Virus record (IMG/VR): IMGVR_UViG_3300044645_002359 | Coordinates: 62,001 to 126,000 of that record | Direction: 5' to 3' (one strand) | Length of the DNA stretch: 64,000 nt | Part shown: positions 1 to 64,000 of the stretch, one piece after another | How the letters are laid out: each line of letters opens with the position of its first letter | Numbering within the stretch: the stretch's first letter is position 1 | Position numbers and translations under genes: made by a program | Notes under the pieces: model-generated | The model's input: only the letters and a program-made list of their open reading frames with translations | Database searches by the model: none | What the model was told of the DNA's origin: nothing

Positions 1-30
1 CTTACAGTTCAAACAACCCTAACAAACAAA

Positions 31-858
31 ATGCCCGCATTTGCAGTCACAGACAACCTCAACTGGGAAGTTGAGCAGCGTCCCGTTTTCTTCCCTGATT
101 CCCAGGGTAATCCCGTCCGCTTCGAGGACCGGGTTGCTATTGTTCGCAGCGACAATGAGTTCCCCCTGGGTATCGTGTCCGAGGATTACGAAACGGTCCA
201 GAACAAAGACCTGCTTGGTCTCATCAACCCTATGGTTGAAGAAGGTCTGCTTACCATTGAAAACATGGGTTATCTGGCCCACGGCGCCAAAGTGTTCGCC
301 CAGGCTGAGATTAACCAAGAGTTCCGCGTGATCGGCGAAGATTACAAAGCTTTCATCACCCTGCTGAACGGTCACGTGGGTAATGCCTCTGTGGCTATCG
401 GTCCGGTGGCCACCCGCGTTATTTGCGGTAACACTTTCTCCATGGCATACTCTAACATTGGAGAGAAGTTCCGCCACTCTCTGGGTGTGAATGAGCGCAT
501 TCTTGAGAGCACCGCAGTGCTTGACTTTGTGAATAGCGCCATGGAAAAGTATTCCAAAAACGTTGAAACCATCGCCTCGGCAACTTGCACTTCCGCTCAA
601 TTCCGCACCTTCCTGGAAGCAACCTATAAGAAGGAAGCGGATAAGATGCGCAATGTGAACGTTCTCAACGATCTGTTCTACAACGGCGCTGGCAACGAAG
701 GTCGTACCTTCTACGACGCCATGAATGCGGTCACGGACTTCAGCTCCAATCGCAGCCGGAAGACTTCCTCTGGCCGCTTCGGCTACGCCAACTTCGGTCA
801 AGGTGCCTCCATCAACCAACGGGCGATGCGAGTGGCCCTGGAGATGGCGGCGGTCTGA
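31..858 (+). CDS. DUF932 / TIGR03299-like phage-plasmid protein
   Basis: LNWEVEQRP, LGIVSEDYETVQN, LLNGHVG, RVICGNT and H-S-L-G motifs typical of the family. Confidence 0.8.
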   Translation: MPAFAVTDNLNWEVEQRPVFFPDSQGNPVRFEDRVAIVRSDNEFPLGIVSEDYETVQNKDLLGLINPMVEEGLLTIENMGYLAHGAKVFAQAEINQEFRVIGEDYKAFITLLNGHVGNASVAIGPVATRVICGNTFSMAYSNIGEKFRHSLGVNERILESTAVLDFVNSAMEKYSKNVETIASATCTSAQFRTFLEATYKKEADKMRNVNVLNDLFYNGAGNEGRTFYDAMNAVTDFSSNRSRKTSSGRFGYANFGQGASINQRAMRVALEMAAV

Positions 859-872
859 CCTGAGCTTACAAG

Positions 873-900
873 GGTCACAGGGTTGTCCCTGTGGCCTTTT
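873..900 (+). terminator. Intrinsic terminator
   Basis: GGTCACAGGG-TTGT-CCCTGTGGCC followed by TTTT, just after the stop. Confidence 0.65.
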
Positions 901-925
901 CACACTGGTACACACCCTGTAAACT

Positions 926-1525
926 ATGAATATCGAAACGCTAGAAAAGTTCTGTTCGTCTTGGAGAACAAACTTTGAGAAGCCCTTCGTCTACGATAAA
1001 AAAACTTATTCTACTGATGGGCACATTCTCCTCCGTATCGACAGGATGCTAGAAGGTGTTGAAGAGAATCCTGACTTTCCTTATGACAGGATTAAGGAAA
1101 ACTTCGACGGATCTTTTTTGAACCCTGCTCCCTTGGCCGACTATCGCACTGAGGAGAAGACAGAGATCTGTCCCGAGTGTAATGGAAAAGGAATTGTGTC
1201 GACTTGCCCTGAATGTGCAGGAAGTAGGGAGGTAGAATGGGACTCCGGATGGAACTACTACACTGCTGAATGCCAATCTTGTGAAGGTACAGGGACCCTA
1301 GCTGACGGAGATTCGGGGGATGAATGCGATAACTGCGATGGAAAGGGAGTAATTGCGGTGAGAGAGACAGTACAGATTGGAAACTCAACTTTCACTAATC
1401 TCCTAATCAACAAACTTCTAAACAATTTGCCCGAAGACCTTGAGATCTTCCCGAGCACCGAGAAGCGAAAGCCAGCACTCCTGCGTTGGAATGGTGGTGA
1501 CGGTCTTCTTATGCCCCTCCTCTGA
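926..1525 (+). CDS. Phage protein with DnaJ-type CxxCxGxG zinc-finger repeats
   Basis: CPECNGKG, CPECAGSR, CQSCEGTG, CDNCDGKG. Confidence 0.7.
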   Translation: MNIETLEKFCSSWRTNFEKPFVYDKKTYSTDGHILLRIDRMLEGVEENPDFPYDRIKENFDGSFLNPAPLADYRTEEKTEICPECNGKGIVSTCPECAGSREVEWDSGWNYYTAECQSCEGTGTLADGDSGDECDNCDGKGVIAVRETVQIGNSTFTNLLINKLLNNLPEDLEIFPSTEKRKPALLRWNGGDGLLMPLL

Positions 1526-1557
1526 TTCACCTCGTAAACAACAAAACTCACAAAAAA

Positions 1558-2028
1558 ATGACAATCACCAACCTTGCACAATCCGCTCGCCTAAGCATTC
1601 AACTGGACACTTCCCCAGGTCTTCCAAAGCTGCCCCACATTCCCCGCAACATCCTCGCCGACAAACTGACTCCGGAACAGCAGGAGGCAAACCTCCTTCA
1701 CGTGTCTCTCTGGATCGTTGAGCGCGACCAGGGAAACTTGAAGATGAACTCGTGGCATGATTCTTGGGCGAACAATTTTGGCTGTGATTTGGATGGCAAG
1801 TACTGGAAGTGGTGCGGTGAACCCTCCTATAAGGAAGGTTTCTACAGCTGCGGTACCGTTCACTGCATTGCCGGTTTCGCCCAGGCAATGGCCGGAGAGG
1901 TGGCGTTTGCTACGTACCCGGCTGCTGCCGGTGAGCACCTGCTCGGAATAGAAGCTGCCTGCCACTTTAACGACAAAGAACACACAGCACTGCAATACCT
2001 GAATAAAGTCATCGCCCGCAACTCCTGA
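1558..2028 (+). CDS. Hypothetical phage protein (CGTVHCIAG motif)
   Basis: ORF on coding strand with a recurrent phage motif. Confidence 0.55.
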   Translation: MTITNLAQSARLSIQLDTSPGLPKLPHIPRNILADKLTPEQQEANLLHVSLWIVERDQGNLKMNSWHDSWANNFGCDLDGKYWKWCGEPSYKEGFYSCGTVHCIAGFAQAMAGEVAFATYPAAAGEHLLGIEAACHFNDKEHTALQYLNKVIARNS

Positions 2029-2176
2029 ACTAACCTGAATCGAAAAACGTGAACATCCGCCCCCATGCCTTCCTGCAATCCGTCCGATTTATCGAGAGGG
2101 GTGGCACCATCTTAATGCCAAAAGACTTAACCCTGGCAACAAACGCAAACATTCGTTTCCTACTTAAAGACCAAAA

Positions 2177-3195
2177 ATGCAAATCACATACAAAGCCCCA
2201 ACTGCCATTGAACGCACAGTCGAACTTGACGAGTCCGAGTTGCCGCCCCTATATGCTGCAATCCGAGACTGCTTCCTACAACGTCTCAGAACTTTTGGAT
2301 TGGCGGACCCTTACTTACCCTTCGAAGAGGCAGCGATTGAAGTCTGCCGTAAAGTTGGTGTGGACCCGTCTAATCGCTTCGATGTAGTTGCATTCTTTGA
2401 TGGTTTTCTTATTGGCGGGGAACCTGAAAATTCTAGTGAGGTAGAAAACAATGGAAATGAATGACTTTTACGATTATATCGTTGAGTATGAGGTTGAAAG
2501 TATTGAAGAAGAGTTTTTCCTGAGGTCCATAAAGAACATTTGTGATTCAGTTCCTGCAGAACATACGCCACTACTGTTATGGAAATGCGTTCTAGATATG
2601 TACAGGTTTTCGGTCCAAAGTGGAGACGCAATGTCTGAAGCTAAGAGAGTAATTGACGGGCAGACTAGGCTTTTAGTGGAGAATGACAATGCAATGACTG
2701 AAGCACAAATAGTTTTTGAGAAAATTTCAAAACAGATGAAATCACAAGAAGTCGGCGATGGAAACTAAAATAACTAGCTTGAGAGTAACTGAAAGGGTTA
2801 CAAAATCCAAAGGCAACTACCCCGATATTCCATTCCTAATAGTCGATATAACTTGGAAAATCTCTGAAGGTGACTTTTATTTTTTCAGGTTTCTAAGGGA
2901 TTCACACGATGTGATTGAAGGACTGGCAATTGATAACCCTTTATCTTACGGTCTGTGTGGAGTCCCGACAAAGTTCACGAAGGTTTGGACTCCCCATGAC
3001 CAAAAGTGGGTGTATCTGGAGAAGTTCCAAACTTTTTGGATGAAAGCATGGGTTTCTGATTGCCCTGTAGTTAGGATAGTGCTAGATGAACTAAGGCATT
3101 TTCATCAAACTGGTGAGTTCTCGTCGGTTTACAGGTTCTACAAAGAATCCACTCTCTATGCCCATTTGTCTACGTTGGATTCTTTCATGGATTAA
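2177..3195 (+). CDS. Three hypothetical proteins (2177-2464, 2451-2768, 2758-3195)
   Basis: Tightly overlapping plus-strand ORFs. Confidence 0.55.
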
Positions 3196-3221
3196 ACAGG
3201 GTAAAATTAGCTAGGTCAACT

Positions 3222-3512
3222 ATGGAAAACTTGGAAAAGAACGACGAAAATCCAGAGTGTTGCCGCCGCAGTTTCGGTGCCTCTCTCAAAGATACCGCCG
3301 CTAGATTGCTGGCCGACCCTACAATTGCCCCTCGCCAAGTTGCGAAAGATAGGTTAGCAATTTGCGAAAGTAATGTTTGCGGAGCGTTTAACGAAAAGAG
3401 TTCAACTTGTGAGCAATGTGGATGCTATATGCCATTAAAAACGACGATGGCGAACATGAGGTGCCCACGAGATTATTGGACTGAATGGAAGAGAGGGCAA
3501 AGTGAAGATTGA
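3222..3512 (+). CDS. Cys-rich DUF6171-like protein
   Basis: RLAICxxxxC...TCEQCGCYM.LK....RCP..W. Confidence 0.6.
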   Translation: MENLEKNDENPECCRRSFGASLKDTAARLLADPTIAPRQVAKDRLAICESNVCGAFNEKSSTCEQCGCYMPLKTTMANMRCPRDYWTEWKRGQSED

Positions 3513-3789
3513 TCGCCTAACCTTCAAAGTCTGGCCATCCGAGTTCGTTAAAGACTTTTTGCAAGCTGACAACGAAGTGAGACTCCCATGGTTGCAAAGA
3601 CAGCCCGGTTTCCTGAACAAAACTTCCGAGTTCAAAGCGAATGGTGAAGTTTCTATCCTGATTTTCTGGAAAAGTGATTCAGATTGGTCCGAAGCTAAGA
3701 AAAAAGTTCTCGAGTTGGAAAACGTAGAGCGTTTACTGAAACAACGCTCTCCGGGTTCTTTTAGACTCATAAGTTCACTTTCTCTTTGA
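3502..3789 (+). CDS. TIGR03792-like cyanobacterial ABM-fold protein
   Basis: L.FKV...F..AD.EV...WL..QPGFL.K...I.W pattern. Confidence 0.6.
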   Translation: MKIDRLTFKVWPSEFVKDFLQADNEVRLPWLQRQPGFLNKTSEFKANGEVSILIFWKSDSDWSEAKKKVLELENVERLLKQRSPGSFRLISSLSL

Positions 3790-3834
3790 GAGAGAGTTTA
3801 CCTCTTCTCAGTCAACGCTAGACTAAATGTGAAT

Positions 3835-3906
3835 GCCCTGGTAGCTCAGTGGAAGAGCAGCGACCTTCTAAGTCGTCGGTCGGGGGTTCGAATCCCTCTC
3901 AGGGTG
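3835..3906 (+). tRNA. tRNA-Arg(TCT)
   Basis: Cloverleaf: GCCCTGG/TCAGGGT acceptor, GCGAC-CT TCT AA-GTCGT, TTCGAAT T-loop; no encoded CCA. Confidence 0.95.
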
Positions 3907-4151
3907 TCGGTTGCTTTCGCAACCCTATCAAACAACAACATATCAAATGGCAAATCTTTCTCTAACCGCGAGAGCAGCAAGGATCTCTACCAAGAGCCCT
4001 TCTGGAGCTAATCTCTTGCTGAAGCTTGGCGAAGCTAAGACTAAGTCAGAAGTCCAACTGGCTTTGGAAGAATACGACAGAGCTCTAACTTCGAACTGAT
4101 TCACTTGTCAGGGTTGGCCTAAACGTGAACAACCCTGACGTTTCAACTCAT

Positions 4152-4241
4152 GGGCGTGTGGTGTACGGTAGCACAGGGTCCCTTATGAAGACCACTCCGG
4201 CAGATTACCGGCTAGTTAGGGTTCGACTCCCTACGCGCCTA
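4152..4241 (+). tRNA. Atypical tRNA, probably Ile(TAT), with long variable arm
   Basis: GGGCGTG/CGCGCCT acceptor; GGTC/GACC stem around C-CTTATGA-A; V-arm CCGG-CAGATTA-CCGG; TAGGG-TTCGACT-CCCTA. Confidence 0.8.
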
Positions 4242-4325
4242 TTTGATTTTGGGTAATAATGACCATGCTTTGTAACCAAAGCATTAACAACCTGCATTAG
4301 CAATCTACGCTAACAACGACAAAAA

Positions 4326-4871
4326 ATGGCAAACACCAATCTAATTAAAAAACTAACGGAAAAATGGTCTCAGCCTGATAGTATGCCTGGTAAAGGATAC
4401 GAACTGGTTAAAGCCCTAAAGCAAGATTATTATGTACAGCCCTTATCATTTTGCAATCTAGAAAATTCATCTTCGAAAGAAGGGTCTGAATGGGCCATCT
4501 CAGGTGGGAGAGAAGAGAAGTTCAAGCCAAGATTCAACGCACCCAAAGGTTTCAATTCATAAGCCATGTCACTAATTTCCAAACAAGATAAAGAACTCGC
4601 AATCGAAGCCCTTGATTTTTACGCATCAGAGTTAATCTTAGAAAGGGAATTTCTCACCTCAGGGGTAGATTCCAAACTTGGATACGTCTCCGCAGGCTAT
4701 GATTCTGCTCAAAACGATATTATTCTAAATGAGGTTGACTCCTTAGCCAAGGCTGGCATTCACTGCGAAAGTTCCAATGCTCGTGCAGTTTTGTCTAACA
4801 AGATTCGGAGCGTTCAAACCCTTAAAAACTGGATTGCATTGGACCTTGCCAAGTCTAATTTGAAAGGTTAG
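4326..4871 (+). CDS. Two hypothetical proteins (4326-4562, 4566-4871)
   Basis: Plus-strand ORFs between tRNAs. Confidence 0.5.
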
Positions 4872-4920
4872 TGCGCCGGGGGAGGGTAAAATTGAGGGTA
4901 GGTCTACCCCCCCTTCAGCC

Positions 4921-5841
4921 GTGAAACTCGAAGCCGTTATTGTTTGCGTCAACTACTCTGACTTTTTGGCGCATACCCTACCAAGTACCAGAAATCAATT
5001 CGATAAACTTGTAGTTGTTACCGATACTAAGGATAACGATACTAAGAAGCTATGCGAATACTACAATGTAGAATGTGTTCAAACAGACGTATTCTATGAG
5101 GGGGGAGACGCATTTAATAAAGGTAAGGGTATCAATGCCGGTTTAGAGCGATTGGACCTTGATGGCTGGGTTATTCACTTAGATTCAGACATTTACTTGC
5201 CACCTCAAACACGGTCGATTCTAGAGAATTTGCCTCTAGATAATGGGAAAATCTACGGGGCTGACCGTCTAATGTGCCCTGGTTACGAAGAGTGGTTGAG
5301 ATTCTTAGATAAACCCTCCCCTATTCAAGACTCTTGGATTTTCATCCACCCTACAAGATTCCCGGTCGGAGTCCGAATCGCAGAGTATAAAACTTGGCAC
5401 GGTGGCTATGAACCAATTGGCTACTTCCAGCTATGGAATCCAGAAGGGTCAGGTATTCACCGTTACCCGAATGAACACGGGTTCGCCGACCGTACAGATG
5501 TTCTGCATTGCAAAAAATGGCCTAGAGAAAAAAGAGAATTGCTTCCTGAAATTCTCGTTATACACCTAGAAAGCGAAGCAGGAATAGGTCTAAATTGGAA
5601 AGGCAGAAAGACTCCAATGTTTGGGCCAAAAGCCACCTTGCCAACCCTATCTTGGCTGGACAAACTATTTTTATTCTTAAATAAATTAAGCAAGTGCGGT
5701 TACAAACCTAACCTTAAAGTCTCAAAGGAATCAAAGAAAGAAAAATTAAGTAAGTTAGAACAAGGTGAGATAAAAGTCATAGGTGCAGGCTCAATTGAAG
5801 GTCCATTAGATGACTCATTGGAAGAGTGGCTGAGAGGCTGA
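4921..5841 (+). CDS. GT-A fold (GT2-like) glycosyltransferase
   Basis: VIVCVNYSDFL, FNKGKGIN, DxD motif HLDSDI, GYFQL. Confidence 0.75.
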   Translation: MKLEAVIVCVNYSDFLAHTLPSTRNQFDKLVVVTDTKDNDTKKLCEYYNVECVQTDVFYEGGDAFNKGKGINAGLERLDLDGWVIHLDSDIYLPPQTRSILENLPLDNGKIYGADRLMCPGYEEWLRFLDKPSPIQDSWIFIHPTRFPVGVRIAEYKTWHGGYEPIGYFQLWNPEGSGIHRYPNEHGFADRTDVLHCKKWPREKRELLPEILVIHLESEAGIGLNWKGRKTPMFGPKATLPTLSWLDKLFLFLNKLSKCGYKPNLKVSKESKKEKLSKLEQGEIKVIGAGSIEGPLDDSLEEWLRG

Positions 5842-5904
5842 TAGCAGCAGTTTCGAAAACTGCAGAGGGTTAAACCTCCGGGGGTTCAAATCCCTCCTCT
5901 TCCG
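5820..5904 (+). tRNA. tRNA-Ser(CGA)
   Basis: GGAAGAG/CTCTTCC acceptor, GCAGT-TT CGA AA-ACTGC, long V-arm, G discriminator. Confidence 0.93.
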
Positions 5905-5942
5905 TTTACGGTTTTTTCCGATGAATAATAATAAGTTCAGCG

Positions 5943-6212
5943 GTGCTGAAGAAACCGTCTTACACAAAATTTAACATGACAATTGAAAACAAAACAGACT
6001 TCGTGAACGAAGTTATTTCACGAGTGCTTAGCAATGCCCCTGTGAGCGAAGTTATGAGAGTTTATTCTCTATCGGTCCAGGCAGCAATTGAAGAACTTGA
6101 CGACGAAGGATTCCTTCAAGCTGTTCTTAACGCGGGGTACACAGACTTAATTGAAAAGTATGTCGAACCCGAAGACTTTTTCGAAGAGGGAGAGCTTGCA
6201 GAGGTTATCTGA
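5943..6212 (+). CDS. Hypothetical acidic protein
   Basis: ORF track; true start possibly the internal ATG (MTIENK). Confidence 0.5.
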   Translation: MLKKPSYTKFNMTIENKTDFVNEVISRVLSNAPVSEVMRVYSLSVQAAIEELDDEGFLQAVLNAGYTDLIEKYVEPEDFFEEGELAEVI

Positions 6213-6218
6213 CGAAGA

Positions 6219-6290
6219 CGGTTAACCGAACGGAAACTGACGGTTTCCTCCCTTGTTTTGCTCCGGCGAAACCGCTATAGTAGGTTCATG
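6219..6290 (+). promoter_or_regulatory. Operator-promoter module copy 1
   Basis: CGGTTAACCG; TTGTTT-17-TATAGT-6-ATG(6288). Confidence 0.8.
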
Positions 6291-6309
6291 AACGAGCCTA
6301 CTTTTACGT

Positions 6310-6807
6310 ATGAAGAGAGCCATTCAAATTAAAGGAAGGGTTTCTCTGCCAGAGGACACTCTTCACCGATTGTTTAAGATTGCGAACAAAATTGTTGTTC
6401 CTTCCAGTTGGACCCTCGGTGAAGTGGGTTCCAGGGCTCAACCCCCTTGGCTTCTACCTCTAGTGGAAGAAGCTTTAGTAAGGTTAAACTCACAAGGATC
6501 CCGTAAGTTTCGGTTCCTGAGTAAGGACTCCCCGGCCATGAGGGAAATCTCGGCAATTGCTTATGGAAAAGGTTCCGTACCGACGCACACGGACCACGTC
6601 TCGGGGTTATCTCTGCTGACTTTCCTTGGTGGTTCTCTTGAAGATAGCGACGGATGTCATCTTGTGGCAGAGGGAGAGTTCTACGCTGGAGGGCAAATGG
6701 TAACCCTTAACGCTGGACAGTCGCTTGTTTTCGACGACAGTGAGCCTCACTCTTGGATGCATAACGGTTACTGGTTTTTTGCTTGCAATGCGCTTGAGAA
6801 AGTTTAG
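6310..6807 (+). CDS. Small 2OG-Fe(II)/DSBH-like oxygenase A
   Basis: PTHTD...GLSLL...LVFDDSEPHSW (HxD...H). Confidence 0.6.
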   Translation: MKRAIQIKGRVSLPEDTLHRLFKIANKIVVPSSWTLGEVGSRAQPPWLLPLVEEALVRLNSQGSRKFRFLSKDSPAMREISAIAYGKGSVPTHTDHVSGLSLLTFLGGSLEDSDGCHLVAEGEFYAGGQMVTLNAGQSLVFDDSEPHSWMHNGYWFFACNALEKV

Positions 6808-7028
6808 CATGGCAAAATACTACCCCTGAAAGCTTTCGTTGAACTTGTGGCAGAAGCCACTTTGCATAACTATTTGAACAGTGGAACCGACCGAGTCACA
6901 GAGCCACACTGGCCATCCGTCATATACGAAATTTCCGAAGTTAAGCTAGAGAGGAAAGTCCGGCGAGGGCCGGAAAGAATGAAAGCAAAGCACTACGAAA
7001 GTTCCAACCAGTAACCAGATACCAATAA

Positions 7029-7610
7029 ATGAAAACGAACAGCGTTCTCTGTCAAATTGACCGGCGCGGTCGCTTGAGCAAGCCCGAAACTCTGAGGGAT
7101 TATGGCAAACTTAGAGACCACATGATTCAGCGACCTTGGGAGTTGCTGAGCGACGAGACTTTTATAGATTTAATTACCGAAAAGGGTTGTACCTTTCACG
7201 GGTGCTTGTTTAAGGGTCTTGATCTCATGGAGCTACAGTACCAGCGTCTTTGCTGGCACACTCAAACCCTCATCGGCGTAGACTTTGATAAGTGTAAAAT
7301 TCACCCGGAGGAAATGACAGACCTTTACTCACACTTGGGCTACCGACCTTGGATTGCCTATCGGACTTTCTCTGACGGGGAATTTCAGGGGAGGAATTCT
7401 TACCGACTGCTGTGGAAAGTCTGCGTCAATTTAAATGTTTCCTACGAACGAACCCATGCTTTCATCAAAGCCTTCGCAGCACTTGCCGGAGAAGGCATCG
7501 CCGACAAACACAGTATGGACCCCAGTCGAATGTGGCAGGGTAGCCGAAAAGGCTTCACCCATTACGACCCGGAATCCCCTTCACTAGACCTGCAATGCTC
7601 AGTACTTTGA
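7029..7610 (+). CDS. Primase/AEP-like domain protein
   Basis: IGVDFD, YRTFS, SYRLLW, DPSRMW resemble prim-pol-like domains. Confidence 0.4.
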   Translation: MKTNSVLCQIDRRGRLSKPETLRDYGKLRDHMIQRPWELLSDETFIDLITEKGCTFHGCLFKGLDLMELQYQRLCWHTQTLIGVDFDKCKIHPEEMTDLYSHLGYRPWIAYRTFSDGEFQGRNSYRLLWKVCVNLNVSYERTHAFIKAFAALAGEGIADKHSMDPSRMWQGSRKGFTHYDPESPSLDLQCSVL

Positions 7611-8113
7611 CCGAAATTACTGTGGTTTCCCGGTACCTCTACGTCACAAGTGAGATGGCAGAAGACCTTGTAAGAGAAGCAAGAAGTTACCCGGAAGAGT
7701 GGTCATTCGGTGCTGTCGACGTGGCGAAACTTCCGGAATCTTGTCAGCACTTGGGGCAACAAGCGATTGAGTCTTTGAACGAAGAGACAAGAGATTTCAC
7801 ATGGAGTCTCGGCGGTCAGTCACATGCAAAACCAGCAATGGCGTTTGGCCGTGGGAGCATCCCTTTCCATATTGACGAAATTACGGGGTTGACTTTGCTG
7901 ATTCTCGTATATTGCCGCCCTTTGCAGTTTAACCAGGCTGCTCACGACAATTTAACTTTGTCCGGTCAATTCTTATCGGAAGACGGGTACACCCCATTGA
8001 CCCTGGGAAAAGCTCTAGTCTTTAACGATTGCAAACCCCACGCCTGGTTGACAAACTCGGCCTGGGCCTTCGCTACGTTCCCTGTCGTAAAGGAGCGCAG
8101 GTACGCTCTCTGA
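7595..8113 (+). CDS. Small 2OG-Fe(II)/DSBH-like oxygenase B (paralog of 6310)
   Basis: PFHID...GLTLL...LVFNDCKPHAW. Confidence 0.6.
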   Translation: MLSTLTEITVVSRYLYVTSEMAEDLVREARSYPEEWSFGAVDVAKLPESCQHLGQQAIESLNEETRDFTWSLGGQSHAKPAMAFGRGSIPFHIDEITGLTLLILVYCRPLQFNQAAHDNLTLSGQFLSEDGYTPLTLGKALVFNDCKPHAWLTNSAWAFATFPVVKERRYAL

Positions 8114-8226
8114 GGCCCTGTAAGAGCCTTCGCTCCGCTCCGCCCCCCGACCCCCTGGCCCAGCTCTGAAGCTCCCCTCTCGGCCTTCTAGGCCCCCTTC
8201 ACAAAGTTCACCCTATTGCCTTAAAA

Positions 8227-8748
8227 GTGAGAAGCAAAATTGCTTTAACGTTCGGCCGGTTCAATATCGGTCACTCAGGCCATGTTGAGCTGATTGAGAA
8301 ATTGCTCATCCACGGCGATATTGCCAAAGTGTACGTATCGTCCGGTGGGAAGAACAACGACTGGAACCTTCGCGTTCTCCTCCTGCGCACGTTGTGTCGC
8401 CAAGCGGGACTTGACCTAAACAGGGTATCATTTCTCAAGGCCATTAATCCTTTCAAGGCTCTCTCCGAGACTTTAGAAGGTTGTGACCCTGAGAACGTTT
8501 CTCTGGTTCTCGGCTCTGACCAAGTTACGATTGGAAGGGAACTTTCGCAAAGATTCGACGTTTTCTTCTTTGAAAATGGAAGAAGTAGTTCAAGCACTGA
8601 AGTGAGAAAGATCCTAGACAGGGGTGCAACCTTAACCCTTTACTCCAATAACCGATACGCCTTGAAACTTGCAAAACTCTTGAGACACGAGGAAACTTCA
8701 AATGAAAAGTTCAGAAAAACTCAAAGAAAAACTAAGAACCCTGCTTAA
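8227..8748 (+). CDS. Cytidylyltransferase-like (HIGH) nucleotidyltransferase
   Basis: TFGRFNIGHSGH, LVLGSDQ, SSTEVR. Confidence 0.75.
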   Translation: MRSKIALTFGRFNIGHSGHVELIEKLLIHGDIAKVYVSSGGKNNDWNLRVLLLRTLCRQAGLDLNRVSFLKAINPFKALSETLEGCDPENVSLVLGSDQVTIGRELSQRFDVFFFENGRSSSSTEVRKILDRGATLTLYSNNRYALKLAKLLRHEETSNEKFRKTQRKTKNPA

Positions 8749-8930
8749 GAACTACCCTGGGCTTAAGGTCAGTGCTCGCTGGCCTTGGGAAGAACAAACC
8801 TTTCAGGAAATTGCCTGGGTGGTTCAAGACTACGTGAACAACAGTGGGGACGTAATCAACGAGGATCCGCTGCAAGAGTGGATTGAAGAGTACAACTTTT
8901 TCCGGTTTGAAGTTGAAAAGTAAGCTCGGG

Positions 8931-9002
8931 CGGTAAACCGAACGGAAACTTTCGGCTTCCCACCTTGGCTCTGGCTCGCAAACCAGGTATAGTTGTTGTA
9001 TG
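8931..9002 (+). promoter_or_regulatory. Operator-promoter module copy 2
   Basis: CGGTAAACCG; TTGGCT-17-TATAGT-6-ATG(9000). Confidence 0.85.
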
Positions 9003-9461
9003 AACGAACTCGAAGCCTACGTGATGGTCGGTGCCCCTGGCTCTGGAAAGTCGACCCAAGTTTCTAAGCTGGTCGCCAGCCACCCGGATGCCATTGTGAT
9101 TTCCGGTGATGATATCCGCGCTGAACTCTACGGCGACGCAAACATCCAAGGCAATTACGTCGAAATTCACGACCGTATGCTGGAAATTCTCGAAGAGAAT
9201 GTCGGTCGCACCGTAATCATGGATGGCACCCACTACAGGGCCGCTTACCGCAAGGAAGCTATCGCTATGCTGAACTCATACGGGTACAACAAAGTTGTTG
9301 CTGTAGTAGTCGACAAACCTCTTGCTGTTTGCTTGCGACAGAACTCTTTGCGGGACCGTAAAGTTCCCGAGCATGTGATTGAGCGCATGCACAACTCTTT
9401 GCAAGCTTCCCTCAAGAGCATCATCAACGAACCCTTCCACCGAATTGACTTTATATACTGA
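9000..9461 (+). CDS. AAA_33 P-loop kinase (polynucleotide-kinase-like)
   Basis: GAPGSGKST, DDIR, R-N-R..R.VPEHVI. Confidence 0.85.
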   Translation: MNELEAYVMVGAPGSGKSTQVSKLVASHPDAIVISGDDIRAELYGDANIQGNYVEIHDRMLEILEENVGRTVIMDGTHYRAAYRKEAIAMLNSYGYNKVVAVVVDKPLAVCLRQNSLRDRKVPEHVIERMHNSLQASLKSIINEPFHRIDFIY

Positions 9462-9465
9462 CGCA

Positions 9466-10179
9466 ATGATCACCTACAGCAACAAATTACATCAAGGTGA
9501 CGTAGTTGCCCTCGGGGATATTCACGCGACCTGGACTCTTTTTGGGCAATTTCTGAGTTGGGTGAAAGACTCTCGGGCTACAGTCATCCTTTTGGGGGAT
9601 ATGTGTGACCGTGGCGGTGGCGACCTGAAAGTTTTAGAGCAGGTGAAAAGGCTCCTTAACGGTCCGGAGGACTGGGGGCTTCAAGCCTTTTATGCCCTGA
9701 TGGGAAACCATGAGAGAATGTTTCTTGATGCCATGTTGGGTGATCCTCATGGTCAAGGTTACCACTTGTGGATACAAAACGGGGGCAATTTTGATCAGGC
9801 ACCTGAGATGGTGAAAGAGCACGCAGCCTGGATAAAAGAACTACCAATCTACATGACCATCGGTGATACTTTATTTGTACACGGGGGTATTTACCCTGGT
9901 CACGACCCAGCTAAAGCTGTTGCGGAGAAACGAGGAGATGCTCTTCTGTGGATGCGCCAACCTTTCCTCACGTTTGGCCCTGAGTTCGAACTTTGGAACC
10001 CTAACTTAAAGAGGGTTGTTCACGGTCACACACCCACGGTTTTTGAAGAAGGTGGTCAAGATCGCGTGCCAATTCACAAAGGCGACAGGGTGAATATTGA
10101 CACCGGTGCTTACGCTCGTAAAGGGTGCCTCACTGCCTACAACGTTACTCAAGATACCTTTTGCCAGTTCTTCCGTTAG
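9466..10179 (+). CDS. Calcineurin-like Ser/Thr phosphatase
   Basis: GDIH, GDMCDRG, GNHE, HGHTP, IDTGA. Confidence 0.9.
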   Translation: MITYSNKLHQGDVVALGDIHATWTLFGQFLSWVKDSRATVILLGDMCDRGGGDLKVLEQVKRLLNGPEDWGLQAFYALMGNHERMFLDAMLGDPHGQGYHLWIQNGGNFDQAPEMVKEHAAWIKELPIYMTIGDTLFVHGGIYPGHDPAKAVAEKRGDALLWMRQPFLTFGPEFELWNPNLKRVVHGHTPTVFEEGGQDRVPIHKGDRVNIDTGAYARKGCLTAYNVTQDTFCQFFR

Positions 10180-10214
10180 GTTTAACTTTCAATCTAGACA
10201 ACAATTTCTAAACC

Positions 10215-11111
10215 ATGAAACTTTTGCTCGTTGATACTTCGGCCCTCCTATACCGCTCTCGTTCAGCACTTTGCCGGGCCATGGGAGAAATGGTTACGAG
10301 TTTCGGGGTGCCTGTTACCGGCACCTACGGTTTTTGTAACGCCTTGTTCGCTGTCATGGCGGAGAACAACTACGACTGCGTAATCCCTTGTTTCGATAAA
10401 GGAGGAAACTTTCGTAAGAAAGAAGAAGGAACTTACAAAGCGAATCGGGAAAAGGCTAGCGTTGAGCATTACTCCGACCTTAGCCTTTTGCTTGAGGACG
10501 TTCTTCCTACTCTTGGTTTCTCCCCTGTCGGCGCCCAAGGATTTGAGGCTGACGACGTTATCGCGCACATTTCTCGCAACTCTCCCGCTTATTCAGAAAT
10601 CCATATTTTTTCTTGCGATAAAGACCTTTTACAACTTGTAACTGAACGTGTGAAAGTGCTTCTATTTAGCTCAACCAAGAAGATGGAACTTGTTGACGTA
10701 GAAGGGGTGAAGAAACACTTCGGAGTAATGCCTTCGGAAGTCAAATACTTCAAGGCATTGGCAGGTGATTCTTCCGACAATATCGCGGGTATTGCTGGCA
10801 TCGGGCCGAAGACTGCTTTGAAAATTATTGAAGAGTGCCGAGCTGATAGCACCAGCGAAGGATTCTCGATTGCAGACCGGATCACCTTCCACCCAAAGGT
10901 TGTGTCTAAAGCCTCAACCTTCTTGGGGAATCTTCGCCTTGTAACTCTAGAAAACGATGTCCCCGATCTGTCTTGGTATGCTTCTTCACCACCTATAGAA
11001 TCACACGTGAAAACGTTGTTTGAAGGGCTTGAGTTCAAGTCATATTTGAAGCCTGCTCGGTTGGGTAAAGTCCTGAAAACTCTCAAAGTTCTACAAGTTA
11101 ATGAAACTTGA
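10215..11111 (+). CDS. 5'-3' exonuclease / flap endonuclease
   Basis: YKANR, EADDVIA, DKDLLQL, GDSSDNIAGIAGIGPKTA. Confidence 0.93.
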   Translation: MKLLLVDTSALLYRSRSALCRAMGEMVTSFGVPVTGTYGFCNALFAVMAENNYDCVIPCFDKGGNFRKKEEGTYKANREKASVEHYSDLSLLLEDVLPTLGFSPVGAQGFEADDVIAHISRNSPAYSEIHIFSCDKDLLQLVTERVKVLLFSSTKKMELVDVEGVKKHFGVMPSEVKYFKALAGDSSDNIAGIAGIGPKTALKIIEECRADSTSEGFSIADRITFHPKVVSKASTFLGNLRLVTLENDVPDLSWYASSPPIESHVKTLFEGLEFKSYLKPARLGKVLKTLKVLQVNET

Positions 11112-11359
11112 AAATGATCTCCCTAAAGTGCAGATTCACAACAAGTCAGTTTAGAGTCTTAGGCAACTTTGCTTTAATTGTAGGCCAATTCATTCTTCTT
11201 TTCAAAAGCAGGCAGATCGGTCTCCTGACACTTCTTCTTGGAAGCAGCCTCAGCCTCCCTTACTTTCTAAAACAAAAACAATGGGATGTCGTTGCTGTGA
11301 TCGTAATGGGAATTACCCTTAACCTTTCCGGCCTTTTCATAAACCCTTTTCTCATGTGA
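11108..11359 (+). CDS. Small membrane protein
   Basis: Three hydrophobic segments. Confidence 0.55.
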   Translation: MKMISLKCRFTTSQFRVLGNFALIVGQFILLFKSRQIGLLTLLLGSSLSLPYFLKQKQWDVVAVIVMGITLNLSGLFINPFLM

Positions 11360-11368
11360 GTGTAGAGT

Positions 11369-11440
11369 CGGATAACCGAACCGCTGAAGGCGGTTCACCC
11401 CCTTGTCTCTGAAGAGATGGCACGCTATGATTATAGTATG
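11369..11440 (+). promoter_or_regulatory. Operator-promoter module copy 3
   Basis: CGGATAACCG; TTGTCT-17-TATGAT-6-ATG(11438). Confidence 0.85.
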
Positions 11441-11575
11441 AAAAACGACTCGATTCGCTGCAAACTCGGACCCCGTGAGAAGGGCCGGAAACATAAGGGC
11501 AAGGCGAAGCCCCAAGCTCTGCGCCAGGCGAAATCCCGTCGTGCTAACCTCCTTCAAAAACTCGCTGCAAAATGA
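11438..11575 (+). CDS. 45-aa basic protein absent from ORF track
   Basis: MKNDSIRCKLGPREKGRKHKGKAKPQALRQAKSRRANLLQKLAAK; leaderless start, ATGA overlap with next gene. Confidence 0.7.
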   Translation: MKNDSIRCKLGPREKGRKHKGKAKPQALRQAKSRRANLLQKLAAK

Positions 11576-11829
11576 CAACCCTGCCCTGCATCCATCTTAA
11601 CGGCACTGGTGCCGCTTCCCTTGCCGCGGAGTACGAGGAGGCCTACAGAGCCCTTCAGAATGCCCAGAGCAAGCTGGCTGAAGCCACCTGTCATCCCCGC
11701 GACTTCTACCCTCTTGGAGACCAAGCCTGGTCTCAAGCCCGTGAAGAACGCGAGAGTGCCCTGAAAAAACTTCGCGAAGTTAAAGAGTACTTGGCAGGTT
11801 GGGTGAATCACTGCTCTGATTATTCCTGA
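11572..11829 (+). CDS. Conserved phage hypothetical (IHLNGT...HPRDFYP)
   Basis: Recurrent phage motif. Confidence 0.6.
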   Translation: MTTLPCIHLNGTGAASLAAEYEEAYRALQNAQSKLAEATCHPRDFYPLGDQAWSQAREERESALKKLREVKEYLAGWVNHCSDYS

Positions 11830-11863
11830 ACTTTTCGATAAACACTGAACCCCGTGAGTTAAA

Positions 11864-12184
11864 ATGAAAGAAAAGTACGCCATCTTTCTGTTGTTAATTC
11901 CTGTTATTATCTTTTCTTTTCTGTTTTCTAAGAATCGAGGAGGTAGTGAAAGATACTATACTAAGAAAAGTCTCTCAACAAGGGGAATAGAAATCACTAA
12001 GTCTGAAAACGAAATAGGTGACGAAGCGTGCTCACATCTCTCTTACTGCAAACAATCTAAACCGAGTGAATCACTGAAACCACCCGTGCCTTCAGTGCCA
12101 GGACCCTTACCAGTAGTAGGACTCTTTTCGGCTCTAGCCTACAGCCGCAAACTTCGACAGAGGATAAAAAATGAGCATCCATGA
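11864..12184 (+). CDS. Exported protein with PEP-CTERM-like VPGPLP sorting tail
   Basis: N-terminal hydrophobic segment; C-terminal VPGPLPVVGLFSALAYSRKLRQRIK. Confidence 0.7.
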   Translation: MKEKYAIFLLLIPVIIFSFLFSKNRGGSERYYTKKSLSTRGIEITKSENEIGDEACSHLSYCKQSKPSESLKPPVPSVPGPLPVVGLFSALAYSRKLRQRIKNEHP

Positions 12185-12987
12185 GTTCTGCGCTGAAGAA
12201 ATGATACGGTTCGCTCAAGCTAATCCCCAAGTTCAAAAAGAAAAAGACCACGAAGGACGGAGTGAAATGATTTCTTTTATAGCTTTACAAAATTGTAACT
12301 ATTTAGATTATCTCCAGGATAGAGAAGACAGCTTTTCTTTAAAGCCGAAAAATGTTTCTAATCCCTTAAGAAGTTCCAACCCGGCCTTCTAAACTGTGTC
12401 ACTTAACAAGAAAAGTCTAATCACCGAAAAAATGAACGACAACTTAAGCAGGATTAAGCCCAAGCTGAGAACCGAGGGTCGAGTCTCAGGCAACTTCGGC
12501 AGAAATAAAGTTGAGGGAAAAAGACAGACTCTGGATCTGAGCTCCAGCATATTGAACAAAGACATTTTGAGGATCCCCGATCCCCGAAAAGTTTACGAAA
12601 GGCTGGAACAAGCCTATACTATTACCACAGACCCCGAGCTGAAAGCTTTCCTAGCTGAAATGCTTAAGAAGCGTAAAGCAACGACCCAGACTAAAGTAGC
12701 CGAAAAAACTGCTCGTCCTCGGTCCGAATACTGGGAGGAAGTTAACCGTGTACGGTAACCCTGTGACTTATAAATCGCCTCTTCGAATATACGAAAACCT
12801 ACCATCACTTGTAGTTTACAAGTGCTCTCAAACAGAGACTGTGGTTGGTAAGGTTTACAAAACTCCCGAAGGGAAGTGGTTTTTAGCAACACGATATGTA
12901 AGCCATTGGCAACCTATTGAGGTATTTGCTAAGTACCAAGGTTTCCTTTTTCTAAACAAACTTCACAAACAACACACTCAAACTTGA
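12171..12987 (+). CDS. Three hypothetical proteins (12171-12392, 12396-12758, 12748-12987)
   Basis: Contiguous plus-strand ORFs. Confidence 0.5.
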
Positions 12988-12993
12988 GTCAAA

Positions 12994-13086
12994 CGTTCAG
13001 GCTGCTTCGGCAGCCCGGAAGTAGGTGACAAAGGAACGCATTCGTTCAGTCTGTTTACAGGCCGGGATTGTCTCCAAAGGAACGCG
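12994..13086 (+). ncRNA. Tandem glutamine-riboswitch-like (glnA motif) aptamers
   Basis: Two units CGTTCA-stem-...-AAAGGAACGC (12994-13039, 13043-13085); unit 1 has GGCTGC-TTCG-GCAGCC and CGGAAGTAGG. Confidence 0.72.
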
Positions 13087-13109
13087 CAAAGCAACCCTAG
13101 GAGAACACA

Positions 13110-13229
13110 ATGATTAACACTTCAGACAATTCAACCAAAGGTCTCAACCCTCTGTTTCTTATCAAAAAAAGCCTTATCAAAGAAAGCAAACTCAAAGAAG
13201 CACAGCTTGAGATGGCCAAGAAACCCTAA
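13110..13229 (+). CDS. 39-aa peptide downstream of riboswitch (not in ORF track)
   Basis: AGGAG SD at 13099; MINTSDNSTKGLNPLFLIKKSLIKESKLKEAQLEMAKKP. Confidence 0.72.
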   Translation: MINTSDNSTKGLNPLFLIKKSLIKESKLKEAQLEMAKKP

Positions 13230-13240
13230 ATTCTATAAAA

Positions 13241-13501
13241 ATGAGCTATATCCCTGTTTTAGTATTGCTTCCAGAGCCAGAAGCCGAAGAAATTCACCGA
13301 TCTGTAAACCTTTCTAACCATGAATGGCTTGTTCTTTCTCAATGCACAGAATCTTTTTCTGCTGCTTACCGGGAAAGTCACAGCCAAGTGATTGCAACTT
13401 ATGTCACTCGTGGGCAGCTAGATTTAGCTGTTGAAGAGGCGGCGAAAATGAACGGTTTGCTACAGCAACTCGATAAAATTCAAGCCAAACTTGTATCCTG
13501 A
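13241..13501 (+). CDS. Hypothetical protein
   Basis: ORF track. Confidence 0.5.
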   Translation: MSYIPVLVLLPEPEAEEIHRSVNLSNHEWLVLSQCTESFSAAYRESHSQVIATYVTRGQLDLAVEEAAKMNGLLQQLDKIQAKLVS

Positions 13502-13509
13502 CGAATCAA

Positions 13510-13908
13510 ATGCTTAGCAATGTTCCCCCTGTCGTGTTTGACATTGACATGACATTGACCAGCGAATGGTACTACAATGACAACGTCACTCGACTCCACG
13601 TGAACAAGCCGATCGTTCAACTTGCAAGAGCACTTGTTGATTCAGGAGTTCCAGTTGTGATTTCGACCGCTCGACCCGAACGATTGAGAATTGACTCTCA
13701 AATTTGGCTTCGAGGCATCGGGCTCAAATACGAAGCCTTGTATATGAGAGAAGACGGGGACGACCGTCCAGATCACTACGTTAAAACCGAACAAGCACTT
13801 TCGATTATCGAAGATTTCGGACGCCCTATGTTGTGGTATGACGACAACGCGGACAACTGCAAAGTTGTGAAAAACCTGGGAATCCCCTGCATACAAGTAA
13901 TTCAATGA
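13510..13908 (+). CDS. HAD phosphatase (PNK 3'-phosphatase-like)
   Basis: FDIDMTL, STARPE, LYMR..D.RPD..K, YDD. Confidence 0.85.
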   Translation: MLSNVPPVVFDIDMTLTSEWYYNDNVTRLHVNKPIVQLARALVDSGVPVVISTARPERLRIDSQIWLRGIGLKYEALYMREDGDDRPDHYVKTEQALSIIEDFGRPMLWYDDNADNCKVVKNLGIPCIQVIQ

Positions 13909-15117
13909 AGAAGGATCAAAAAGAAATAAGTTTAAAACCTCCGATTAAAATTGGCCTAAAAGAGGCTCAAAACCGCAGGGATTTGATGGCGACTATGGCA
14001 GAGATGAGCCAGCACTTACCTAACGTTTCTTCGGAAAAGCAAGAGCTAGTGGCTCAGTTCATGGTAGAACAACTCCGTGGGGCGGCTAACCGAACCGAAC
14101 CGTTCGGTTCTAACCCTGACTCCTAATGGAGACCCAAGCTAAACTAAAATTACCGAAACAACTTCCAATGGTTACCGAATCCGAAATTTCCATTACGTTT
14201 AACAACGAATCTTGGAAGCTCTTGTACGACCTTTTAAAAGTGAGGCAATATTCTCTCGAGCGCGATGTTGCCCGGGCAGACGAAACTGGCTCAATGGACT
14301 TTGCGCAAATTCTCCTGGACGAAGCTGCTGAATGCAAGGAGATTTCCGATCTGATCTCATTTAACATTACTCTCAACAACTTATCAGAAGCCTTTGTAGA
14401 TTAAAGTAAAGTTCACTGTTCACTCGCGAAGCTTTCATGCTATCCCCGAATACAAGGCTACGGTTAGAAAACATTGCAGATAGGATTTCAAAAAACGAAG
14501 AGGTTTCATTCGAAGAAGCCTCGTTCATTCAAAAATGGGCGAACCATAACCGTCACGCTTATGAGATCCTTCAGAGGGCTAGGCGGAGGGCAATATCGGG
14601 GGAGCCTGAGCCGGGGTCGCTTGACGATCTTATCGACGGTATGAACCTCGGCTTTGCAGATCCCTCCTCTCACCTAATCGGTCCTCAATCTCCAGACGAC
14701 CTTGCAAACTTTTTCAAAGCACCACCCTGGCTCAAAAATGACTGATAAACTCCCTGAAGAAAGCCTTGAGCTGTACGACGATTGCTTTCACGTGAAAGAA
14801 AGTGCGTGTAAAACTTGGAATTCTTGTCAGACTGATGGAACCAAACTAGTCACTTCATTGTCAAAACAACTTTGCATTAACGCCACCCGCTTCTACCTGA
14901 AAAATAAACAGGAAACATCCTTAGAAAATGTCAGAACTTACGAAGGAACGGTCGGAGGGAAACTTTGACTGCCGAGAGTAAACTGGAAACCTTGGACCCC
15001 TTAACTCCTTGGTACGAGTTTCTTTCATACTGCGAAGTTTGTCGGAGTCTGGGTGTGACTCCTTCAGTGGGCCGTTTCACTCGCTATCAAAACTACCTGA
15101 AGACAATCAAACAATGA
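13905..15117 (+). CDS. Run of small hypothetical genes (13905, 14126, 14437, ~14738, plus untracked 14965-15117)
   Basis: Coupled ORFs; MLS..TRLRLE.I, YEGTVGGKL and PWYEFLSYCE motifs recall cyanophage hypotheticals. Confidence 0.55.
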
Positions 15118-16058
15118 CAAACGAACTAACCAGCCCCATGTTAGATAGAGCCAAAGGCTGCTTAATCGGACTCGCAATCGGCGATGCCTTGGGTGCGCCA
15201 GTAGAATTTGGCAGTTACGGGTCTTTTGACCCTGTTGTTGGGTTCAGGGATGGAGGACCATTCAACCTTAAAGCGGGCCAATGGACCGATGATACTTCTC
15301 AGGCTTTGTGCTTGGCCGACTCCATTCTGTCCAACAAAGGGTTTAGCCAAGGCGACTTCCTAAACAGGATGATTAATTGGAAGCAGTATGGACACAACAG
15401 CAGTACTGGGAAGTGTTTTGACATTGGAATCGGAACGGCCCATGCTCTCCAGTCTTATAGCAGCACAGGCAAGGTGCCAGTGAATACAAATTCAGGTGGT
15501 AACGGAAACATAATGAGGCTCGCACCGGTTGCTATAGCTTTCTTTAGGGATAACTACAAAACCCAAGAGATTGCCAGCCTGTCGAGTCTAACTACCCATG
15601 GCCACATTTCAGCATTAACTTGCGCGGACTTCCTCAGTGTGATGCTAAGGTCTTATATCGTAAGTAGTGATTGCGAAGGGGACATTACATATAACTGTCA
15701 AACTAACGAGGAAACTTATGAAATTGACCTGTGTAGTGTGACTCTGGAAAGAATAGCGAATGCTGTGACTTCTGAGGAAAGTGAGTGGCATAATGTAAGC
15801 GGATTCTCAACCGACACTTTGTGTGCAGCTTTGTATTGTTTCTTCAACACGGAGTCCTTTGAAGAATGTGTATTGGCTGCGGTAAACCTTGGCGGAGACG
15901 CGGATAGCGTAGGCGCCGTAGCTGGACAAATTGCAGGAGCTTACTACGGGCTTTCCGGTATACCTCAAAGATTCATTGTTGGATTGCAGGACAGCGATAA
16001 GTTTCTGAATTTGGCAGAACAATTATTTAACTTGTATCGAAACAAAGATGAAAACTAA
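15114..16058 (+). CDS. ADP-ribosylglycohydrolase
   Basis: GLAIGDALGAPVE, WTDDT, GNGNIMRLAP, GGDADSVGAVAGQIAGA. Confidence 0.95.
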   Translation: MTNELTSPMLDRAKGCLIGLAIGDALGAPVEFGSYGSFDPVVGFRDGGPFNLKAGQWTDDTSQALCLADSILSNKGFSQGDFLNRMINWKQYGHNSSTGKCFDIGIGTAHALQSYSSTGKVPVNTNSGGNGNIMRLAPVAIAFFRDNYKTQEIASLSSLTTHGHISALTCADFLSVMLRSYIVSSDCEGDITYNCQTNEETYEIDLCSVTLERIANAVTSEESEWHNVSGFSTDTLCAALYCFFNTESFEECVLAAVNLGGDADSVGAVAGQIAGAYYGLSGIPQRFIVGLQDSDKFLNLAEQLFNLYRNKDEN

Positions 16059-16725
16059 AGCGGAAAAGGGCAAATTCATTGCCTTTGAAGGAATAGATGG
16101 ATGCGGAAAGACAACTCAACTGGCAAGTATCGCCGATTGGCTGTGGTCAAGTGGATTACTGCCGGAAGGGACTCACGTTGTAGAAACCAGAGAACCCGGT
16201 TGTTTGTCACAAGTTAGAGCCCTACTTAAAGATCCTGACACTACGTTGACTCCGAGAGCCGAACTCCTATTGTTAATGGCTGATCGAGCCCAACATGTAG
16301 AAACTGTAATTAAGCCCGAACTCGAAAGGGGCAATTGGGTACTATGCGATCGGTTCTACACCAGCACCATGGCATATCAAGGTTGGGGAAGAGCCCTAGG
16401 GTGGCAGGCTGTTAAGCAAGCCCACGAACTCGCTTGTGGTTTGTTTTATCCAGACTTTGAGATCTACTTCGATGTCCCTGCTGATGAAGCTGCTTTGAGG
16501 ATTGAAAGGAGGAATAAGCAACTGAGACGGGAGCATGGAAGGAACTTTGAGGTTAAAGACCGTTTTGAGGCACAGGGGTCCTCATTTATGAACAGGGTAA
16601 TTGAGGGGTTCGATAATGCGATTAAGCTCCCTTTCCTTAAAGAGTACTCTCACGTTACGATCGACGGGTGTCGCAAACCTGAAGAGGTTACTGCCGAGTG
16701 CATTGAGAAAATTTCGAGGCTATGA
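16048..16725 (+). CDS. tmk: Thymidylate kinase
   Basis: FEGIDGCGKTTQ, TREPG, DRAQH, CDRF..ST.AYQG. Confidence 0.95.
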   Translation: MKTKAEKGKFIAFEGIDGCGKTTQLASIADWLWSSGLLPEGTHVVETREPGCLSQVRALLKDPDTTLTPRAELLLLMADRAQHVETVIKPELERGNWVLCDRFYTSTMAYQGWGRALGWQAVKQAHELACGLFYPDFEIYFDVPADEAALRIERRNKQLRREHGRNFEVKDRFEAQGSSFMNRVIEGFDNAIKLPFLKEYSHVTIDGCRKPEEVTAECIEKISRL

Positions 16726-17564
16726 AACCTTTTCTACATGGGCGAAAACACGCCAAGAAGTACGGTGGGTCACCAGATGATTATGCCGACATCGACGACT
16801 TCATTGACAGCAGCAAGATCGCGTTTCCCGACATACGCCACCGTGCTTTATTGCATTCTTCTTTCGGCTGTTTCGTCGTCGAGCAAATGTTCGGACGCAC
16901 TCGTGTAAACTCTGCGGGGTTTACTTACTCTCCGCGAGACATTGCCGAAGACCATATAATTCAAGACCTAGGGTTTATCCCCACAGTCGAGAAATACTTG
17001 AACAACATGGAAATTCAGCCGTGGATGTCAGGTACCAACAAATCACCAAACAAACAAAACAAATTCATTCCGATCGGAGACTAAACCATGTCACAATCCC
17101 TTGACTCTCTCATTCAAGACTTCATCTCTTACCAAGAGCAATTCGGGAAGGTAGCTACGGAAAAACTCAAAGAATTCTTCGTAGAATTCTGGGAAAAGAA
17201 CCCTGCCATCAAAGCCGTAACTTGGAATCAATACGCACCTTACTTCAACGACGGAGATCCTTGTGAGTTTAGTGTAAATGACCCTTACTTCACGAACGCT
17301 GAAGGAGAAGACCTTGAGGAAATCACCCGGTGGGGTGAATACGAAGGGGAAAAAGAGGATATCTGGTCCGAGTACTCGTTCTCAGGTCGATACGGTGCTG
17401 TCGCACCTGAAGGAGTAGACCCCGTCTCAACAGACTCTCTTTCGACTCTTTTGACCTCTGAGGTGATGGAATCAATCATGAAGACAACCTTCGGGTCAGA
17501 CAACACCGTAATTGCAACACGAGAAGGGTTTCAGGTGGAGGACTTTTCGGGAGGGCATGACTGA
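16722..17564 (+). CDS. DUF6915-like protein (16722-17084) and acidic neighbour (17088-17564)
   Basis: HRALLHSSFG, RDIAEDHI.QDLG.IP; W.QYAPYFNDGDPCEF. Confidence 0.6.
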
Positions 17565-17594
17565 ACTTTCCAAGAGATAGGTTAAAAAAAAGGG

Positions 17595-17666
17595 GGGTTA
17601 ACCGAACCGAAACGGTCGGTCTCCGCCCTTGTTTTCGCTCCGAGAAAACGCTATAGTAAGAGCATG
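17595..17666 (+). promoter_or_regulatory. Operator-promoter module copy 4
   Basis: GGGTTAACCG; TTGTTT-17-TATAGT-6-ATG(17664). Confidence 0.85.
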
Positions 17667-18269
17667 GAACTCAAGTCTACCCTCTCCTCCTCGTTCTTCC
17701 GTCGGTTCTGCCCCGACCCCACCGTGATGTATGATCTTGGCGATCTCCACGCTGAGTTAAACGCTCGCTTCTTCAACGGTGAACTGCCTGTCCTTCCTTC
17801 CGACACTTACTCCGACAAGAACGGCGAGACTCGCACTCGCTTCGGCACCCTAAAGTGGGATGGCCGCATGGGACAGCGCACTCTGGGCACCTACAAGGCT
17901 TCGGCTCGCCGTGGACACGGAACCATCCGCCTGGCCCGCTCGATCGCCTCGGACCCTGTGAAGACCCGCAGCGTTCTTCTGCACGAGATGCTCCACAAGT
18001 ACCTTGACTTCAAAGGTATGGACGACGGTATTCTCGGACACGGCGAGAATTTCGTCACCGAAGCGAAACGCATCAATGAAAGCTGTCAAGCCGCTGGAGT
18101 TGACTACCGTATTCACTTCTACGATGAAGAAGTTACCAAGGACGAACCCTTCGTGATTTCCGAACTTGCTAAGAAAGAGATCTACTGCGGTAAAGACCTC
18201 GATGTAGCTCGCAACATGCAGGCTATTATGAGGGCAGCGTTCGACCAAAAGTTCGAATACTTCCAGTGA
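17664..18269 (+). CDS. SprT-like zinc metalloprotease
   Basis: LN.RFF.G.LP, LLHEMLH, HGENF. Confidence 0.85.
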   Translation: MELKSTLSSSFFRRFCPDPTVMYDLGDLHAELNARFFNGELPVLPSDTYSDKNGETRTRFGTLKWDGRMGQRTLGTYKASARRGHGTIRLARSIASDPVKTRSVLLHEMLHKYLDFKGMDDGILGHGENFVTEAKRINESCQAAGVDYRIHFYDEEVTKDEPFVISELAKKEIYCGKDLDVARNMQAIMRAAFDQKFEYFQ

Positions 18270-18290
18270 GACCTTCGGGTCTCTTTTTAT
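18268..18290 (+). terminator. Intrinsic terminator
   Basis: GAGACC-TTCG-GGTCTC-TTTTT. Confidence 0.8.
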
Positions 18291-18308
18291 TTCACCTTGA
18301 GACAGTAA

Positions 18309-18671
18309 ATGAAACCTACACAAGAACAATTAAACGAATGGGCAGAGTGCTACTTTTCGTCTGGCGCCGGCATGTCTACTATTCGAGAAACCATTATGCC
18401 AAACTTAGTTCAAAATGTTGTAGAGTGGGCCACCGAAGAGATTGCACAGGTGTTCGATAGAAAAGAACAAGCAGGAGCGAAAGGTTACGGACCGAGTGTG
18501 CCAGCTAAGATAGTACGAGAGTTAGGAGCCCCTGCTGGGTTAACCCTGAAAGAAATGTCTCTTCGTGCTCTTGAGGACTTGGTCCCCTTGGACCAAAGAA
18601 GAGGGAATTCTTACAAACTACTTGAAACAGTTCTGTCGAACATTCCTGAATCACCAACCAACATCAGGTGA
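18309..18671 (+). CDS. Hypothetical protein, distant member of the SLKE.AL family
   Basis: LTLKEMSLRALE tail. Confidence 0.5.
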   Translation: MKPTQEQLNEWAECYFSSGAGMSTIRETIMPNLVQNVVEWATEEIAQVFDRKEQAGAKGYGPSVPAKIVRELGAPAGLTLKEMSLRALEDLVPLDQRRGNSYKLLETVLSNIPESPTNIR

Positions 18672-18725
18672 AAGGGTGGGTAAATCTACTCTAGTTGGAC
18701 ACTGTTATACCAACCTACATACGAA

Positions 18726-20213
18726 ATGACTATGGCAATAGAAAGTACAAAGCAAGCCGCTGCGGCAGTCTGCGATAAAAATACCAAATGCGACAATAGC
18801 TGCTCCGTTGGTGAAACCGTTGTCTGTGACTTACGCTCTCGCTCTGCCCCACGCAGAATTGACCTCGATACACTTTACAAGTGCGACCCGAAAGATTACA
18901 TCGGTTACTTCGCTGACGATTCCTCCTACGACAATCTTATTCAAGAAGACTGCGACGTTTACGTTGCCGGTGTCAAAGTTGTCGCTTTTCGTAAGTCCCT
19001 GTTCCCAAAACTGAAGGAAGGTTCCAAGGGCGACCCAAAGACTTGGGAATACTTCCGCTGGGCAGCCCGCGATCTGTATTCTGACCAGCGCGGTCTGGTT
19101 GCCGGTCGGGAACTTACAACCGATCTCGAAATCAGAGTAACTAATGGTATTCTAAACTTCTTCAAAAAAGCCATTGCTGGGCAAGTCACAGAAGTTGAAG
19201 AGGCTCTTAAAATTGTTGCTCTTTCTCCAGATCATGGTAAGCTTACAGTAAGAATCACCGAAGTCAAGAAAGACTATCCGGAAATTGCCAAAGCTCTTGA
19301 GCCCATCGAAGCCGAACTTCGTAAGAAAACGACGAGCGAAGAAAGAAAAGTAGAGCTGAAGAAAGCAAAGGGAGAAGAACTTGCGAAGTGGTTCCCGACC
19401 TGGTTGACACGAACTTGGGCTAAGGCTGAAAACAAAGTAGAGGCAGCTAAGCTAGGGGACGACAGGTATATCAGCAAGCAGCTGCGTTCAAACAAGTGCT
19501 ATTCTAACGTTCTTGGTGCCTTCGATAGAGGGGCAAGAAATCCTTACGGTCGCTTAACCGCTACTACTCTTAAAAACTACGACGGTTTCGTGAGTCATAC
19601 AGACATCTACCAAACCGCTTGTGCCGCTCTGAAAGAAACCCTAAACACACAAGAAAACCCCCGTTGGGATCGTCTTCACGACCGCTTCGGTAACGTGAAA
19701 GATCCACATTATAACCTTTTCGGTACGGTATTTACCGCCCTCACCTTAAACTGGAATTTCCGCTGTGCTATGCACTATGACGGGAACAATTGCGAAGGCG
19801 GTATTGCCGTTCTTACCGCAATGACTCAAGGCGAGTACGAAGGTCATTACCTTGTATTCCCAGAAATCCGGTGCGCCTTTGATCTTCGTGACGGGGACTT
19901 TATTGCAGGTGACAACCAGGGTTTGATTCATGGCAACACCGCTATGATTCCAAAGACTCCTGATGCGGAAAGAGTATCCTTCGTTTTCTATTCTCGCGAG
20001 CGTATGACCTTGCTTGATGACATGGAGTGCGAGGACTGCCGCCGCGATTTCATGAAATACGCAGCTGAGAACTACACTCAGTACGGTAAAGGTCACAAAA
20101 CCTGGAATGGTGTGTGGCAGGGAATGTGGAAGTCTTCGGAATGGATGGACTTCAAAGAACTTAACGGTGCGGAGCGTTGCTCAAACACCAACTACTGGGG
20201 AACTGAAAATTAA
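18726..20213 (+). CDS. TET/JBP-like 2OG-Fe(II) dioxygenase 1
   Basis: FGTVFTALTLNWNFRCAMHYD, G.Y.G.YLVFPE, HGNT, RVSFVFYSRE: HxD...H triad plus 2OG-binding Arg. Confidence 0.85.
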   Translation: MTMAIESTKQAAAAVCDKNTKCDNSCSVGETVVCDLRSRSAPRRIDLDTLYKCDPKDYIGYFADDSSYDNLIQEDCDVYVAGVKVVAFRKSLFPKLKEGSKGDPKTWEYFRWAARDLYSDQRGLVAGRELTTDLEIRVTNGILNFFKKAIAGQVTEVEEALKIVALSPDHGKLTVRITEVKKDYPEIAKALEPIEAELRKKTTSEERKVELKKAKGEELAKWFPTWLTRTWAKAENKVEAAKLGDDRYISKQLRSNKCYSNVLGAFDRGARNPYGRLTATTLKNYDGFVSHTDIYQTACAALKETLNTQENPRWDRLHDRFGNVKDPHYNLFGTVFTALTLNWNFRCAMHYDGNNCEGGIAVLTAMTQGEYEGHYLVFPEIRCAFDLRDGDFIAGDNQGLIHGNTAMIPKTPDAERVSFVFYSRERMTLLDDMECEDCRRDFMKYAAENYTQYGKGHKTWNGVWQGMWKSSEWMDFKELNGAERCSNTNYWGTEN

Positions 20214-20301
20214 CCCTTAGGTCGGTTACCGGAGCGGAGTAGATTCAAATTTACTCTGCTTTTATCCAGCTATATTAGAACTGAAGTTTACCAAGAGAGA
20301 A

Positions 20302-20526
20302 ATGACAAACTTTGACGACCTCTTTGAAGCAGTAGAATCTTCTTCATACGACTTGTCCAGAAACCTGGACACCATACGTTATGAAATTGAAGGTCTCACT
20401 AGGGAATATGAGGAACTACTTAATCTGTTGCAAGTTTCTGACCATCAGTCAGCGGTAGAAGCAATTATTTCTCTTAAGTCTAAACGAGATCTTACTGCAC
20501 CTCGGAGAGGATCGGAAACGCTTTAA
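20302..20526 (+). CDS. Hypothetical coiled-coil protein
   Basis: ORF track. Confidence 0.5.
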   Translation: MTNFDDLFEAVESSSYDLSRNLDTIRYEIEGLTREYEELLNLLQVSDHQSAVEAIISLKSKRDLTAPRRGSETL

Positions 20527-20616
20527 CGAAGTCCATATCAAAAGCTAATAACACTTATAGAGACCTTGTGGATTTGAGCTAACTCTCTTTAATTTCACCA
20601 CTATACGACAACAAAC

Positions 20617-20928
20617 ATGACGACTGAACCGCAAGCCGAAAGTGAAGAACAATCCTCTCAGGAAACTTTACAAACAACTGTTACTATCAATCTACCCCCA
20701 GATTTTGCAGAGGCTTTCAACTCTCTGGCAGAACGCGAAGGACTATCTCAAGATGCGCTGGTTATGCGCTCTCTTGGCCTTTACTCCGTAGCATCGCAAG
20801 CTGAGAAGGGGGGTTACGCTTTGTCTTTCACCCGGATTGAAGGAACCAACGACCTGACTGCCAAGGAAGCTATTCGCATCGAAGACGAGCCAGAATCTAA
20901 CTTGTTTATTCCAGGCAAGAGGCAATGA
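20617..20928 (+). CDS. Ribbon-helix-helix (CopG-like) protein
   Basis: VTINLP....F..LAEREGLSQ..LV.R.L.LY. Confidence 0.6.
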   Translation: MTTEPQAESEEQSSQETLQTTVTINLPPDFAEAFNSLAEREGLSQDALVMRSLGLYSVASQAEKGGYALSFTRIEGTNDLTAKEAIRIEDEPESNLFIPGKRQ

Positions 20929-22411
20929 TTCGAGTAGCAATAGCGAAAGAATTGCAGTCTAGAGCTGAACCATTGCGGATCGATAGGGGAACCCTTGAAA
21001 ACTGCCCTCGCAGTGAATACATTGGACAATTCCCCAAGACAACAGATTATGACACTGTCATAGACAAAGACTGTGACGTTTACGTCTCAGGTGTGAAAGT
21101 CTTGTCCTTCCGAAAAGCTCTCTTTCCAATTCTTTCCGAGGGTTCTTCCAAACAGAAAGAAACTTGGGACTTTTTCCGAGCAGCTTCAAAAGAAGTTTAT
21201 GGCACCCAAAGAGGTGTCGTTGCGGGCACAGAGTTTACAACTCGTCCCGAGTCACGCTTAACTAAAGGCCAGGTTGCTTTCTTCGCCGGTGCTTCAGTGG
21301 GTTTGATTACAACGCTTCCTCAAGCGCGAGAGGCTCTGGAAAGTTCCAACGAACTCACTAGCAAGACTCTCAAGATCAAGTATATAAAGAAAGACTACCC
21401 AGAACTTGCGGAAAAATGAAGCCCTTGGAGGCAGAAATTCGCACACTGAGCCCCGAAGACCCGAAACTAGAAAGTCTGAGAAACCAGAGAAGGGAACTAC
21501 TTTGGTGTTGGTTTGAACCTTGGTTACTGGAAGTTTGGTTGCCCTCTGAAAACAAAGTAGAAGAAGTCAAAAAAGTTTTAAACACTTACATTAGCTCTCA
21601 GTTAAATTTCAACCATTGCTACAGTAACGTCCTGGGGGCAATTGACCGTGGGGCAAGATTCCCCTATGGTCGTTTGAGCGGAACCACTCAGAGATACTAT
21701 GAGCAGTTCTCTAAATACAGAGACATTTATTACGCGGCCTGCGAAGGTTTCAGGTACAATTTTCCGGAGACCTGGAGCAAAGTTAAAGAAGTAATTTCGA
21801 AGGCTAAAGACCCTAACTACAACTTGTTCGGCACTGCCTTTACGAGCGTAACTCTAAACTTCAATTTTAAGACTGCCTACCACGTTGACAAGAACAACTT
21901 GAAAGGGGGGCTGGCTGTCTTGACTGCGTTCACAAAGGGAGACTATGAGGGCCACTACTTAGTGTTCCCCGAAGTTAAGCTAGCTTTCAACTTGAGAGAC
22001 GGGGACTTTATCGTAGGAGACACTCAAGTCCTACTTCACGGGAACAGCCCCATGACAAAACTCACTGAGGATGCTGAGCGGGTTTCTCTGGTTTTCTACT
22101 CTCGAGAGAATATGACCCGATTGGACGATCTTGATTGTGAAGAATGCCGAAAACAATTCATGAAGTTTTCACTTCAGTCCCTGAAGGAACGGGGCAAAGA
22201 TCACAAAGACTGGAGGGGCGTGTGGCAAGGAATGTGGACTTCTCAGGAGTGGTTAGACTTTCGAAAAGAAAGAAACTTGGAACACTGTTCAAACTCCAAC
22301 TGGCAGCTTTCTTCGCCTTACGAGAATGAAGTTACGAAAGAGATGAAGCTGTTTAAGGACGATCCAGGTGAGGGATGGAAACTCGTACAAGTATTTACAC
22401 AAGGTCGGTAA
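20925..22411 (+). CDS. TET/JBP-like dioxygenase 2, split by a 1-nt frameshift (20925-21419 + 21416-22411)
   Basis: Colinear paralog of 18726; [17 protein letters not shown]; break in A5 run at 21412-21416. Confidence 0.82.
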
Positions 22412-22476
22412 CCGCCCGGAAGCCTTCGGCTTCCTCCCTTGTTTCTGATCCACATAAACGCTATGATTGTTGTATG
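22406..22476 (+). promoter_or_regulatory. Operator-promoter module copy 5
   Basis: CGGTAACCG; TTGTTT-17-TATGAT-6-ATG(22474). Confidence 0.85.
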
Positions 22477-23058
22477 GAAATCTACTTTAGCACAGACGTT
22501 GAAACTGACGGGCCGATTCCCGGCCCCAACAGCATGCTCTCCCTAGGGTCAGCTGCGTTCTCCTCTTCAGGAAAGCTGCTGGCTACCTTCTCGGTGAACC
22601 TGGAGACCCTCCCCGGAGCCGAGCCGGACCCCTCTACCCAAGCGTGGTGGGAGGCCCACCCAGAGGCTTACAGAGCCTCCAGAGAAGGGACCCTGGCCCC
22701 GGACCAAGCCATGCTTGCCTTTTCACAGTGGGTCACTGCTACGGTCAGCTCGTACACTCAAGCGACTGTTAGAAAAGTTTCTCCAGTATTCGTCGGGTTC
22801 CCTGCAGGTTTTGACTTCCTCTTCGTGTATTGGTACCTTATTAAATTCACAGGGCAATCCCCGTTCAGCTTCTCCGCACTTGACGGTAAGACCTATGCCA
22901 TGGCACTTCTTAAGAAAGGCTACCGGCAATCTACAAAAAAGAACTATCCGAAGGAATGGTTCCCCCCGACTGACAAACACACTCACATTGCTGTGGAAGA
23001 TGCCATCGAGCAGGGTCGTATTTTCTGTAAGATGCTGGCCGCAAATGGACAATCTTGA
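22474..23058 (+). CDS. DEDDh 3'-5' exonuclease
   Basis: [19 protein letters not shown]; start refined by promoter geometry. Confidence 0.85.
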
Positions 23059-23454
23059 AATTTACAACCGTAAGCATAAGCTCGTGCTAGAACTGAGAGA
23101 ACTAGGCGAAGAAGAAGCTGAAGATAGCCTGTTGGAGGAGTTGGACGATCTCTGGCATAAGATGAATGAATCAGACCGTCATAAGGCCCAAGCTTTCACC
23201 TATACTTTGCTTTACGGATCCTCCTTACCCCCTACAATCTCCCATTCAGAAAAGATGAGAGAGTACTCTGGAAAAGTTAATGCATCTTTTAAGGCGCTAC
23301 TGGAAGGGGATATCGAAACTAGTGATACTCTCCTAAAGGAAGTCAGATCGCTATGGGAAGAATTAATCTCAGATGATTTCCCAGAAGAATGATTGAGATC
23401 CTAGCTGCATTCATAGCCTTCGGCTTGTTCATGTTTGTATTATCTGTCCTTTAA
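23045..23454 (+). CDS. Hypothetical (23045-23392) and 21-aa hydrophobic peptide (23389-23454)
   Basis: MDNLEIY...; [21 protein letters not shown] with ATGA overlap. Confidence 0.5.
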
Positions 23455-23466
23455 CTCTCAACCTTA

Positions 23467-24231
23467 ATGAAAGACCCACTCTTCCTTCTCCAAGCCGGAG
23501 GCCCGCTACCCACCGAGAAAATTGCCTGCAGCTTTTCGTGTTATCCAGTGAAGTATTGTCCTTTTTCGGATATCAAGAAGTTAGACCCCAAGGAATCCTT
23601 AACTCAACTTGTCCCAGTAGGTTCCGTAGAGTTTGTTAAAGCTTATAGTGAGCACGTGAGCATCGAGCTTCCCAGGGACTTTTCTTATGGCATTTGCGAC
23701 GGTCAACTTGACCAGTTCCTGATGAGATCTATGCGAAAGGGGACTTACGGTGAGGCAACCCTTATTGATTTTGTCAAACCCATTGAGATAAAGTTTTTCA
23801 CAGGAAATGTAAAAGGGCATCTTGAAATGGAGGCACCGGGGCTCATTCCGAATGATACTCCAGTCTGGGTTACCGAAGCCGTACCCTTCGGAGCCGAATT
23901 TCGCTTCTATATTCACGACTTCATTGGTGGTGGTAAAATCCAAGGTTGGTCTCGATACGATGATTCAAACATGCAATGTTCAGAGCCTGACTTTGGCCTG
24001 GTTGAAGCCGTAATGAAAGAGTTGGAGTACGGGGGTGCTCCAGGTGCCTATACAATTGACATTGGGTGGAGGCCTGATTTAGAACGCTATTGCTTAGTTG
24101 AACTCAATGATGCATGGGCATTAGGATTATACGAAAATGCAGACCCTCAATCTAATCCACCTACCCGACAGCAGTACGCCGATATGTTGGTCTCTCGCTG
24201 GAGACAAATTCTTTTCTGCAGTTTAGTATAA
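23467..24231 (+). CDS. ATP-grasp domain protein (DUF4343/R2K-like)
   Basis: PVGSVEFV, FVKP...K.FTG, EFRFYI, AYTIDIG, LVELND. Confidence 0.8.
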   Translation: MKDPLFLLQAGGPLPTEKIACSFSCYPVKYCPFSDIKKLDPKESLTQLVPVGSVEFVKAYSEHVSIELPRDFSYGICDGQLDQFLMRSMRKGTYGEATLIDFVKPIEIKFFTGNVKGHLEMEAPGLIPNDTPVWVTEAVPFGAEFRFYIHDFIGGGKIQGWSRYDDSNMQCSEPDFGLVEAVMKELEYGGAPGAYTIDIGWRPDLERYCLVELNDAWALGLYENADPQSNPPTRQQYADMLVSRWRQILFCSLV

Positions 24232-24890
24232 TGTGTGCTTTATTCGGATGTGACCTAGAAGAAGTCACGCAAAACAACATCCAAACAATACAACGCATTG
24301 CTCTTGAATCACAGGTCAGAGGCAAACATGCTACTGGCATCTCCTACATTGGAAAAAACGGTCTTGAGACAATCACTGAGCCTGTTTGTGCACAGGAATT
24401 TCTGAACATCTATGACATAAATGTTTGTGTCTCAGACGGCTGTCTGACTTTGATCGGTCATTGCCGCTATTCTACCTCTGATATTCGGTATAACCAGCCG
24501 CTAACGAACGGATCTCTTGCTATTGCTCACAATGGTGTCATTGAGCAGTCGCCTCCAGAGACTTGGACAAAGTTTGGGTACCAGCTAGAAACCACCAACG
24601 ATTCAGAGCTTGTGCTTCGAGCTATCGAAAATAAAGAACAACCCCTGAAAAAGTTTCCTGAAGCTTCTATGGCTGTCTTGGAGCTAAGAGAGACTGGCTC
24701 CATGCGCTATTACCGCAATGGTAAGAGACCTTTATGGAAGAGCGAAGTTGAGAACGGTTTTTTCCTCACCTCAACAAAAGACATTGCATTGAGGGCGGGA
24801 TTGAAGAATCCGGTCCGCTGCCTTCCGGGCTTCCTTTACCAAGGGAAGGCAGCAACTAAAATAATTGAAGTTGAAGAGCTGATTGCATGA
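24231..24890 (+). CDS. Class II (Ntn) glutamine amidotransferase
   Basis: N-terminal MC, RG.HATG, GHCRYST, NQP, HNGVI, NDSE. Confidence 0.88.
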   Translation: MCALFGCDLEEVTQNNIQTIQRIALESQVRGKHATGISYIGKNGLETITEPVCAQEFLNIYDINVCVSDGCLTLIGHCRYSTSDIRYNQPLTNGSLAIAHNGVIEQSPPETWTKFGYQLETTNDSELVLRAIENKEQPLKKFPEASMAVLELRETGSMRYYRNGKRPLWKSEVENGFFLTSTKDIALRAGLKNPVRCLPGFLYQGKAATKIIEVEELIA

Positions 24891-25765
24891 CTTACGATCC
24901 TCGAAAGTTTACATATGGTTACGAAATTGAGTGGGGGGATATACCGAGGGATTTCAACATACCTAAGCACTTGGGAACTTGGGAACATGCGGAAACTGAC
25001 ATCCTAAATTTGCACGGGGATTACGCTCTTAGAGCTGTAGATCCTTTGGGAACTGACCCACCCATGGGCGGCGAGATAAACACCAAGCCAACTCATACCT
25101 GGGAAGAGCAAGTTGAGAGAATCATAGAAATTCGCGACATGTTTATCAACGTCGGACACAATCCGACTGCATCTTTGGTGAACCACGGTCACTTACATGT
25201 TTTCGTGCCAGGGCTGAAGGAAGACTTAACAAGCTTACAAAAATTGGTCTCTTACGTTCGAGACAACCAACAACTGACTGTAGAAAAGTGTTACGGTTAC
25301 TATGACGATCCGGACATGAAGGGGGCGGTCAGAGGAGCCAAGACTTACTTGAAGCTCGATGGGGGCAGGTTAATGCCTCAGTACATGATTGATAACATAC
25401 TGAATTTGTCCACGGACTTTAACCACTTGATTAAGTTGCACGCTGCAGGCAAAGATGGTGTGTCAATGGGACGACCGTTCCGGTATGCAATAAACATCTA
25501 CTGTATGAAGCACACAGGTACTGTTGAGTTCCGCTGTTTTAGATCTAGTGTAAATCGCCGAGAGATTGAAGATCAGTTTCGCTTCGTAGAGGCATTCATT
25601 GATGCCGCCCTTAATGATGGTCCACCTGTTGAAACTATTCTTAAAGAGAACAATTATCAGTTCCCCCCTTACGTATGGAACAAGGAACACTGGAATGCTT
25701 GGGCGCTTACCAAGTGGGACAAGTCCAGGGGCAAAAAAGTCAGAAATTACTACGAGGTCCAATGA
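24887..25765 (+). CDS. Putative amidoligase (COOH-NH2 ligase) 1
   Basis: TYGYEIE, GGEINT.P, HLHV, RYAIN, TVEFRCF. Confidence 0.8.
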   Translation: MTYDPRKFTYGYEIEWGDIPRDFNIPKHLGTWEHAETDILNLHGDYALRAVDPLGTDPPMGGEINTKPTHTWEEQVERIIEIRDMFINVGHNPTASLVNHGHLHVFVPGLKEDLTSLQKLVSYVRDNQQLTVEKCYGYYDDPDMKGAVRGAKTYLKLDGGRLMPQYMIDNILNLSTDFNHLIKLHAAGKDGVSMGRPFRYAINIYCMKHTGTVEFRCFRSSVNRREIEDQFRFVEAFIDAALNDGPPVETILKENNYQFPPYVWNKEHWNAWALTKWDKSRGKKVRNYYEVQ

Positions 25766-26712
25766 TTGAGGCTACTTTCGGTGCTGAATATGAACTCGGA
25801 GACGTCAACCGCTTGCTGGAACTGCCTACTGGGGCGAATTGGAACTTTAAAGATCACAGCATTGCCAATTCCACGGGTATCGCAAATGATGAAAAAGCCA
25901 AGTTGTATACCATTGGCGGTGAGATAAACTCCGAGCCAACAGACACAATTGAAGGGCAGTTGAAAATCTGGGAATCTATAAGGGATTCCCAAAGTCAGAT
26001 TCATATTAATCACAGGACCAATTTACACTTACACATTCATGTGCCTGGGTTGAGAGAAGACCTTGGTCGGTTGAAGCGTCTGATGCAATACGTTCAAGAA
26101 CAACAAGACAGGGTCTACCAATTAATAGAACCCTTAGATCCCCCTGAGAAAGAAAATTACAAAACAGCAGCATCTTATAAGGGTGCTATGGATCGTTACA
26201 AGCGCCGTTTAGTTAGTCATCAGAACAGACTCAAACCGGCCCAGGTTAAGTCTTGTATGGAAGCCGTGACTGCTGAAGAGTTTATCAACGGTCACGCACC
26301 GAAAAACAAGAAGGGTGAACCCTTGTGGGCTTTGGCAGTTAGAGGTGGAATCAATATATCTCAACTTCGTGAAACTAATACAATTGAATTCCGGCACTTT
26401 ACACCTACCTTGAGTGCAGAAGAGCTAGAGTGTTGCTTCACTTGGATCCATGAGTTCATGCATGCCGCCTTGGTTACAGGCGAATCTGTCGATGATATCT
26501 ACTCAAGAAAAACCTGGAAGTTCCCACCGTTCGCTGCCTACGACCACGATATCGATGTGGTTTTCCGCTGGACAGACTTGGAAAAGAACAAACGTTCCGA
26601 AGTGAAACAACGACTCGATCGCTTGGCAGAACACTTTGATACTTATTCCCAACCAGCGAGGGATATGTCAGAATTTGTCAGCTCAGAAAGTGGTGGAAAA
26701 CTAGCTCTTTGA
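25762..26712 (+). CDS. Putative amidoligase 2 (paralog)
   Basis: TFGAEYE, GGEINS.P, LHLHIH, RGGIN, TIEFRHF; ATGA overlap. Confidence 0.8.
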   Translation: MIEATFGAEYELGDVNRLLELPTGANWNFKDHSIANSTGIANDEKAKLYTIGGEINSEPTDTIEGQLKIWESIRDSQSQIHINHRTNLHLHIHVPGLREDLGRLKRLMQYVQEQQDRVYQLIEPLDPPEKENYKTAASYKGAMDRYKRRLVSHQNRLKPAQVKSCMEAVTAEEFINGHAPKNKKGEPLWALAVRGGINISQLRETNTIEFRHFTPTLSAEELECCFTWIHEFMHAALVTGESVDDIYSRKTWKFPPFAAYDHDIDVVFRWTDLEKNKRSEVKQRLDRLAEHFDTYSQPARDMSEFVSSESGGKLAL

Positions 26713-27088
26713 TTTGCTGAGCTACTGCGCGATGCATTTCTTCACCCTTGTGTCTGAATGGGTCTTCAACGTTCCAGTTTCGAACCTTCAACGGATCCAC
26801 AGAAAAGTTCTTGTTTATACGGTCTACGTGCAAATGAGACATGCAAATGACTTGGTCCGCCCAGTCCAACAAGTCTTGAGAGTAAGGTTGTGCGATGTGT
26901 TGCTCACCACTGTAGCCCATCTCTGCCAAAACTCGTCTCATTTTGGGAGCCATTCTTGAGCGGTCCACAGCTTGTTTAGAAGTGCCACACGAATCTACTT
27001 TGTACAATCCCGTATTATGAAAACTAAGGATAACATGAGCAGCAGCACTACGATTCACACACCCTGTACAAATAAAGAGTACTTTCAT
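26678..27088 (-). CDS. LMW phosphatase / arsenate-reductase fold protein
   Basis: VLFICTGCVNRS (CX5R), WAD.VICM, EDPF. Confidence 0.88.
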   Translation of the reverse strand: MKVLFICTGCVNRSAAAHVILSFHNTGLYKVDSCGTSKQAVDRSRMAPKMRRVLAEMGYSGEQHIAQPYSQDLLDWADQVICMSHLHVDRINKNFSVDPLKVRNWNVEDPFRHKGEEMHRAVAQQIKELVFHHFLS

Positions 27089-27136
27089 GTTCAGTGCCTA
27101 TAATAAGTATGCATAACCTTACCCTAATGCTTCGTC

Positions 27137-27793
27137 ATGTACTATGTATACAAAATAACTTTCGAAGAGGTACCCCACTTTTACATTGGAATTCGCAAGT
27201 GCCCACCCCTTATAGCACCACAGGAGGATAAATACTTGGGAAGCCCTTGCACACACCGGTCTTATTGGAAAATATACACACCCAAAAAACATATAATGCA
27301 TTGCTACGAGAGTCAAGAAGAGGCTTACCAGGTGGAGCACACCCTTATTATACAGAACTGGAAGAATAAGTATTCCTTGAACAGAGGGGTTGCAGGAGCT
27401 GTACACGAAGAGATATTATCGAATAATGGCAAAAGAGTGGCACAACTCTGGCACAACCGGGTTGAAGAGGACCACAAATTAAGAGAGTGGGCAACGGAAA
27501 ATGCTAGAAAATGTTTGTCTGGGTATCATGAGAGACGTCAGGAGAACGAGGAGGAAAACGAAAGATTTCTAAGTCAATGTTCCGAGAACGGGAAGAGAAC
27601 AGGAGCCTCTAACATAGGCAAATATAACGAAAGAAAAGATGAGCTGGAGTATATAAGAGTAAGAAAAGAGAACGGCAGGAACCGAAAAGGCATGATTTGG
27701 ATTAACAACGGCTCAGAAAATAAAGTGGTCTGGCCGCACATGATGGAGGAGTACTCTACCCGGGGATACAAAAGAGGTAGGAAACATGCTTGA
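27137..27793 (+). mobile_element. Free-standing GIY-YIG-like homing endonuclease
   Basis: YVYKIT...FYIG, D.YLGS, E..LI, SLN; C-terminal WINNG..NK. Confidence 0.7.
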
Positions 27794-28802
27794 AGTTACA
27801 GCTTGCTCATCAGACTACAGATTGTTGGAGAATAGAAGGGAGGGTTTTTTGCAATGGTGGATTGCCTCAACGGCGGCACTTGACGTCGACCCCAGCATGT
27901 GGATGATGAGGTACTTAAACGACCGTTATGAGCATAGCACCGAAGAGAAGCTTTGGTTCGCTTGGCTGTTCCACACATATAATTTACCCACATGTTGGAC
28001 CCTGAAGCAAGAATTTCCAGACGAAGAGCTGGCAAGCGTGGAAAGATTCGACACTTTCGTTGGTGAAAATTACCCTCGAATTCGTCATGAAAAAGACACT
28101 AAGTGGTCGCGTGGACACCTGGCAGCAATGTATGCGAGTTACCATGATTGGGTTGGTGAGAGTACTCAGAGAGACAAGTTCTGGGAACTGTGCCAAGGCT
28201 CCCCCGAAGAGAACTTTTGGGCAATCTGGAATTTGGTTATGGAGAAGTTTTTCAAGTTCGGCCGGTACACCACTTTCTTTTACTTACAAACTCTTAAGCA
28301 AACTTGCAATTTGCCTTTAGACTGTCCCTCTCTATTTTTGAGCGATTACTCTGGCAGTAAAAGCCATAGAAATGGCCTGTGTTTTGCTGCCGGCAAAGAC
28401 GATTGGGTCAACCAAAAATTGACTCCCGCAGAGTACTCTTGGCTAGAGGGCTTCGGTGCTGACTTGCTTGTAGAAGCATATTCGCGGTGGCCCGACTTCA
28501 AAGGCGACATGGACAACTTCGCCCTTGAAACCTGTCTGTGCTCATACAAAAAAGTTTTCCGGACAGCTAACGGTCGTTATGTCAATTATTACAACGATCG
28601 AGTCTCTGAGCAAATTGCCAAGGCAGAAGGAGATGGTTGGTCAGGTATTGACTGGAATGTTTTGCATCAGTGCCGCAGCGAATGCTCCAACGGGCGTCTT
28701 CGTAAAAAAGACAAAATTGACAAAACGAAAATGCACCTTTTCATGGAGCGTGGAACTTTTCATTTTCTGTGGCACGATGGGGAACTGTCTCAGCTTACTT
28801 AG
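27786..28802 (+). CDS. aGPT-pyrophosphorylase clade 2-like amino acid:DNA transferase
   Basis: KFGRYTTFFYLQTL, SHRNGL, LETCLCSYKK, GRY..YY.DR. Confidence 0.78.
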   Translation: MLEVTACSSDYRLLENRREGFLQWWIASTAALDVDPSMWMMRYLNDRYEHSTEEKLWFAWLFHTYNLPTCWTLKQEFPDEELASVERFDTFVGENYPRIRHEKDTKWSRGHLAAMYASYHDWVGESTQRDKFWELCQGSPEENFWAIWNLVMEKFFKFGRYTTFFYLQTLKQTCNLPLDCPSLFLSDYSGSKSHRNGLCFAAGKDDWVNQKLTPAEYSWLEGFGADLLVEAYSRWPDFKGDMDNFALETCLCSYKKVFRTANGRYVNYYNDRVSEQIAKAEGDGWSGIDWNVLHQCRSECSNGRLRKKDKIDKTKMHLFMERGTFHFLWHDGELSQLT

Positions 28803-28854
28803 AGCTGAAGAAGCTATACTGACTTTGTAACCAACTTTCTCTTTGCATTCACGT

Positions 28855-29343
28855 ATGAAACTGACACATTACTTCGGAGTTCCAGGGTGCGGCAAAACCA
28901 CTCTGATGCGCAACAAACTTAGTGTCCTTGAAGCCAATGAGCCGGGGGAAAACGTACAAGAAGGACTCGTCAGATACCACAAGTTTGAAAAACAAAAAAC
29001 TATCGTGCTAGGGGTGTACGACGATAGCACTTTCGCTGGTTTAGACAAACTTTCAAAAGGGGTTGGTCCAAAGTTCCGTCAATGGCTGTTAGACAACGCA
29101 GAAAAGTATAAGGGTTGGGAAGTTTTCTCAGAAGGAGAAAGATTCTCTAACAACCCCACTCTAGACGCAATGTTTGCTACAGGGAACATGACACTTGTGC
29201 TTGTCCAGGTTAGCGACGAAGAACTTGAGAAAAGAAGAGCAGCTAGGAACAATACCCAAAATGAGACTTGGATGAAAGGTATGCAAACTCGGATGAATAA
29301 CCTTGCCCAAAAGTATACTCACACCGTGCTCAACAACGACTGA
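28855..29343 (+). CDS. P-loop nucleotide kinase of the type linked to aGPT-PPase2
   Basis: GVPGCGKTT, GVY...FAG.D.LS, EGERF.N, R..R...Q...W.KG..T. Confidence 0.75.
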   Translation: MKLTHYFGVPGCGKTTLMRNKLSVLEANEPGENVQEGLVRYHKFEKQKTIVLGVYDDSTFAGLDKLSKGVGPKFRQWLLDNAEKYKGWEVFSEGERFSNNPTLDAMFATGNMTLVLVQVSDEELEKRRAARNNTQNETWMKGMQTRMNNLAQKYTHTVLNND

Positions 29344-29350
29344 AACTTCA

Positions 29351-29866
29351 ATGTCAAACTCTCAAGAAATTATTGAAAAACTGAAAGACCAGATTGCTTT
29401 TCTGACCGCCGAACTTAACCGGGTTGAGCAAAAGTCCAATTCTTTATGGGGCCAATTACAAGACGCTTTCCTTCAAGAAGGGAATGATTTAGAAAATGCA
29501 AACTTCTGGGCAGACCGAATTTCACAGATTTTTTCTACATGGGTCCATAGTCAGAGAACCAACCTCACTCAGAGAATTGTATCAACGGGCGTAATGCCTC
29601 CCTACACTGACTGCCTTAACGATTTGGTCGTAAGTATTTCCCCTCCGGGGTCTACACCACCGAGTTTGCCCCCTGAATTTGCAGAATTAGCTAACACTCC
29701 TGTAGTTGGACCTACCCTCGCAACTCCAAGTTTTGATAGACCCGCCTACGAAGGGCTCTCAGCAGATGCTCAGATTGGCCCACCGAAGCAACGGAAAATT
29801 GGTGTCCCGAAACCCATTCCTGGGGCAGTCCCCTTGCCGTTACCTCCCTTGACTGGAGCAGATTGA
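29351..29866 (+). CDS. Hypothetical protein, Pro-rich C-terminus
   Basis: ORF track; start refined to MSNSQ. Confidence 0.5.
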   Translation: MSNSQEIIEKLKDQIAFLTAELNRVEQKSNSLWGQLQDAFLQEGNDLENANFWADRISQIFSTWVHSQRTNLTQRIVSTGVMPPYTDCLNDLVVSISPPGSTPPSLPPEFAELANTPVVGPTLATPSFDRPAYEGLSADAQIGPPKQRKIGVPKPIPGAVPLPLPPLTGAD

Positions 29867-29927
29867 AAGACTGTCTGAAATGATTGCTGAAGTGAGGGTA
29901 AAAAATTAGGAAATTTACCCGTAGGAA

Positions 29928-31271
29928 ATGTCAAAAGAGAGTCAACCACAAAAAGACCCAATATTGCAATCGATCCGAATTGCCCTAGACGCCGTTAAAT
30001 CAGCAGGCAGCACAGGAAAGCCGGGTATCCCGCCTACAACAGGGACAAGGCTGATGGCTCTTCTATCCGTTGCAATGTTAAACACTTTGGCGTCCTTTGA
30101 CAGAAGTGTAAAGCCCTACTTCAAATCTAGCAAAGCACTTAATGGTGCAAATCAAAGTGCGGCCATCCTGGGAGCAGCCCAAAGGATTTTGTTGAGGGGA
30201 ATTCCCGGTGAATCGCGACTTATCTATTCTGAGTTTGCCAAGGCATTTCGGGGGTTGAAGCTCAAGTCGGTGAAAGACTTAATAAGTGTAAAATTCGGGG
30301 TTGAAATTGCCGACAAGGTGATAGCCTCAAGGTCGCAAGATGGGTCTGAAAATCAAACTCCGCTTAACAGCAACGGAAACCCTCAGGATTATTTATGGAA
30401 ACCCGCGACATCTGGCCCCACTGCTGGGATCGCACTTGGGGTTAATTGGGGCTCGGTTAAGCCGTGGGTCATTGGGAGTACCAGTGCGTACCAGACAGAT
30501 GGCTTGAATGCTAGGCCAGGCGCGAATTTAGAAGCATATGCCCAGCAATTAGCAGAAGTGAGGTTGTTCGGGGGCTTAAATGATACATCCCTCACCAAGA
30601 CTCAACGCACAGAGAACCAGACGCATATCGCTAAGTTCTGGGCCTATGACCGAGCTGATACGTTCCGCCCCTACGGACAACTCCTAGACATTGCCTCTGA
30701 GATAGCAGCAAACCAGAAAACAAGCACTCAGACCAATGCCAAATTGTTCGCAAGCTTGAGCATGGCAATGGCTGACTCCGTGATTTGTGCGTGGAACGAG
30801 AAGTACAAAGTCCTGCAACCACGACCCTATGACGTTATTACCGGGGCGTTTTCTGATAAGGATGGGACACCGATCACTGTTCGCGACTCCGAGTGGCAAT
30901 CTCTCTTGTCATCTATCAATGGTGTTCAATCGCCACCGTTTCCAGATTTCTTATCGGGGCACTCAGCCATGGGTGGAGCCTTCGCCAGCGTAATGACTCA
31001 CTTTTTCGGAGACAAGCTAGTCTTCTCGACCCAATCCCAGGATTTACCAGGTTTTACAAGAACTTTCGATGGTAGTATACCTGCAGGTTCTCTTGGTGAC
31101 ATTGGCCTTATCGTGAACTCACCAATATACCGCCCAAATAGCTTCTACGAAGCTGGAATTGAGGATGCTGTTAGCCGTGTGTATGGAGGAGTCCATGTAC
31201 GGGAAGCCTGCCTTGACTCCTTTAATCTGGGGGTCAAAGTCGGTATTGCGGCTGTCTTGTGGGGTCGGTAA
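29928..31271 (+). CDS. Vanadium-dependent haloperoxidase-like (PAP2 superfamily)
   Basis: KYKVLQPRP (KX6RP), PPFPDFLSGHS, SRVYGGVH. Confidence 0.85.
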   Translation: MSKESQPQKDPILQSIRIALDAVKSAGSTGKPGIPPTTGTRLMALLSVAMLNTLASFDRSVKPYFKSSKALNGANQSAAILGAAQRILLRGIPGESRLIYSEFAKAFRGLKLKSVKDLISVKFGVEIADKVIASRSQDGSENQTPLNSNGNPQDYLWKPATSGPTAGIALGVNWGSVKPWVIGSTSAYQTDGLNARPGANLEAYAQQLAEVRLFGGLNDTSLTKTQRTENQTHIAKFWAYDRADTFRPYGQLLDIASEIAANQKTSTQTNAKLFASLSMAMADSVICAWNEKYKVLQPRPYDVITGAFSDKDGTPITVRDSEWQSLLSSINGVQSPPFPDFLSGHSAMGGAFASVMTHFFGDKLVFSTQSQDLPGFTRTFDGSIPAGSLGDIGLIVNSPIYRPNSFYEAGIEDAVSRVYGGVHVREACLDSFNLGVKVGIAAVLWGR

Positions 31272-31335
31272 ACCGCCTAGAACAGTTCTGTTTCCACCCT
31301 TGTCTCCGAGTCCCGGAAGCGCTATAATTAGAGTA
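31266..31335 (+). promoter_or_regulatory. Operator-promoter module copy 6
   Basis: CGGTAAACCG; TTGTCT-17-TATAAT; short leader with GGGAG. Confidence 0.82.
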
Positions 31336-31350
31336 TAAAGGGAGAGATCA

Positions 31351-31983
31351 GTGGAAACCTGCACCAAATATCCCCGCACCTTGCACCTTCCGTGGTCCCT
31401 GAGCGTAACATCCGATGATAAGGTTGTGCCTTCGGTCGCTCATTTTAGGGGCCGCCAAGTGATTGTGACCGAAAAGATGGACGGAGAGAATACGACCATG
31501 TACCGCAACCATATTCATGCCAGAAGCCTGGATAGCAAAGGTGGTGAGGACAGGGCTTGGGTCAAGCAGTTTTGGGGGTCAATCCGAAATGAAATCCCTG
31601 AAGGGTGGCGAATCTGTGGTGAAAACCTATGGGCTTGCCATAGCGTCCAATACACCGATCTGAAATCATATTTCTATGGGTTTAGCATATGGGATAGCCA
31701 CAACATTGCCCTACCCTGGAGTGACACTTTAGAGTATTTTTCTATGCTCGGAATAAAACCTGTACCCGTTCTCTGGGGCGGTAAATGGAATGAACTCGCA
31801 ATCCGCAGTCTCTGCGATACCCTAAACCCAGATCAAACCGAAGGCTACGTCGTTCGCCTTGCTGACTCCTTTCATTACGATGATTTTGGTATGTCAGTGG
31901 CTAAGTTTGTTCGTGCCAACCATGTTCGTGCCAACAAGCACTGGCGGTCACAGCAATTTGTTGCCAATGGCCTAGCTGTCTGA
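31351..31983 (+). CDS. RNA ligase family protein
   Basis: KYPRT.HLPWS, TEKMDGEN, EGYVVR, AKFVR. Confidence 0.88.
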   Translation: METCTKYPRTLHLPWSLSVTSDDKVVPSVAHFRGRQVIVTEKMDGENTTMYRNHIHARSLDSKGGEDRAWVKQFWGSIRNEIPEGWRICGENLWACHSVQYTDLKSYFYGFSIWDSHNIALPWSDTLEYFSMLGIKPVPVLWGGKWNELAIRSLCDTLNPDQTEGYVVRLADSFHYDDFGMSVAKFVRANHVRANKHWRSQQFVANGLAV

Positions 31984-32023
31984 CCCTAACATCCTGATCT
32001 TCAAGTACAAAACCAAAACCAAA

Positions 32024-32548
32024 ATGGCAACCACATACAAACCACCCGCACCACTCCCGCCGAAATGGCAGGGCTACAGCGTTTTTCTCGCCGGATCCAT
32101 CGAAATGGGTGCTGCTCCTAATTGGCAAGCCGAGGTAGAACGCAACCTTGCCGGTCTTGACATCGATATCTTCAATCCTCGCCGCGACAACTGGGACCCA
32201 ACATGGATGCAAAGCGCAGACAATCCCCAGTTCCGTGAACAAGTCGAGTGGGAACTTGATACCCTAGATAGGGCCAACTTGGCCGTGATGTATTTAGTAC
32301 CGGGAACCCTGAGCCCGATATCGTTATTGGAACTTGGGATTTATGCTGCCAAGGAGAGAAATAAGCTGATTGTATGCTGCCCTGAAGGCTTCCACCGAAA
32401 GGGTAACGTTGACATTGTTTGCGAGCGATACGGCGTCAAGCAAGTTGCTTCCCTAGATGAGCTTACGGACGCTATTCGGACTCGGTATTCTGAGTGGCAA
32501 ATGATATGGGAAGAATGTGGGTTTGGCAACCGGGTGATCCATCTCTAA
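32024..32548 (+). CDS. Nucleoside 2-deoxyribosyltransferase-like protein
   Basis: VFLAGSIEMG..W, FNPRR, QVEWE, SPISLLELG. Confidence 0.85.
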   Translation: MATTYKPPAPLPPKWQGYSVFLAGSIEMGAAPNWQAEVERNLAGLDIDIFNPRRDNWDPTWMQSADNPQFREQVEWELDTLDRANLAVMYLVPGTLSPISLLELGIYAAKERNKLIVCCPEGFHRKGNVDIVCERYGVKQVASLDELTDAIRTRYSEWQMIWEECGFGNRVIHL

Positions 32549-32944
32549 ATAAATGACAACTCCATTCAACCAACCACCCCATCTCCCTGACTTCGATGAT
32601 ATGGACCCTGACGGGTGCATTGAAATCCTACTGGGCGAAGACGAGGATGGCTATCAACATCTGGACTATCAGCATGTGAGCCACTATAGGGACGATTGTA
32701 CCAAACTAGGTAGGACTCGACCCTGGAGACGAACCAAAGAATGGACTCCCAAAAATCCGGAGTACACCGATGCTGATTTCGCCTGGGCATTGAGCCGGGT
32801 CTTGAAAAACATTAGAACCACCTACGACCTAAAGAGTCTCAAAATTGGACTTACCGATGAGGAGTGTGGCCGCATTATGCTTATGAGAGAACAAGCTAAT
32901 AAGAAGTCTTCCACCCAAGCTAACTAACCTGAACGTCAAAGGGT

Positions 32945-32993
32945 CGGTAAACCGCCCTATACACCCAGGCAGGAACACCCTATAATACACTGA
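32945..32993 (+). promoter_or_regulatory. Short variant of operator-promoter
   Basis: CGGTAAACCG-ccc-TATACA-17-TATAAT. Confidence 0.7.
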
Positions 32994-33008
32994 GACCCAA
33001 CCATAAAA

Positions 33009-33491
33009 ATGCAAACCCCGAGCAAAATGCAAAAAGGCGAACAGCTAAACAAGATGCTGGTTCTGGCAACCAATGCCCATGCCGGTCAGTATGACAAAGG
33101 CGGAAACCCCTACATCCTTCACCCGCTGAAGGTAATGTATTTCCTAAAATCAGACGACGAAGACCTCCAGTGCATTGCGCTTGGTCACGACATTATCGAA
33201 GATACCAAGGTGACGTATGCGGATCTCCGAGAGCAAGGATTCACCCATCGGGTAATCGAAGGCATCCGCGCCCTTACTAAGCTTCCGGGGGAAACCTACG
33301 ATGAATACAAGCACCGAGTCTTTGCCAATGAGGATGCAATGAGGGTGAAACTCTGCGACCTCCGACATAACACCGATGTGCGCCGCCTCAAAGGTGTAAC
33401 CGAGAAGGATATTGCTCGAATGGCGAAGTACCATGTTTTCTACATGGAGATTATGGCTAGACTACAGGATATTGACGGAGGTGAATTTTGA
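33009..33491 (+). CDS. HD-domain small alarmone hydrolase-like protein
   Basis: HAGQYDKGGNPYILHP, HDIIEDT, VKLCDLRHN. Confidence 0.85.
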   Translation: MQTPSKMQKGEQLNKMLVLATNAHAGQYDKGGNPYILHPLKVMYFLKSDDEDLQCIALGHDIIEDTKVTYADLREQGFTHRVIEGIRALTKLPGETYDEYKHRVFANEDAMRVKLCDLRHNTDVRRLKGVTEKDIARMAKYHVFYMEIMARLQDIDGGEF

Positions 33492-35640
33492 TGGAATTTC
33501 AAGCCCCCAAAAAGCCAGAATGTTACAGTCCGGGCCGAACCAAATCTTTTCAGGAAATTGCTGAGAACGACTGCTTTACGTGTCCTGAAAGAGTAACTTG
33601 CCTAGAGTTTGTTGCTGAAGTTAGGGGAATAGATGCCACCGATGCGTCAACCAGTCACCGTCCCCCACCACTCCCCACCACAGACCAAATCATTGCGTTG
33701 GCTGTTTCAACGGACTTAGTCTACGAAAATTCTTACGGGGGCGCTTGTTCTCCCTATGTTGAAGATACCGACATTCGGGACATCGTAGTGGATTTTGCCA
33801 CCAAACTCCTACACACTTACGGCAACCTGCCATGACTGATTCCCCAAAGCCCAAACTAACTCACATCAAGCCTGTCAAGGAGTACAAGATACTCGATTGC
33901 TTACTCCCTTTTCGTTACTTGTATCAGAATACTTTAGAGGAACTGAACGCACAGCTTAACGAGTTCAAGGAAAAACTTGACCAATTTAAGGAAGATGGTT
34001 GGGAGGGCATCATGGAAGCCTACGAAGAAGGCCACCCTGTGATCCATCTTTATAAAACCCACCTAGTAGAGGATGAAGAATACGATAAGGCAATTACTGC
34101 CGCCCTACAAAATAAGCCTAGTTGGGATGATTTAGAAGAAGAGGTGATGGCCATCGGACTTCCCCTCTGGGAATGTGACTACCAATATGAATGGACGTAT
34201 TTCTACCACACTGACCCCGACAATTGCGTTTTCGTTGAGAACAGGCCCCGAAACCAATGACGACTGAAAAAGAAGCCCAACGACTGCTTGAAAGTAGAGA
34301 AGAATGAACTTTTTTAATAAAATCACCAACTTTCTGTTTCCTAAAAAAGAACCAATAAAATTCTCACTCACAGACAAAGAAACAGGAGATCTAGTGCTTA
34401 ATTTGCTCACTAATTGTAGAGTCGAATATATTACAGGGTATCTTTTAGGTTACTATCTTTCTGGCAGCAATAAAAATGAAATAGAGCAGAAAATCAAAAC
34501 ATTACGGGAAGCCATCGTTAAGTCTCAAGAAAGGGAAAACTCATTGATGGAAGACAATGGAAACTAGATTCGACGTAATTATGCCACTCGACCTTGCTCA
34601 GGACATGCAAGACCTTGTTGAACAAACGGGCCATTCCCGTGGTGAAATCTTCCGCCGTGCCATGGCTCTCTATAAGAAAGCAATAGATACCCGTAGGCAA
34701 GGGGGCAATGTGATTCTTCGCGATTCGGGCGGCACCTTGCGTGATGTTGTGGGGTTAGGGATATGACTGTAATTGGTAAAGAACCCGTAGAAATCCTACT
34801 CAGAGTCCTGCTAGCAGGCAACACCGTGACTGACGTTAGTGGGGAGGAATATGGTATGGATGAGGACGGGCACATTCTAATTAAGGCCCAGAGGTTCTAT
34901 GCCGGGTCTGCCTGTGTGGATCCAGAAGTATTCTGGATGAGGGTACCGTGCGATGTGTCCGAACTGAAAATAATCGCTGACAGAATTGGCCGCGATGCCC
35001 TTTGGTTGAAAGCTTGTGAAATCTCGATGGGGTCCCTAATATGAGGAGTTCTGGAGAGGATTGGCTCGAACCCCCTCGACAAAGCATAGAACGTATTCGC
35101 AAAAAGAATGCCGCCATAAGGGAAGAGACTGAAAGGATAAGGGAAGATACTGAAAAGCTCCGCCAACAAAATGCCTCTTTGAAATCATTGACAGAGTTAC
35201 AAGAAAAACTCAAACGAATTGTTGAAGCATCCATTATCAAATCAACCCTCATGGACGACGAACAACTATTGGAACAAGTGTCTTATGGCTTAGACCTCAT
35301 TAAGAACCAGATGCGACAAAATAAGGAAACTTTAGTCACCAACGAAAAATATCTTAGAGAAATCCAGGAGTCATCTCACCTAGTCGCAAAGGAAGACCTA
35401 TTCGATACCCAAGCTGCATCGTCCTATTTGGGAATAACCAACCCAGACACAATCCGCAATTGGTTAGAAGGCGGCAGCTTCCCCGGAGCATTCCAGTCTA
35501 GGGGGCAATGGTTTTTCCCTGTGGTGGAATTGAACAAGGTGAAGCATCGGATAGATGAAATCCAAACAAAAAACAAGAACAGAGACCTTCAACCTCCTGA
35601 TCCAAGTGATGACTATGATCTCTGGGCAGTCTATGACTGA
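33488..35640 (+). CDS. Hypotheticals incl. RHH protein 34557-34766 and coiled-coil+HTH 35041-35640
   Basis: RFDV..P..L...L...TG.SRGEIFRRA; AASYLGI..TIRNWL. Confidence 0.55.
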
Positions 35641-35839
35641 GGCAGAGTCCACAACCACACTCAAACCATGTCCCTATTGCGGAAGTATAAACCTTAGAGG
35701 CACACACTGCACCGACTATCACGGAGATACTTACGCTCCAACATGGCAGGTAGAGTGTGAAGACTGCCCCGCCAGCATGGAAGTTGCAGGAGATACACCA
35801 GAACCGCTGATTGGAGCCTGGAATCGCCGCCCAAACTAA
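35633..35839 (+). CDS. Lar-like restriction alleviation zinc ribbon
   Basis: LKPCPYCG...CEDC...AWNRR. Confidence 0.7.
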   Translation: MTEAESTTTLKPCPYCGSINLRGTHCTDYHGDTYAPTWQVECEDCPASMEVAGDTPEPLIGAWNRRPN

Positions 35840-36145
35840 ATACATTCCACCTCCCAATGACTGACTTAGAACTTGCCCAAGACCCTAAAACTGAAACACC
35901 CGGCCACTCCGAAAGGAAACGTATTTGCAATCTAGCAACAGCTCAGGCCAAAACCACCTTAAAGCGAGGTGACAGACTGAGAGTAACCAAATGTCCTGGC
36001 ACCAAACGATGGATCACCTTTGAGCGCTGGGACGGGGACTGGATCGTGTCTAAATCAGGAATTAACGACTATCATGCGATTAATATTGATATGGTAAACG
36101 ACAAAGCTATTAACTTTCCCACCGAATTCCTACCGAAGCCCAACA

Positions 36146-37225
36146 ATGACAACAATCCTATACCACCCATTCTCCAAGCTCCACAACCCAACTTACAACC
36201 ACCCGGACAACCCTGCTCGAATTGATGCAATTCTAGAAGCAATCAAGCCGTACCGCACTCAGCGGCCACTGCGCCCAGCCACCTTCGAGGAAATTGCCAC
36301 AGTTCATACGCCAGATTACATCCGCAGCGTCCTCAAACAGCAAGGCCAGAAAGGATCCGCAGGACCCGGAGCACTATTAACTGAACATTCAGTCGATGCT
36401 GCCTTGTGGAGTGCTGGGGCTGCGATTGAAGCTGCCGATGTGGCCATGGGTGAAGATGCCGCCGTAGCACTATGCCGTCCTGCAGGCCATCACGCCCGCC
36501 CCCATACAGGGATGGGTTTTTGCGTATTTAACAACGTTGCCATCGCTGCAGCCCACTGCCTGGCCAAAGGGGCGGAAAGAGTCTTCATCCTGGATTGGGA
36601 TGTCCACCATGGTAATGGCACCCAGGAGATTTTCTACGAGAGCGACAAAGTGTTTTTCTTCTCAATTCATCAGAAGTCGGCTTACCCTTCTTCAGGAACA
36701 AGCGAAGAAATGGGGGATGGGGCCGGACTTGGCTTCAATCGTAACATTGTCTTGGAAGAAGAATCCGACGATAACGATTACCTATTTTGCATCAAGGAAA
36801 TTGTGGTTCCAGTCATTCGAGACTTCGACCCCCAAGTCATCCTAATATCGGCCGGATTTGACGCGCATAGGGATGACCCTCTGTCCAATATGGCAATGAC
36901 GAGTTCCGGTTATGGGGAAATGACTCAGCAAATCTGGGAAATTGCCCAAGAGTTAGATATTGGCTTAGCCCTGATTCTAGAGGGCGGTTACTCAATACAT
37001 TCCCTCGGTGGCTGCATTGCAAGTTGCCTCGATGCCCTGCCAGAACCTACCCTATTTGGGGAGGAAACTACGGGGCCAGACCCCGCCCTCCTAGAGTCAA
37101 TGGCAATGCGATACCGCCACGATTTCGGATTGCTTGACTCTAAGCACCAAGCTGCTATACTAGTAACGATGCGGCAGCTTTGGGAAGAGGTTGCTGGCGT
37201 CGGATTTTATCGGCCCCTTAGTTAA
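36146..37225 (+). CDS. Zn-dependent histone-deacetylase-family enzyme with extra C-terminal segment
   Basis: HPDNPARI, RPAGHHA, GFCVFNN, DWDVHHGNGTQ, SAGFDAH.DDPL, LEGGY. Confidence 0.93.
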   Translation: MTTILYHPFSKLHNPTYNHPDNPARIDAILEAIKPYRTQRPLRPATFEEIATVHTPDYIRSVLKQQGQKGSAGPGALLTEHSVDAALWSAGAAIEAADVAMGEDAAVALCRPAGHHARPHTGMGFCVFNNVAIAAAHCLAKGAERVFILDWDVHHGNGTQEIFYESDKVFFFSIHQKSAYPSSGTSEEMGDGAGLGFNRNIVLEEESDDNDYLFCIKEIVVPVIRDFDPQVILISAGFDAHRDDPLSNMAMTSSGYGEMTQQIWEIAQELDIGLALILEGGYSIHSLGGCIASCLDALPEPTLFGEETTGPDPALLESMAMRYRHDFGLLDSKHQAAILVTMRQLWEEVAGVGFYRPLS

Positions 37226-38768
37226 TTGCCACCCTATAGGACACCCTACAACCTCACCCACAACAAGATGCAAATCACCACCTCGCACACCCTTAAATCC
37301 AAAGCAGTACGAATAGTTTTTCATTATGACTGGGATGAATTTGTAGAAGAAGTCTATGGGAAGACATATAGTGTCCAGGCACAGCCTGATCAGAGATTTA
37401 CAAAAATGCAGTACATCACTGTACCCCTAGAGGAAGTGGAAGAGTATAAAAATACAGAAATTACATTCGAGCCTTTTCCTCTCCGATTTGGGGTTAAGTT
37501 TGAAACTTGGAAGAATACAACACCAGAAGAAACCCTGAAACACTTTGAATTTGACTGGGATAATGATTATTTTTGGGCACATGGATTTTTTCCGCATATC
37601 CAAATGATTGCCAATGACCTGTACGCTAATGGTCTTTTGGAAGCTGGTGAGTACGTTATTGTGCATGTTGATAGGACATACTGCCAAAATACCGATTAAA
37701 TCTTTTGACTTAGAAATTAACTTATCCCCAACCAAACATCACAATGCAAACCGCCACCTTATACACCCTTCGATCTAAAGTCATTCCGGTGTACCATCAC
37801 GAAAGCGTGAGATATATGACTGAAGAAGTGTCTCCTCTCCGGGTTGAAGGGGGGCCACCCTTGTATATTCCATCGTATTTAAAAGAGACCTACCTGCCTT
37901 TGCACCATGTGTGTAAATCGTTTAGAGTGTCTAGGGGATGCTCTGAAATTTCACCTCCGGGACTGTGGCAACGGTATGACTCTGAGAAAGATTGGAAGAC
38001 CGGGGACGATATAAATACCTACCACCACCTGTTCGCCGTCGAACCTGAACTAGAGGGTATCCTGTGGCACGTATTTAATGGAGAAAAAGTTGCAGGAAAA
38101 ATCTCAAAGTTAGAGCATGAGAATAGGGTAGGGACGGATAAACTTAATAAATGCCATGCGGATCTTACCGAAGCCAAGAACAAAAACGCGGAATTGCAAA
38201 GAGAATTAGTCTTAACCCGCAAAGACTACCTTCAACTTGGGTCAAGTGTTGATTATTTCCGCAGGTGCAATGTCTTTAGGAGGCTATGGGTTGCGTTCCG
38301 TAACGAACTTACACCATTTATTGCTAAGGACATTAACCCGCAATAAAGATGAATAATGCCGCCGATAAAACCACAAGATGCAACACCGAACAAGAGTCAT
38401 GGTCATGCCCGAACATGCTAGAAACAGGGTCCGACTTTAATTGCGAGTACTACAGGTGCAAGCTATGCGACCGTAGAATGACCCTATATTATGATGATAT
38501 GCGATGAGTACCTCTTTGAAACCGATGAATAACAACGAAGACCAGGTAAAAAAGCAACCGATAGTCATGTCTCTCCAGGAAATTATGGACGCTAGGGGAC
38601 CGGGCTCCCTATACCAGGCTGCACTCGATATGGAAGCGGAGTTCTTAGCCTTTTGGTACGACACTCACGCAGAAGAACCAACCCGAAAAGACTTGAGGGC
38701 TTGGTGTTGGAACAACCTTCGAAAAGAACACCTAGAAAAGTGCTTAATGCACCCAATCGTATAAAACC

Positions 38769-41673
38769 ATGAAATCACATAACCAACACACTATCGAACC
38801 ACCATCGCAAGACCTAGTTAGAAAGTGGATAGAAGATTGGGGAGGAGGCCAAATGAAAGGTCCTGTAACTGAAGATCTTGTAGAAATCGCAACCCAAGCA
38901 GCCCGCTGGGGTGCAGACCAGGAACTGGACGCTTGTTGCGAGTGGCTTCAAGATCCGGATCTCAATGTTGATACCTACAAACTTCGCACCGACCGCCGCC
39001 CTAAGCCGCCGAGCCTGAAAGAAGAGGCACTAGCTGAGTTGAGGGATCTAACTGAAAAGGCCCGAAAACGTAATTTCGCCGGTTTTGACCCTGAAACCAT
39101 TCGCCGCGCACTAGAGGCACTACCCAATGACTGATAAACACCCGATTACCCCTCCCGCCACTCTTGTGGCAGAATGGGCCAGCGAAAGCCTGGCCACTCA
39201 ATCTCTATGCACCAAGGCTGCCCGATGGGGCGCCGACCAGGAGCTGGAGGCGTGTCTTGAAGTTATTGCTGAAGAGTATCCTGGTGCTACTTGCGATGGT
39301 AAAAAATATAATAGTGCAATTTATGAGTTGGTATGCGATGCCCGCCGACCCAAACCTCCGAGCTTGAAAGAGCAAGCGTTAGAAGGATTAGACAAAGTTG
39401 GAAGCTTTACGCTTGGCGAATGTGAAGGATGCAGTCATTATAGTAAATACAAAACTTATGTTGACAACATCCGCCGCGCACTGGAAACCCTGCCCGAGGG
39501 TGCCCAATGAATGACCCCTGGATTGACTATTTGGGCGATGGTGTATATGCCCAGTTTGACGGATATGCCGTCTCACTAATGGTAAATGACCACCGCAATG
39601 AGCCCGTAGTTGTGCTAGAGCCAAGTGTGCTCGAAGCACTTAATGACTTTTACAATAAAGCAGTGAGCCAGTATGCCTAAATTATCCCCCGCTGCTCAGG
39701 CAGTATTAGATGCCTATTGGACCGAGGCTGATCGCCTGGGCCGCGATGCCGACAACTCAGAATTGATTGCCGCTGTCCTTCGAGCCGTTGCTGATGAAGT
39801 GACCCCGCACATGTTTCTCAAACCACAAGAGAATCTTGAGAGCAAGAGAGAAGCTATGGTTTGGGGTATGGACCAACAAACTCAACTTACACGGCAAAAA
39901 ATCCGTTCCATCGCTTCTGAATTGGGAGACTACAATGTGTAAACCATCACAAGGCTACTACGGTTCAAATAACGCGCTAAGTCCTGCTGCCCAAGCGGTA
40001 CTTGATGCCTGGTCTGCAGACGAAGGTAGAGTCTACTTACTGGGCGATCCTGAACGTCTCGCTGTTGCCCTCCGCACCGCCGCTAGTGAGGTAGTTGAAG
40101 AATTCACACCGGGTCAGTCAACTTGGGGAGAAGGATACTATGAAGGGGCATGTAAGTTTAACGAACATCTTAAAGCAATTGCCTCTGAACTTGAGGGCCT
40201 CAACTAATGAAGAAACCCCAGAGGAATAAATGACCCAACCTCAACCCCGCCGCGATCCCCGCGACGGCAGCTACTACTTCGAGCTGGAAAATCCCTTTCC
40301 CGGCGGTGGAACATTCAGTCGAATTGAAATCTATCAGTACGACGACTACGAGTGGTTTTGGCGGGACTACATGGACCATTACTTGGGCCCATACCCTTCA
40401 CGCAAGATTGCTGAGGCGGATGCTCGTGCCACTTATGAACAAGGGTGGAAATTGCCATCGAACTTTAATCCCAAACTTAACCCCATGTCAAATCTCTCAC
40501 CAACAACCCAAGCCGCATGGGACGCCTTTAATGATGTAGCTGAAAAGGTTGGCGTCTTTGATGATTACGGCAATGCCCTCGCTGCGTTTCTCAGGGTCGT
40601 TGCTGACGAAGTAGTTCCTTTTGAGACCGAAGAAATCCAAGGTTGCTGGTACGAGAAGAGAAATCCAATCCGAGAATCGATCCTTGCAATCGCAACCGAA
40701 CTTGAAACCCCCAATAACAACAACCAATGACCGCCAAACTTGAATTCACCATTGAACCTGAAGTAATTGAATACTTTTGGGGTACTACGGCAAACTATAA
40801 AACATTTGCTAATTCTATTGCAAAAATGATGGTTTCTAGTACCAACGAGAAAATATCAAACCAGTGGGCAGAAGCACTCACAAATTTCATTAACGAAATT
40901 GGAGGTGACGGCCCTTCTCTTTGGCAGTGGAGAGGAATTACTCCAACTCCAGAAAAGATTGTAGAATATCTCCGAGAGTATATCCAGTACCTTGAGCAAA
41001 GTGCTGCCGATGGTGAACTAAATGCCTGTTGTAACGTTATGGAAATAAATGGAGCGTATGTATCTGGGAATGTTCTTCGTGCTATTCGGCGCCCAAAGTC
41101 CCCAACTCTAGACGAGTTGGCTCTACAATTCCTGGGCACTATCGAAAAAGACGGTAGATACTTGCCCGAAATCACAGATACAATTCGCAAGGCTTTGACT
41201 GCTAAATGTAACTCACCGGAATCACAATGACTACCTACGATATCTTGCTAACGGTTGGCCTACTGGTCACCATGGTTACAGTTTATCTATTGTATGGCCG
41301 ACAATTACAAATCATCAAAAAACTACGCTCCTTCGGTCCAACAATCGCCCCGAATCCCTACGCCCCTAAGGAACGAAGATTCTCCGAAAACTTAAAAGAA
41401 ATCCGGGAAATGAGAAAAATGCTCGAACTAGAAAGAAAACTCAGAGAAGCTGACATCAGGATCGAAGCCAATATGGCAAGGATTGGGGAAATTCTGGGGG
41501 ACACCCGTGAAACTTTAGAAACCCTACAAGGCAAAGGGGCGCTGGGCCCAACACGCCAACAAGCCCTAACTGCTCTGAACGCAATTGCATCCGGTGCAAA
41601 TGACATCCGCGAACAGTACCAGGACATTGAAACAATCAGAGACGCTCTGAACCGGCTGCCTGCCGATATCTAA
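38769..41673 (+). repeat. Paralog family A (ARWGADQELxAC...RRPKPPSLKE.AL...IRRALE.LP)
   Basis: 38769, 39127, 40727, partial 41227. Confidence 0.8.
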
Positions 41674-44600
41674 CCATTCGGTTACCCGCCCTTTACAACC
41701 ATCTGGTGACTGCTACAATAGGAACATGACTGACAAAACCCCGCTACAACAACTTGCCGAATGGCAAGAGCTTTCTAATTTCTTTCATTCAACACATAGG
41801 AAAGAGCTTATTTGCCCCGAAAACACACTAACACTTGTTGTTGATTCTTACGAAGATGTTTTAATGGGTAATTGCATTTTGGGGGCCAAGTGTAAAATCA
41901 ATGGCGAAGAGATTGTAAAAGAAGAGACTTTCTGCGTTTGGGACGATCACGATGGAACCCTTGCGATCAAAACTGTAGAAAAGATGATGGCTAGCCTTGC
42001 AAACCGTATCACTCAAGGCCTGGTAGAGGAAACTTGTCGTGTCTTACTAACTCAACCCAATTACGATGGCCTTGGGCAAATGGTTAAAGACGGGCTTATC
42101 TCAAGAGCAAGGCAATGATTGAAACATTTCTTTTTCTCATGGTATACACGGGCATTGTCGGTGCCACTGGGTTCTTAATAGGAAGGGTAATCTACCGAAA
42201 TGAAAAGCAACTCCGAAAGATTGAGACCCGGATCAAGACACGCCCAGACACAGGTTTTGCAAAAGACGCTGAGAATATTCGCAGAGACTGGGATAGAGTT
42301 CTAGGAGTTGTATCACAGAAGAAACCATGAGCAAACGACCTGAATACATCCGCTGCATACAGCACACTGACACGACCTTTTCAAAGCAGTCATGGTGCGG
42401 TTGCCCCTTGAGCAATTTTGACCTCCCTTTCGTAGACATTGACCACGCTGCCTATACTGTTAGGAACGAATCCCGCCTTGTTCCCTGCCCAGACTGCATC
42501 AATGTAATTACTTCGCTGTTTATCCCGCAAGCGAAATGATTGAGAAGATTTGCCTCAAGTGCCGTGAGGTATCTTACGGTCCCGAAAACAGAACGTGCTG
42601 TGGCGAATTGGTTCCGTTCGACTCTTGCGAGCACGGGAAACTTCTAGTCTCCGGAGCAAACGGTTGGAACATGGTTTACCGACACTGGGTCAACCATCCC
42701 ATTTTTGAAGCTGTTAGCCAAGACATGCTCAGAGGCAATAGCGCAAGTGCCCCAGGCCACCTGAATGAGTTTATTCGGCGCCTCCTGGATGACAAAGAAG
42801 CATTACTGGAGCCGAGACCTATCAAGACAGAGGGGTTGCCGTACCCTGAAGATTGCCATCCAAAGGGAGGCTGGGCTTGGTTTTCTACTGACCGGGACGA
42901 TTGGACACAGGACAAACCTCCGGAAGATTTTCTCTTGAAAAAAGTTGGTATGTTGACCGCACTGACCCTGACACAGGGAAGTTCATATACAGCCATTGGC
43001 TCCCTTACTGGGCTATTCCATCAACCGAACTTTCTTGAACATGAGCAAAAGTTGCGGATCCTGCGTCTACTACACCAAGTGGAAAAAGATTCCCTTGTCA
43101 AAATAAACGGCGGCAAAGGTGGAGAGCTAGCTTCCGGGCTATGCGAGTTTCTAGATGGTCGAACCAAGCCAGATTGGGGCCACACTTGTCCCATTGGACC
43201 GGCAAACGCTACGACCGGAACTTGCAAAAACAACTAATATCAAAAGAGTTAAACAATGACGACCAAAATTGACGAAATCTCAAATCGCCCAGACCATAGA
43301 CTTAATTGGATTGCCGAGTTAGGGCGGGACCAAATTCAATTGGACGGGTCATTCACAAGAGGACAACTTTTAGAGCTGGCCCTTGCTATGGGTGGCCAAA
43401 GTTTGGACCCTGGGACCCATAGCATCTCCTACTCTGTAGACCCTACTCAATTCGAACCCTTAGGTGGACCCCTCGTGGTTTACACCGAAGAAATGGCTGC
43501 AGAAGACGATGAGTTACTGGCAAATGTACCTACCCCTCTAAGCACATCAACGGGTGGTCATTTAACCAGGGCACATGTCGATGACTTCCTATCAGAGCAC
43601 CCAACCCGCGAAGATGCCCTGAAGCTCCTACAGGAAATGGGGCAAGTTGATGAACAATGACCCAGACAATGTCTGAAGCACCTACCCCCATTTCCCTGGC
43701 CGACCGTTTGCCTAGTGACCAAGACTGTGACATTGTTGAATGCTCTGCTTGGAAGATGAGACTCTGCTGGCTAGGAAAACCGCTTTATCATGCCGGAAAC
43801 AAACTATGGATCTGGGAGTGGGCGATTGCTCCAGAGACCATGAAACTAGCGCCCTGGCCCCATACTCATTGGCTTCCTGCCGATACCGAAACCTTACCTG
43901 CCCGCAATGACTGACGCAGAAAAAGCCTTAAAATTATTCCAATTGCTCGAAGCAACAGACCCTGACATAGATTGGACAGCCGTACCTGAACTAACCCCAG
44001 AGCAAACGCGACTTGTGACAGTATTAATCGAACAACAAGTTTTAGAGGCTATGGACGAAGGGATGGCCCTTGCGGTAGAAATGATCCGTTTGAGCCCTCC
44101 ACATCTTACCAAAGATGAAATTGCTAACCTAATTGTTAGTAGTATGCACGACCCCAAATGATTGAAGCTGAACCTCGCGAAACGCCAATGCCCGAAGCGT
44201 ACACAAAAGAAGAAATGCGCCAGATGTTTCTGGATCAACTGCAATCGATAGCGTCCTATTGGTCTCAGCTAGGGGGCGTAACCCCGAGAGAAATGTGTGA
44301 CGGTGTCGTATTTTGCGTCTTAAGTGTCTTCGATGGCTGCTCTGGTGGATTCCCTGCTGCCATTGATCTTGCTTTGGCTCCACACCCCGAAGACAAAGAG
44401 TATTACACCTCAAATGGTGAAAACTGGGTAGAACCAGGCCAAGTGATTAACGACGATGTTATGCTACATGATCTATTTTACAATCCTTAAAGAAAATGAA
44501 CGAATCAGCCCCCAAACCAAGTGACCTATCTCCTGCCGCACAGGCGGTGATGAACGCCTACTACATGACACTTGATCACGAGGGACCCAGGGTTTATGAC

Positions 44601-45465
44601 ACGCTCCTGATTGCCGCCGCCATCAGCGCTGTGGCAGATCTGGTGGTCCCCCCTGCTGTGATGCTTGAGTATTACGAGCGCAATGAAAGCCCTGTGTTAG
44701 GGAAGGCGATTGAGATTAGAAGCAAACTCCTTGCCATTGTCACCGAGTTGGAGGGCCGCAATGGCTGAGAGAAACTTCCCAATTCAAGTCGTCGGCGTTG
44801 AATACATATGTGACAAGTGCGGGATCGGGACCATGGAGCCCCGCCCTGATGTGGCAATCAGATGGTCAGAAAACCCCGCGAAGTACCCGCATAGTTGCAC
44901 CCATTGTGGCGCGACCGCAGCACTTACCGAGAGATACCCCACTGTGCGCCATTTGCGCGTTGAAACAGGGGAATCAAATGACTGACAAACAGCTCTACGC
45001 CCTTTGTGGCACGATCAGCATGGTAGGGTCGTTCATAGCAAACTCCCATATCCTTGGCTTAATGGCGGTTGTCTGGTTCGTTTGGGCGCGTCTCGAAAAA
45101 GAGGATCCCCGACTTAAGTAATCTACCCCCTCCGTTAACCCACAATGACTGATCTATCCCCTGCCGCCCAAAACCTAGTAATGGCACTATGTCAACGTCG
45201 GTACCCTGCTTCCACAGGCCCTTGCGTGAAACCGTGCGAAGAGTGCCGGGAAGACGTTGCGTTTCTTCTTCGTGCCTTTGTGGAACAGGAGTTCCCCCAG
45301 GAAGCTCTCAGTCCAACTCAGGGTAGCGCTAAGGGTCTTCCCTCCAACGATGAATTCGCCCTAGAGACTTTAACTGAAGCAGCCGAAATCTTTAAACGTC
45401 ATTGGCGTCAGCATACCCGTCGCAAACTCATAGGCATCGCAACAGAACTTGACTCTGACATCTAA
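39673..45465 (+). repeat. Paralog family B (LSPAAQAV...A.LR.VAD.V...AIA.EL)
   Basis: 39673, 39935, 40485, 44496, 45145. Confidence 0.82.
41679..41728 (+). promoter_or_regulatory. Short variant of operator-promoter
   Basis: CGGTTACCCG-ccc-TTTACA-16-TACAAT-6-ATG(41726). Confidence 0.7.
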
Positions 45466-45969
45466 CTACACCCCCACCCTTCTCACCCCAAAACTCACAA
45501 TGACAGAACTTACAAAAGCAGACACTTTTCAACAGCGAATGTTTGAACGCATCCGTGAATCAATGGGAGAACTTCTCTCAGAAGACGACTTGAAAGAACT
45601 CCTAGAAAGAACCATTGAAAAGTCATTTTTCGAAGAACGAATTGTTCCCTCTTCGAGTCATTATTATGATCGCGATAAAAAGAAACCATCCCTATTCCAA
45701 GAACTTGTAACCGAACAAGTGCAGCCCATGATGGAAAAAGCGATCACTGCTTGGCTTCAGGATAATTCCGAGCAGGTAACCACTACAATCGATGCTGTAC
45801 TGAAAGATGGGTTACTAGGGGCGCTATCAAAAGCCATCGAGTACAAAATGCAAACCCCCATCTTAAGTCTCAGGCAAGAAATTTCAAACAAACTCCTTTC
45901 TTGACCTCGACTTCGGCCTTGACCCTGACCCTATAATTACCCTGCACAACATAGAAGCCGGTCAAGCCA

Positions 45970-45998
45970 TTGACTTTGGCTGGATCTTTCCCTATAAT
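45970..45998 (+). promoter_or_regulatory. Near-consensus sigma70 promoter
   Basis: TTGACT-17-TATAAT in intergenic DNA. Confidence 0.75.
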
Positions 45999-48356
45999 AC
46001 TTTCGGTAACTGCAACCGGAATAATTCCAATTCTAATCAGCTAATCCCACCATAAACATCCCACCATAAACACCCAACAAGCATGGACACCCTACACATT
46101 TACGGCCAAGACGCTTGGCATGATACTGCCTACATCGTCGGTGACCGCCAGTCTCTGGCTGCATTACTCGACTGTTTGGCCGAAGCATTATATTCCGGAG
46201 AAGCAACAAAATTCAACTCATTTACAAACGACGGCGAAGGTTACACCATTGAGGTGATCCCCCTAGATGAACCACGGATGGAAACGATGCGGTTGCCCTA
46301 CCATGGGGACATTGCCATTGATAATAACCCCGAGAGGATCTGGCCCCACGTTTTAGTTGCGGCTAACGGGGTAGTGGGCGAAAGAATTACAAAAAGGGAA
46401 CAGCTGGTGCCCGAACAACAAGTACCCGAAAAGCCCGAATTCCTGGAAGTTTTCGCCAAAGTCAGATATTGGGAAGATGCCCATGTTTACGGTGACAGGG
46501 ACATTGATGGTACAATGATTCCTTTCAGAAATGGGGACTTATGGGTCCCTACAATCCGACTCAGCGATGGTAAAGTCATGGATTGGCCTGAAGGGATGAC
46601 TGCACGGGTGTATTACAAAGTTTGTGACGAAGGCGAATACTGGTTGCGTAATACCACCCGTAGACTATTTAAGTATAAGGACTATTACGTTCCCGATTCG
46701 TATCTTTGCCACGGGGACGAAGGATTCGGGGATTACATCATTCTGAATATTGGCCCCGATGGAATAATCAAAGATTGGCAAGAGCCACGGTTCGACCCGG
46801 AGAGTTGGGATCTGGTGGTTCCTGATTAGGGCTCGCAAATTGTTACACCATGCTATACCATTGGCAACTCCTCAGCCAACAATGCCATCTCCCATACCAA
46901 AATGTCCCAACTACCTGAAAACCATAAAGAAGACATCAAACAATTCAAAAAACAAGTTGCCAACCACCAACTAACCATAATCAAAGACGAAGGCACCCAC
47001 CGTCACCTACGCTTTAAGAATCCAACCACCACCAACCAGTATTTTGACATTGTCACATGGCCAGGTACCCTGTGCTATAATGGTGATATGGGCACGTATG
47101 TGTTTAGTCGCATAACGGATATGTTTGAGTTTTTTCGTGGGGGCCACGATAGATACCAAATCAGCTACAGCTACTGGGCAGAAAAGATCCAAGCCGTCGA
47201 TAAGCGGACGGGCATTTCTAAATTTAGTCCCAGAATCTTCAAAGAAAACGTCAAGGATCGTTTCGATAGTTGGGTCGAAAGCTTGAGAGATGGTGACTAT
47301 AATAGCTCCGAAAAAAAGGAACTAATTACCAATGTCTGGCAGCAAGTCGAAGATGAAATTCTACATTATGCCGACGACAATGAATATGCTGCCCAGCAAG
47401 CTGCCTATGATTTTTCCCATAGTGCCTATCCTAACTTGTTCCAGGACTTTTATGAGTACGACTGCACGGAATACACCTACCAATTCACATGGTGCTGCTG
47501 GGCCCTGAGGTGGGGTATCGCTTTGTATGACGACGCCAAGGGGTTCACCAATGGTTAAGAACTGCAAGGTAACAACAAAACTTGTTTTAAACACCCCCTA
47601 CAAAGCCCGTATAGTCGCGTATGACAACGAAACTGGGCGTCAGGTAGCCGTAATCACTGCGGATGCTGCTGAACCCGAGGACATCACACCGTTCATGACC
47701 GAATGGTTTTTCAAGGTTTCAGTACCGATTGAGGGTATGAATGGGTGGACCATCGAATGCAACAACTGGATGGCAATAGAAGCAATTGTAACTAGGGAAT
47801 GTTCTGTCCTTGGGAAGTTACAAAATCGCTTAGTTACCCTACCAATCGCATACCTTAGGGGGAACCTCCTTTAAATTTAAACTACAGCAGTACCATGACA
47901 CACGAAAGCACCCAACTCCAATCAGACGGCTACCATACTTTTGCCGAACTCTACGAGCACCGGCACGCTTTGTTTTTGGCACTGATGCGTTTCAACCCCG
48001 AAAGAAGCTGGGTCAGCCTGAGACACCACGACGGGGAGATTCCCTTTGGTGACCCAAACTGGTTTATTGCAGGGATGGGCTTAGGGGTCTTAGATTCCCG
48101 TGGATCCGAAGTCATGATAACCTATCACTTGCCTATAGAGTTATGGCCCCATGCAATGGCTACTGGCGCCCACATCCTTGAAAACGGCAAAGAGTGGGAC
48201 GGTCATACCCCGCAAGATGTTGTTGATCGGTTGTTGGCATGGGTAACCATCTAATGGCAGCACTCGAAAATTTCGGGAGGGGGGCGAAGCCCCCGACCAG
48301 GGACGGGCGCCGCAGGCGATACCCGGCCCACACCACCCTCTACAACCTACCCACAA

Positions 48357-48887
48357 ATGACCTTCCTCCTACTAGTCCCAGTCCTTTTAACTACTTTAGC
48401 ATTCTACATTAGTGGAAAAACCCGAAAAGCCCCTGAAGTCGAACATAAAGGAGACACTTTCGGGAAGCCTGAACCCTCAGCCCTATACCAAGGTTTCAAA
48501 GGTCCTATAGACCCTATACTCCTTAGTCGTATTCGAAACTCTTACGGTGAAGCTACTGCTATTCTGGTCAATAAGCACTATGAAAACAATCGGAGGGACC
48601 AAACATCCAAAAAGTCACAAACACTAAGAAGCAATCGTACAAATATTCCCAACATAAGGGGAGGGGATAATTACACATTCCTATATGACTTGGACTCAGC
48701 ATTAGCCGCAGGTTACGATCTTAACTCTAACCCCCTTAGTCATTCTGATACCGGATCTAGCCACGGCCATAGTTGCCATGACTCCAGTCACAGCCATAGC
48801 AGCCATGACTATGGAAGCAGCCATGACTACGGGGGCCATGATTGCGGTGGTCACGACTTTGGCGGCTTTGATTGTGGTAGTGATTAA
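48357..48887 (+). CDS. Membrane-anchored protein with His/Asp/Gly/Cys-rich tail
   Basis: N-terminal TM; SHDYGSSHDYGGHDCGGHDFGG. Confidence 0.65.
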   Translation: MTFLLLVPVLLTTLAFYISGKTRKAPEVEHKGDTFGKPEPSALYQGFKGPIDPILLSRIRNSYGEATAILVNKHYENNRRDQTSKKSQTLRSNRTNIPNIRGGDNYTFLYDLDSALAAGYDLNSNPLSHSDTGSSHGHSCHDSSHSHSSHDYGSSHDYGGHDCGGHDFGGFDCGSD

Positions 48888-48912
48888 GGCTGTGATTGAT
48901 TAAACCCAAGGA

Positions 48913-48989
48913 CGGTTAACCGAACGGAAGCCTTCGGCTTCCCACCCTTGTTTTCGACCAGCGAAAACGGTATGATTAGCGTATAAATG
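48913..48989 (+). promoter_or_regulatory. Operator-promoter module copy 7
   Basis: CGGTTAACCG; TTGTTT-17-TATGAT; ATG 10 nt after -10. Confidence 0.85.
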
Positions 48990-50069
48990 AAACCTATGAA
49001 ACTCACAAAAGCAACGATTCTTGCACTCACGGTTGCGATGCTACTAACGGCATCACCCACTTTTGCTGCATCTGCCGGTCGTATCGGCGGTAGTAACTTC
49101 CGCAGCCGCTCAAGCTCCCCGAGTTATAGTCGTCCTAGCTCCCCGAGCTACAGCCGTCGTGGTTCTTCCCCGAGCTATAGCAGCCCTAGATCCCCAAGTA
49201 TCAGTAGCCCCAGCCATAGTTACTCGGCACCGAGAACATACACTCCTTTGCCTGTTCTCAGGCCCCCCTACAACCCCCCAAGTCGTTCAAGCACTAACAT
49301 CATCGTCATGCCTGACTTGACTCCAAATGTTGTACCGGCTATCCCATACTCCTTGCCTTCTCGGGTGACTACAGTTAGCCAACAGCCTGCCAACCCTATA
49401 GTTCTTTTGGCTCTGCTTACTTCAGTGGGTGTGGTAATTATTGCCGTCATTCTCTTGTTAGGGGGTTGGGAAGATTTTGTAAGCCCGTGGTTAAGCACCC
49501 AAAAGGAAAAGTATAAGAAACTCACGGTAGTGCGCCAAAGGGTAGCTCTACTCGCTTCTGCTAAAGACATTCAATCTGACCTAATTCGGATGGCCGAACA
49601 AGGGGATACCAACAGTCCGAATGGCCTTGCCAAGATCCTCCAAGAAACAACCCTTGCTCTTCTCAGGCACCCTGATAAGGTAGTCTACGCATGGAGTGAT
49701 AAAAATAGGGAGTCCCTTGACAATGCGGAAGATCTATTTAACCAGTTCTCTATGGAAGAGCGTTCCCGAGCGTCTGAAGAAACTTTAACGAACGTGAACG
49801 GTCGTGTCTTCGAGAGCAAAGTAAAGTCCCGCAAGAAAACTCAGGAGAACGAATACATCCTTGTAAACGTTCTGGTGGTTACCTATGAGAACCTGGACCT
49901 TAAACCGTCAGATTCGCAAGAGAACTTAAAGTCAAATCTGGTGGTCCTGGGATCAATTTCTGCTGAGGACTTGGTCGCCCTTGAGATTATCTGGCAACCA
50001 GAAGATGAGTATGACGTTCTCTCGAAAGAGGAACTCTTGACCTTGTACCCCGACTTGAACATCTTGTGA
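48987..50069 (+). CDS. DUF1517 (FLAP1-like) membrane protein
   Basis: Signal, GRIGG..F, TM, LQETTLALLRHP, EYILV, LEIIWQP..D.LS.EELLTLYPDL. Confidence 0.9.
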   Translation: MKPMKLTKATILALTVAMLLTASPTFAASAGRIGGSNFRSRSSSPSYSRPSSPSYSRRGSSPSYSSPRSPSISSPSHSYSAPRTYTPLPVLRPPYNPPSRSSTNIIVMPDLTPNVVPAIPYSLPSRVTTVSQQPANPIVLLALLTSVGVVIIAVILLLGGWEDFVSPWLSTQKEKYKKLTVVRQRVALLASAKDIQSDLIRMAEQGDTNSPNGLAKILQETTLALLRHPDKVVYAWSDKNRESLDNAEDLFNQFSMEERSRASEETLTNVNGRVFESKVKSRKKTQENEYILVNVLVVTYENLDLKPSDSQENLKSNLVVLGSISAEDLVALEIIWQPEDEYDVLSKEELLTLYPDLNIL

Positions 50070-50080
50070 GGGCCAAGGGG

Positions 50081-50152
50081 CGGTAAACCGCCCCACCCGG
50101 TTCGGTTCTCCACCTTGCTTTCGCCTGGAGAAAACGGTATAATAAAAGTATG
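50081..50152 (+). promoter_or_regulatory. Operator-promoter module copy 8
   Basis: CGGTAAACCG; TTGCTT-17-TATAAT-6-ATG(50150). Confidence 0.88.
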
Positions 50153-50311
50153 GAAAAGACAACTCCCACTGACTTTCGCGCTCTGTGCGCTGAGCTTGCT
50201 TCCCAATTGCAAGGCAGAAAAGATGACGAATACGGCTGGCCTGGAGAGGATCCGGAGCAGGATCTTCTCGATCGCGCCTGGGCCGCCTTGAAAGAGACTG
50301 AGACAAAATAG
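50150..50311 (+). CDS. 53-aa protein (TDFRALCAEL...LLDRA.AAL), not in ORF track
   Basis: Leaderless start from promoter; cyanophage-type motif. Confidence 0.72.
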   Translation: MEKTTPTDFRALCAELASQLQGRKDDEYGWPGEDPEQDLLDRAWAALKETETK

Positions 50312-50319
50312 GAGACAAT

Positions 50320-50955
50320 ATGCAAATTAGATTCATCGGCGATGTACATTGTAAATGGGGACCCTACAAAAAGCTGATTAAGGGTTGTGAACGCTCTCTC
50401 CAAGTGGGAGATTTCGGTGTGGGTTTTATCAACTCCGTGACCCAAAAGCCTTACAGCAATCCCCCTTACGACCACATGGTTAAGGGAGAACACTTCTTCA
50501 TTCGGGGTAACCACGACAATCCAAGTGCGTGTAAAAGGCACCCGTTCTGGGTAAAAGATGGTGGTTCAGTATTCGGCCGCGATGACATCTTTTGTGTTGG
50601 TGGAGCCTTCTCGATTGACAAAGATCGACGGACCGAAAACTACGATTGGTGGCATGATGAGGAATTGTCCTACGGGCAATTATGCAATATCATGGATGCC
50701 TACGAGCTGGTAAAGCCGAAAATTGTAGTCACTCACGAGTGTCCAGACTCGGTGATTTCCCGAGTTTGCCAGGCAAGGGGCATGCACAAGTATGATATCC
50801 CGTCTGTGACTCGAAGATGTTTCGACAATATGCTCGAAATTCACAAACCGGATCTCTGGATCCATGGCCACTGGCATCTAAGTGCGCATACAGTTCACCA
50901 GGGAGTAGAATTTATAGCTCTGGGTGAACTTGATCACGTAGACCTTGACGTTTGA
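50320..50955 (+). CDS. Metallophosphoesterase
   Basis: GDVH, GDFG, GNHD, THECP, HGHWH. Confidence 0.9.
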   Translation: MQIRFIGDVHCKWGPYKKLIKGCERSLQVGDFGVGFINSVTQKPYSNPPYDHMVKGEHFFIRGNHDNPSACKRHPFWVKDGGSVFGRDDIFCVGGAFSIDKDRRTENYDWWHDEELSYGQLCNIMDAYELVKPKIVVTHECPDSVISRVCQARGMHKYDIPSVTRRCFDNMLEIHKPDLWIHGHWHLSAHTVHQGVEFIALGELDHVDLDV

Positions 50956-50975
50956 GGGGTTTACCCCCTCTTTTT
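50954..50975 (+). terminator. Intrinsic terminator
   Basis: GAGGGG-TTTAC-CCCCTC-TTTTT. Confidence 0.7.
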
Positions 50976-51490
50976 ATTACTTGGTCTAAATGAGTTACCC
51001 CGAAATCCTCCATCTCCAAAACTGCCCTCACTGCGGCACCAATCTTGTATCAGCAGAATTGATGATCCCTGAGACTTGCGAACCGGGTGCCTTCCACTCA
51101 CGTCTACTCGGCATTCTTAATGACGGCGTAGTAACCGGTTGGAAATGCCCTAACTGTGACCACACTCTTCCTTAGCCGTGAGGCGCTTACCGTCCGGGGT
51201 ATCAGCTAAACTGGCTGTAGCGTCTCACTCCTAACAATTGACCCCTTCTACCATGGTATGGGTGACATTAATCGCTGTCTTCACTTATGCTGCTTCGCGA
51301 GACCCTAATGTTATCCCATATCTTTTTCTACTCTCTGAGTGGCTGAGTTCTTCACTCTCGGGTATCAAGTATAGTTTGACTTTAAACTCAGATCACTTCT
51401 GGGTAAAGTGGAAAATTAGCAAAAACGCAGACGAAAACGCCCGCAAACTCCCAAAAGAACTCGGTTTAGACAAAAACAAGGACTGGTACG

Positions 51491-52060
51491 ATGACAACAG
51501 TAATTAATCTTTTTGGTGGCTCAGGTTGTGGAAAGTCTACCACCGCCGCTCTGCTTTTTGCTCGAATGAAACTGACCGGGATTCACGTTGAACTCGTAAG
51601 AGAATACGTGAAGTACTGGGCTTGGAACGACCGTAAGGTTAGAGAGTGGGACCAACTTTACTTGCTTGGAAAACAGAGTGCATACGAAAGCATGCTCTAC
51701 GGTAAAGTGGATTACATTGTAACCGATAGCCCAATCTTGCTAGCAGGTATATACCAAGAGTTTCGCTCCAGTGGCAAAGACTCCTACGTAAGCAACGCTG
51801 CTCAAGCTTTCATGGCCCACGCAGAAGAACAAGGTGTGACTTACAAGAACTTTTTCCTGAAGCGCAACAAGCCCTTCGATCCCCGTGGCAGATATGAAAC
51901 AGAAGATCAAGCGAGAGAGGTTGACCGATTTGTATACGATTATCTGTGCAAATACAGCGGGTTTAAGCCGATTGAAATCTCTGGTCCCGACGAGCACAGA
52001 GACGCGGAAATTCTGGGCTACCTTGGCGACATGAACTTCAAGGAACCACCCTCACTGTGA
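51491..52060 (+). CDS. AAA_28 / NadR-like P-loop kinase
   Basis: INLFGGSGCGKST, EYVK, TDSPILL, GRYET. Confidence 0.8.
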   Translation: MTTVINLFGGSGCGKSTTAALLFARMKLTGIHVELVREYVKYWAWNDRKVREWDQLYLLGKQSAYESMLYGKVDYIVTDSPILLAGIYQEFRSSGKDSYVSNAAQAFMAHAEEQGVTYKNFFLKRNKPFDPRGRYETEDQAREVDRFVYDYLCKYSGFKPIEISGPDEHRDAEILGYLGDMNFKEPPSL

Positions 52061-52079
52061 ATTCCACTTAAGGAGAGTT

Positions 52080-52151
52080 CGGTAAACCGCCCTAACCATT
52101 CGGCTTACCCTCCTTGTGCTTACTCCGCAGAAGCGGTATCATATCATTATG
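52080..52151 (+). promoter_or_regulatory. Operator-promoter module copy 9
   Basis: CGGTAAACCG; TTGTGC-17-TATCAT-6-ATG(52149). Confidence 0.85.
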
Positions 52152-52415
52152 AGCTACAACCGAGACTGGACCGTACCACCGGGACACCTGATTGAAGAAC
52201 TCCGTCAAGAGCGAAGAATTTCTCTTCACGACTTCGCCGGAGAAACCGGCTTGACGGTCCCTGAAGTTCTAGAACTTGACTCAGGAGATCTCAAAATTGA
52301 CCCCCTGCTTGCTGAGCGCCTCGAGTACGTGTTCGGCATCCCGGAAAATTTCTGGCTAACTTTGCAAAGCAACTACGAAAAAGACCTTAAGAAAGGAAGA
52401 AAAGTTTATGATTGA
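52149..52415 (+). CDS. HigA-like HTH protein
   Basis: VPPG..I.E, A.RLE.VFG...FWL.LQ.NY. Confidence 0.8.
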   Translation: MSYNRDWTVPPGHLIEELRQERRISLHDFAGETGLTVPEVLELDSGDLKIDPLLAERLEYVFGIPENFWLTLQSNYEKDLKKGRKVYD

Positions 52416-52680
52416 GCTCTGCGTATCCGAAAACAAAAGCTTCGACCCGTTCCGATTTTGCATGAACAGGGTGAGGGTGTTCTTAGACAGAGATTACCGT
52501 TACGGTTTGTGGATTGACGAAGACAAGCTGTTTGACCTTCTGTCTGACGAGCAGAAAAAACAGTACCTAACCGACAGGTCTACTGAAGGAATGTACTACA
52601 AAGTCTCAAAAGAAATTGCCCAGAAGGTACTAGAACGAGGTCATACTCCGTACAGCAAGCAAAAACTCAATTGAAAACTT

Positions 52681-54696
52681 ATGGAAAATTCCGTTAATCT
52701 TGTATCGCAACTCAAGGAAGACTACCTGAGTTATTCAATGGCGGTGCTCGTAGGAAGAAGCATCCCGGACATTTATGACGGACTAAAGCCAGCTCAAAGG
52801 CGCATCCTTCAAACAATGATTGAAGAGGGGTTGCTGCCGAACAAACCTTACGTGAAGTGTGCCCGCACCACGGGTTTGACAAGTGCTTACTATCACCCTC
52901 ATGGCTCAGCCTATGGGGCACTCATAAACATGGCAACTCCATGGAACAATAACGTTCCTTGGATTGACTGTCATGGTAATGTCGGTAGCTCCGTTGACAG
53001 TCCTGCAGCCGAGCGATACGTAGAAAATAGGCTAAGGGTATCTGCAGTAGATCTTCTGCTGCAAGACAGAGAAGTATGGGAAACCCGCCCAAACTACGAT
53101 GGAAGTCGCCAGGAGGCTATTCGCTTCAACACTGCAGTTCCTTCCGTTTTGTTAAACGGAGATTCCGGTATTGCCGTAGGTTTTGCAACCCGTCTCGCGC
53201 CGCATAGTCTGCGCTCAGTAGTCGAAGCCGTTAAGCTCGTATGTAAAGATGCAGTAACCGAAAAGTCCCACTTAGAAAACCTTCGGAAAGCACGAGAAGT
53301 CCTTCTTCCAGACTTCCCCACAGGGACCCAAATCGTCAAAGACGAGCAACTTGAAATCTATACGAAAACGGGTAGTGGAAACATTCGTTGCATGGCACGT
53401 GTAGAACAAGGTATCCAGAAAAGGGAAGGTAGAGCAAAAGATCGCGTTACTTTGTCTTTCACACACTTGCCTCCCAACTCCAACCCTGAAAAGCTCGGGG
53501 AGCAAATCAAGAATGAACTAGAAAAAGGCCGCATCGAAGGTGTAGCTGAAGTCAACGACTTGTCAGACATGACCGGAGATTGCCTGGAAATTGTGGCAAA
53601 GCCGGGTGTCGACATTGAAAAACTCAAGCAGCTGCTCTACGCTTACACGGACCTTGAACTGAAATACTCTGCTAAGACTCTCGTGATCGATGGGGTCAAA
53701 CCCGTTGAACTCTCACCCGTCCAAATTGTCCAGCGTTGGGTGAGTTGGAGGCTCGACCGCCTTCAAGTGAAGTTCAATAGGGAACTCGACCTCAAAGAAT
53801 CTCGCCTGCACATTGTTCAGGGGTTGCTCAAGGCCATCGACAAGATGGATCTGATCATCAAAAAGATTCGGGCAGCCAAGGACAAAGCCGAAGCGAAATC
53901 GGCCCTGATTGCCACACCCCTGAAATTCTCTGATAAGCAAGCAGAAGCGATCTTAGAGATGCGCCTGCGCCAGCTTACCAACTTGGATCAAAACGACCTT
54001 ATCATTGAGGATAATTCACTTCAAGGGAGGATTCAAGAGCTAGAGGAACTTTCCAGCGACGAGGTGAGTGGGATCACGGCAAGGAAGACCTACATGGTGG
54101 AAGAGCTGAGCGAACTCAGCAAGCGCCACGGAGAGGCCCGCAGGAGCCCCCTCGTGGAGCCCCCAGTGGGAGAGGTGGCCCGTAGCCCAGGCGAGAGAGC
54201 GAAGCGCCCTGCAGCCGCTCCGAAGCCCCGATTCCTTAAGGTTGACGCGAAAAAAGGCACGGTTGAACAAGCAAAGGGACCTCGGGGTGCCCTCGTTGTT
54301 GATGCCAAGGAGAAGGTTATCCTTATGGCAGAGGATGGAATGCTCAAAAAAGTTCCGGCAAACTTCAAGGGAACAATTTCAACTTCTTACTCTGCAGTGG
54401 TTTTGGCTAAGCGAGAAGCTGACGTTTTTAAGCGGAAGTACCTTGTTGTATTTGAACTTGAGGGGCAACTCAAGGCTCTGACCCTCAACGGCGAAGACCT
54501 TTGCAGGGCTACAAGTAAGGGCAAAATGTGGTTACCGGAAGGTGCTACTTTGAGACACTTCGGAGAAGGTGATTACACTGTGAACTGGGTTTCAACTCGA
54601 AAGAAAGCAGTGAAACTCAACTTGTCCGTTAAAGCGGGTAAGCCCGGTGGTAAAGGCATCAAGGTTGCCAATATCTCAGAGGTGAAACTCCCTTAG
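52681..54696 (+). CDS. Type IIA topoisomerase A subunit (GyrA/ParC-like)
   Basis: DGLKPAQRR, YHPHG, AAERY, NG.SGIAVG.AT, PDFPTG, QAEAILEMRLRQL. Confidence 0.95.
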   Translation: MENSVNLVSQLKEDYLSYSMAVLVGRSIPDIYDGLKPAQRRILQTMIEEGLLPNKPYVKCARTTGLTSAYYHPHGSAYGALINMATPWNNNVPWIDCHGNVGSSVDSPAAERYVENRLRVSAVDLLLQDREVWETRPNYDGSRQEAIRFNTAVPSVLLNGDSGIAVGFATRLAPHSLRSVVEAVKLVCKDAVTEKSHLENLRKAREVLLPDFPTGTQIVKDEQLEIYTKTGSGNIRCMARVEQGIQKREGRAKDRVTLSFTHLPPNSNPEKLGEQIKNELEKGRIEGVAEVNDLSDMTGDCLEIVAKPGVDIEKLKQLLYAYTDLELKYSAKTLVIDGVKPVELSPVQIVQRWVSWRLDRLQVKFNRELDLKESRLHIVQGLLKAIDKMDLIIKKIRAAKDKAEAKSALIATPLKFSDKQAEAILEMRLRQLTNLDQNDLIIEDNSLQGRIQELEELSSDEVSGITARKTYMVEELSELSKRHGEARRSPLVEPPVGEVARSPGERAKRPAAAPKPRFLKVDAKKGTVEQAKGPRGALVVDAKEKVILMAEDGMLKKVPANFKGTISTSYSAVVLAKREADVFKRKYLVVFELEGQLKALTLNGEDLCRATSKGKMWLPEGATLRHFGEGDYTVNWVSTRKKAVKLNLSVKAGKPGGKGIKVANISEVKLP

Positions 54697-54769
54697 GAAC
54701 CGGGTAAAAGTGGTTGTGAGGCTTTACTGAAAGCCTCCCCAGCTAAACTCTAATTAGTTGATAAGAGCC

Positions 54770-56496
54770 ATGACTGTAGTCTACCCTGTCTCTCGGTTAC
54801 TCGCTAACCCTCGACTGTTTCTAGCAATCTCAAGTTATTTGGGAGGAGTTTTCGATCCAGACGTCTTAAGAGATGTTTTTTACGAGTTGTTAGAAGCAGA
54901 GGTTAATGAATTGCCCGATGAGGAATGTGAATTTTTAGCTGAAGAAGTTTGCTTTGAAGTTGAAGACGAAGGCATGGTCTTTAACATGTACTTTGATACA
55001 GGATCTTCAATAAAAATAGAAGCGACTGAAGAAGGTTACAAGCCTCAAATTACATCAGAGTTCGAAATGGCTACTGCGTCGGCTGTTAATAATCGACTCA
55101 TTTGTGCGATTGAGGACTCCCATCCAGAACTCAAAGATGATATTGCCTTTGAGCATCCTCCAACCCCCGGTAATGGGTTTCTGAGTTCTAAAGACGGTTT
55201 TTCCGGAAGTTTTCATCTTCGCTCAGATCCCAACAAAAAGTATGCGTTCAATATAACTATTATAGACCCTGATACCGATCACTTGGTAGCTAAAATTCGA
55301 CCCATTTAAAGCAAAACAACCATGATGGACAACATAGTGTTTGCGACCGATAGTATGAGATCTTCGGTTTCTTCACTCAAGAAAAAACTATCAAACCTGA
55401 AAATTAGCGTAGAGCAACTTGGTTCCGAAGTTGAAAAAATTGAAACGAAATTCGACAAATTGCTCACCCAAACTGAAATTTATAAAGCCAAACTAGAACG
55501 AGAAAAGGGTCGGGAAGTGCGCCGACTTGAACTCGAACTTTCGAAACTTAAGAAGCAGCTGAAAGACGTAAACCCTGTCATTGACTCCCAGGAAGATCCC
55601 ACAGAACTTAGTATCGCTTCTACAATAGCCGTCTTTGAGTGTCTTCTTCGCCACATATGCGAAGGCGCAGACGACTTCCGCCTCATGAGTTACGCTTTTA
55701 TATTCCCTACCATAGTCGAGAGGGTCGTGTCCTCTGAAGACCCTGCATACTTCCTTCACAAACTGCCCGAGTCTTCTCAAATTGTTATCAATCGGGGTAA
55801 AGAATACGTTGCTTACTTAAGAGAAAACTGTGAAACACACGTTACGGACCCGGAAGCATGGGAGCAATACGTTCCTTCAGTTACAGATTGGTGGAGAAAC
55901 GACGCGCTCCCGTTGCTTTATGGTTCGAGAGATGAGCAGTGGGACTTCGATGTTCCATTGTCTTTGGTAGAAATTCTAATGTGGCGGGATGAACCAGGAG
56001 AAAGACCCATTCATTTCTCCCCCGTATTTGATGCCTACGAGATTTACAGGGCGCACAAAGACGAAGTCTACAATAGTAGCGGAGTTAGAGCTTTTGACCT
56101 CAAAATGTTTAAGTTTGAATTAGCGGATCCCTCTGAAGAAGGGGTAAGTTAAGTTATCAATGAATGAAATTTATGGTCCCCCGCACAGTACAAATGGCAA
56201 AAGCCGTGGCCGACCTTTTGGGACCGGCAGAGATTGAAGAGTACGGTAACATAATCTCAAAGCCTTACCAAGGCTGGAGCAACATCTACCAAGGTTACTT
56301 CCTAGGTTCGGCAGGTGCAGCTCCATCGGACACTTTGGGAAGACCCGTAATGTTCAGTTACTACGTCCATAGCTGGTTAGAAAAACAACCTCGTTGGGCT
56401 CAACCACCTGAGCGCAAATCCGGCAATGGTTTCAGTGCTATTCTTTTCCCAGTGGCTGATAGCCTCGTGCCCCCTCCTCTGAACTCTATCACCTGA
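54770..56496 (+). CDS. Three hypothetical proteins (54770-55309, 55322-56152, 56164-56496)
   Basis: ORF track. Confidence 0.55.
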
Positions 56497-56546
56497 GTTT
56501 ACCACCCCCCAAACCAAGCTAAACTAAACCAGAACAATCAAACGAC

Positions 56547-59483
56547 ATGAGAACCAGCGAACTCGGATATCCTGTCCTTTCAAGCACTCTTCACGAGAAG
56601 GTGTTTGGCGGTGAAAAGATGGCGCCCATGAGTACCTCTGCTCGCCGCAAGGCCGAGCGCCTTCTGAAGCAATTCGACATTTCAGTTCCAGTAGATCACC
56701 CTGATAACTTGTATGATGGCCCCCTGCCACTACCTAGTTTGAAGGGTGATTCTTTGCATGAGCACTTTGAGAGAATTGCTACAGAGCAAGTAGGAGTGTA
56801 TAAAGAACTCGGCGATAATCTGTCCAAGTGCGAACTACCTAAACTGCCCCCAACTTCCGACTTCGTTTACCAAGCAGGTTGGACGCGCTACGAGTGGCTT
56901 GAGGAAGAAGGCAAGTTTCAAACAGAAGCTGTGCCCTTCCCTTCGGAAGAAGCTTTCACCTTTGACACGGAAACTTTCGTAAAAGCTGGAGCATTCCCCA
57001 TCATTGGCACCGCCCTTAGCGAAAAAGCAACTTACATCTGGCTAGCGGCTGAACTAATTGATCCTACCTTGCCGGAAGAAGAGTGGGATCAACGCGACCT
57101 TATCCCCATCGGAGAGAACAGATTTGTAGCGGGTCACAATATCAGCTACGACCGTGTTCGATCACGGGAAGGTTACTCGCTCGACCGAATCAAGCCTGAA
57201 AACTTCTACTTTGACACCCTCTCGGCTCACATTGGGGTGTCCGGTTTGGCATCTGGTCAGCGGTGGTTGTACCTACTTGCAGCCAAAGACCCAGATAACT
57301 TAACCGAGGAAGAAAAGAGAAAGCTTCGATACGCACCGAAGTGGCTCGACGAGGGTTCGACGAACAGTCTTGTCCAATGCTACAACTTTCACGTTTACGA
57401 AGTTAGAAAGTACTTCGGGGATGAGACGGTTCGCCCTCTAAACCAAGGAGACAAGAAAGTTCGAGACATTTTCGTAGACGCTACGCACATTTCTCAAATT
57501 ACTGCTGTTCTTGAAAAAGCAGTTGAGTATGCCGTAAGAGACGCATTTTACACTGCGGAACTGTTTCAAGCACTATGGCCAAAGTATCTAGACAGTACTC
57601 CCTCTATGGTAGGACTTTGCGGTCATTACCACTTGAACGGTTCCGTTGTCCCTCTGGTGGATGACTGGGCTGAATGGATCCGTAATACTGAGAAAGTTTT
57701 TCACGAGCATAGCCAGGAAATGACTGAGTTGTGTAGAAAACTTGTTTGGAAGACCTATGAAGAGTGGAAAGGAATCTTCGAAAGTGAGGAAGATCCTGAG
57801 GAAGGGTTGAGGCAAGCTACGGCCTGGGTGAAGCTTGACCCTTGGGTGTCCCAACTTAACTGGAAGATCGAGAGTCGTAAAGGAAAGTACGCCTGGATCC
57901 CAACTTGGATGCGCCCATTTATCAAGGACCCTGAGCAACATATTGGGGTTAAATCTCAACTGGCCCACTTGCTATTGAGGCTTAAGTACGAAGGGTCCCA
58001 CATGGTTCTCACCAAGGAAGACGGGTGGTGCTATTACGACGAGAATCACAAACTTACAAAAATTCCTCACCCGAAAGGTAACGGGGATAACTGCGGAGGT
58101 GTCCTGTCAAAAGACTTCGTTCAAGACATGGAAACAGGCAGACTGAGTAGTGATTTACCCGAAGCTAAAAGAGCACTTGACATTTCCAACTCAATCTCAT
58201 ACTGGACATCCGTTCGTAAGCGTGTGATGGATAGGATTTTCCTTGATGTCAAGAACCCCTACGGTACGGACACCCTTGTGACTCTACCCGAAATTCTGTG
58301 CCACGGCACTGTTACACGGAGAACGGTTGAAAGTCTTATGGCAACCATGTGCTCTACGAAGAACTGGCGCATTGGTACTGAGCTTAAAACCAGGGTTCAG
58401 GCGCCAGAAGGCTGGAAAATCGTAAGTGCCGACTACGACGGGCAAGAACTTCAAATCGCCTCCATTTATAGCGATAAGTGGGAGGGTGGTTTCGTAGGCT
58501 GCTCCCCGATGGGTTACAACGTTTTGTCTGGATCAAAAGAGAACGGAACTGACCCGCATACTGCCCTGGCTAGAGCTATTCTACCTGAACTGTACAAAGG
58601 TCTCGTTTGGGATAGAAAGTTGGGGGTGTGCTACAAATTTGAAACCGAGCCTCTAAATACTCCAGACTGTGTAAAAATCGGCGAACATTGGCTTTGCCCT
58701 ATTGATGACAAGAAAGACAAGCTGCTGAAAAAAGCCCGAGATCTGAGCAAGATTGTTGGTTTCGCAACTTTGTATGGAGGAAGTGTGAGAGCCCTCAGCA
58801 CCCCGATTCGTAGAACTTTCCCTGAAAAGAAAGAGCGAGAGGTTAAAGACTTTGCCTTGAAAGCTTTGTCTTCGAAGAAAGGAGTGTTGTCAAATGGAAC
58901 TTATGAGGGTGGCTCCGACTCCGGTGCCTTCAATTTGATGGAACAAATTTCCATGAAAACGAAAGTTCCTCAGCTCCCGTGCTTGGGCACAAAAATCTCA
59001 ACTGCAATGCGCCCTGCTGCGGTCGGAAACGACTTTAAGACAGGCAGAACAAACTGGACCATCCAAGCCTCCGGTGCCGAGATTCTTTCCATCACGCTAA
59101 CCGCAGTCGCGTGGTTGGCGGAAGAATACAAGATTCCCTATCGTTTCATTATCAGTATTCATGACGAACTTCACTTCATGACTCCTGAAAGATACGCAGA
59201 GCAATTCGCTGTGGTATTTCAAATTGCCCACTTGTACACTTGGGCAAACTTCCATAGCGCTGTGAGTATTCCGGAACTGCCTCTCAGTCGGGCGTTTTTC
59301 TCCTCTGTGGCTATTGACTACAGGCTCAGAAAGTCCCCGAAAGAATGTACTGTGACACCTTCCAATTTGAGAGGGTCCGAGGAGCCGAACGGCGTCGAAT
59401 ACTCAATGAGCGAGCTTAGCGAGATCGGCGCTGTCGACAAGTTGAAAATTCGGTATGAAGCTATCCAAAAAGGTTTAATTTGA
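56547..59483 (+). CDS. Family A DNA polymerase, mitochondrial pol-gamma-like
   Basis: LS..LH...F, GWTRY, FDTE, GHNISYDR, PHPKGNG.N.G, GTVTRR.VE, ADYDGQEL, R.NW.IQ.S, ISIHDE, AFFS.V.ID..LRK. Confidence 0.95.
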   Translation: MRTSELGYPVLSSTLHEKVFGGEKMAPMSTSARRKAERLLKQFDISVPVDHPDNLYDGPLPLPSLKGDSLHEHFERIATEQVGVYKELGDNLSKCELPKLPPTSDFVYQAGWTRYEWLEEEGKFQTEAVPFPSEEAFTFDTETFVKAGAFPIIGTALSEKATYIWLAAELIDPTLPEEEWDQRDLIPIGENRFVAGHNISYDRVRSREGYSLDRIKPENFYFDTLSAHIGVSGLASGQRWLYLLAAKDPDNLTEEEKRKLRYAPKWLDEGSTNSLVQCYNFHVYEVRKYFGDETVRPLNQGDKKVRDIFVDATHISQITAVLEKAVEYAVRDAFYTAELFQALWPKYLDSTPSMVGLCGHYHLNGSVVPLVDDWAEWIRNTEKVFHEHSQEMTELCRKLVWKTYEEWKGIFESEEDPEEGLRQATAWVKLDPWVSQLNWKIESRKGKYAWIPTWMRPFIKDPEQHIGVKSQLAHLLLRLKYEGSHMVLTKEDGWCYYDENHKLTKIPHPKGNGDNCGGVLSKDFVQDMETGRLSSDLPEAKRALDISNSISYWTSVRKRVMDRIFLDVKNPYGTDTLVTLPEILCHGTVTRRTVESLMATMCSTKNWRIGTELKTRVQAPEGWKIVSADYDGQELQIASIYSDKWEGGFVGCSPMGYNVLSGSKENGTDPHTALARAILPELYKGLVWDRKLGVCYKFETEPLNTPDCVKIGEHWLCPIDDKKDKLLKKARDLSKIVGFATLYGGSVRALSTPIRRTFPEKKEREVKDFALKALSSKKGVLSNGTYEGGSDSGAFNLMEQISMKTKVPQLPCLGTKISTAMRPAAVGNDFKTGRTNWTIQASGAEILSITLTAVAWLAEEYKIPYRFIISIHDELHFMTPERYAEQFAVVFQIAHLYTWANFHSAVSIPELPLSRAFFSSVAIDYRLRKSPKECTVTPSNLRGSEEPNGVEYSMSELSEIGAVDKLKIRYEAIQKGLI

Positions 59484-59491
59484 GACAAACT

Positions 59492-59928
59492 ATGAAAAAA
59501 CACACCAAGGTTAAAAAGCCCAGAGTTCAATCAGCAGACATCTTCCCTTGCAAGACGAAGGTGGGTATGTACTGGTGGCCTGTTCCATATGATAAGAAAG
59601 ACAAGTTCATCCCTTCATCCGTTGATTGCTTGTACTCTCAAGAATACTTTTCTGAAAGAGATGCTATTACCATGCTTCGGGCTCTTTAAAGATAAAGAGA
59701 AGCTGAACAATGCCTTTCCCCTTACCCCTTGACCCTGCCTTTAGAAAAGAAGTCATAAAAAGTTGGATAGATGATGTTCACGATAGACTAGAGTTAGGAG
59801 ACAGAAAAAGTGCTGAGTTAAGCTGGAAAATTGCTAATAGTCTGTTCGTCTCCCTTCCAGCTGGACAGGGGGACTTTTCTCTTGAGAATGACTTGATAGA
59901 AAGCAGGGTAAAACTAGAGCAGCATTGA
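59492..59928 (+). CDS. Two small hypothetical proteins (59492-59689, 59710-59928)
   Basis: ORF track. Confidence 0.5.
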
Positions 59929-59941
59929 TACTACACAAACC

Positions 59942-60690
59942 ATGCGCTCAGTAACAACCGAACCCAACCAACCTTCAGAACCAAAGTCTATTTCTAATCT
60001 TCAGACTTTCAGTGCAACTCTGTCAGATGGCAGAGAAATTACCATCCGTGAAATGACCGGTCGCGACCTCATTTATATGGAAGAAGATCTAGCCAAATAT
60101 GGGGAAACTCGTCAGAGTTTTTACCTTGTTGAAAGGCTGAATGTGGGTCCCGCAAAGGTGACCTTCGACGAGGTGGCCGATATGGGTGCTCGCGACTTGA
60201 AAGTTGTTTCCGAACTTGTCAAGAAAGCCAATGGTGGCGAGGAGGAAGAAAATAAAAACCCAAAATAGAGGTTGAGGAACTTGAGGACTTTTCCTTCAGG
60301 GTGATTGTAGAGTCTAACGAGCCAGTTCACATAAGGGATATCTCCCCGAAAGACTTCTTGTTTGCTAGAATTTTACAGGACAAGGGAGAAGGTGCTCTCA
60401 AGTTAATATCAAGACTTGTAATCAACCCCGAAAGTTTAAACCCCATGCCCGCGAGAGACTTTAGAACCTTCACTGTATGGGTGTCAGATAATATACTAAA
60501 TGAAAGTATTCTAATCCCCGAAAGTTGGATGGAAATTGCTTTTCATTTGAATAAACAACGATGGGATGAGGGCATAGACTGGTTAGAAGTTCAGCCCATG
60601 ACGCGAATAAAGCGTATGATTGAAATCAACCAAAAAGTGGCTGAAGAACAGCAAGATGCTATAAAAAACTCAAAGGGTAAGAGGCGCTAA
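59942..60690 (+). CDS. Putative tail assembly chaperone pair (59942-60268; -1 frame to 60690)
   Basis: TLSDGREITIREMTGRDL; slippery C CCA AAA at 60259-60265 before TAG. Confidence 0.55.
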
Positions 60691-61100
60691 TGTTCAAATT
60701 CAGCACTAAAATGAACTTTGGGGTAAAGCTATTCAACCCCGATTGGTGGGAGCCCACGAAGTTAGAATGGGCTCCTGTTCTTCTAAACGAAAACAAGCCC
60801 TTTTGGAAAAACCAGACACAACCGAACGGACGACCCTGGAAACCTCTGACAAACCAGTACAGAGCGTGGAAGAAGAAGAAGTACGGTGAGCAGCCAATTT
60901 TAAGGGCAACAGGAAAGATGCAGGATACGGCAAAAATTCTAACGAATTTAAGAAACGATCGCTTCGAGGTTTTAACAACTAGTGTTGGTCCTTACCACCA
61001 ATTCGGTACTAAAAAGATGGCTGCAAGGCCCTGGATGAGTGTACCCGATTCATCCCTTGAAAAACTCTCAGGCATAGCCTGGAAAAACATTCTTAAATAA
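60690..61100 (+). CDS. Virion morphogenesis protein (Mu gpG-like)
   Basis: W.PL...Y, ILRATG.M, YHQFGT.KM.ARPW. Confidence 0.8.
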   Translation: MFKFSTKMNFGVKLFNPDWWEPTKLEWAPVLLNENKPFWKNQTQPNGRPWKPLTNQYRAWKKKKYGEQPILRATGKMQDTAKILTNLRNDRFEVLTTSVGPYHQFGTKKMAARPWMSVPDSSLEKLSGIAWKNILK

Positions 61101-61102
61101 CT

Positions 61103-61932
61103 ATGACAAAACGTCGCGCTAGAGACCAAGAAGGCGAATACGCCGGTGATAATCCGGCTAAGCCGGATGTGAACGAAGCTTGGGTTGAAACCCCGAGCGA
61201 AAGCCCGAAGGAAGAAAAGAGTCTTCCAATTGAACCAGTAGTTGCGGAACCGTTAGAGGAACCCGCCGCTGTAGAAGCTGTTGTCGAGGTTCCAGTTATT
61301 GTGGAGCCCGCTGGGACAGAACCTGCAGTTGTAAAACTCAAAACCTCCGACACTACCGAGCTGAAAGAAAAGCAGAGCAAAGAAGCCATTGAAGCTTCTG
61401 TTCAGGAAAAACTCTCAAAGAGATCTTCTGAGGAAGTAGACCCCTTTGTACCCTCAGCTCAGCTTCAAAAAGAAGTGAAAGAAATTGCAAAACAGGGGGG
61501 ATTCCCGCTCTCCAGAGGTACCGAGGCAGGTGCTGCCTTAATGGCTCGTGCACGTAGGCAAGCTAAATCGTGAACTCTTACGTCTTCCAACCTGGAATGA
61601 CTTGGAGAAAGTTAGGGTACGGGTTTTACTCGGACTCTTTAGCTTACCGTCAGGTCTTAGACAACAATCCCAGGTGGTCGGTAGTTGAACTGCCTCCTCC
61701 TGGAACAGTCCTAGTTGGAGGAACTACCAACTCAGGGGCTGGTGCATCGCAGCAGTCCCCTATATTTGGCAGAAGTTCGGGGCAAGAAGTTCTAGACTTT
61801 TATCCTTTTTCTAGTGAAGGGGAGTATTTTTCGTCTCTATCCTTGTACAGTCGCTCAAGTCTCAGAGAAGTAAGCAGGTTGAACGGCTGGTCAATGGATA
61901 GCTCTGAAGTTGTAACAGGACTTGTAGGGTAA
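61103..61932 (+). CDS. Acidic hypothetical (61103-61573) and LysM/tail-X-like protein (61570-61932)
   Basis: Y..QPG.TW..L...FY.....YR..L..NP.....PPPGTVL. Confidence 0.5.
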
Positions 61933-62031
61933 AATACAGAGGTATACACCCTAAACTTCTGGCCCACGGGCACCACCGCCGGACTTATCCTCGCCGGCAC
62001 AGAGGTAAGGAAAAGGAGGAATCTAACAAAA

Positions 62032-64000
62032 ATGGCAACTTTTTCATTCGGCACCGGAGTAGTTCCCGGCGCCCCTGGCACATACATCAACGAACGTGTT
62101 GGTAACGTAGCTTCAGCAGGAATCGCCTCTTTCAGCACTACTTACTTGTTGGTAGAAACTGAGGAAGACGTTCCAACCACACGCTTCCCCTTCAATAAGC
62201 CTGTTCCGGTATCTTCTCTACCCGACTACAAAGTACTAGTCGGTGGAGTGCCTGAAACTCGCATTCCCCTGCTAAGCTACAACTGCGTAAATTCTTTCTT
62301 CTCCAATGCACAAGTCGGCGATCTTCGGGTCGTTAGAGTTGGTACTCCGAATCAAATCGTAGAAATTGAGATTCTTCCTTCAGGATCAAAAATCAGCAAC
62401 TCGGGTTTGCCTTCCTCTTTACAAGCTGGAGATATAGTTTACGCTCAGCTTATTCTTAACGGCTTGAAACTTGTTGCCGGTGACGGCTCTACAGGTTACA
62501 CCTCCGAAGGAGAGTGGTTGGGTGTACCAACAGTTATCCCTGTCGACTATATTCCTGGAGACGAGGTAAATAATCGTAAAATTTCCGCTGCTATCTCAAG
62601 CGCTATCGCAGCAGCTATCGAGAGCAACCCTAGCGTTCGTAGTGCTATTTACGTCCGCGACTCTGGTCTCGTTAACGACTTGCTTCCTTCTTCCAACTCT
62701 GAAAACGGTTACATTACGATTGCAGCATCTACCTATGACGGCAACGTATCTGTAGTAACTGAGCAGCTTCCCGTTGGGGCTGAATATGTTCTGATGCAAA
62801 ATGCTTACGTAGTTCAGAACATCGTGGGCCTTCAAAATAACTTGGAGAGAGTTCCCCAAGATTATATTCAGTGCATCAATACCGCTTTTGACGGTCAGGT
62901 AAACCAAGGTTATCTTGCAACTCCGACCGCTTATGCCCAGTTCGATGCGGAAGGGCGTGCAGCAGTCGGTGCCGCAGCAGCAGCGCATTGTCAAGACAAC
63001 AACTTCAAGTGGATGGCGGTTGCTGATGCGGGTCCTTTTCTTGTTACCGATATTAACAAGTACAAGGAATATACATCCCATCAACCTGCAGATGACCTTG
63101 TAACAGACAATTTGTACCTGGTAGATAATGCCATGTACAAGTGGATTGGAAACGATGTTACTTACGATCGTCTAAAGTATCAAACTCTTGTGCAAGGTTA
63201 CGATCCTAAGGTTGCGATTCAAAGCTCCGTGGAAGGTGTAGCGGATGACGAGAAAGTAGGTCTTCTTGACCTTGCAAAGTTCACAGCAACTTCAACTTCT
63301 CCTTTAGCTCAACTTGGAGTTTTCCTCTTAGACTCAAATACAATTTGGCCCGTAGATTACCAAATTCAACTGGTAACCCTGAGTGACCTTGGCGCCGACT
63401 TCTTGCCTCTTCTCCCAGTTGGAGAAACTTCGGTTGAGGTTTACTTCGTAGCACCGCCTTTCAATAGCGCATTGTACGGACCTTACCCCTCAGACGGTTC
63501 TGATCAGTTTGTCTATATCGCTCAAACGGCTGCTGAAGCTGTTTCTATCCTAACAGAAGTCACTGCTCTTGGCGGTACTGCTTTAGCTTTAGACGCAACT
63601 CTGACCCCTACCGGCGCATTCAACGTTGTAACTCCTACCACGAGTACAGCAGCAGCGACTTACACCACTCCTCAGTGGAATTTGCCTGTAACGATTGAGG
63701 GTCAAACTTCTAACTTGATTCACAATTTAACTGGTGCTTCCACCTACGTGAATACACTTCACCTTCCTGGAAGTTTACAAGAGCCTACAGAAGAGTATCG
63801 TCTTGCCTTTGTGAGCAGAACTCTGTTTGATCCCGACGCTGTTCTTTCTTCAAGTACAGTGTCTGGCTATACCGGTGCTGCTTCTTTCGAGGTCGTTTCA
63901 CACAAACTGGTGAATGGGCAAAAGCTTTACTTCACTCAGCCGATCTTGAACAATTCTTCAACCTTGTTCAAGGCTACTTTGAGAAACAGCCTTCAAGCTT
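62032..64000 (+). CDS. Contractile tail sheath protein, truncated by window end (not in ORF track)
   Basis: AGGAGG SD; GAPGTYINE, VNSFFSN, LRVVRV; frame read open to 64000. Confidence 0.8.
   Translation, partial: MATFSFGTGVVPGAPGTYINERVGNVASAGIASFSTTYLLVETEEDVPTTRFPFNKPVPVSSLPDYKVLVGGVPETRIPLLSYNCVNSFFSNAQVGDLRVVRVGTPNQIVEIEILPSGSKISNSGLPSSLQAGDIVYAQLILNGLKLVAGDGSTGYTSEGEWLGVPTVIPVDYIPGDEVNNRKISAAISSAIAAAIESNPSVRSAIYVRDSGLVNDLLPSSNSENGYITIAASTYDGNVSVVTEQLPVGAEYVLMQNAYVVQNIVGLQNNLERVPQDYIQCINTAFDGQVNQGYLATPTAYAQFDAEGRAAVGAAAAAHCQDNNFKWMAVADAGPFLVTDINKYKEYTSHQPADDLVTDNLYLVDNAMYKWIGNDVTYDRLKYQTLVQGYDPKVAIQSSVEGVADDEKVGLLDLAKFTATSTSPLAQLGVFLLDSNTIWPVDYQIQLVTLSDLGADFLPLLPVGETSVEVYFVAPPFNSALYGPYPSDGSDQFVYIAQTAAEAVSILTEVTALGGTALALDATLTPTGAFNVVTPTTSTAAATYTTPQWNLPVTIEGQTSNLIHNLTGASTYVNTLHLPGSLQEPTEEYRLAFVSRTLFDPDAVLSSSTVSGYTGAASFEVVSHKLVNGQKLYFTQPILNNSSTLFKATLRNSLQA

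Follow-up and report, generated by a model that had tools for sequence, protein, structure and literature searches.

Putative leaderless early-promoter cassettes with covarying hairpins in a large freshwater cyanophage

The stoperators of mycobacteriophage L5 are asymmetric 13-mers that lie outside promoters; in lysogens, a known repressor binds them. Leaderless transcripts occur in the Thermus phage phiYS40 and in the genomes of Actinobacteria and Deinococcus-Thermus; in the cyanobacterial host clade concerned here, leaderless mRNAs are not known to be common. The T4-type phages RB49/phi1, T4/PST and KVP40/nt-1 carry promoter-early stem-loops, or PeSLs (Arbiol et al. 2010, PMC2839356; Comeau et al. 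2014, PMC4122927).

We analysed a window of 64,000 nucleotides lying inside a 201-kb IMG/VR record, called the phage genome below. Judged by its sequence, the phage is a large freshwater cyanophage, a jumbo phage related to Synechococcus phage S-CBWM1; hints to the host clade come from DUF1517, a Pol-gamma-like polymerase, a glutamine riboswitch and the S-CBWM1 kinship itself. A cassette of about 70 bases, made of a conserved palindrome, a hairpin, a standard bacterial promoter and a start codon at the predicted first transcribed base, is present in about 35 copies, all on the + strand. The copies span the small-gene early region (genome 2.6-114 kb) and reappear at 199 kb; no real cassette was found in the late region at 114-199 kb. 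About 30 other IMG/VR contigs carry the same cassette. A search for the cassette in 185,579 bacterial species genomes returned 0 matches, so that it appears phage-specific.

The cassettes share several properties with PeSLs. Both are repeated composite units filling the stop-to-start intergenic gap (PMC2839356, PMC4122927), and both place a G-run/C-run stem-loop just 5' of a sigma70-type -35/N17/-10 early promoter. In our phage the gaps are wholly occupied by the cassette, the upstream stop codon lying 0-35 nt 5' of the palindrome or being the TAA within it. The nt-1 stem consensus A3-4G3-loop-C3T3-4 resembles the AAGGG...CCCTT found here. Both types of cassette sit in ORFan-rich plastic regions, are rare among structural genes, and show site-to-site exchange and flanked insertions. 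Unlike PeSLs, the present cassettes have neither Shine-Dalgarno nor leader, the ATG being at +1; their block 5' of the -35 is GC-rich and conserved instead of AT-rich; they hold two upstream elements, one of them sequence-conserved (CGG-N4-CCG), plus a covarying spacer dyad; and their hairpins lack T-runs, with putative terminator activity and no breakpoint enrichment. Since the phage, an Aokuangvirus relative whose polymerase is Pol-gamma-like, does not belong to the T4-like group, the likeness is one of analogy, not of shared descent. On balance, we read the repeats as PeSL-type cassettes with early promoters for the host sigma factor, which would yield leaderless mRNAs. The cassette would then be a new, leaderless form of the T4-type promoter/stem-loop cassettes rather than an established operator regulon. 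The geometry, copy number, class-specific distribution, covariation, constraint pattern and cassette swaps reported below were all computed here.

The pattern AACCG-N23-25-TTG-N20-TANNNT matched 9 times in the window, always on the + strand, for 0.08 expected; extended by N6-ATG it still matched 7 times, for 0.00 expected. The palindrome CGGTWAACCG, with at most 1 mismatch, gave 27 strand-hits against 4.7 expected. Nine full and two short copies had been predicted, and all eleven were recovered on the + strand as described. The distance from palindrome start to TTG, predicted at 33-35 nt, was remeasured at 34 nt in 7 of the 9 full copies; the two exceptions are 22406 (33 nt) and 48913 (35 nt). 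The spacer measured 17 nt in 9/9 and the ATG followed the -10 by 6 nt in 7/9, also as claimed. In the short copies the palindrome stands 13 nt 5' of the -35 box (TATACA or TTTACA). The predicted sigma70-type promoter with a start codon at +1 and the self-complementary spacer, which also covaries, hold at the sequence level. The coordinates listed were correct, but the list lacked the degenerate copy at 14083 and most of the genome-wide family. The cassettes of the window are as follows (window positions).

6219-6290, + strand: full cassette; palindrome 6219-6228, -35 TTGTTT at 6253, 17-nt spacer, -10 TATAGT, ATG at 6288; hairpin 2 GGAAACT-GAC-GGTTTCC.
8931-9002, + strand: full cassette; predicted leaderless ATG at 9000 opening a 153-aa AAA_33 kinase-like protein.
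11369-11440, + strand: full cassette; predicted leaderless ATG at 11438 (45 aa); hairpin 2 AACCGC-TGAAG-GCGGTT, with a stem sequence unlike that of other copies.
14083-14150, + strand: degenerate copy; palindrome CGGCTAACCG and hairpin 2 intact, CCCTTG changed to CCCTGA, a AGCTAAACT box where the -10 should be.
17595-17666, + strand: full cassette; predicted leaderless ATG at 17664 opening a 201-aa SprT-like protein, orthologue of S-CBWM1 gp6.
22406-22476, + strand: full cassette; 9-nt palindrome CGGTAACCG, with a TAA that ends the 331-aa Tet/JBP gene upstream; predicted leaderless ATG at 22474 opening a 194-aa exoribonuclease-like protein.
31266-31353, + strand: full cassette; palindrome TAA doubling as stop codon for the 447-aa gene upstream; ATA at +1, 16-nt leader with AAGGGAGAG, GTG start at 31351.
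32945-32986, + strand: short form; palindrome, CCC, TATACA-N17-TATAAT, gene start at 33009; same layout as the 11 S-CBWM1 promoters.
41679-41728, + strand: short form; palindrome CGGTTACCCG, CCC, TTTACA-N16-TACAAT, N6, predicted leaderless ATG at 41726 (130 aa).
48913-48989, + strand: full cassette; hairpin 2 GGAAGCC-TTC-GGCTTCC, spacer dyad TTTTCG-N5-CGAAAA, ATA at +1, ATG at 48987 (+5) opening a 360-aa DUF1517 protein.
50081-50152, + strand: full cassette; predicted leaderless ATG at 50150 (53-aa ORF).
52080-52151, + strand: last full cassette before the late region; predicted leaderless ATG at 52149 opening an 88-aa XRE/HigA-type HTH protein.

Genome-wide, an ATG stands at +1 in 27 of 34 copies, and ORFs of 45-243 aa open at 24 of these 27, several having Pfam or PHROG domains that begin at residue ~1. 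Copies whose gene starts further 3' mostly have ATA or AGT at +1, and the tRNA-driving copy at genome 3785 has GTG. The ATG claimed at +1 of the 6219 copy is present but opens 14 codons only, the gene starting at 6310; the orthologues L009 and L023 have ATA there. In a single RNA run, kept as contigs, a relative's RNA, or contaminating DNA, spans genes together with whole cassettes. What we say on the polymerase involved, the transcription start, translation without a leader and the roles of the structures is inferred. Carrying its primary sigma factor, the RNA polymerase of the host would recognise the -35 (TTGTTT) and the -10 (TATRAT) on either side of the 17-nt spacer, and would start transcription 7 nt past the -10, on the A of the ATG; because of this start position, the first gene of each unit would be translated from a leaderless mRNA. 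Likewise, in phiYS40, Actinobacteria and Deinococcus-Thermus the start codon coincides with the transcription start at a fixed 6-7 nt after the -10. The leaderless genes of phiYS40 are, however, middle or late ones with -10-only promoters, whereas here an early class with full -35 and -10 is concerned.

The arms of hairpin 2 and of the spacer dyad were found to covary. Arm-swap z-scores were -8.5 for hairpin 2 and -6.9 for the spacer dyad on 70 unique modules, and -4.3 and -5.6, respectively, on the phage genome alone. Two-sided changes affect 6 of the 7 pairs of hairpin 2, and the true register of the spacer dyad is 82% paired against 28-55% when slid. In the pairing test, 76.7% of cells were paired, against 35-47% when slid, and two-sided changes numbered 89, whereas shuffles gave 41 +/- 7.5 and none of the 500 reached 89. 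Part of the apparently compensatory differences between orthologues are whole-cassette swaps, not stepwise substitutions. Orthologue divergence was low in the palindrome (0.06), -35 (0.07), -10 (0.00), discriminator (0.07) and ATG (0.03), and high in the hairpin 2 region (0.21) and spacer (0.27); the codon yardstick was 0.06 for positions 1+2 and 0.18 for position 3. Where hairpin 2 and the spacer dyad covary, the CGG-N4-CCG core and the CGGTT of the proximal element are instead conserved as sequence. Fold stability was only modestly better than in shuffles (z from +0.3 to -2.5), and RNAalifold recovered only the invariant CGG/CCG core.

On this covariation, the proximal element is best described as the 3' arm of a hairpin and not as a degenerate second operator. 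The predicted tandem sites survive as two elements that contain CGGTT and lie about two helical turns from each other, but the proximal one is a covarying hairpin arm. The predicted binding of a dimeric regulator to it finds no support in that form, as a dimeric DNA-binding protein would not select for such covariation. Wobble-pair asymmetry did not single out the + strand, so that action at the RNA level remains putative. The cassette hairpins have no T-run, in contrast to the canonical terminators of the same phage, which makes a terminator role weak at best. Most likely, the hairpins and spacer dyad would act on read-through transcripts from the upstream unit, either as weak attenuators or as 3'-end or processing structures insulating neighbouring units.

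Comparison with S-CBWM1 (MG450654) suggests how the cassette arose. Its genome has 11 copies of a homologous palindrome, GGGG-CGGTAAACCG-CCC, in rigid register before a -35/N17/-10 promoter, one of them preceding the orthologous sigma gene, and it has both early and late promoter classes, with an identical late box GGGTAAARNT. These early promoters are unannotated in MG450654, and we found no description of them in the literature searched. By contrast with our phage, S-CBWM1 carries the short form alone: 3 nt separate the palindrome from a TTTACA -35, and TAAGCT or TAAAGT serves as the -10. Its transcripts are predicted not to be leaderless but to have leaders 20-60 nt long, which often begin with a CTGACT-N3-AGTCAG hairpin. 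The block 5' of the -35 may descend from one GGGCGG-N4-CCGCCC stem-loop directly next to the promoter, which would have been duplicated 21-22 nt upstream in the clade of our phage. Two-palindrome copies, at genome 40374/40396 and 199265/199286, could be surviving intermediates. The proximal copy would then have become the hairpin, CGGTT being kept as sequence and the remainder selected for base pairing.

Three other explanations were weighed against host-sigma promoter cassettes. A bound factor at the palindrome and CGGTT is possible, since the core and the proximal CGGTT are sequence-conserved, tied to one promoter class and in helical phase. Extended to an operator regulon, the idea becomes rather unlikely: a phage, virion or host protein would bind CGGTWAACCG near -64.5 and CGGTT near -45, on one helix face (or the palindrome at -43.5 in short forms), and the early class would be switched jointly, e.g. 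off once late transcription starts. Such a factor would suit the conserved core and CGGTT better than a plain hairpin does. CGG/CCG occurs in 63-66 of 66 copies; in a set of 78 copies picked without regard to the palindrome, 68 have G-11 and 69 have T-8. No pairing covariation is seen in the palindrome's flanks. The 21-22 nt phasing is fixed, double-palindrome copies exist, the element is strictly confined to the early class, the palindrome persists across two lineages with polymerases ~57% identical, and the last cassette itself drives the XRE-type HTH gene. L5 stoperators and the SAS/ESAS of cluster K similarly comprise dozens of short one-orientation sites in tight intergenic gaps, adjoining start and stop codons across the phage genome; the sites here differ from stoperators in being integral to a promoter cassette, with no repressor known and no lysogeny module seen. 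However, protein binding leaves unexplained that the partner arm of the proximal element covaries and occupies two registers. Variation in the palindrome is centred on the middle four bases, as in a tetraloop, and a phage-made activator could not serve the first post-infection transcripts. The four regulators put forward (20617, 34557, 35041, 52149) all lack homologues in S-CBWM1, even though that phage has the palindrome in the equivalent position close to its promoters. We also found no small DNA-binding protein common to both phages.

Far less probable still is that the phage sigma factor, instead of the host primary sigma, reads the cassette, with the C-rich block and CGGTT as an extended recognition element. 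Its gene (genome 199336-199953) lies behind a palindrome promoter in both phages, so that one cassette would drive the phage's own sigma factor and autoregulation is feasible; moreover, the CCC before TTG is near-invariant (71-76 of 78 copies), exceeding the needs of a host -35. But the hexamers and 17-nt spacing are textbook primary-sigma features, unmodified host polymerase must read some class at infection and the cassette class drives the sigma gene, and the -35/-10 differ between lineages (TTTACA/TAAGCT in S-CBWM1, TTGTTT/TATRAT here) while the palindrome is unchanged. Its natural target would be the separate late box GGGTAAARNT, which has no -35 and which the phage sigma factor probably reads. 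This box occurs 18 times on the + strand against 2 on the -, 15 of the 18 being in genome 114-199 kb, mostly ~30 nt 5' of start codons. The late region uses canonical T-run terminators, where palindrome and CGGTT elements are never found. It is doubtful, finally, that the cassette is mainly a recombination device, i.e. a portable homology block, possibly a recombinase or nuclease target, by which ORFan genes enter and leave the early region, its promoter letting any inserted gene be expressed. PeSL mini-circles offer a precedent (PMC2839356), and few genes of the early region have counterparts in S-CBWM1, in contrast to a collinear late region. Nevertheless, purifying selection on the -35, -10, discriminator and ATG indicates that the cassettes are constrained first of all by expression. 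They have no linked recombinase, and several HNH nucleases of the genome are not tied to them. Comparing module boundaries between relatives, we found no enrichment of indel breakpoints at cassettes (17 of 75, for ~22% expected from gene boundaries), so that the predicted recombination points are borne out only by individual swaps and insertions.

As promoter cassettes that the host sigma factor would read, the repeats may still provide, through their ~70 shared bases, homology for cassette exchange, like the PeSLs of T4-type phages. Three of 12 orthologous positions hold the cassette, with its variable parts, of another paralogue; in relative L020, the swapped one differs by 1 mismatch from the genome-24142 cassette and by 16 from its positional orthologue. 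L020 also has a 2.8-kb insertion flanked by a duplicated palindrome (genome 58720), and L042 a 508-bp insertion at genome 36905. Window 50066-50315 (cassette and ORF) is replaced by other DNA in L026, L043 and L007, and 52061-52149 by 287 other bases in one relative (run X5). Many assembly contigs match the cassette only, then diverge or branch.

The cassette analysed here is composed of a palindrome, CGGTWAACCG (core CGG-N4-CCG), a second stem-loop (hairpin 2), a -35 box, a spacer carrying a dyad, a -10 box and an ATG at the predicted +1. Every position and every element of layout put forward in the original prediction was borne out by inspection of the window sequence. In the nine full copies (long form) the palindrome begins 34 nt before the TTG of the -35 box in 7 cases, 33 nt in 1 and 35 nt in 1, and the promoter spacer is 17 nt in 9/9. 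In the two short copies it begins 13 nt before a TATACA or TTTACA -35 box, and the copy at window position 41679 is also leaderless. One degenerate copy, at window 14083, was absent from the original list. Searching the window for the AACCG half of the palindrome followed by 23-25 nt, TTG, 20 nt and TANNNT, 9 matches were obtained, all on the + strand, against 0.08 in shuffled sequences; the same promoter pattern extended by N6-ATG was matched 7 times in the window, for 0.00 expected. The combination of a TTGTTT -35 box, a 17-nt spacer and a TATRAT -10 box was found in 9 copies in the window and in about 35 across the genome, the 201-kb IMG/VR virus record that contains the window as bases 62,001-126,000 and is estimated to be 71% complete.

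All of the approximately 35 genomic copies are located on the + strand, between 2.6 and 114 kb, plus one double-palindrome copy at 199.3 kb. Genome-wide detection yielded no genuine cassette in the late region (114-199 kb), and detector matches at genome positions 187218 and 38952 were rejected as cassettes. The cassette was also found in about 30 further IMG/VR contigs of up to 279 kb, and the whole-cassette pattern had 0 matches among 185,579 bacterial and archaeal species genomes. A search of Rfam assigned no family to the cassettes, and a literature search returned no paper giving the 10-mer as a regulatory site. The cassette wholly fills its intergenic gap: the upstream stop codon lies 0-35 nt before the palindrome or is the internal TAA of the latter, and the gene begins at +1. 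Judged on sequence, the cassette is a genuine promoter element spread across the phage family, and its reading as a promoter with a leaderless start is well supported.

A core could be recognised in 34 cassettes; in 27 of them an ATG lies exactly 6 nt after the -10 box, and 24 of these 27 ATGs at +1 open ORFs of 45-243 aa. In several leaderless ORFs, domain matches start right at the N-terminus (AAA_33 kinase, SprT-like, exoribonuclease-like and XRE HTH). In the copies whose gene starts further downstream, the triplet at +1 is mostly ATA or AGT. At genome 3785 it is GTG, in a cassette driving a tRNA that lies some 90 nt further on. The ORF opened by the ATG at window 6288 is just 14 codons long, and two orthologues have ATA at that position. 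The ATG at +1 is lost where the gene starts downstream, so its G is preserved where translation has to begin at that codon. Across the whole genome, Shine-Dalgarno sequences are little used. That the start codon coincides with the predicted transcription start and opens real genes is a well supported reading, which predicts leaderless mRNAs; in the cyanobacterial host, this mode of translation appears to serve about two dozen early genes. Leaderless translation is thought to be minor in cyanobacteria. If the leaderless early genes hold, leaderless initiation would be efficient during infection.

The cassette combines elements conserved in sequence with elements conserved in pairing. Divergence between orthologous cassettes was 0.06 in the palindrome, 0.07 in the -35 box, 0.00 in the -10 box, 0.07 in the discriminator and 0.03 in the ATG, with 0.06 at codon positions 1+2. 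In the hairpin-2 region and the spacer it reached 0.21 and 0.27, respectively, versus 0.18 at third codon positions, and self-complementarity was kept. We selected 78 cassettes by promoter and spacer dyad only, the palindrome not being used, and the palindrome was still found at -34 (counted from the TTG) in about 80% of them. The proximal element CGGTTYNC-N-CCC, which abuts the TTG, is at least as conserved as the palindrome (G-11 in 68/78, T-8 in 69/78 and CCC in 71-76/78). Within the palindrome the outer CGG/CCG are nearly invariant and the four central bases vary (TTAA, TAAA, CTAA, TAAG, GAAA, CTAC, TTTC and others). The palindrome starts 34 nt (13 nt in the short form) ahead of the -35 box, and the CGGTT sequences at -34 and -12 are 22 bp apart.

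Pairing was assessed with an arm-swap test, in which the own arms of each cassette were compared with arms taken from other cassettes. The resulting z values were -8.5 for hairpin 2 and -6.9 for the spacer (-4.3 and -5.6, respectively, for this genome alone), and the palindrome flanks showed no pairing effect (z = +0.6). The 3' end of hairpin 2 is 5-7 nt from the -35 box, and the stem occurs as GGAAGCC/GGCTTCC, CTAAACC/GGTTTAG, GGAAACC/GGTTTCC, GAACCG/CGGTTC or AACCGC/GCGGTT, in two registers. An RNAalifold consensus of 66 aligned cassettes recovered only the invariant CGG/CCG pairs; because of the two registers of hairpin 2, it was set aside and the named structure (hairpin 2 plus spacer dyad) was scored instead, with 76.7% of cells paired versus 35-47% when slid. 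The spacer dyad taken separately is 82% paired in register versus 28-55% when slid, with T-A and C-G alternating at pairs 7:17 and 8:16. Two-sided changes numbered 89 versus 41 +/- 7.5 in shuffles, none of the 500 shuffles being as high, and were found at 6 of the 7 pairs of hairpin 2 and 6 of the 9 pairs of the spacer dyad; some differences between orthologous cassettes are swaps of the whole cassette. Folding energy was just modestly better in the cassettes than in shuffled sequences, a weak result that we left out of the evidence, and the asymmetry of wobble pairs gave contradictory results and did not identify the acting strand. We know of no textbook explanation for a covarying dyad within a promoter spacer, and this dyad would be cheap to test by mutation.

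These data bear directly on the original proposal of an operator regulon, in which a dimeric transcription factor would bind tandem sites. That model is partly supported. Many promoters do have a palindromic site at a constant place in helical phase, and its invariant core is conserved in sequence, restricted to one promoter class and kept across lineages. The partner arm of the proximal element and the spacer dyad, on the other hand, vary by two-sided compensatory changes, a kind of variation that does not come from protein contacts. A symmetric DNA-binding dimer would not select complementary changes, which argues that hairpin 2 and the spacer dyad are under selection for intrastrand pairing. 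The proximal site thus fails as the degenerate operator it was taken for, its partner arm being the one with compensatory changes, and the distal core, being invariant, is silent on protein contacts versus pairing. None of the four regulator candidates proposed, at window 20617, 34557, 35041 and 52149, has a homologue in Synechococcus phage S-CBWM1, the nearest isolated phage (all E > 0.1). The last of them, an XRE/HigA-type HTH protein of 88 aa (window 52149-52415), is the product of the leaderless gene that comes first behind the final cassette ahead of gyrase A. Among the proteins common to both phages, the sigma factor excepted, no evident DNA binder was found; one of the common proteins (89 aa, window 5943-6212) matches a winged helix weakly and was rejected as a DNA binder because it is strongly acidic.

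The alternative that the repeats act as recombination points was examined by comparing module boundaries between relatives. Clear cases of exchange or insertion at cassettes were found. In the related contig L020, a 2.8-kb insertion is bounded by a duplicated copy of the palindrome of genome 58720, and a second one, L042, carries a 508-bp insertion at genome 36905. The segment 50066-50315 of the window (a cassette and a 53-aa ORF) is replaced in three relatives, window 52061-52149 is replaced in sequencing run X5, and at 3 of 12 orthologous cassette positions the variable parts are those of another paralogue. Cassette exchange does happen in these individual cases. Over all breakpoints, no enrichment at cassettes was found (17/75, against roughly 22% expected from gene boundaries alone), and the comparisons did not single out the cassettes as hotspots.

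The closest described system is the promoter-early stem-loop (PeSL) cassette of T4-type phages, in which a stem-loop and a sigma70-type early promoter fill intergenic gaps in plastic regions and mediate shuffling, the stem-loop terminating or attenuating upstream transcription in a reporter assay (RB49) (PMC2839356, PMC4122927). The present cassette has the same architecture as far as sequence can tell: a sigma70-like -35/N17/-10 consensus repeated many-fold, a stem-loop directly 5' of the promoter (hairpin 2 or, in the short form, GGGCGG-N4-CCGCCC abutting the -35 box), an extent covering the whole gap between the stop codon before it and the start codon after it, and copies concentrated in a plastic, ORFan-rich early region with none in the late region. 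It differs in its start, which has neither leader nor Shine-Dalgarno sequence whereas PeSLs end 3' with a Shine-Dalgarno sequence and a start codon; in the block 5' of the -35 box, GC-rich and conserved (CGGTTYNC-N-CCC) instead of AT-rich; in its spacer dyad; and in lineage, its carrier being a relative of S-CBWM1 and not a T4-like myovirus. The likeness to PeSL is functional and not by descent. PeSL-like architecture and cassette swapping are found outside T4-like phages, which suggests that portable "promoter plus insulator" units evolved convergently, as a means that large phages generally use to reshuffle their accessory genes.

As the hairpins precede the transcription start of their own cassette, any action they have must be at the DNA level or within transcripts that read through from the preceding unit. 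They lack the T-runs typical of the canonical terminators of this phage, and a generic terminator scanner takes hairpin 2 followed by TCCCTTGTTT under lenient rules only. Contigs from an RNA library (one metatranscriptome, assembled), in which DNA carry-over is possible, traverse whole cassettes. We favour a role of the hairpins as weak attenuators, or as 3'-end or processing structures that would insulate neighbouring units. It seems rather unlikely that the spacer dyad and the invariant CGG-N4-CCG go beyond promoter plus stem-loop and form a structure-dependent switch common to this cyanophage family (S-CBWM1 and its jumbo relatives). In such a switch, a hairpin, cruciform or read-through RNA fold recognised by some factor could couple upstream read-through to initiation; alternatively, read-through RNA could be cleaved just before the AUG, so that primary and processed transcripts would both be leaderless.

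The short form (GGGCGG-N4-CCGCCC followed directly by the -35 box) is a minority in this genome and the sole form in S-CBWM1, where 11 such promoters have an equally rigid register. Double palindromes 21-22 nt apart are found at genome 40374/40396 and 199265/199286. The long form looks like a duplication whose proximal copy would have retained CGGTT and acquired another partner arm. The proximal CGGTTTCC has a different part in one sub-clade, where it supplies the loop and 5' arm of a hairpin, GGGCGG-TTTC-CCGCCC. The early promoters of S-CBWM1 (11208, 17581, 23073 and 28447 in its sequence, L047) also differ in being directly followed by a conserved CTGACT-N3-AGTCAG hairpin, at the predicted 5' end of the transcript; this hairpin has no counterpart in the window's clade because transcripts there are predicted to begin at the ATG.

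The late region (114-199 kb) holds larger genes than the early region and a second promoter-like box, GGGTAAARNT. It was detected 18 times on the + strand versus 2 on the - strand of the genome, 15 of the 18 within 114-199 kb and, in most cases, some 30 nt ahead of a start codon, and 13 versus 1 times in S-CBWM1. Its positions include the following:

Window 3199: GGGTAAARNT box
Window 4884: GGGTAAARNT box
Window 54702: GGGTAAARNT box
Window 59906: GGGTAAARNT box
Window 60721: GGGTAAARNT box
Genome 114-199 kb (L054-L057, pieces of the genome): further copies

This box is probably a late class read by the phage sigma factor. The latter is encoded at genome 199336-199953 (L057:13336-13953); it belongs to PHROG 351, has a weak Sigma70_r2 match and is the orthologue of S-CBWM1 gp142. 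In both phages the sigma gene is located directly behind a palindrome promoter, which in this genome is the double-palindrome copy. This position suggests a cascade, in which an early class read by the host would yield the phage sigma factor, which would in turn read the late class. Canonical intrinsic terminators (GC-rich stem followed by T5-T9) were found at window 18268-18293 and at about 138.4, 154.4 and 194.6 kb of the genome. The confinement of the cassettes to the small-gene early region, with the other box and terminators in the late region, indicates that the cassette marks one promoter class. A third recurring box, AGCTAAACT, is present at window 14137, 51204, 54741 and 56517 (6 on the + strand and 0 on the - strand of the genome), 17-57 nt before some start codons, and in the degenerate cassette at 14083 a copy stands in place of the -10 box; this box may represent a middle class. 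The result is a map of early, late and possibly middle promoters, ready for testing, that covers both S-CBWM1, an isolate with none of these promoter classes annotated in its record, and an uncultivated family of large freshwater cyanophages.

All genes of the genome are transcribed rightward. About 75 proteins, in conserved order, are common to the genome and S-CBWM1 at 25-65% identity; the late region is collinear and the early region has few genes in common. S-CBWM1 belongs to Aokuangvirus; it has a Pol-gamma-like polymerase and encodes sigma factors of its own. Source runs carrying the window sequence are lake and freshwater metagenomes. The predicted gene content fits a cyanophage: Pol-gamma-like polymerase, gyrase A, DUF1517, a glutamine riboswitch and a DNA hypermodification set. 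The annotated genes of the last set and the unusual accessory genes are as follows (window coordinates):

18726-20213, 21416-22411 and 27786-28802: two Tet/JBP-type 2OG-Fe dioxygenases and an amino-acid:DNA transferase (ADDT)
15009-16058: ADP-ribosylglycohydrolase, unusual accessory gene
29928-31271: PAP2 phosphatase-domain protein, unusual accessory gene
36146-37225: histone-deacetylase-family enzyme, unusual accessory gene
48987-50069: DUF1517 protein (cyanobacterial/plastid family), unusual accessory gene

The dioxygenases and the ADDT suggest that the phage DNA may carry hypermodified bases. A protein search with the DUF1517 gene returned no close genome locus. The glutamine riboswitch aptamer (Rfam RF01739, 41.3 bits for a gathering score of 35) is located at window 12992-13042 on the + strand, and the first ORF of at least 60 aa after it begins at window 13241. 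Riboswitches of this class occur chiefly in cyanobacteria and cyanophages.

The first 20 kb of the genome (L050, genome 1-20000) carry 35 tRNA genes, and 3 more lie at window 3834-5905; a 4-base anticodon is predicted for one call (L050 2165-2237). CTTTCGC-TTCG-GCGAAAG-type hairpins are present between tRNA genes and cassettes, and in this tRNA-rich stretch some cassettes drive tRNAs, not proteins. Finally, the small acidic protein of window 5943-6212 is homologous (34% identity, E = 1e-5) to a + strand ORF of S-CBWM1, L047:30817-31035, at the site of which GenBank gives gp46 on the - strand; that annotation is probably on the wrong strand.

What the first reader, a model, noticed from the sequence alone, without database searches (positions are those of the whole stretch)
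12994..13229. Tandem glutamine-riboswitch-like RNA controlling an unannotated 39-aa peptide
Two aptamer-like units with CGTTC/GGAACG P1 precede an SD and a basic helical peptide (LIKKSLIKESKLKEAQLEMAK). Unit 2 lacks the GGAAGTA E-loop. In cyanobacteria such riboswitches control small proteins, including the glutamine synthetase inactivating factor GifB. Inference: the phage senses host nitrogen status, possibly tuning GS. Glutamine and 2-oxoglutarate are also the co-substrates of the modification locus.
Basis: partly seen in the sequence, partly recalled or inferred. Interest (0 to 1): 0.62.

Follow-up and report, generated by a model that had tools for sequence, protein, structure and literature searches.

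The report
Phage glutamine riboswitch with altered second unit
A freshwater cyanophage carries a genuine glutamine-sensing RNA switch ahead of a tiny helical peptide gene, a known arrangement in phages, but its second "sensor" copy has lost a hallmark loop and instead carries a sequence that can mask the ribosome-binding site.

Summary
Unit 1 (12992-13042) passes Rfam's Glutamine (glnA, type I) cut-off at 41.3 bits against 35. Unit 2 (13041-13088) scores 30 bits: it matches everywhere except the E-loop/P3 block. A strong SD and a 39-aa ORF (13110-13229) follow.

Most of this is a known kind. More than 120 IMG/VR viral contigs carry such aptamers 20-33 nt before 16-65-aa ORFs, and tandems are described in the literature. 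The peptide belongs to an uncharacterised, apparently phage-restricted helical peptide family (>=163 clusters) that sits behind glutamine riboswitches.

Unit 2 is the unusual part. Of 57 distinct tandem junctions sampled, only this lineage has an E-loop-less second unit. The replacement segment (13067-13075) is complementary to the SD and start codon. In predicted ensembles the SD is fully paired here, but open in a natural single-unit relative and in a swap control. I read unit 2 as a former aptamer now serving as the expression platform; this is inferred, with no covariation support.

The GifB / glutamine-synthetase idea is unsupported: the peptide has no DUF4278 and no arginine. No link to the Tet/JBP modification locus was found. 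The host is probably a lake picocyanobacterium.

The parts
12992..13042 (+). Unit 1: canonical type I (glnA) glutamine aptamer. P1 is 12994-12998 with 13034-13038. P2 is 13000-13005 with 13010-13015 (UUCG loop). E-loop 5' strand GGAAGUA is 13017-13023. Mini-P3 is G13024:C13029 closing a GUGA loop. The presumed linchpin C is 13039.
   Evidence: RF01739 41.3 bits, above gathering 35. P2 keeps pairing through two one-sided changes in close relatives and two compensatory pairs in outgroup L247. Atypical details: an A instead of G before AAGGAACG, and the shortest P3 spacer of 194 distinct units.
13041..13088 (+). Unit 2: E-loop-less derivative of the aptamer. P1 strands are 13043-13047 and 13080-13084. 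P2 is 13049-13053 with 13058-13062 (UUUA loop). CGG is 13063-13065 and the C after P1 is 13085. The E-loop/P3 block is replaced by 13066-13075.
   Evidence: RF01739 30 bits, below gathering, E 1.4e-5 per genome. RF01704 gives only 12.8 bits over the 5' half. It is the only E-loop-less second unit among 57 distinct phage tandem junctions. The one P2 substitution among relatives, G13061A, turns U:G into U:A.
13034..13047 (+). Inter-unit hairpin. The 3' P1 strand of unit 1 (GAACG) pairs with the 5' P1 strand of unit 2 (CGUUC) across the 4-nt linker CAUU. It is mutually exclusive with both P1 helices.
   Evidence: Present in the MFE and centroid folds. The 4-nt linker is at the short end of the 3-11 nt range seen in phage tandems.
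13067..13075 (+). Proposed anti-SD segment AUUGUCUCC inside unit 2. It is complementary to GGAGA (13100-13104) and CAAU (13108-13111) with a 3-nt bulge.
   Evidence: The helix appears in the MFE and centroid folds. SD P(unpaired) is 0.00 with it, 0.57-0.92 when it is swapped for the unit 1 segment, and 0.8-0.98 in the natural single-unit leader L128. Only 99 of 5000 random 10-mers pair as well, but a whole-leader shuffle is not significant. There is no covariation.
13099..13103 (+). Shine-Dalgarno AGGAG, 6 nt before the start codon.
   Evidence: Read directly from the sequence. One relative (L130) has AGAAG.
13110..13229 (+). 39-aa peptide gene. Residues 1-8 are predicted disordered and residues 14-37 form one amphipathic helix. 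It has 8 Lys and no Arg. Core motif: LxLIK...KE...K.AQL.MA.
   Evidence: An HMM built from 117 family members without this lineage finds it as the only significant hit among 1500 six-frame segments of the window (E 9.2e-6). The family has at least 163 clusters. It gives a weak phrog_545 hit. AF2 shows a helix at mean pLDDT 80. It is conserved in outgroup L247.

Best explanation
This is a translational glutamine riboswitch in the polycistronic mRNA of a freshwater cyanophage. It gates a 39-aa helical peptide from a family that phages repeatedly place behind glutamine riboswitches.

Unit 1 is the glutamine sensor. It is a compact type I aptamer with a GNRA-capped one-pair P3.

Unit 2 is a former second aptamer. 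It keeps P1, P2 and the nucleotides that contact glutamine in solved structures (CGUUCA, CGG, GGAACGC). Its E-loop/P3 block has been replaced by AUUGUCUCC, which pairs with the SD and the first two bases of the AUG.

Proposed mechanism (inferred):
1. Without glutamine, the 3' P1 strand of unit 1 pairs with the 5' P1 strand of unit 2, and the unit 2 segment masks the SD, so translation is off.
2. Glutamine stabilises P1 of unit 1.
3. That frees CGUUC of unit 2 to close its own P1.
4. This disfavours the SD-masking helix, so translation turns on.

What is shown: family membership of unit 1, the anatomy of unit 2, peptide family membership, and predicted SD masking that depends on the unit 2 segment.

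What is inferred: the ON polarity (by analogy with the tested gifB and MED4 switches), the relay between the units, and any glutamine binding. The peptide's target is unknown.
For: Unit 1:
- It is above Rfam gathering.
- P2 pairing is preserved in relatives, and outgroup L247 shows two compensatory pairs.

Unit 2:
- It is a significant but sub-threshold match that lacks only E-loop/P3.

SD masking:
- In 161 canonical phage leaders the SD's predicted partner is the linker just 3' of the aptamer in 139 and inside the aptamer in only 8. This matches the mechanism proposed for gifB (PMC6212724).
- Here that linker has no anti-SD. The partner lies inside unit 2, with SD P(unpaired) 0.00.
- Replacing the segment in silico, or its natural absence in L128, opens the SD.
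- The two independent contigs that lack unit 2 (L128, L250) also carry a +1 frameshift that removes the conserved C-terminal half of the peptide.

Context:
- Phage glutamine aptamers precede 16-65-aa ORFs in nearly all of more than 120 contigs.
- The peptide's family membership is independent of this lineage.
- The tested glutamine riboswitches are ON switches (PMC6698751).
Against: - The anti-SD helix has no comparative support. All tandem carriers are about 99% identical in the leader, so the helix simply never varies.
- Leader-wide, a duplex this strong with the SD region is found in 31% of shuffles. The 2% figure applies only to a segment chosen after seeing the fold.
- P1 of unit 2 and the anti-SD helix could coexist as an H-type pseudoknot, so their mutual exclusion is not established. 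Nearest-neighbour folding cannot model glutamine binding or tertiary contacts.
- Unit 1 deviates at a position that is G in 193 of 194 other units, so even its binding is unproven.
- No promoter, transcript or RNA-seq evidence was found.
Confidence: 0.55

Rival explanations
1. This is a true two-sensor tandem. Unit 2 still binds glutamine despite lacking the E-loop, and the two aptamers give a steeper (pseudo-cooperative) response, as proposed for other glutamine doublets.
For: - Tandem glutamine riboswitches are common: 157 doublets and 4 triplets (PMC9481103), and 13 of 120 phage loci here.
- Unit 2 keeps every nucleotide block shared by the type I and II ligand sites (CGUUCA, hairpin, CG(G), GGAACG-C).
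- Type II shows the E-loop can be replaced by another turn (PMC6698751).
Against: - All 50 complete second units in other phage tandems keep GGAAGUA exactly, and 193 of 194 units keep the partner G. This implies strong constraint on the E-loop in working aptamers.
- Unit 2 falls below the family cut-off.
- Only 3-4 nt separate the replacement segment from the P1 3' strand, unlike the 8-nt turn of type II.
Confidence: 0.2
2. Unit 2 is a decaying duplicate with no role. Regulation, if any, comes from unit 1 alone, and the complementarity to the SD is coincidental.
For: - The whole-leader shuffle test is not significant (622 of 2000).
- There is no covariation.
- The lineage is narrow and young (about 99% leader identity).
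- Both the outgroup L247 and L128/L250 work with, or at least carry, a single unit.
Against: - The differences between units 1 and 2 are concentrated in the P2 upper stem and loop and the E-loop/P3 block. P1, CGG and the 11-nt 3' block are identical. This is not the pattern of uniform decay.
- P2 of unit 2 still pairs, and its polymorphism strengthens a pair.
- Unit 2 is what sequesters the SD in the predicted ensemble.
- The leader is less variable (3 of 122 nt) than the upstream ORF (22 of 240 nt) in the X5 contig comparison.
Confidence: 0.2
3. This is an OFF switch with type II-like topology. The unit 2 segment and the SD/start region form a helix that stacks under the P1 pseudoknot helix in the glutamine-bound state, so glutamine represses the peptide.
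For: - The strand order (5' P1 strand, hairpin, CGG, helix 5' strand, GGAACG, helix 3' strand) matches the glutamine-II pseudoknot (PMC6698751).
- The 5' half of unit 2 aligns to RF01704.
Against: - RF01704 scores only 12.8 bits against gathering 33, with the 3' 34 model positions unmatched.
- The spacers differ strongly from type II: 3-4 nt against 8, and 15 nt against 2.
- Both experimentally tested glutamine riboswitch types are ON switches.
Confidence: 0.08
4. One reading: the peptide is a functional analogue of the glutamine synthetase inactivating factors (IF7/IF17). It lets the phage shut down host GS when glutamine is high.
For: - In cyanobacteria glutamine riboswitches mostly control gifB/DUF4278 genes (PMC6212724).
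- A 43-aa branch of this peptide family fuses a YRGVKY (DUF4278-like, E 0.074) N-terminus to the same helix, which loosely recalls the two-part IF17.
- The peptide is basic and helical.
Against: - There is no DUF4278, NCBIfam or PDB match.
- The peptide has no arginine, whereas three conserved arginines are essential in IF7.
- The family was found in only 1 MAG contig among 185,579 species genomes, so it does not look host-derived.
- Related riboswitch-peptide cassettes occur in phages of hosts that lack GS (PMC9004378).
Confidence: 0.1

Closest known systems
Glutamine-I (glnA RNA, Rfam RF01739) riboswitch, e.g. the gifB leader of Synechocystis 6803
   Same: Unit 1 has the same P1, P2, CGG, GGAAGUA and GGAACGC core and passes the family cut-off. 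It sits immediately upstream of a small ORF. Translational control through SD masking is the proposed mechanism in both.
   Different: - The host is a phage.
- The E-loop 3' strand reads AAA, not GAA.
- P3 is reduced to one G:C pair plus a GNRA loop, the shortest of 194 units.
- The anti-SD is not in the linker 3' of the aptamer but inside a second, degenerate unit.
- The controlled gene is not gifB/DUF4278.
Tandem (doublet) glutamine riboswitches surveyed by Sherlock et al. 2022 (PMC9481103), and phage doublets such as L020, L024, L041, L063
   Same: Two head-to-tail units with identical P1 sequences, a short linker, one SD and one small ORF.
   Different: In every other complete phage doublet sampled (50 distinct) the second unit keeps the E-loop. 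Here it is replaced. The 4-nt linker is also at the short extreme of the 3-11 nt range.
Glutamine-II (Downstream-peptide motif, RF01704)
   Same: It shares the ligand-site nucleotides. It has no E-loop. A strand between the hairpin and GGAACG pairs with sequence 3' of GGAACG. It precedes a short peptide ORF.
   Different: It scores far below the cut-off at 12.8 bits. The long-range pair polarity is type I (G...C). The loop lengths are incompatible with the solved type II fold. Type II is reported only from marine picocyanobacteria.
Phage riboswitch-associated small peptides (phrog_545-like; the KNNWQLxLIKQQKEKEQRK, KLNFLQLIKEQ and YRGVKY-fusion branches)
   Same: The same conserved helix core (LxLIK...KE...AQL) and the same position 20-33 nt behind a glutamine aptamer.
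   Different: This lineage is a divergent freshwater branch (38-46% identity) with a longer N-terminal tail and no arginine. No member has a known function.
IF7/IF17 (gifA/gifB) glutamine synthetase inactivating factors
   Same: Small, basic proteins. gifB is under a type I glutamine riboswitch.
   Different: No sequence similarity was detectable. The peptide has no DUF4278 and none of the essential arginines. The family appears phage-restricted.

Membership tests
Glutamine-I riboswitch (RF01739): unit 1 | Covariance-model score at or above the curated gathering score | tested here: met
   41.3 bits against 35.
Glutamine-I riboswitch (RF01739): unit 1 | P2 hairpin maintained by covariation | tested here: met
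   Window against L247: C:G to U:A and G:C to A:U (both sides changed), and U:A to U:G. Close relatives show G:C to G:U and U:A to U:G. The sample is small.
Glutamine-I riboswitch (RF01739): unit 1 | E-loop: GGAAGUA opposite GAA | tested here: inconclusive
   The 5' strand is exact. The 3' strand has A where 193 of 194 other phage units have G. The same A is kept in the diverged outgroup L247, which suggests it is tolerated.
Glutamine-I riboswitch (RF01739): unit 1 | Selective binding of L-glutamine and ligand-dependent gene control | not testable with these tools
   Needs in-line probing, ITC or reporter assays.
Glutamine-I riboswitch (RF01739): unit 2 | Covariance-model score at or above the gathering score | tested here: not met
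   30 bits against 35, although E is 1.4e-5 per genome.
Glutamine-I riboswitch (RF01739): unit 2 | E-loop and P3 | tested here: not met
   15 model positions are replaced by 10 unrelated nt. This is the only such case among 57 distinct tandem junctions.
Glutamine-I riboswitch (RF01739): unit 2 | P1, P2 and ligand-site nucleotides (C1, G2, CGG, C58, G59, C60 equivalents) | tested here: met
   All are present at 13043-13047, 13049-13062, 13063-13065 and 13080-13085. Residue roles are taken from PMC6698751.
Glutamine-II riboswitch (RF01704) | Covariance-model score at or above gathering; P2 helix and PK loop | tested here: not met
   12.8 bits against 33. Only the first 26 of 60 model positions align.
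Tandem (two-aptamer) riboswitch | Two complete ligand-binding aptamers in series | tested here: not met
   The second unit is incomplete. Whether it still binds ligand is untestable here.
GifB/IF17-like GS inactivating factor | DUF4278 (PF14105) N-terminal domain | tested here: not met
   No Pfam hit even at E <= 10, and no YRG motif.
GifB/IF17-like GS inactivating factor | Conserved arginines needed for GS inactivation | tested here: not met
   The peptide contains no arginine. The requirement is from PMC6316151.
GifB/IF17-like GS inactivating factor | Binds and inactivates glutamine synthetase | not testable with these tools
   Needs a biochemical assay with the host's GS.
Phage riboswitch-associated helical peptide family (phrog_545-like) | Profile match to the conserved helix core, with the profile built without this lineage | tested here: met
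   E 9.2e-6, 21.9 bits. It is the only hit among 1500 six-frame segments. phrog_545 gives E 0.0046.
Phage riboswitch-associated helical peptide family (phrog_545-like) | Gene lies directly downstream of a glutamine aptamer | tested here: met
   The ATG is 25 nt after unit 2. The same context is seen in L007, L009, L011, L021, L031, L037, L059, L061, L081, L107 and L111.

The most novel reading that the evidence does not exclude
A glutamine aptamer copy has been converted into a dedicated expression platform. It keeps P1 and P2, so it can receive a strand-exchange signal from the upstream sensor. Its E-loop/P3 has been rewritten into an anti-SD/anti-start sequence. That would be a two-module relay riboswitch architecture not described for this class. 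Loss of the module in nature (L128, L250) is accompanied by inactivation of the peptide gene, hinting that unregulated expression of the peptide is costly.
Probability: 0.35. Interest if true: 0.6.

Novelty: new variant of a known kind. Interest (0 to 1): 0.4.

Why it matters
Glutamine riboswitches are the only known way cyanophages could read host nitrogen status directly through RNA. What they control in phages is a set of tiny peptides whose function is unknown.

This locus adds three things:
- A freshwater, non-T4-like cyanophage lineage to the marine examples.
- A compact aptamer variant.
- A natural three-state series: a single unit, a tandem with a degenerate second unit, and a unit-2 deletion with a broken peptide.

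That series could be used to dissect how the expression platform of this class works. It also documents a large peptide family that is a clear target for functional work. On its own it does not change what is known about the riboswitch class.

Tried and rejected
- Nucleotide search of the locus against 50,697 phage records found no match. tblastn of the peptide also found none, probably because of low-complexity masking. The nearest isolate, S-CBWM1, has no RF01739 hit.
- Pfam, NCBIfam, PDB-sequence and ESM-Atlas look-ups gave nothing usable for the peptide.
- The complex prediction of the peptide with Synechocystis GS (GLN1B_SYNY3) returned no verdict. It is not evidence either way.
- Covariation test of the proposed structure, including the anti-SD helix: no two-sided changes, and observed values equal the shuffles. 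It is uninformative because the relatives are about 99% identical.
- The whole-leader shuffle of SD complementarity is not significant.
- Type II membership is rejected.
- The inter-unit hairpin was flagged as 'terminator-like'. I rejected this because the stem is 5 bp, the T run is interrupted, and the count is within shuffle expectation.
- No sigma-70-like promoter or GTA-N8-TAC site lies within 200 nt upstream.
- No RNA runs hold the stretch. The contigs laid on it added only the variants already seen.
- Ren et al. 2015 and Ames & Breaker 2011 are not held in the library. E-loop mutational data could not be consulted.
- Small minus-strand ORFs overlapping the leader (37-40 aa) have no support and were not pursued.

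Full report
**1. What is in the sequence**

On the + strand, the 79-aa ORF 12748-12987 ends 6 nt before two head-to-tail units that share CGUUCA...AAAGGAACGC.

- Unit 1 (12992-13042) matches Rfam RF01739, the type I glutamine (glnA) aptamer, at 41.3 bits against a gathering score of 35.
- Unit 2 (13041-13088) was hidden by overlap in the first scan. It scores 30 bits (E 1.4e-5 for the 201-kb record) when searched alone or genome-wide.
- The unit 2 alignment is clean for P1, P2, CGG and the 3' block. The model's 15 positions for the E-loop and P3 are replaced by 10 unrelated bases.
- An AGGAG at 13099-13103 and an ATG at 13110 open a 39-aa ORF with the quoted sequence.
- These are the only significant RF01739 matches in the record. 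RF01704 (type II) reaches just 12.8 bits on the 5' half of unit 2.

**2. Whose genome this is**

- The window is bases 62001-126000 of a 201,260-bp IMG/VR virus record, estimated 71% complete.
- Its gamma-like DNA polymerase hits only cyanophages. The best is Synechococcus phage S-CBWM1 at 57.5% identity. S-CBWM1 itself has no glutamine aptamer.
- The runs that hold the stretch are lake and freshwater metagenomes. None is RNA.
- The host is therefore most likely a freshwater picocyanobacterium. This is inferred.

**3. How ordinary the arrangement is**

- In almost every case a 16-65-aa ORF starts 20-33 nt downstream. About one locus in ten is a strict tandem.
- The literature already records glutamine riboswitches in T4-like cyanophages, pelagiphages and an OM43 phage (PMC9964418, PMC9004378).
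- It also records 157 doublet and 4 triplet arrangements (PMC9481103).

A phage glutamine riboswitch in front of a micro-ORF, even in tandem, is a known kind.

**4. The peptide**

- Several downstream peptides in the sampled loci resemble this one. They align on a core LxLIK...KE...K.AQL.MA.
- A profile of that alignment finds 163 clusters, all 'hypothetical'.
- To avoid circularity I rebuilt the profile from 117 members, excluding this lineage. The window's ORF is then the only significant hit among 1500 six-frame segments (E 9.2e-6; the next is 1.5).
- AlphaFold predicts a floppy N-terminus and one helix at residues 14-37.
- The family gives a weak phrog_545 match of unknown function. It has no Pfam, NCBIfam or PDB relative.
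- It appeared on only one MAG contig among 185,579 species genomes. Within the limits of that pattern scan, it looks phage-specific.
- A 43-aa branch fuses a YRGVKY N-terminus (DUF4278-like, E 0.074) to the same helix.

**5. GifB and glutamine synthetase**

IF17 is defined by DUF4278 plus an IF7-like C-terminus whose conserved arginines are needed for GS inactivation (PMC6316151). This peptide has no DUF4278 hit and no arginine. It fails the membership tests I could run. A functional analogy remains possible but has no evidence, and I give it about 0.1.

**6. Unit 2 is the unusual part**

- I collected 57 distinct tandem junctions from IMG/VR: 50 second units keep GGAAGUA exactly, and 2 are cut off by contig ends.
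- Another 4 are not aptamers at all. In these a repeated CGTTCATTAC is followed by an ORF.
- Exactly one second unit is E-loop-less, and it is this lineage (L235 = L127).
- In 161 canonical phage leaders the SD's predicted partner is the short linker just 3' of the aptamer in 139 and inside an aptamer in only 8. This agrees with the mechanism proposed for gifB.
- Here that linker (13085-13098) has no anti-SD. Instead, the segment that replaced the E-loop, AUUGUCUCC (13067-13075), pairs with GGAGA and CAAU of the SD/start region in the MFE and centroid folds.
- The SD's probability of being unpaired is 0.00 in the window leader. It is 0.57-0.92 if the segment is swapped for the unit 1 equivalent, and 0.8-0.98 in a natural relative that lacks unit 2.
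- In the same folds the 3' P1 strand of unit 1 pairs with the 5' P1 strand of unit 2 across the 4-nt linker. This links the state of the sensor to unit 2.

**7. Relatives**

- Seven contigs (L127, L129-L133, L251) keep the tandem with about 99% identical leaders.
- The only leader substitutions are two in P2 of unit 1 (G:C to G:U, U:A to U:G), two in P2 of unit 2 (U:G to U:A, and one break of the closing pair), and one in the SD.
- In the X5 contig the leader differs at 3 of 122 nt, against 22 of 240 nt in the upstream ORF.
- Two independent contigs (L128, L250) have a single canonical unit: the 5' part of unit 1 joined to the 3' flank of unit 2 at the CAAAGGAACGC repeat. Both carry the same extra A, which frameshifts the peptide before its conserved AQL.MA half.
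- A more distant, syntenic outgroup (L247/L248; the flanking ORF is clearly homologous but much diverged) has a single unit. It shows two compensatory P2 pairs, the same unusual CAAAGG, a GNRA-capped one-pair P3, a homologous 42-aa peptide, no SD, and an alternative hairpin CAAAGGA/UCCUUUG.
- The clade's aptamer is itself atypical. The A before AAGGAACG is G in 193 of 194 other units, and its P3 spacer (7 nt) is the shortest.

**8. Strength of the mechanistic claim**

- It is moderate at best.
- The anti-SD helix never varies, so covariation says nothing.
- Only 2% of random 10-mers pair with the SD region as well as the segment does. But that segment was picked after seeing the fold, and a whole-leader shuffle does as well in 31% of trials.
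- P1 of unit 2 and the anti-SD helix could coexist as a pseudoknot, the same strand order as type II. An OFF reading therefore cannot be excluded, although both tested types are ON switches.
- Whether the tandem is ancestral (with L128/L250 as deletions) or a duplication is unresolved. The deletion scenario needs no burst of divergence in unit 2.
- I read the coincidence of unit 2 loss with peptide frameshift as a hint that unregulated expression is disfavoured. This is speculation.

**9. Link to the modification locus**

Two Tet/JBP dioxygenases, an R2K ATP-grasp and an amino-acid:DNA transferase lie at 18.7-28.8 kb. They are more than 5 kb and many ORFs downstream. Nothing ties them to the riboswitch except shared metabolites.

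**10. Verdict**

- This is a real, known kind of element: a phage type I glutamine riboswitch plus a micro-peptide.
- It carries a lineage-specific variant, a second unit stripped of its E-loop and carrying an SD-complementary segment.
- It is best explained as an aptamer turned expression platform (confidence about 0.55 for the whole statement; about 0.85 that it is a glutamine riboswitch controlling this peptide).
- Novelty: new variant of a known kind. Interest: 0.4.

Noticed in passing
L128:2793-2990 and L250 (minus strand, about 4260-4600): Two independent contigs of the same phage group carry a single-unit leader, 46 nt shorter, joined at the CAAAGGAACGC repeat. Both have the same +1 A in an A-run that frameshifts the peptide to a 33-aa product lacking the conserved C-terminal half.
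   Followed up: partly
L247:609-900 (minus strand) = L248: A diverged syntenic relative on a 65.5-kb contig has a single compact aptamer with the same rare CAAAGG and a GCGA-capped mini-P3. Its upstream ORF runs about 23 nt into the aptamer. It has no SD, and a 7-bp alternative hairpin CAAAGGA/UCCUUUG competes with P1. The 86-aa ORF is absent.
   Followed up: partly
L036, L147, L225, L232 (coordinates): A canonical aptamer is followed after 3-4 nt by a repeated CGTTCATTAC that is not a second aptamer. A hydrophobic approximately 57-aa ORF starts 12-25 nt later. The repeat can pair with the P1 3' strand, so this looks like a distinct expression-platform type.
   Followed up: no
Upstream of phage glutamine aptamers in loci L007-L242 (e.g. 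L007, L011, L037): A GTA-N8-TAC (NtcA-box-like) palindrome lies within 70 nt upstream in 39 of 175 distinct loci, against 11 in a control interval. It sits at fixed distances of 24-25 nt or 1-3 nt from CGTTCA. There is none upstream of the window's riboswitch.
   Followed up: partly
Proteins P0004, P0005, P0011, P0019, P0021: Public gene calls for this peptide family are often extended at the N-terminus by 18-28 residues. The extension is a translation of the riboswitch itself (for example ...EVPKREATHQYP...), so these are mis-called starts.
   Followed up: no
window 18726-28802: A DNA hypermodification-type cluster: two Tet/JBP 2OG-Fe(II) dioxygenase paralogues (18726-20213, 21416-22411), an R2K ATP-grasp (23467-24231) and an amino-acid:DNA transferase (27786-28802).
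   Followed up: partly
window 15009-16058, 36146-37225, 29928-31271: An ADP-ribosylglycohydrolase (E 1.6e-69), a histone-deacetylase-family protein (E 1.6e-86) and a PAP2-domain protein. This is an unusual set of accessory genes for a cyanophage.
   Followed up: no
window 3835-3906 and 5820-5904: Two tRNA genes (64.7 and 54.6 bits). The second has a long variable arm.
   Followed up: no
window 13227-13244 and 13499-13512: The 86-aa ORF (13241-13501) and the HAD/PNKP-type phosphatase (13510-13908) start 11 and 8 nt after the preceding stops and have no visible SD. They might be translationally coupled to the peptide and so share its regulation. The 86-aa protein has no Pfam or PHROG match.
   Followed up: no
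window 56547-59483 and 52681-54696: A gamma-like DNA polymerase (57.5% identity to S-CBWM1; 30-35% to S-TIM5-like, A-HIS and Mic1 phages) and a topoisomerase II. They place the phage in a sparsely sampled cyanophage group. Relatives reach contigs of 241 kb (P0122).
   Followed up: partly

What the first reader, a model, noticed from the sequence alone, without database searches (positions are those of the whole stretch)
18726..29343. Candidate new DNA hypermodification pathway: twin TET/JBP dioxygenases + kinase + amino acid:DNA transferase + a four-gene amide/peptide-ligase operon
Seen: within 10.6 kb lie two paralogous HxD..H dioxygenases, an ATP-grasp/GATase/amidoligase/amidoligase block, a CX5R phosphatase, an aGPT-PPase2-like gene and a P-loop kinase. 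Established: TET/JBP enzymes oxidise the 5-methyl of T or 5mC in DNA. In characterised phage thymine hypermodification, 5hmU is activated by a kinase and an aGPT-PPase-family enzyme then installs an amino acid or amine; there the 5hmU comes from a dUMP hydroxymethylase before replication. Inference: this phage makes hm-pyrimidine after replication (an ordinary tmk is present; no hydroxymethylase or C5-methyltransferase is in the window). It would then phosphorylate the base, attach an amino acid, and amidate or extend it with the GATase and ligases, giving an uncharacterised, possibly peptidyl, base. Subsets of these associations were predicted by comparative genomics; I know of no chemistry determined for this full set.
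Basis: partly seen in the sequence, partly recalled or inferred. Interest (0 to 1): 0.9.

Follow-up and report, generated by a model that had tools for sequence, protein, structure and literature searches.

The report
Cyanophage thymine hypermodification gene cassette
A large cyanophage carries a gene set that most likely oxidises thymine in its own DNA and then builds a nitrogen-rich amide side chain on it; gene sets of this type have been noted in viral metagenomes, but their chemical product has never been determined.

Summary
Within 18.7-29.3 kb lie two TET/JBP dioxygenase paralogues, an R2K ATP-grasp, a class II glutamine amidotransferase (GATase), two paralogous glutamine-synthetase-like amidoligases, an LMW-PTP (CX5R, minus strand), an amino acid:DNA transferase (ADDT) and a P-loop kinase.

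Corrections:
- The second TET is split into two ORFs by a one-base frameshift.
- A homing-endonuclease-like gene interrupts the cassette.
- The ATP-grasp is a backbone gene. Relatives that lack all the other genes still carry it, so the ligase block that belongs to the module has three genes, not four.

In related S-CBWM1-like cyanophage contigs, one genomic slot holds this module, a TET-associated glycosyltransferase module, or nothing. TET is present exactly when the slot is filled. TET + GATase + amidoligase + ADDT + kinase also occurs inside unrelated T4-like phages.

The pathway reading (T to 5hmU to phospho-5hmU to N-substituted base, then amide chemistry) is well supported by context. 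Lee et al. 2021 and O'Toole et al. 2026 already published this association from metaviromes. The final chemistry remains unknown.

My census shows that GATase tracks ADDT more closely than it tracks the amidoligase. This suggests a testable alternative: ammonia-fed ADDT makes 5-aminomethyluracil, which the ligases then acylate.

Verdict: real, a variant of a known kind, moderate interest.

The parts
17664..18269 (+). SprT-like zinc-metalloprotease-family gene that always accompanies the TET gene.
   Evidence: Pfam SprT-like, 38 bits; an HEMLH motif is visible in the translation. It sits directly upstream of TET in the window, L004, L007/L008/L011, L022-L027 and S-CBWM1, and is absent from the TET-less relatives L019-L021.
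18726..20213 (+). TET1: full-length 5-methylpyrimidine dioxygenase (495 aa), made of a conserved N-terminal domain and the catalytic double-stranded beta-helix.
   Evidence: Pfam Tet_JBP, 8e-14. H350-x-D352, H402 and R424 are invariant or nearly so. The model has pLDDT 92, and its best PDB neighbours are CcTet, CMD1, NgTET1 and TET2, with E down to 3e-11. dN/dS against L004 is 0.047.
20925..21419 (+). TET2 N-terminal domain fragment (164 aa).
   Evidence: 45% identical to residues 32-193 of TET1. It is in frame with the catalytic part in L027/L028. In the window it is cut off by a one-base frameshift.
21416..22411 (+). TET2 catalytic fragment (331 aa); its ATG overlaps the stop codon of the N-terminal fragment.
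   Evidence: Pfam Tet_JBP, 8e-19. The H-x-D and H residues are present. It is 94% identical to L004, with dN/dS 0.041.
23467..24231 (+). R2K-clade ATP-grasp. It is adjacent to the module but is a backbone gene and probably not part of the pathway.
   Evidence: Pfam R2K_3, 5e-22. It is present with an empty slot and no TET in L019-L021 and L029, and with the TAGT module in L022-L028 and L031. It is absent from all 27 or more cassettes on other backbones.
24231..24890 (+). Class II (Ntn) glutamine amidotransferase; ammonia donor.
   Evidence: Pfam GATase_6, 1e-8. Met-Cys at the N-terminus and the RGKHATG motif are conserved in 8 of 8 homologues. It is present in 33 of 35 ADDT-bearing TET loci.
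24887..25765 (+). Amidoligase 1: glutamine-synthetase-like carboxylate-amine ligase of the type found in GNAT-containing cassettes.
   Evidence: It is 60-64% identical to the sole ligase of the T4-like-phage and L009 cassettes. dN/dS is 0.021.
25759..26712 (+). Amidoligase 2: a paralogue (about 31% identical to amidoligase 1) of the type that pairs with LMW-PTP.
   Evidence: 45% identical to the sole ligase of L007/L008/L011 and 37% to that of phage Simon; in both it sits next to an LMWPc gene.
26678..27088 (-). LMW-PTP/ArsC-family phosphatase (C-x5-R-S), opposite strand, module-specific.
   Evidence: Pfam LMWPc, 4e-14. It is conserved at this position in L004, L006 and L007/L008/L011, and lies next to the amidoligase in phage Simon. 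It is absent from loci with the TAGT module or an empty slot.
27137..27793 (+). Homing-endonuclease-like insert (GIY-YIG-like N-terminus); selfish element, not part of the pathway.
   Evidence: PHROG 314 homing endonuclease, 3e-9. It is absent from L004, L006 and L007, where LMW-PTP abuts ADDT.
27786..28802 (+). ADDT/AADT (formerly aGPT-Pplase2): transfers an N- or O-nucleophile onto the activated 5-methylene of the base.
   Evidence: Pfam ADDT, 3e-18. Best hits among cultured phages are ViI-like phages, at about 28% identity. dN/dS is 0.061.
28843..29343 (+). P-loop kinase (Ploopntkinase3): predicted 5hmU DNA kinase. The likely true start is the ATG four codons further in.
   Evidence: Pfam Ploopntkinase3, 2e-11, with a Walker A GVPGCGKTT motif. 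It follows ADDT in all relatives.

Best explanation
This is a post-replicative thymine hypermodification module carried by an S-CBWM1-like cyanophage.

Proposed steps:
1. TET1, and probably the catalytic fragment of TET2, hydroxylate the 5-methyl of thymine in phage DNA to give 5hmU. This is inferred from family, context and the absence of any 5mC or hmdUMP source.
2. The P-loop kinase phosphorylates 5hmU. This is inferred from the characterised ViI/M6/PaMx11 pathways.
3. ADDT displaces the phosphate with a nitrogen nucleophile.
4. The module-specific GATase and the two glutamine-synthetase-like amidoligases then create amide bonds on that side chain.

I commit to the following version. The GATase delivers glutamine-derived ammonia to ADDT, giving 5-aminomethyluracil directly. 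Each amidoligase then uses ATP to join a free carboxylate to a DNA-borne amine. By analogy with glutamine synthetase, gamma-glutamylcysteine ligase and PafA, that carboxylate is the gamma-carboxylate of glutamate. The product is an acyl- or aminoacyl-aminomethyluracil.

The LMW-PTP is a co-evolving partner of amidoligase 2. I suggest it removes phosphate from unreacted phospho-5hmU or from a phosphorylated intermediate, but this is a weak inference.

The ATP-grasp, the exonuclease, the RHH-like gene and the PAP2-like gene are neighbours, not members. The overall purpose is presumably protection of phage DNA from host nucleases, as for other thymidine hypermodifications.

None of the chemistry is shown here. 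Steps 1-3 are strong inferences (about 0.75). The order and substrates of the amide steps are a moderate inference (about 0.4 for the version stated).
For: Co-inheritance:
- The same six genes occur in the same order in L004 and L006.
- A minimal version, TET-GATase-amidoligase-LMWPTP-ADDT-kinase, occurs in L007/L008/L011.
- TET-GATase-amidoligase-GNAT-ADDT-kinase is embedded in replication modules of unrelated T4-like phages, in two different gene orders.
- In the census, 33 of 35 ADDT loci carry the GATase and 27 of 35 an amidoligase.

Slot logic on the S-CBWM1-like backbone:
- Empty slot with no TET: 4 contigs.
- TAGT glycosylation module with TET: 8 contigs plus S-CBWM1.
- ADDT module with TET: the window, L004 and L040; L006 carries the module but its contig ends before the TET position.

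All module genes have dN/dS of 0.02-0.09 against L004. The window contains no C5-methyltransferase, hydroxymethylase, PLP decarboxylase or radical SAM gene.

Evidence for the ammonia-to-ADDT version:
- Six loci have TET-GATase-GNAT-ADDT-kinase with no amidoligase.
- Phage Simon has ADDT, a flavin oxidase, an amidoligase, LMWPc, HMUDK and a hydroxymethylase, with no GATase. That is the PaMx11-type route to 5-aminomethyl-dU (PMC8989533) with an amidoligase added.

Literature: phage 5mYOX enzymes oxidise T post-replicatively and only 6% co-occur with a C5-methyltransferase (PMC13229309). 5-HMUDK and AADT chemistry is established (PMC8989533).
Against: - No chemistry was measured, and the phage is known only as a metagenomic contig.
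- All characterised AADTs use amino acids or putrescine, not ammonia.
- Wherever GATase and amidoligase are both present, the GATase is immediately upstream of and overlaps the amidoligase. This fits the rival reading in which ammonia goes to the ligase.
- The amidoligase assignment rests on sub-threshold Pfam hits and weak Foldseek E-values (3e-3, TM about 0.4).
- The rest of the 201-kb genome was not seen, so a C5-methyltransferase or hydroxymethylase elsewhere cannot be excluded.
- TET2 is frameshifted.
Confidence: 0.62

Rival explanations
1. Amidation of a tethered amino acid. ADDT installs a free amino acid, as in ViI/M6/SP10. The amidoligases phosphorylate its free carboxylate(s), and GATase-derived ammonia converts them to carboxamides. 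This removes the negative charge without a decarboxylase. Two ligases would mean two carboxylates (for example Glu or Asp) or two different adducts.
For: - The GATase gene is directly upstream of and overlaps the amidoligase in every locus that has both.
- Glutamine synthetase itself uses ammonia.
- Characterised AADTs use amino acids (PMC8989533).
- The module has no PLP decarboxylase or radical SAM enzyme, so another way of neutralising the carboxylate would be expected.
Against: - Six loci keep GATase + ADDT + kinase with no ATP-dependent ligase.
- Phage Simon keeps the amidoligase + LMWPc with no GATase, next to a flavin oxidase that in PaMx11 removes the glycine carboxylate.
Confidence: 0.3
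2. The ligase block (ATP-grasp + GATase + two amidoligases) is an independent LUZ24-type phage 'amidoligase system'. It would modify a protein or make a small metabolite, and merely sits next to the DNA-modification genes.
For: - LUZ24-like phages carry a COOH-NH2 ligase, an amidoligase, a GATase, a RimK ATP-grasp and a gamma-glutamyl cyclotransferase with no TET, ADDT or kinase.
- R2K ATP-grasps were predicted to modify proteins (PMC4431377).
- The ATP-grasp here is indeed independent of the DNA genes.
Against: - GATase and amidoligase are exchanged together with ADDT and the kinase as one slot-filling unit.
- They lie between TET and ADDT on at least three unrelated backbones.
- They are not found on this backbone without ADDT.
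- Similarity to the LUZ24 ligases is marginal (hhalign probability 11%).
Confidence: 0.08
3. The dioxygenases act on 5-methylcytosine made by a methyltransferase encoded outside the window, and the kinase and ADDT decorate 5hmC.
For: - Burke et al. 2021 considered a P-loop kinase acting on 5hmC possible for some contigs (PMC8256090).
- 137 kb of the contig were not examined.
Against: - The window has no C5-methyltransferase.
- None lies next to TET in any of about 90 related loci inspected by similarity, and none is annotated in the first 64 kb of S-CBWM1.
- Active 5mC-type phage TETs have an adjacent methyltransferase (PMC8256090, PMC13229309).
Confidence: 0.07

Closest known systems
Thymidine hypermodification pathways of phages ViI, M6 and PaMx11 (5-HMUDK + AADT/aGPT-Pplase + tailoring enzymes; Lee et al. 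2018, 2021)
   Same: The window has a P-loop 5hmU kinase and an ADDT-family transferase side by side. The logic is post-replicative, and the ViI-like ADDTs are the best hits among cultured phages.
   Different: - 5hmU comes from a DNA dioxygenase, not a dUMP hydroxymethylase.
- There is no PLP decarboxylase, radical SAM or flavin enzyme.
- Tailoring is by a GATase, two glutamine-synthetase-like ligases and an LMW-PTP, none of which has a characterised role in any DNA pathway.
- ADDT identity to the ViI-like proteins is only about 28%.
Phage T-dioxygenases (5mYOX clades C1/C2; O'Toole et al. 2026, PMC13229309) and the TET_JBP-containing T-hypermodification contigs of Lee et al. 2021 (PMC8989533)
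   Same: These are TET/JBP enzymes without a neighbouring C5-methyltransferase, linked to GATase, a P-loop kinase and AADT. This is the published genomic association to which the window belongs.
   Different: - No ParB-like partner is present.
- The enzymes belong to a subfamily with a conserved N-terminal domain of about 200 aa.
- An SprT-like gene is the constant neighbour instead.
- Clade membership could not be tested, because the papers' sequences are not held.
Base J-type pathway / TET-associated glycosyltransferase (TAGT) modules
   Same: An orthologous TET1 (82% identical) in sister contigs, and a more distant one (58% identical) in the cultured phage S-CBWM1, is followed by TAGT, sugar-activation genes and an APH-like kinase in the same slot.
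   Different: The window carries the ADDT/GATase/ligase module in that slot, and TAGT is absent.
LUZ24-type phage amidoligase system (COOH-NH2 ligase, amidoligase, GAT-II, RimK ATP-grasp, GGCT). It was predicted by Iyer et al. 2009; I cite that paper from memory, as it is not held.
   Same: It combines a class II GATase with two GS-like ligases and an ATP-grasp.
   Different: - LUZ24 has no TET, ADDT or kinase.
- Here there is no gamma-glutamyl cyclotransferase.
- The ATP-grasp here is of the R2K clade, not RimK, and is not module-linked.
- Sequence similarity is marginal.
Ammonia-channelling amidation and amination systems (asparagine synthetase B, GlmS, MurT/GatD, Gat-QueC in 7-deazaguanine DNA modification). 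The general enzymology is from my own knowledge; the Vibrio context below was seen.
   Same: A class II GATase supplies nascent ammonia to a partner enzyme. In Vibrio phage 2.275.O, an amidoligase homologue and an Ntn aminohydrolase sit beside QueC, QueF and FolE genes.
   Different: The partner and acceptor here are unknown. No fusion or channel can be shown with these tools.

Membership tests
TET/JBP (5mYOX) DNA dioxygenases | Pfam PF12851 score above the gathering threshold, and the TET-type fold. | tested here: met
   TET1 scores 51.6 bits and the TET2 catalytic fragment 67.9 bits against a cut-off of 34.9. The TET1 model has pLDDT 92, and its top PDB neighbours are CcTet, CMD1, NgTET1 and TET2.
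TET/JBP (5mYOX) DNA dioxygenases | Fe(II) triad H-x-D...H and a 2-oxoglutarate-binding Arg. | tested here: met
   H350, D352 and H402 are invariant, and R424 is invariant or nearly so, in alignments of 10, 11 and 32 sequences. The motifs are present in both paralogues.
TET/JBP (5mYOX) DNA dioxygenases | Thymine rather than 5mC is the substrate. | not testable with these tools
   The only evidence is contextual: the window has no C5-methyltransferase, and the downstream enzymes are known only for 5hmU.
ParB-dependent T-dioxygenase subclass (PMC13229309) | A co-localised ParB-like activator gene. | tested here: not met
   No window ORF of 60 aa or more gives a ParB-family Pfam hit. The TET neighbours are an SprT-like gene, an unknown 120-aa gene and an RHH-like gene.
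ADDT / AADT (aGPT-Pplase2, PF18724) | Pfam score above the gathering threshold, and adjacency to a 5hmU-type P-loop kinase. | tested here: met
   66.6 bits against a cut-off of 26.2. The kinase lies immediately downstream here and in the relatives whose contigs reach that far.
ADDT / AADT (aGPT-Pplase2, PF18724) | Identity of the transferred nucleophile (amino acid, amine or ammonia). | not testable with these tools
   About 28% identity to ViI-like proteins is too low to transfer specificity.
5hmU DNA kinase (Ploopntkinase3) | Pfam score above the gathering threshold, and a Walker A motif. | tested here: met
   44 bits against a cut-off of 27. The Walker A motif GVPGCGKTT is present.
Class II (Ntn) glutamine amidotransferase | N-terminal catalytic Cys directly after Met, plus a Pfam GATase_6/7 hit. 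| tested here: met
   Met-Cys is conserved in 8 of 8 homologues. GATase_6 scores 35.5 bits against a cut-off of 27. H-N-G and D-S-E motifs are visible in the translation.
Amidoligase_2 / glutamine-synthetase-like carboxylate-amine ligases | Pfam PF12224 score above the gathering threshold. | tested here: not met
   Amidoligase 1 scores 18.1 bits against a cut-off of 22, and amidoligase 2 gives no hit. 20 of 25 family members give only sub-threshold hits, the best at 5e-4.
Amidoligase_2 / glutamine-synthetase-like carboxylate-amine ligases | GS/GCS2 fold with conserved metal- and ATP-binding Glu, His and Arg residues. | tested here: inconclusive
   The model has pLDDT 92. The top 50 PDB neighbours listed are all of the YbdK, glutamine synthetase, gamma-glutamylcysteine ligase or PafA type, but with E of 3e-3 or worse and TM about 0.4. 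E13, E15, E63, H102, H104, R199, E214 and R216 are invariant.
R2K ATP-grasp as a member of this pathway | Co-inheritance with the other pathway genes. | tested here: not met
   The Pfam family assignment is solid. However, the gene occurs with an empty slot, with the TAGT module and with the ADDT module alike, and is absent from cassettes on other backbones.
LMW-PTP / ArsC family | Pfam LMWPc score above threshold and the C-x5-R-S/T P-loop. | tested here: met
   53.4 bits against a cut-off of 23.2. The motif is at residues 7-14.
ViI/M6-type pre-replicative thymidine hypermodification | dUMP hydroxymethylase (thymidylate synthase family) supplying 5hmdU. | tested here: not met
   No window ORF gives a Thymidylat_synt hit. 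The rest of the contig was not seen.

The most novel reading that the evidence does not exclude
The GATase feeds ammonia to an ADDT that makes 5-aminomethyluracil in DNA without any amino-acid intermediate. Glutamine-synthetase-fold ligases then use ATP to build a gamma-glutamyl or short peptidyl amide chain on the base. These would be the first ATP-dependent amide-bond-forming enzymes shown to act on DNA, and would give a new family of peptidyl-thymine bases. An LMW-PTP would act as a dedicated helper of one ligase type.
Probability: 0.3. Interest if true: 0.8.

Novelty: new variant of a known kind. Interest (0 to 1): 0.55.

Why it matters
Thymidine hypermodifications block many restriction and CRISPR nucleases, and they are a source of DNA-tailoring enzymes.

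The GATase and amidoligase genes are the commonest uncharacterised companions of AADT and the kinase in metaviromes: they occur in 33 and 27 of 35 TET-linked loci here. No role in DNA modification has yet been assigned to them.

This window and its relatives offer a compact, reconstitutable gene set, natural 'deletion series' and a sharp pair of alternative mechanisms. The deletion series comprises a minimal six-gene version, a GNAT-only version and a flavin-oxidase version.

The slot swap between a glycosylation module and the amino/amide module behind the same dioxygenase shows how phages exchange DNA chemistries as cassettes.

Tried and rejected
- A nucleotide search of the region against GenBank phages found nothing.
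- A profile search of the amidoligase family against PDB sequences gave only a chance hit.
- The papers of Iyer et al. 2009 and 2013 are not held. What I say of them is from memory.
- Supplements of the two key papers are not held, so I could not compare the window's TETs with the characterised 5mYOX97, 5mYOX176 or 5mYOX89, or check whether these contigs were among those published.
- Walking along the 201-kb contig failed, because the window's edge protein is not in the exact-match index.
- The P0123 context was a 2-kb contig and gave no information.
- The 32-sequence TET alignment was too diverse for locus finding, so I used the 10-sequence one.
- The promoter and terminator scan did not exceed shuffled expectation for terminators and gave nothing usable.
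- I considered whether the TET N-terminal domain is a fused ParB-like module. I found no Pfam support and could not search the domain alone by fold.
- I considered that the TET2 frameshift marks a decaying cassette. I rejected this because of strong purifying selection on every module gene.

Full report
**What the window is.** The window is bases 62001-126000 of the 201,260-bp viral contig IMGVR_UViG_3300044645_002359. It has no nucleotide match among GenBank phages. Its mitochondrial-type family A DNA polymerase (56547-59483) is 57.5% identical to that of Synechococcus phage S-CBWM1, and the other hits are all cyanophages. Nearly all genes lie on the + strand.

**Checking the observation.** Pfam confirms the following:
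- two Tet_JBP proteins
- an R2K ATP-grasp
- a GATase
- an ADDT (the current name of aGPT-Pplase2)
- a Ploopntkinase3 kinase
- tmk at 16048-16725

The two 'amidoligases' are mutual paralogues at about 31% identity but fall below Pfam's threshold. I therefore built a 25-sequence family alignment. It shows invariant E-x-E, GGE, H-x-H and E-F-R motifs. Twenty of the 25 members give sub-threshold Amidoligase_2 hits. An AlphaFold model (pLDDT 92) has PDB neighbours that are all YbdK, glutamine synthetase, gamma-glutamylcysteine ligase or PafA, although with weak scores. I accept them as glutamine-synthetase-fold carboxylate-amine ligases, with formal Amidoligase_2 membership unproven.

The TET1 model (pLDDT 92) matches CcTet, CMD1, NgTET1 and TET2, with E down to 3e-11. 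The iron triad is invariant and the 2-oxoglutarate Arg invariant or nearly so.

No C5-methyltransferase, thymidylate-synthase-like enzyme or ParB domain occurs in any window ORF of 60 aa or more.

First, the second dioxygenase is broken. 20925-21419 is the N-terminal domain and 21416-22411 the catalytic part, and together they total 495 aa like TET1. Compared with L004, the window has one base fewer at the junction.
- Intact full-length copies exist in L027 and L028.
- In L004 the first ~100 codons of the same domain are replaced by an unrelated small ORF.
- In L040 the domain carries frame changes and has diverged to 54% identity, while the catalytic part stays at 95%.
- So three contigs of this lineage carry three different lesions in the TET2 N-domain, while the catalytic part is under strong purifying selection (dN/dS 0.041).
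- This looks like recurrent loss of that domain rather than a sequencing error or a dying gene.

Second, 27137-27793 is a homing-endonuclease-like insert that is absent from relatives.

Third, the amidoligase 2 start is most likely the ATG at 25759.

**Synteny on the cyanophage backbone.** Loci were fetched with ADDT, with the ATP-grasp and with the TET profile. They share this backbone:

tmk - DUF6915 - x - [SprT-like - x - TET1] - RHH-like - [TET2] - exonuclease - x - ATP-grasp - [SLOT] - x - RNA ligase

The slot has three states:
- Empty, with no SprT and no TET: L019, L020, L021, L029.
- A TET-associated glycosyltransferase (TAGT, PF20691) with an isomerase/HAD-like gene, a nucleotidyltransferase and an APH-like kinase, together with SprT and TET1: L022-L028 and L031. 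The cultured phage S-CBWM1 carries the same four genes directly after its TET.
- GATase - amidoligase 1 - amidoligase 2 - LMW-PTP - ADDT - kinase: the window, L004 (= L030) and L006 (= L034). The window and L004 also show SprT, TET1 and TET2 upstream, whereas the L006 contig starts inside the ATP-grasp gene and its TET region is unseen. L040 is cut off after the first ligase.

TET presence and slot occupancy therefore coincide perfectly on this backbone. The ATP-grasp, the exonuclease and the RHH-like gene are present in all three states. The ATP-grasp is thus a backbone gene, so the 'four-gene ligase operon' is really a three-gene block belonging to a six-gene swappable module. PAP2 (29928-31271) is absent from L004 and is not part of it either.

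**The module on other backbones.**
- A minimal form, SprT - TET - GATase - one amidoligase (type 2) - LMW-PTP - ADDT - kinase, occurs in L007/L008/L011.
- Amidoligase 1 has 592 detectable homologues in metagenomes, none carrying a Pfam label.
- Their contexts are T4-like phages (gp23, UvsY, UvsW, gp45, gp44, PolB) carrying TET - GATase - amidoligase - GNAT - x - ADDT - kinase. In another lineage the order is GATase - amidoligase - GNAT - ADDT - TET - x - kinase.
- I took a census of 76 loci, the best of at least 557 TET-subfamily matches in IMG/VR.

| Locus content | Number of loci |
|---|---|
| ADDT present | 35 |
| ADDT + GATase | 33 |
| ADDT + amidoligase | 27 |
| of those 27: with GNAT | 21 |
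| of those 27: with LMW-PTP | 6 |
| TAGT present | 13 |
| None of these genes | 22 |
| ATP-grasp present | 13, all on the S-CBWM1-like backbone |

The window's cassette is a mosaic. Amidoligase 1 is closest (60-64%) to the sole ligase of the GNAT-type cassettes. Amidoligase 2, LMW-PTP, ADDT, the kinase and TET are closest to the L007 type.

**Mechanism.** Steps 1-3 (T to 5hmU by TET; phosphorylation; substitution by ADDT) follow from established enzymology:
- the kinase and AADT families (PMC8989533)
- the demonstration that phage 5mYOX enzymes are post-replicative thymine dioxygenases (PMC13229309)
- the absence here of any source of 5mC or hmdUMP

For the amide steps, two observations separate GATase from amidoligase.
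- Six loci (L066, L067, L079, L084, L106, L113) have TET - (small 2OG oxygenase) - GATase - GNAT - ADDT - kinase and no amidoligase.
- The GenBank record 'phage Simon' has ADDT - flavin oxidase (DAO) - amidoligase (type 2, 37%) - LMWPc - HMUDK - Nmad5 - thymidylate-synthase-like hydroxymethylase and no GATase.

In PaMx11 a flavin enzyme converts the glycine adduct to 5-aminomethyl-dU, which an acetyltransferase then acylates (PMC8989533).

The simplest scheme covering all variants treats 5-aminomethyluracil as the common intermediate. It would be made either by glycine plus flavin oxidase, or by GATase ammonia plus ADDT. It would then be N-acylated by a GNAT and/or by ATP-dependent glutamine-synthetase-fold ligases. 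Every characterised relative of those ligases activates a glutamate gamma-carboxylate.

It is favoured by the invariable GATase-amidoligase adjacency and by known AADT substrates. I put the two at roughly 0.4 and 0.3.

The LMW-PTP co-varies with type 2 ligases across very distant phages. Its role is unexplained. Dephosphorylation of leftover phospho-5hmU is my guess.

[quoted passage not shown] 2021. O'Toole et al. 2026 state that their ParB-dependent T-dioxygenases are consistently linked with GATases, P-loop kinases and AADTs.

The window has no ParB. Its TETs belong to a subfamily with a conserved N-terminal domain (about 30 full-length representatives at 50% identity among 2,128 hits) and a constant SprT-like neighbour.

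LUZ24-like Pseudomonas phages carry a GATase, two COOH-NH2 ligases, a RimK ATP-grasp and a gamma-glutamyl cyclotransferase without any DNA-modification genes. This is the older, still uncharacterised 'phage amidoligase system'. Similarity to it is marginal.

**Verdict.** The finding is real and the pathway reading is largely right, but it is not a new kind of system. It is an uncharacterised variant of TET-initiated thymidine hypermodification that the literature has flagged twice. What is new here:
- exclusion of the ATP-grasp from the module
- the slot exchange with a TAGT module behind orthologous dioxygenases
- two ligase types, each with its own partner (GNAT or LMW-PTP)
- recurrent loss of the TET2 N-domain
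- a testable alternative order of reactions

Noticed in passing
window 20925-22411; L004 3628-5091; L040 10101-11583; L027 5660-7144: The N-terminal domain of the second TET paralogue is damaged in three different ways in three contigs of the ADDT-module lineage: a frameshift at the domain junction, replacement of the first ~100 codons, and internal frame changes with divergence. The catalytic part stays 94-95% identical with dN/dS 0.04. Intact copies exist in the TAGT-module lineage.
   Followed up: yes
window 24231-29343; L027 8809-11546; L019-L021 about 8762-9000: One genomic slot between the ATP-grasp gene and the gene at window 29303 holds the ADDT/GATase/ligase module, a TAGT glycosylation module, or nothing. 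The SprT-TET unit 4 kb upstream is present only when the slot is filled.
   Followed up: yes
window 17664-18269; L001 2725-3342; L007 about 5926-6519: An SprT-like (Spartan-family) metalloprotease gene lies directly upstream of TET wherever this cyanophage-type TET occurs, including cultured S-CBWM1, where it is annotated 'transcription elongation protein'. It is absent from the T4-like cassettes. It might be a DNA-protein crosslink protease or a TET cofactor; this was not tested.
   Followed up: partly
window 27137-27793; L008 5977-6357; L012 11424-11978: Endonuclease-like genes sit beside ADDT in three lineages: GIY-YIG/PHROG 314-like in the window, Endonuclease VII in L008, and a weak T5orf172 hit in L012. 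This suggests a homing hot spot at this gene.
   Followed up: partly
L037 (phage Simon, PQ683277.1) 5849-13528: An unannotated GenBank sewage phage carries ADDT - DAO flavin oxidase - amidoligase - LMWPc - HMUDK - Nmad5 - thymidylate-synthase-like gene. This is a pre-replicative 5hmU version of the pathway with the same amidoligase/LMW-PTP pair and no GATase.
   Followed up: partly
L036 (Vibrio phage 2.275.O._10N.286.54.E11) 7881-13089: A distant amidoligase homologue (27% identical) lies next to QueF-like, YhhQ-like, QueC, Ntn aminohydrolase and GTP cyclohydrolase I genes. That is a 7-deazaguanine DNA-modification cluster in a cultured 349-kb phage.
   Followed up: no
L106 9335-12913 and five similar loci (L066, L067, L079, L084, L113): A variant cassette in T4-like phages has the order TET - small 2OG-Fe(II) oxygenase - GATase - divergent GNAT - ADDT - kinase, with no amidoligase.
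   Followed up: partly
window 32024-32548: A Nuc_deoxyri_tr2 (nucleoside 2-deoxyribosyltransferase / dNMP N-glycosidase-like) gene (2.5e-34) lies just after the RNA ligase. Enzymes of this family can clear unusual dNMPs from the pool.
   Followed up: no
window 15009-16058, 23467-24231: An ADP-ribosylglycohydrolase gene lies 7 kb upstream of the R2K ATP-grasp. Burroughs et al. 2015 (PMC4431377) noted R2K genes linked to ADP-ribosylglycohydrolases in Firmicutes and proposed protein targets. This fits an ATP-grasp role unrelated to DNA.
   Followed up: no
window 36146-37225; 48987-50069; 52681-54696; 56547-59483: Other cargo includes a histone-deacetylase-family gene (1.6e-87), a DUF1517 gene (1.7e-54), a gyrase/topoisomerase IV subunit A-like gene and a polymerase-gamma-like DNA polymerase. 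One ORF among those scanned together matches the Lar restriction-alleviation family; I did not localise it.
   Followed up: no
whole contig (201,260 bp): Iyer et al. 2021 (PMC7824862) reported no TET/JBP hydroxylases in the jumbo phages known then. This contig at the 200-kb threshold, and relatives on 277-279-kb contigs (L027, L021), would be exceptions if the contigs are single genomes.
   Followed up: no
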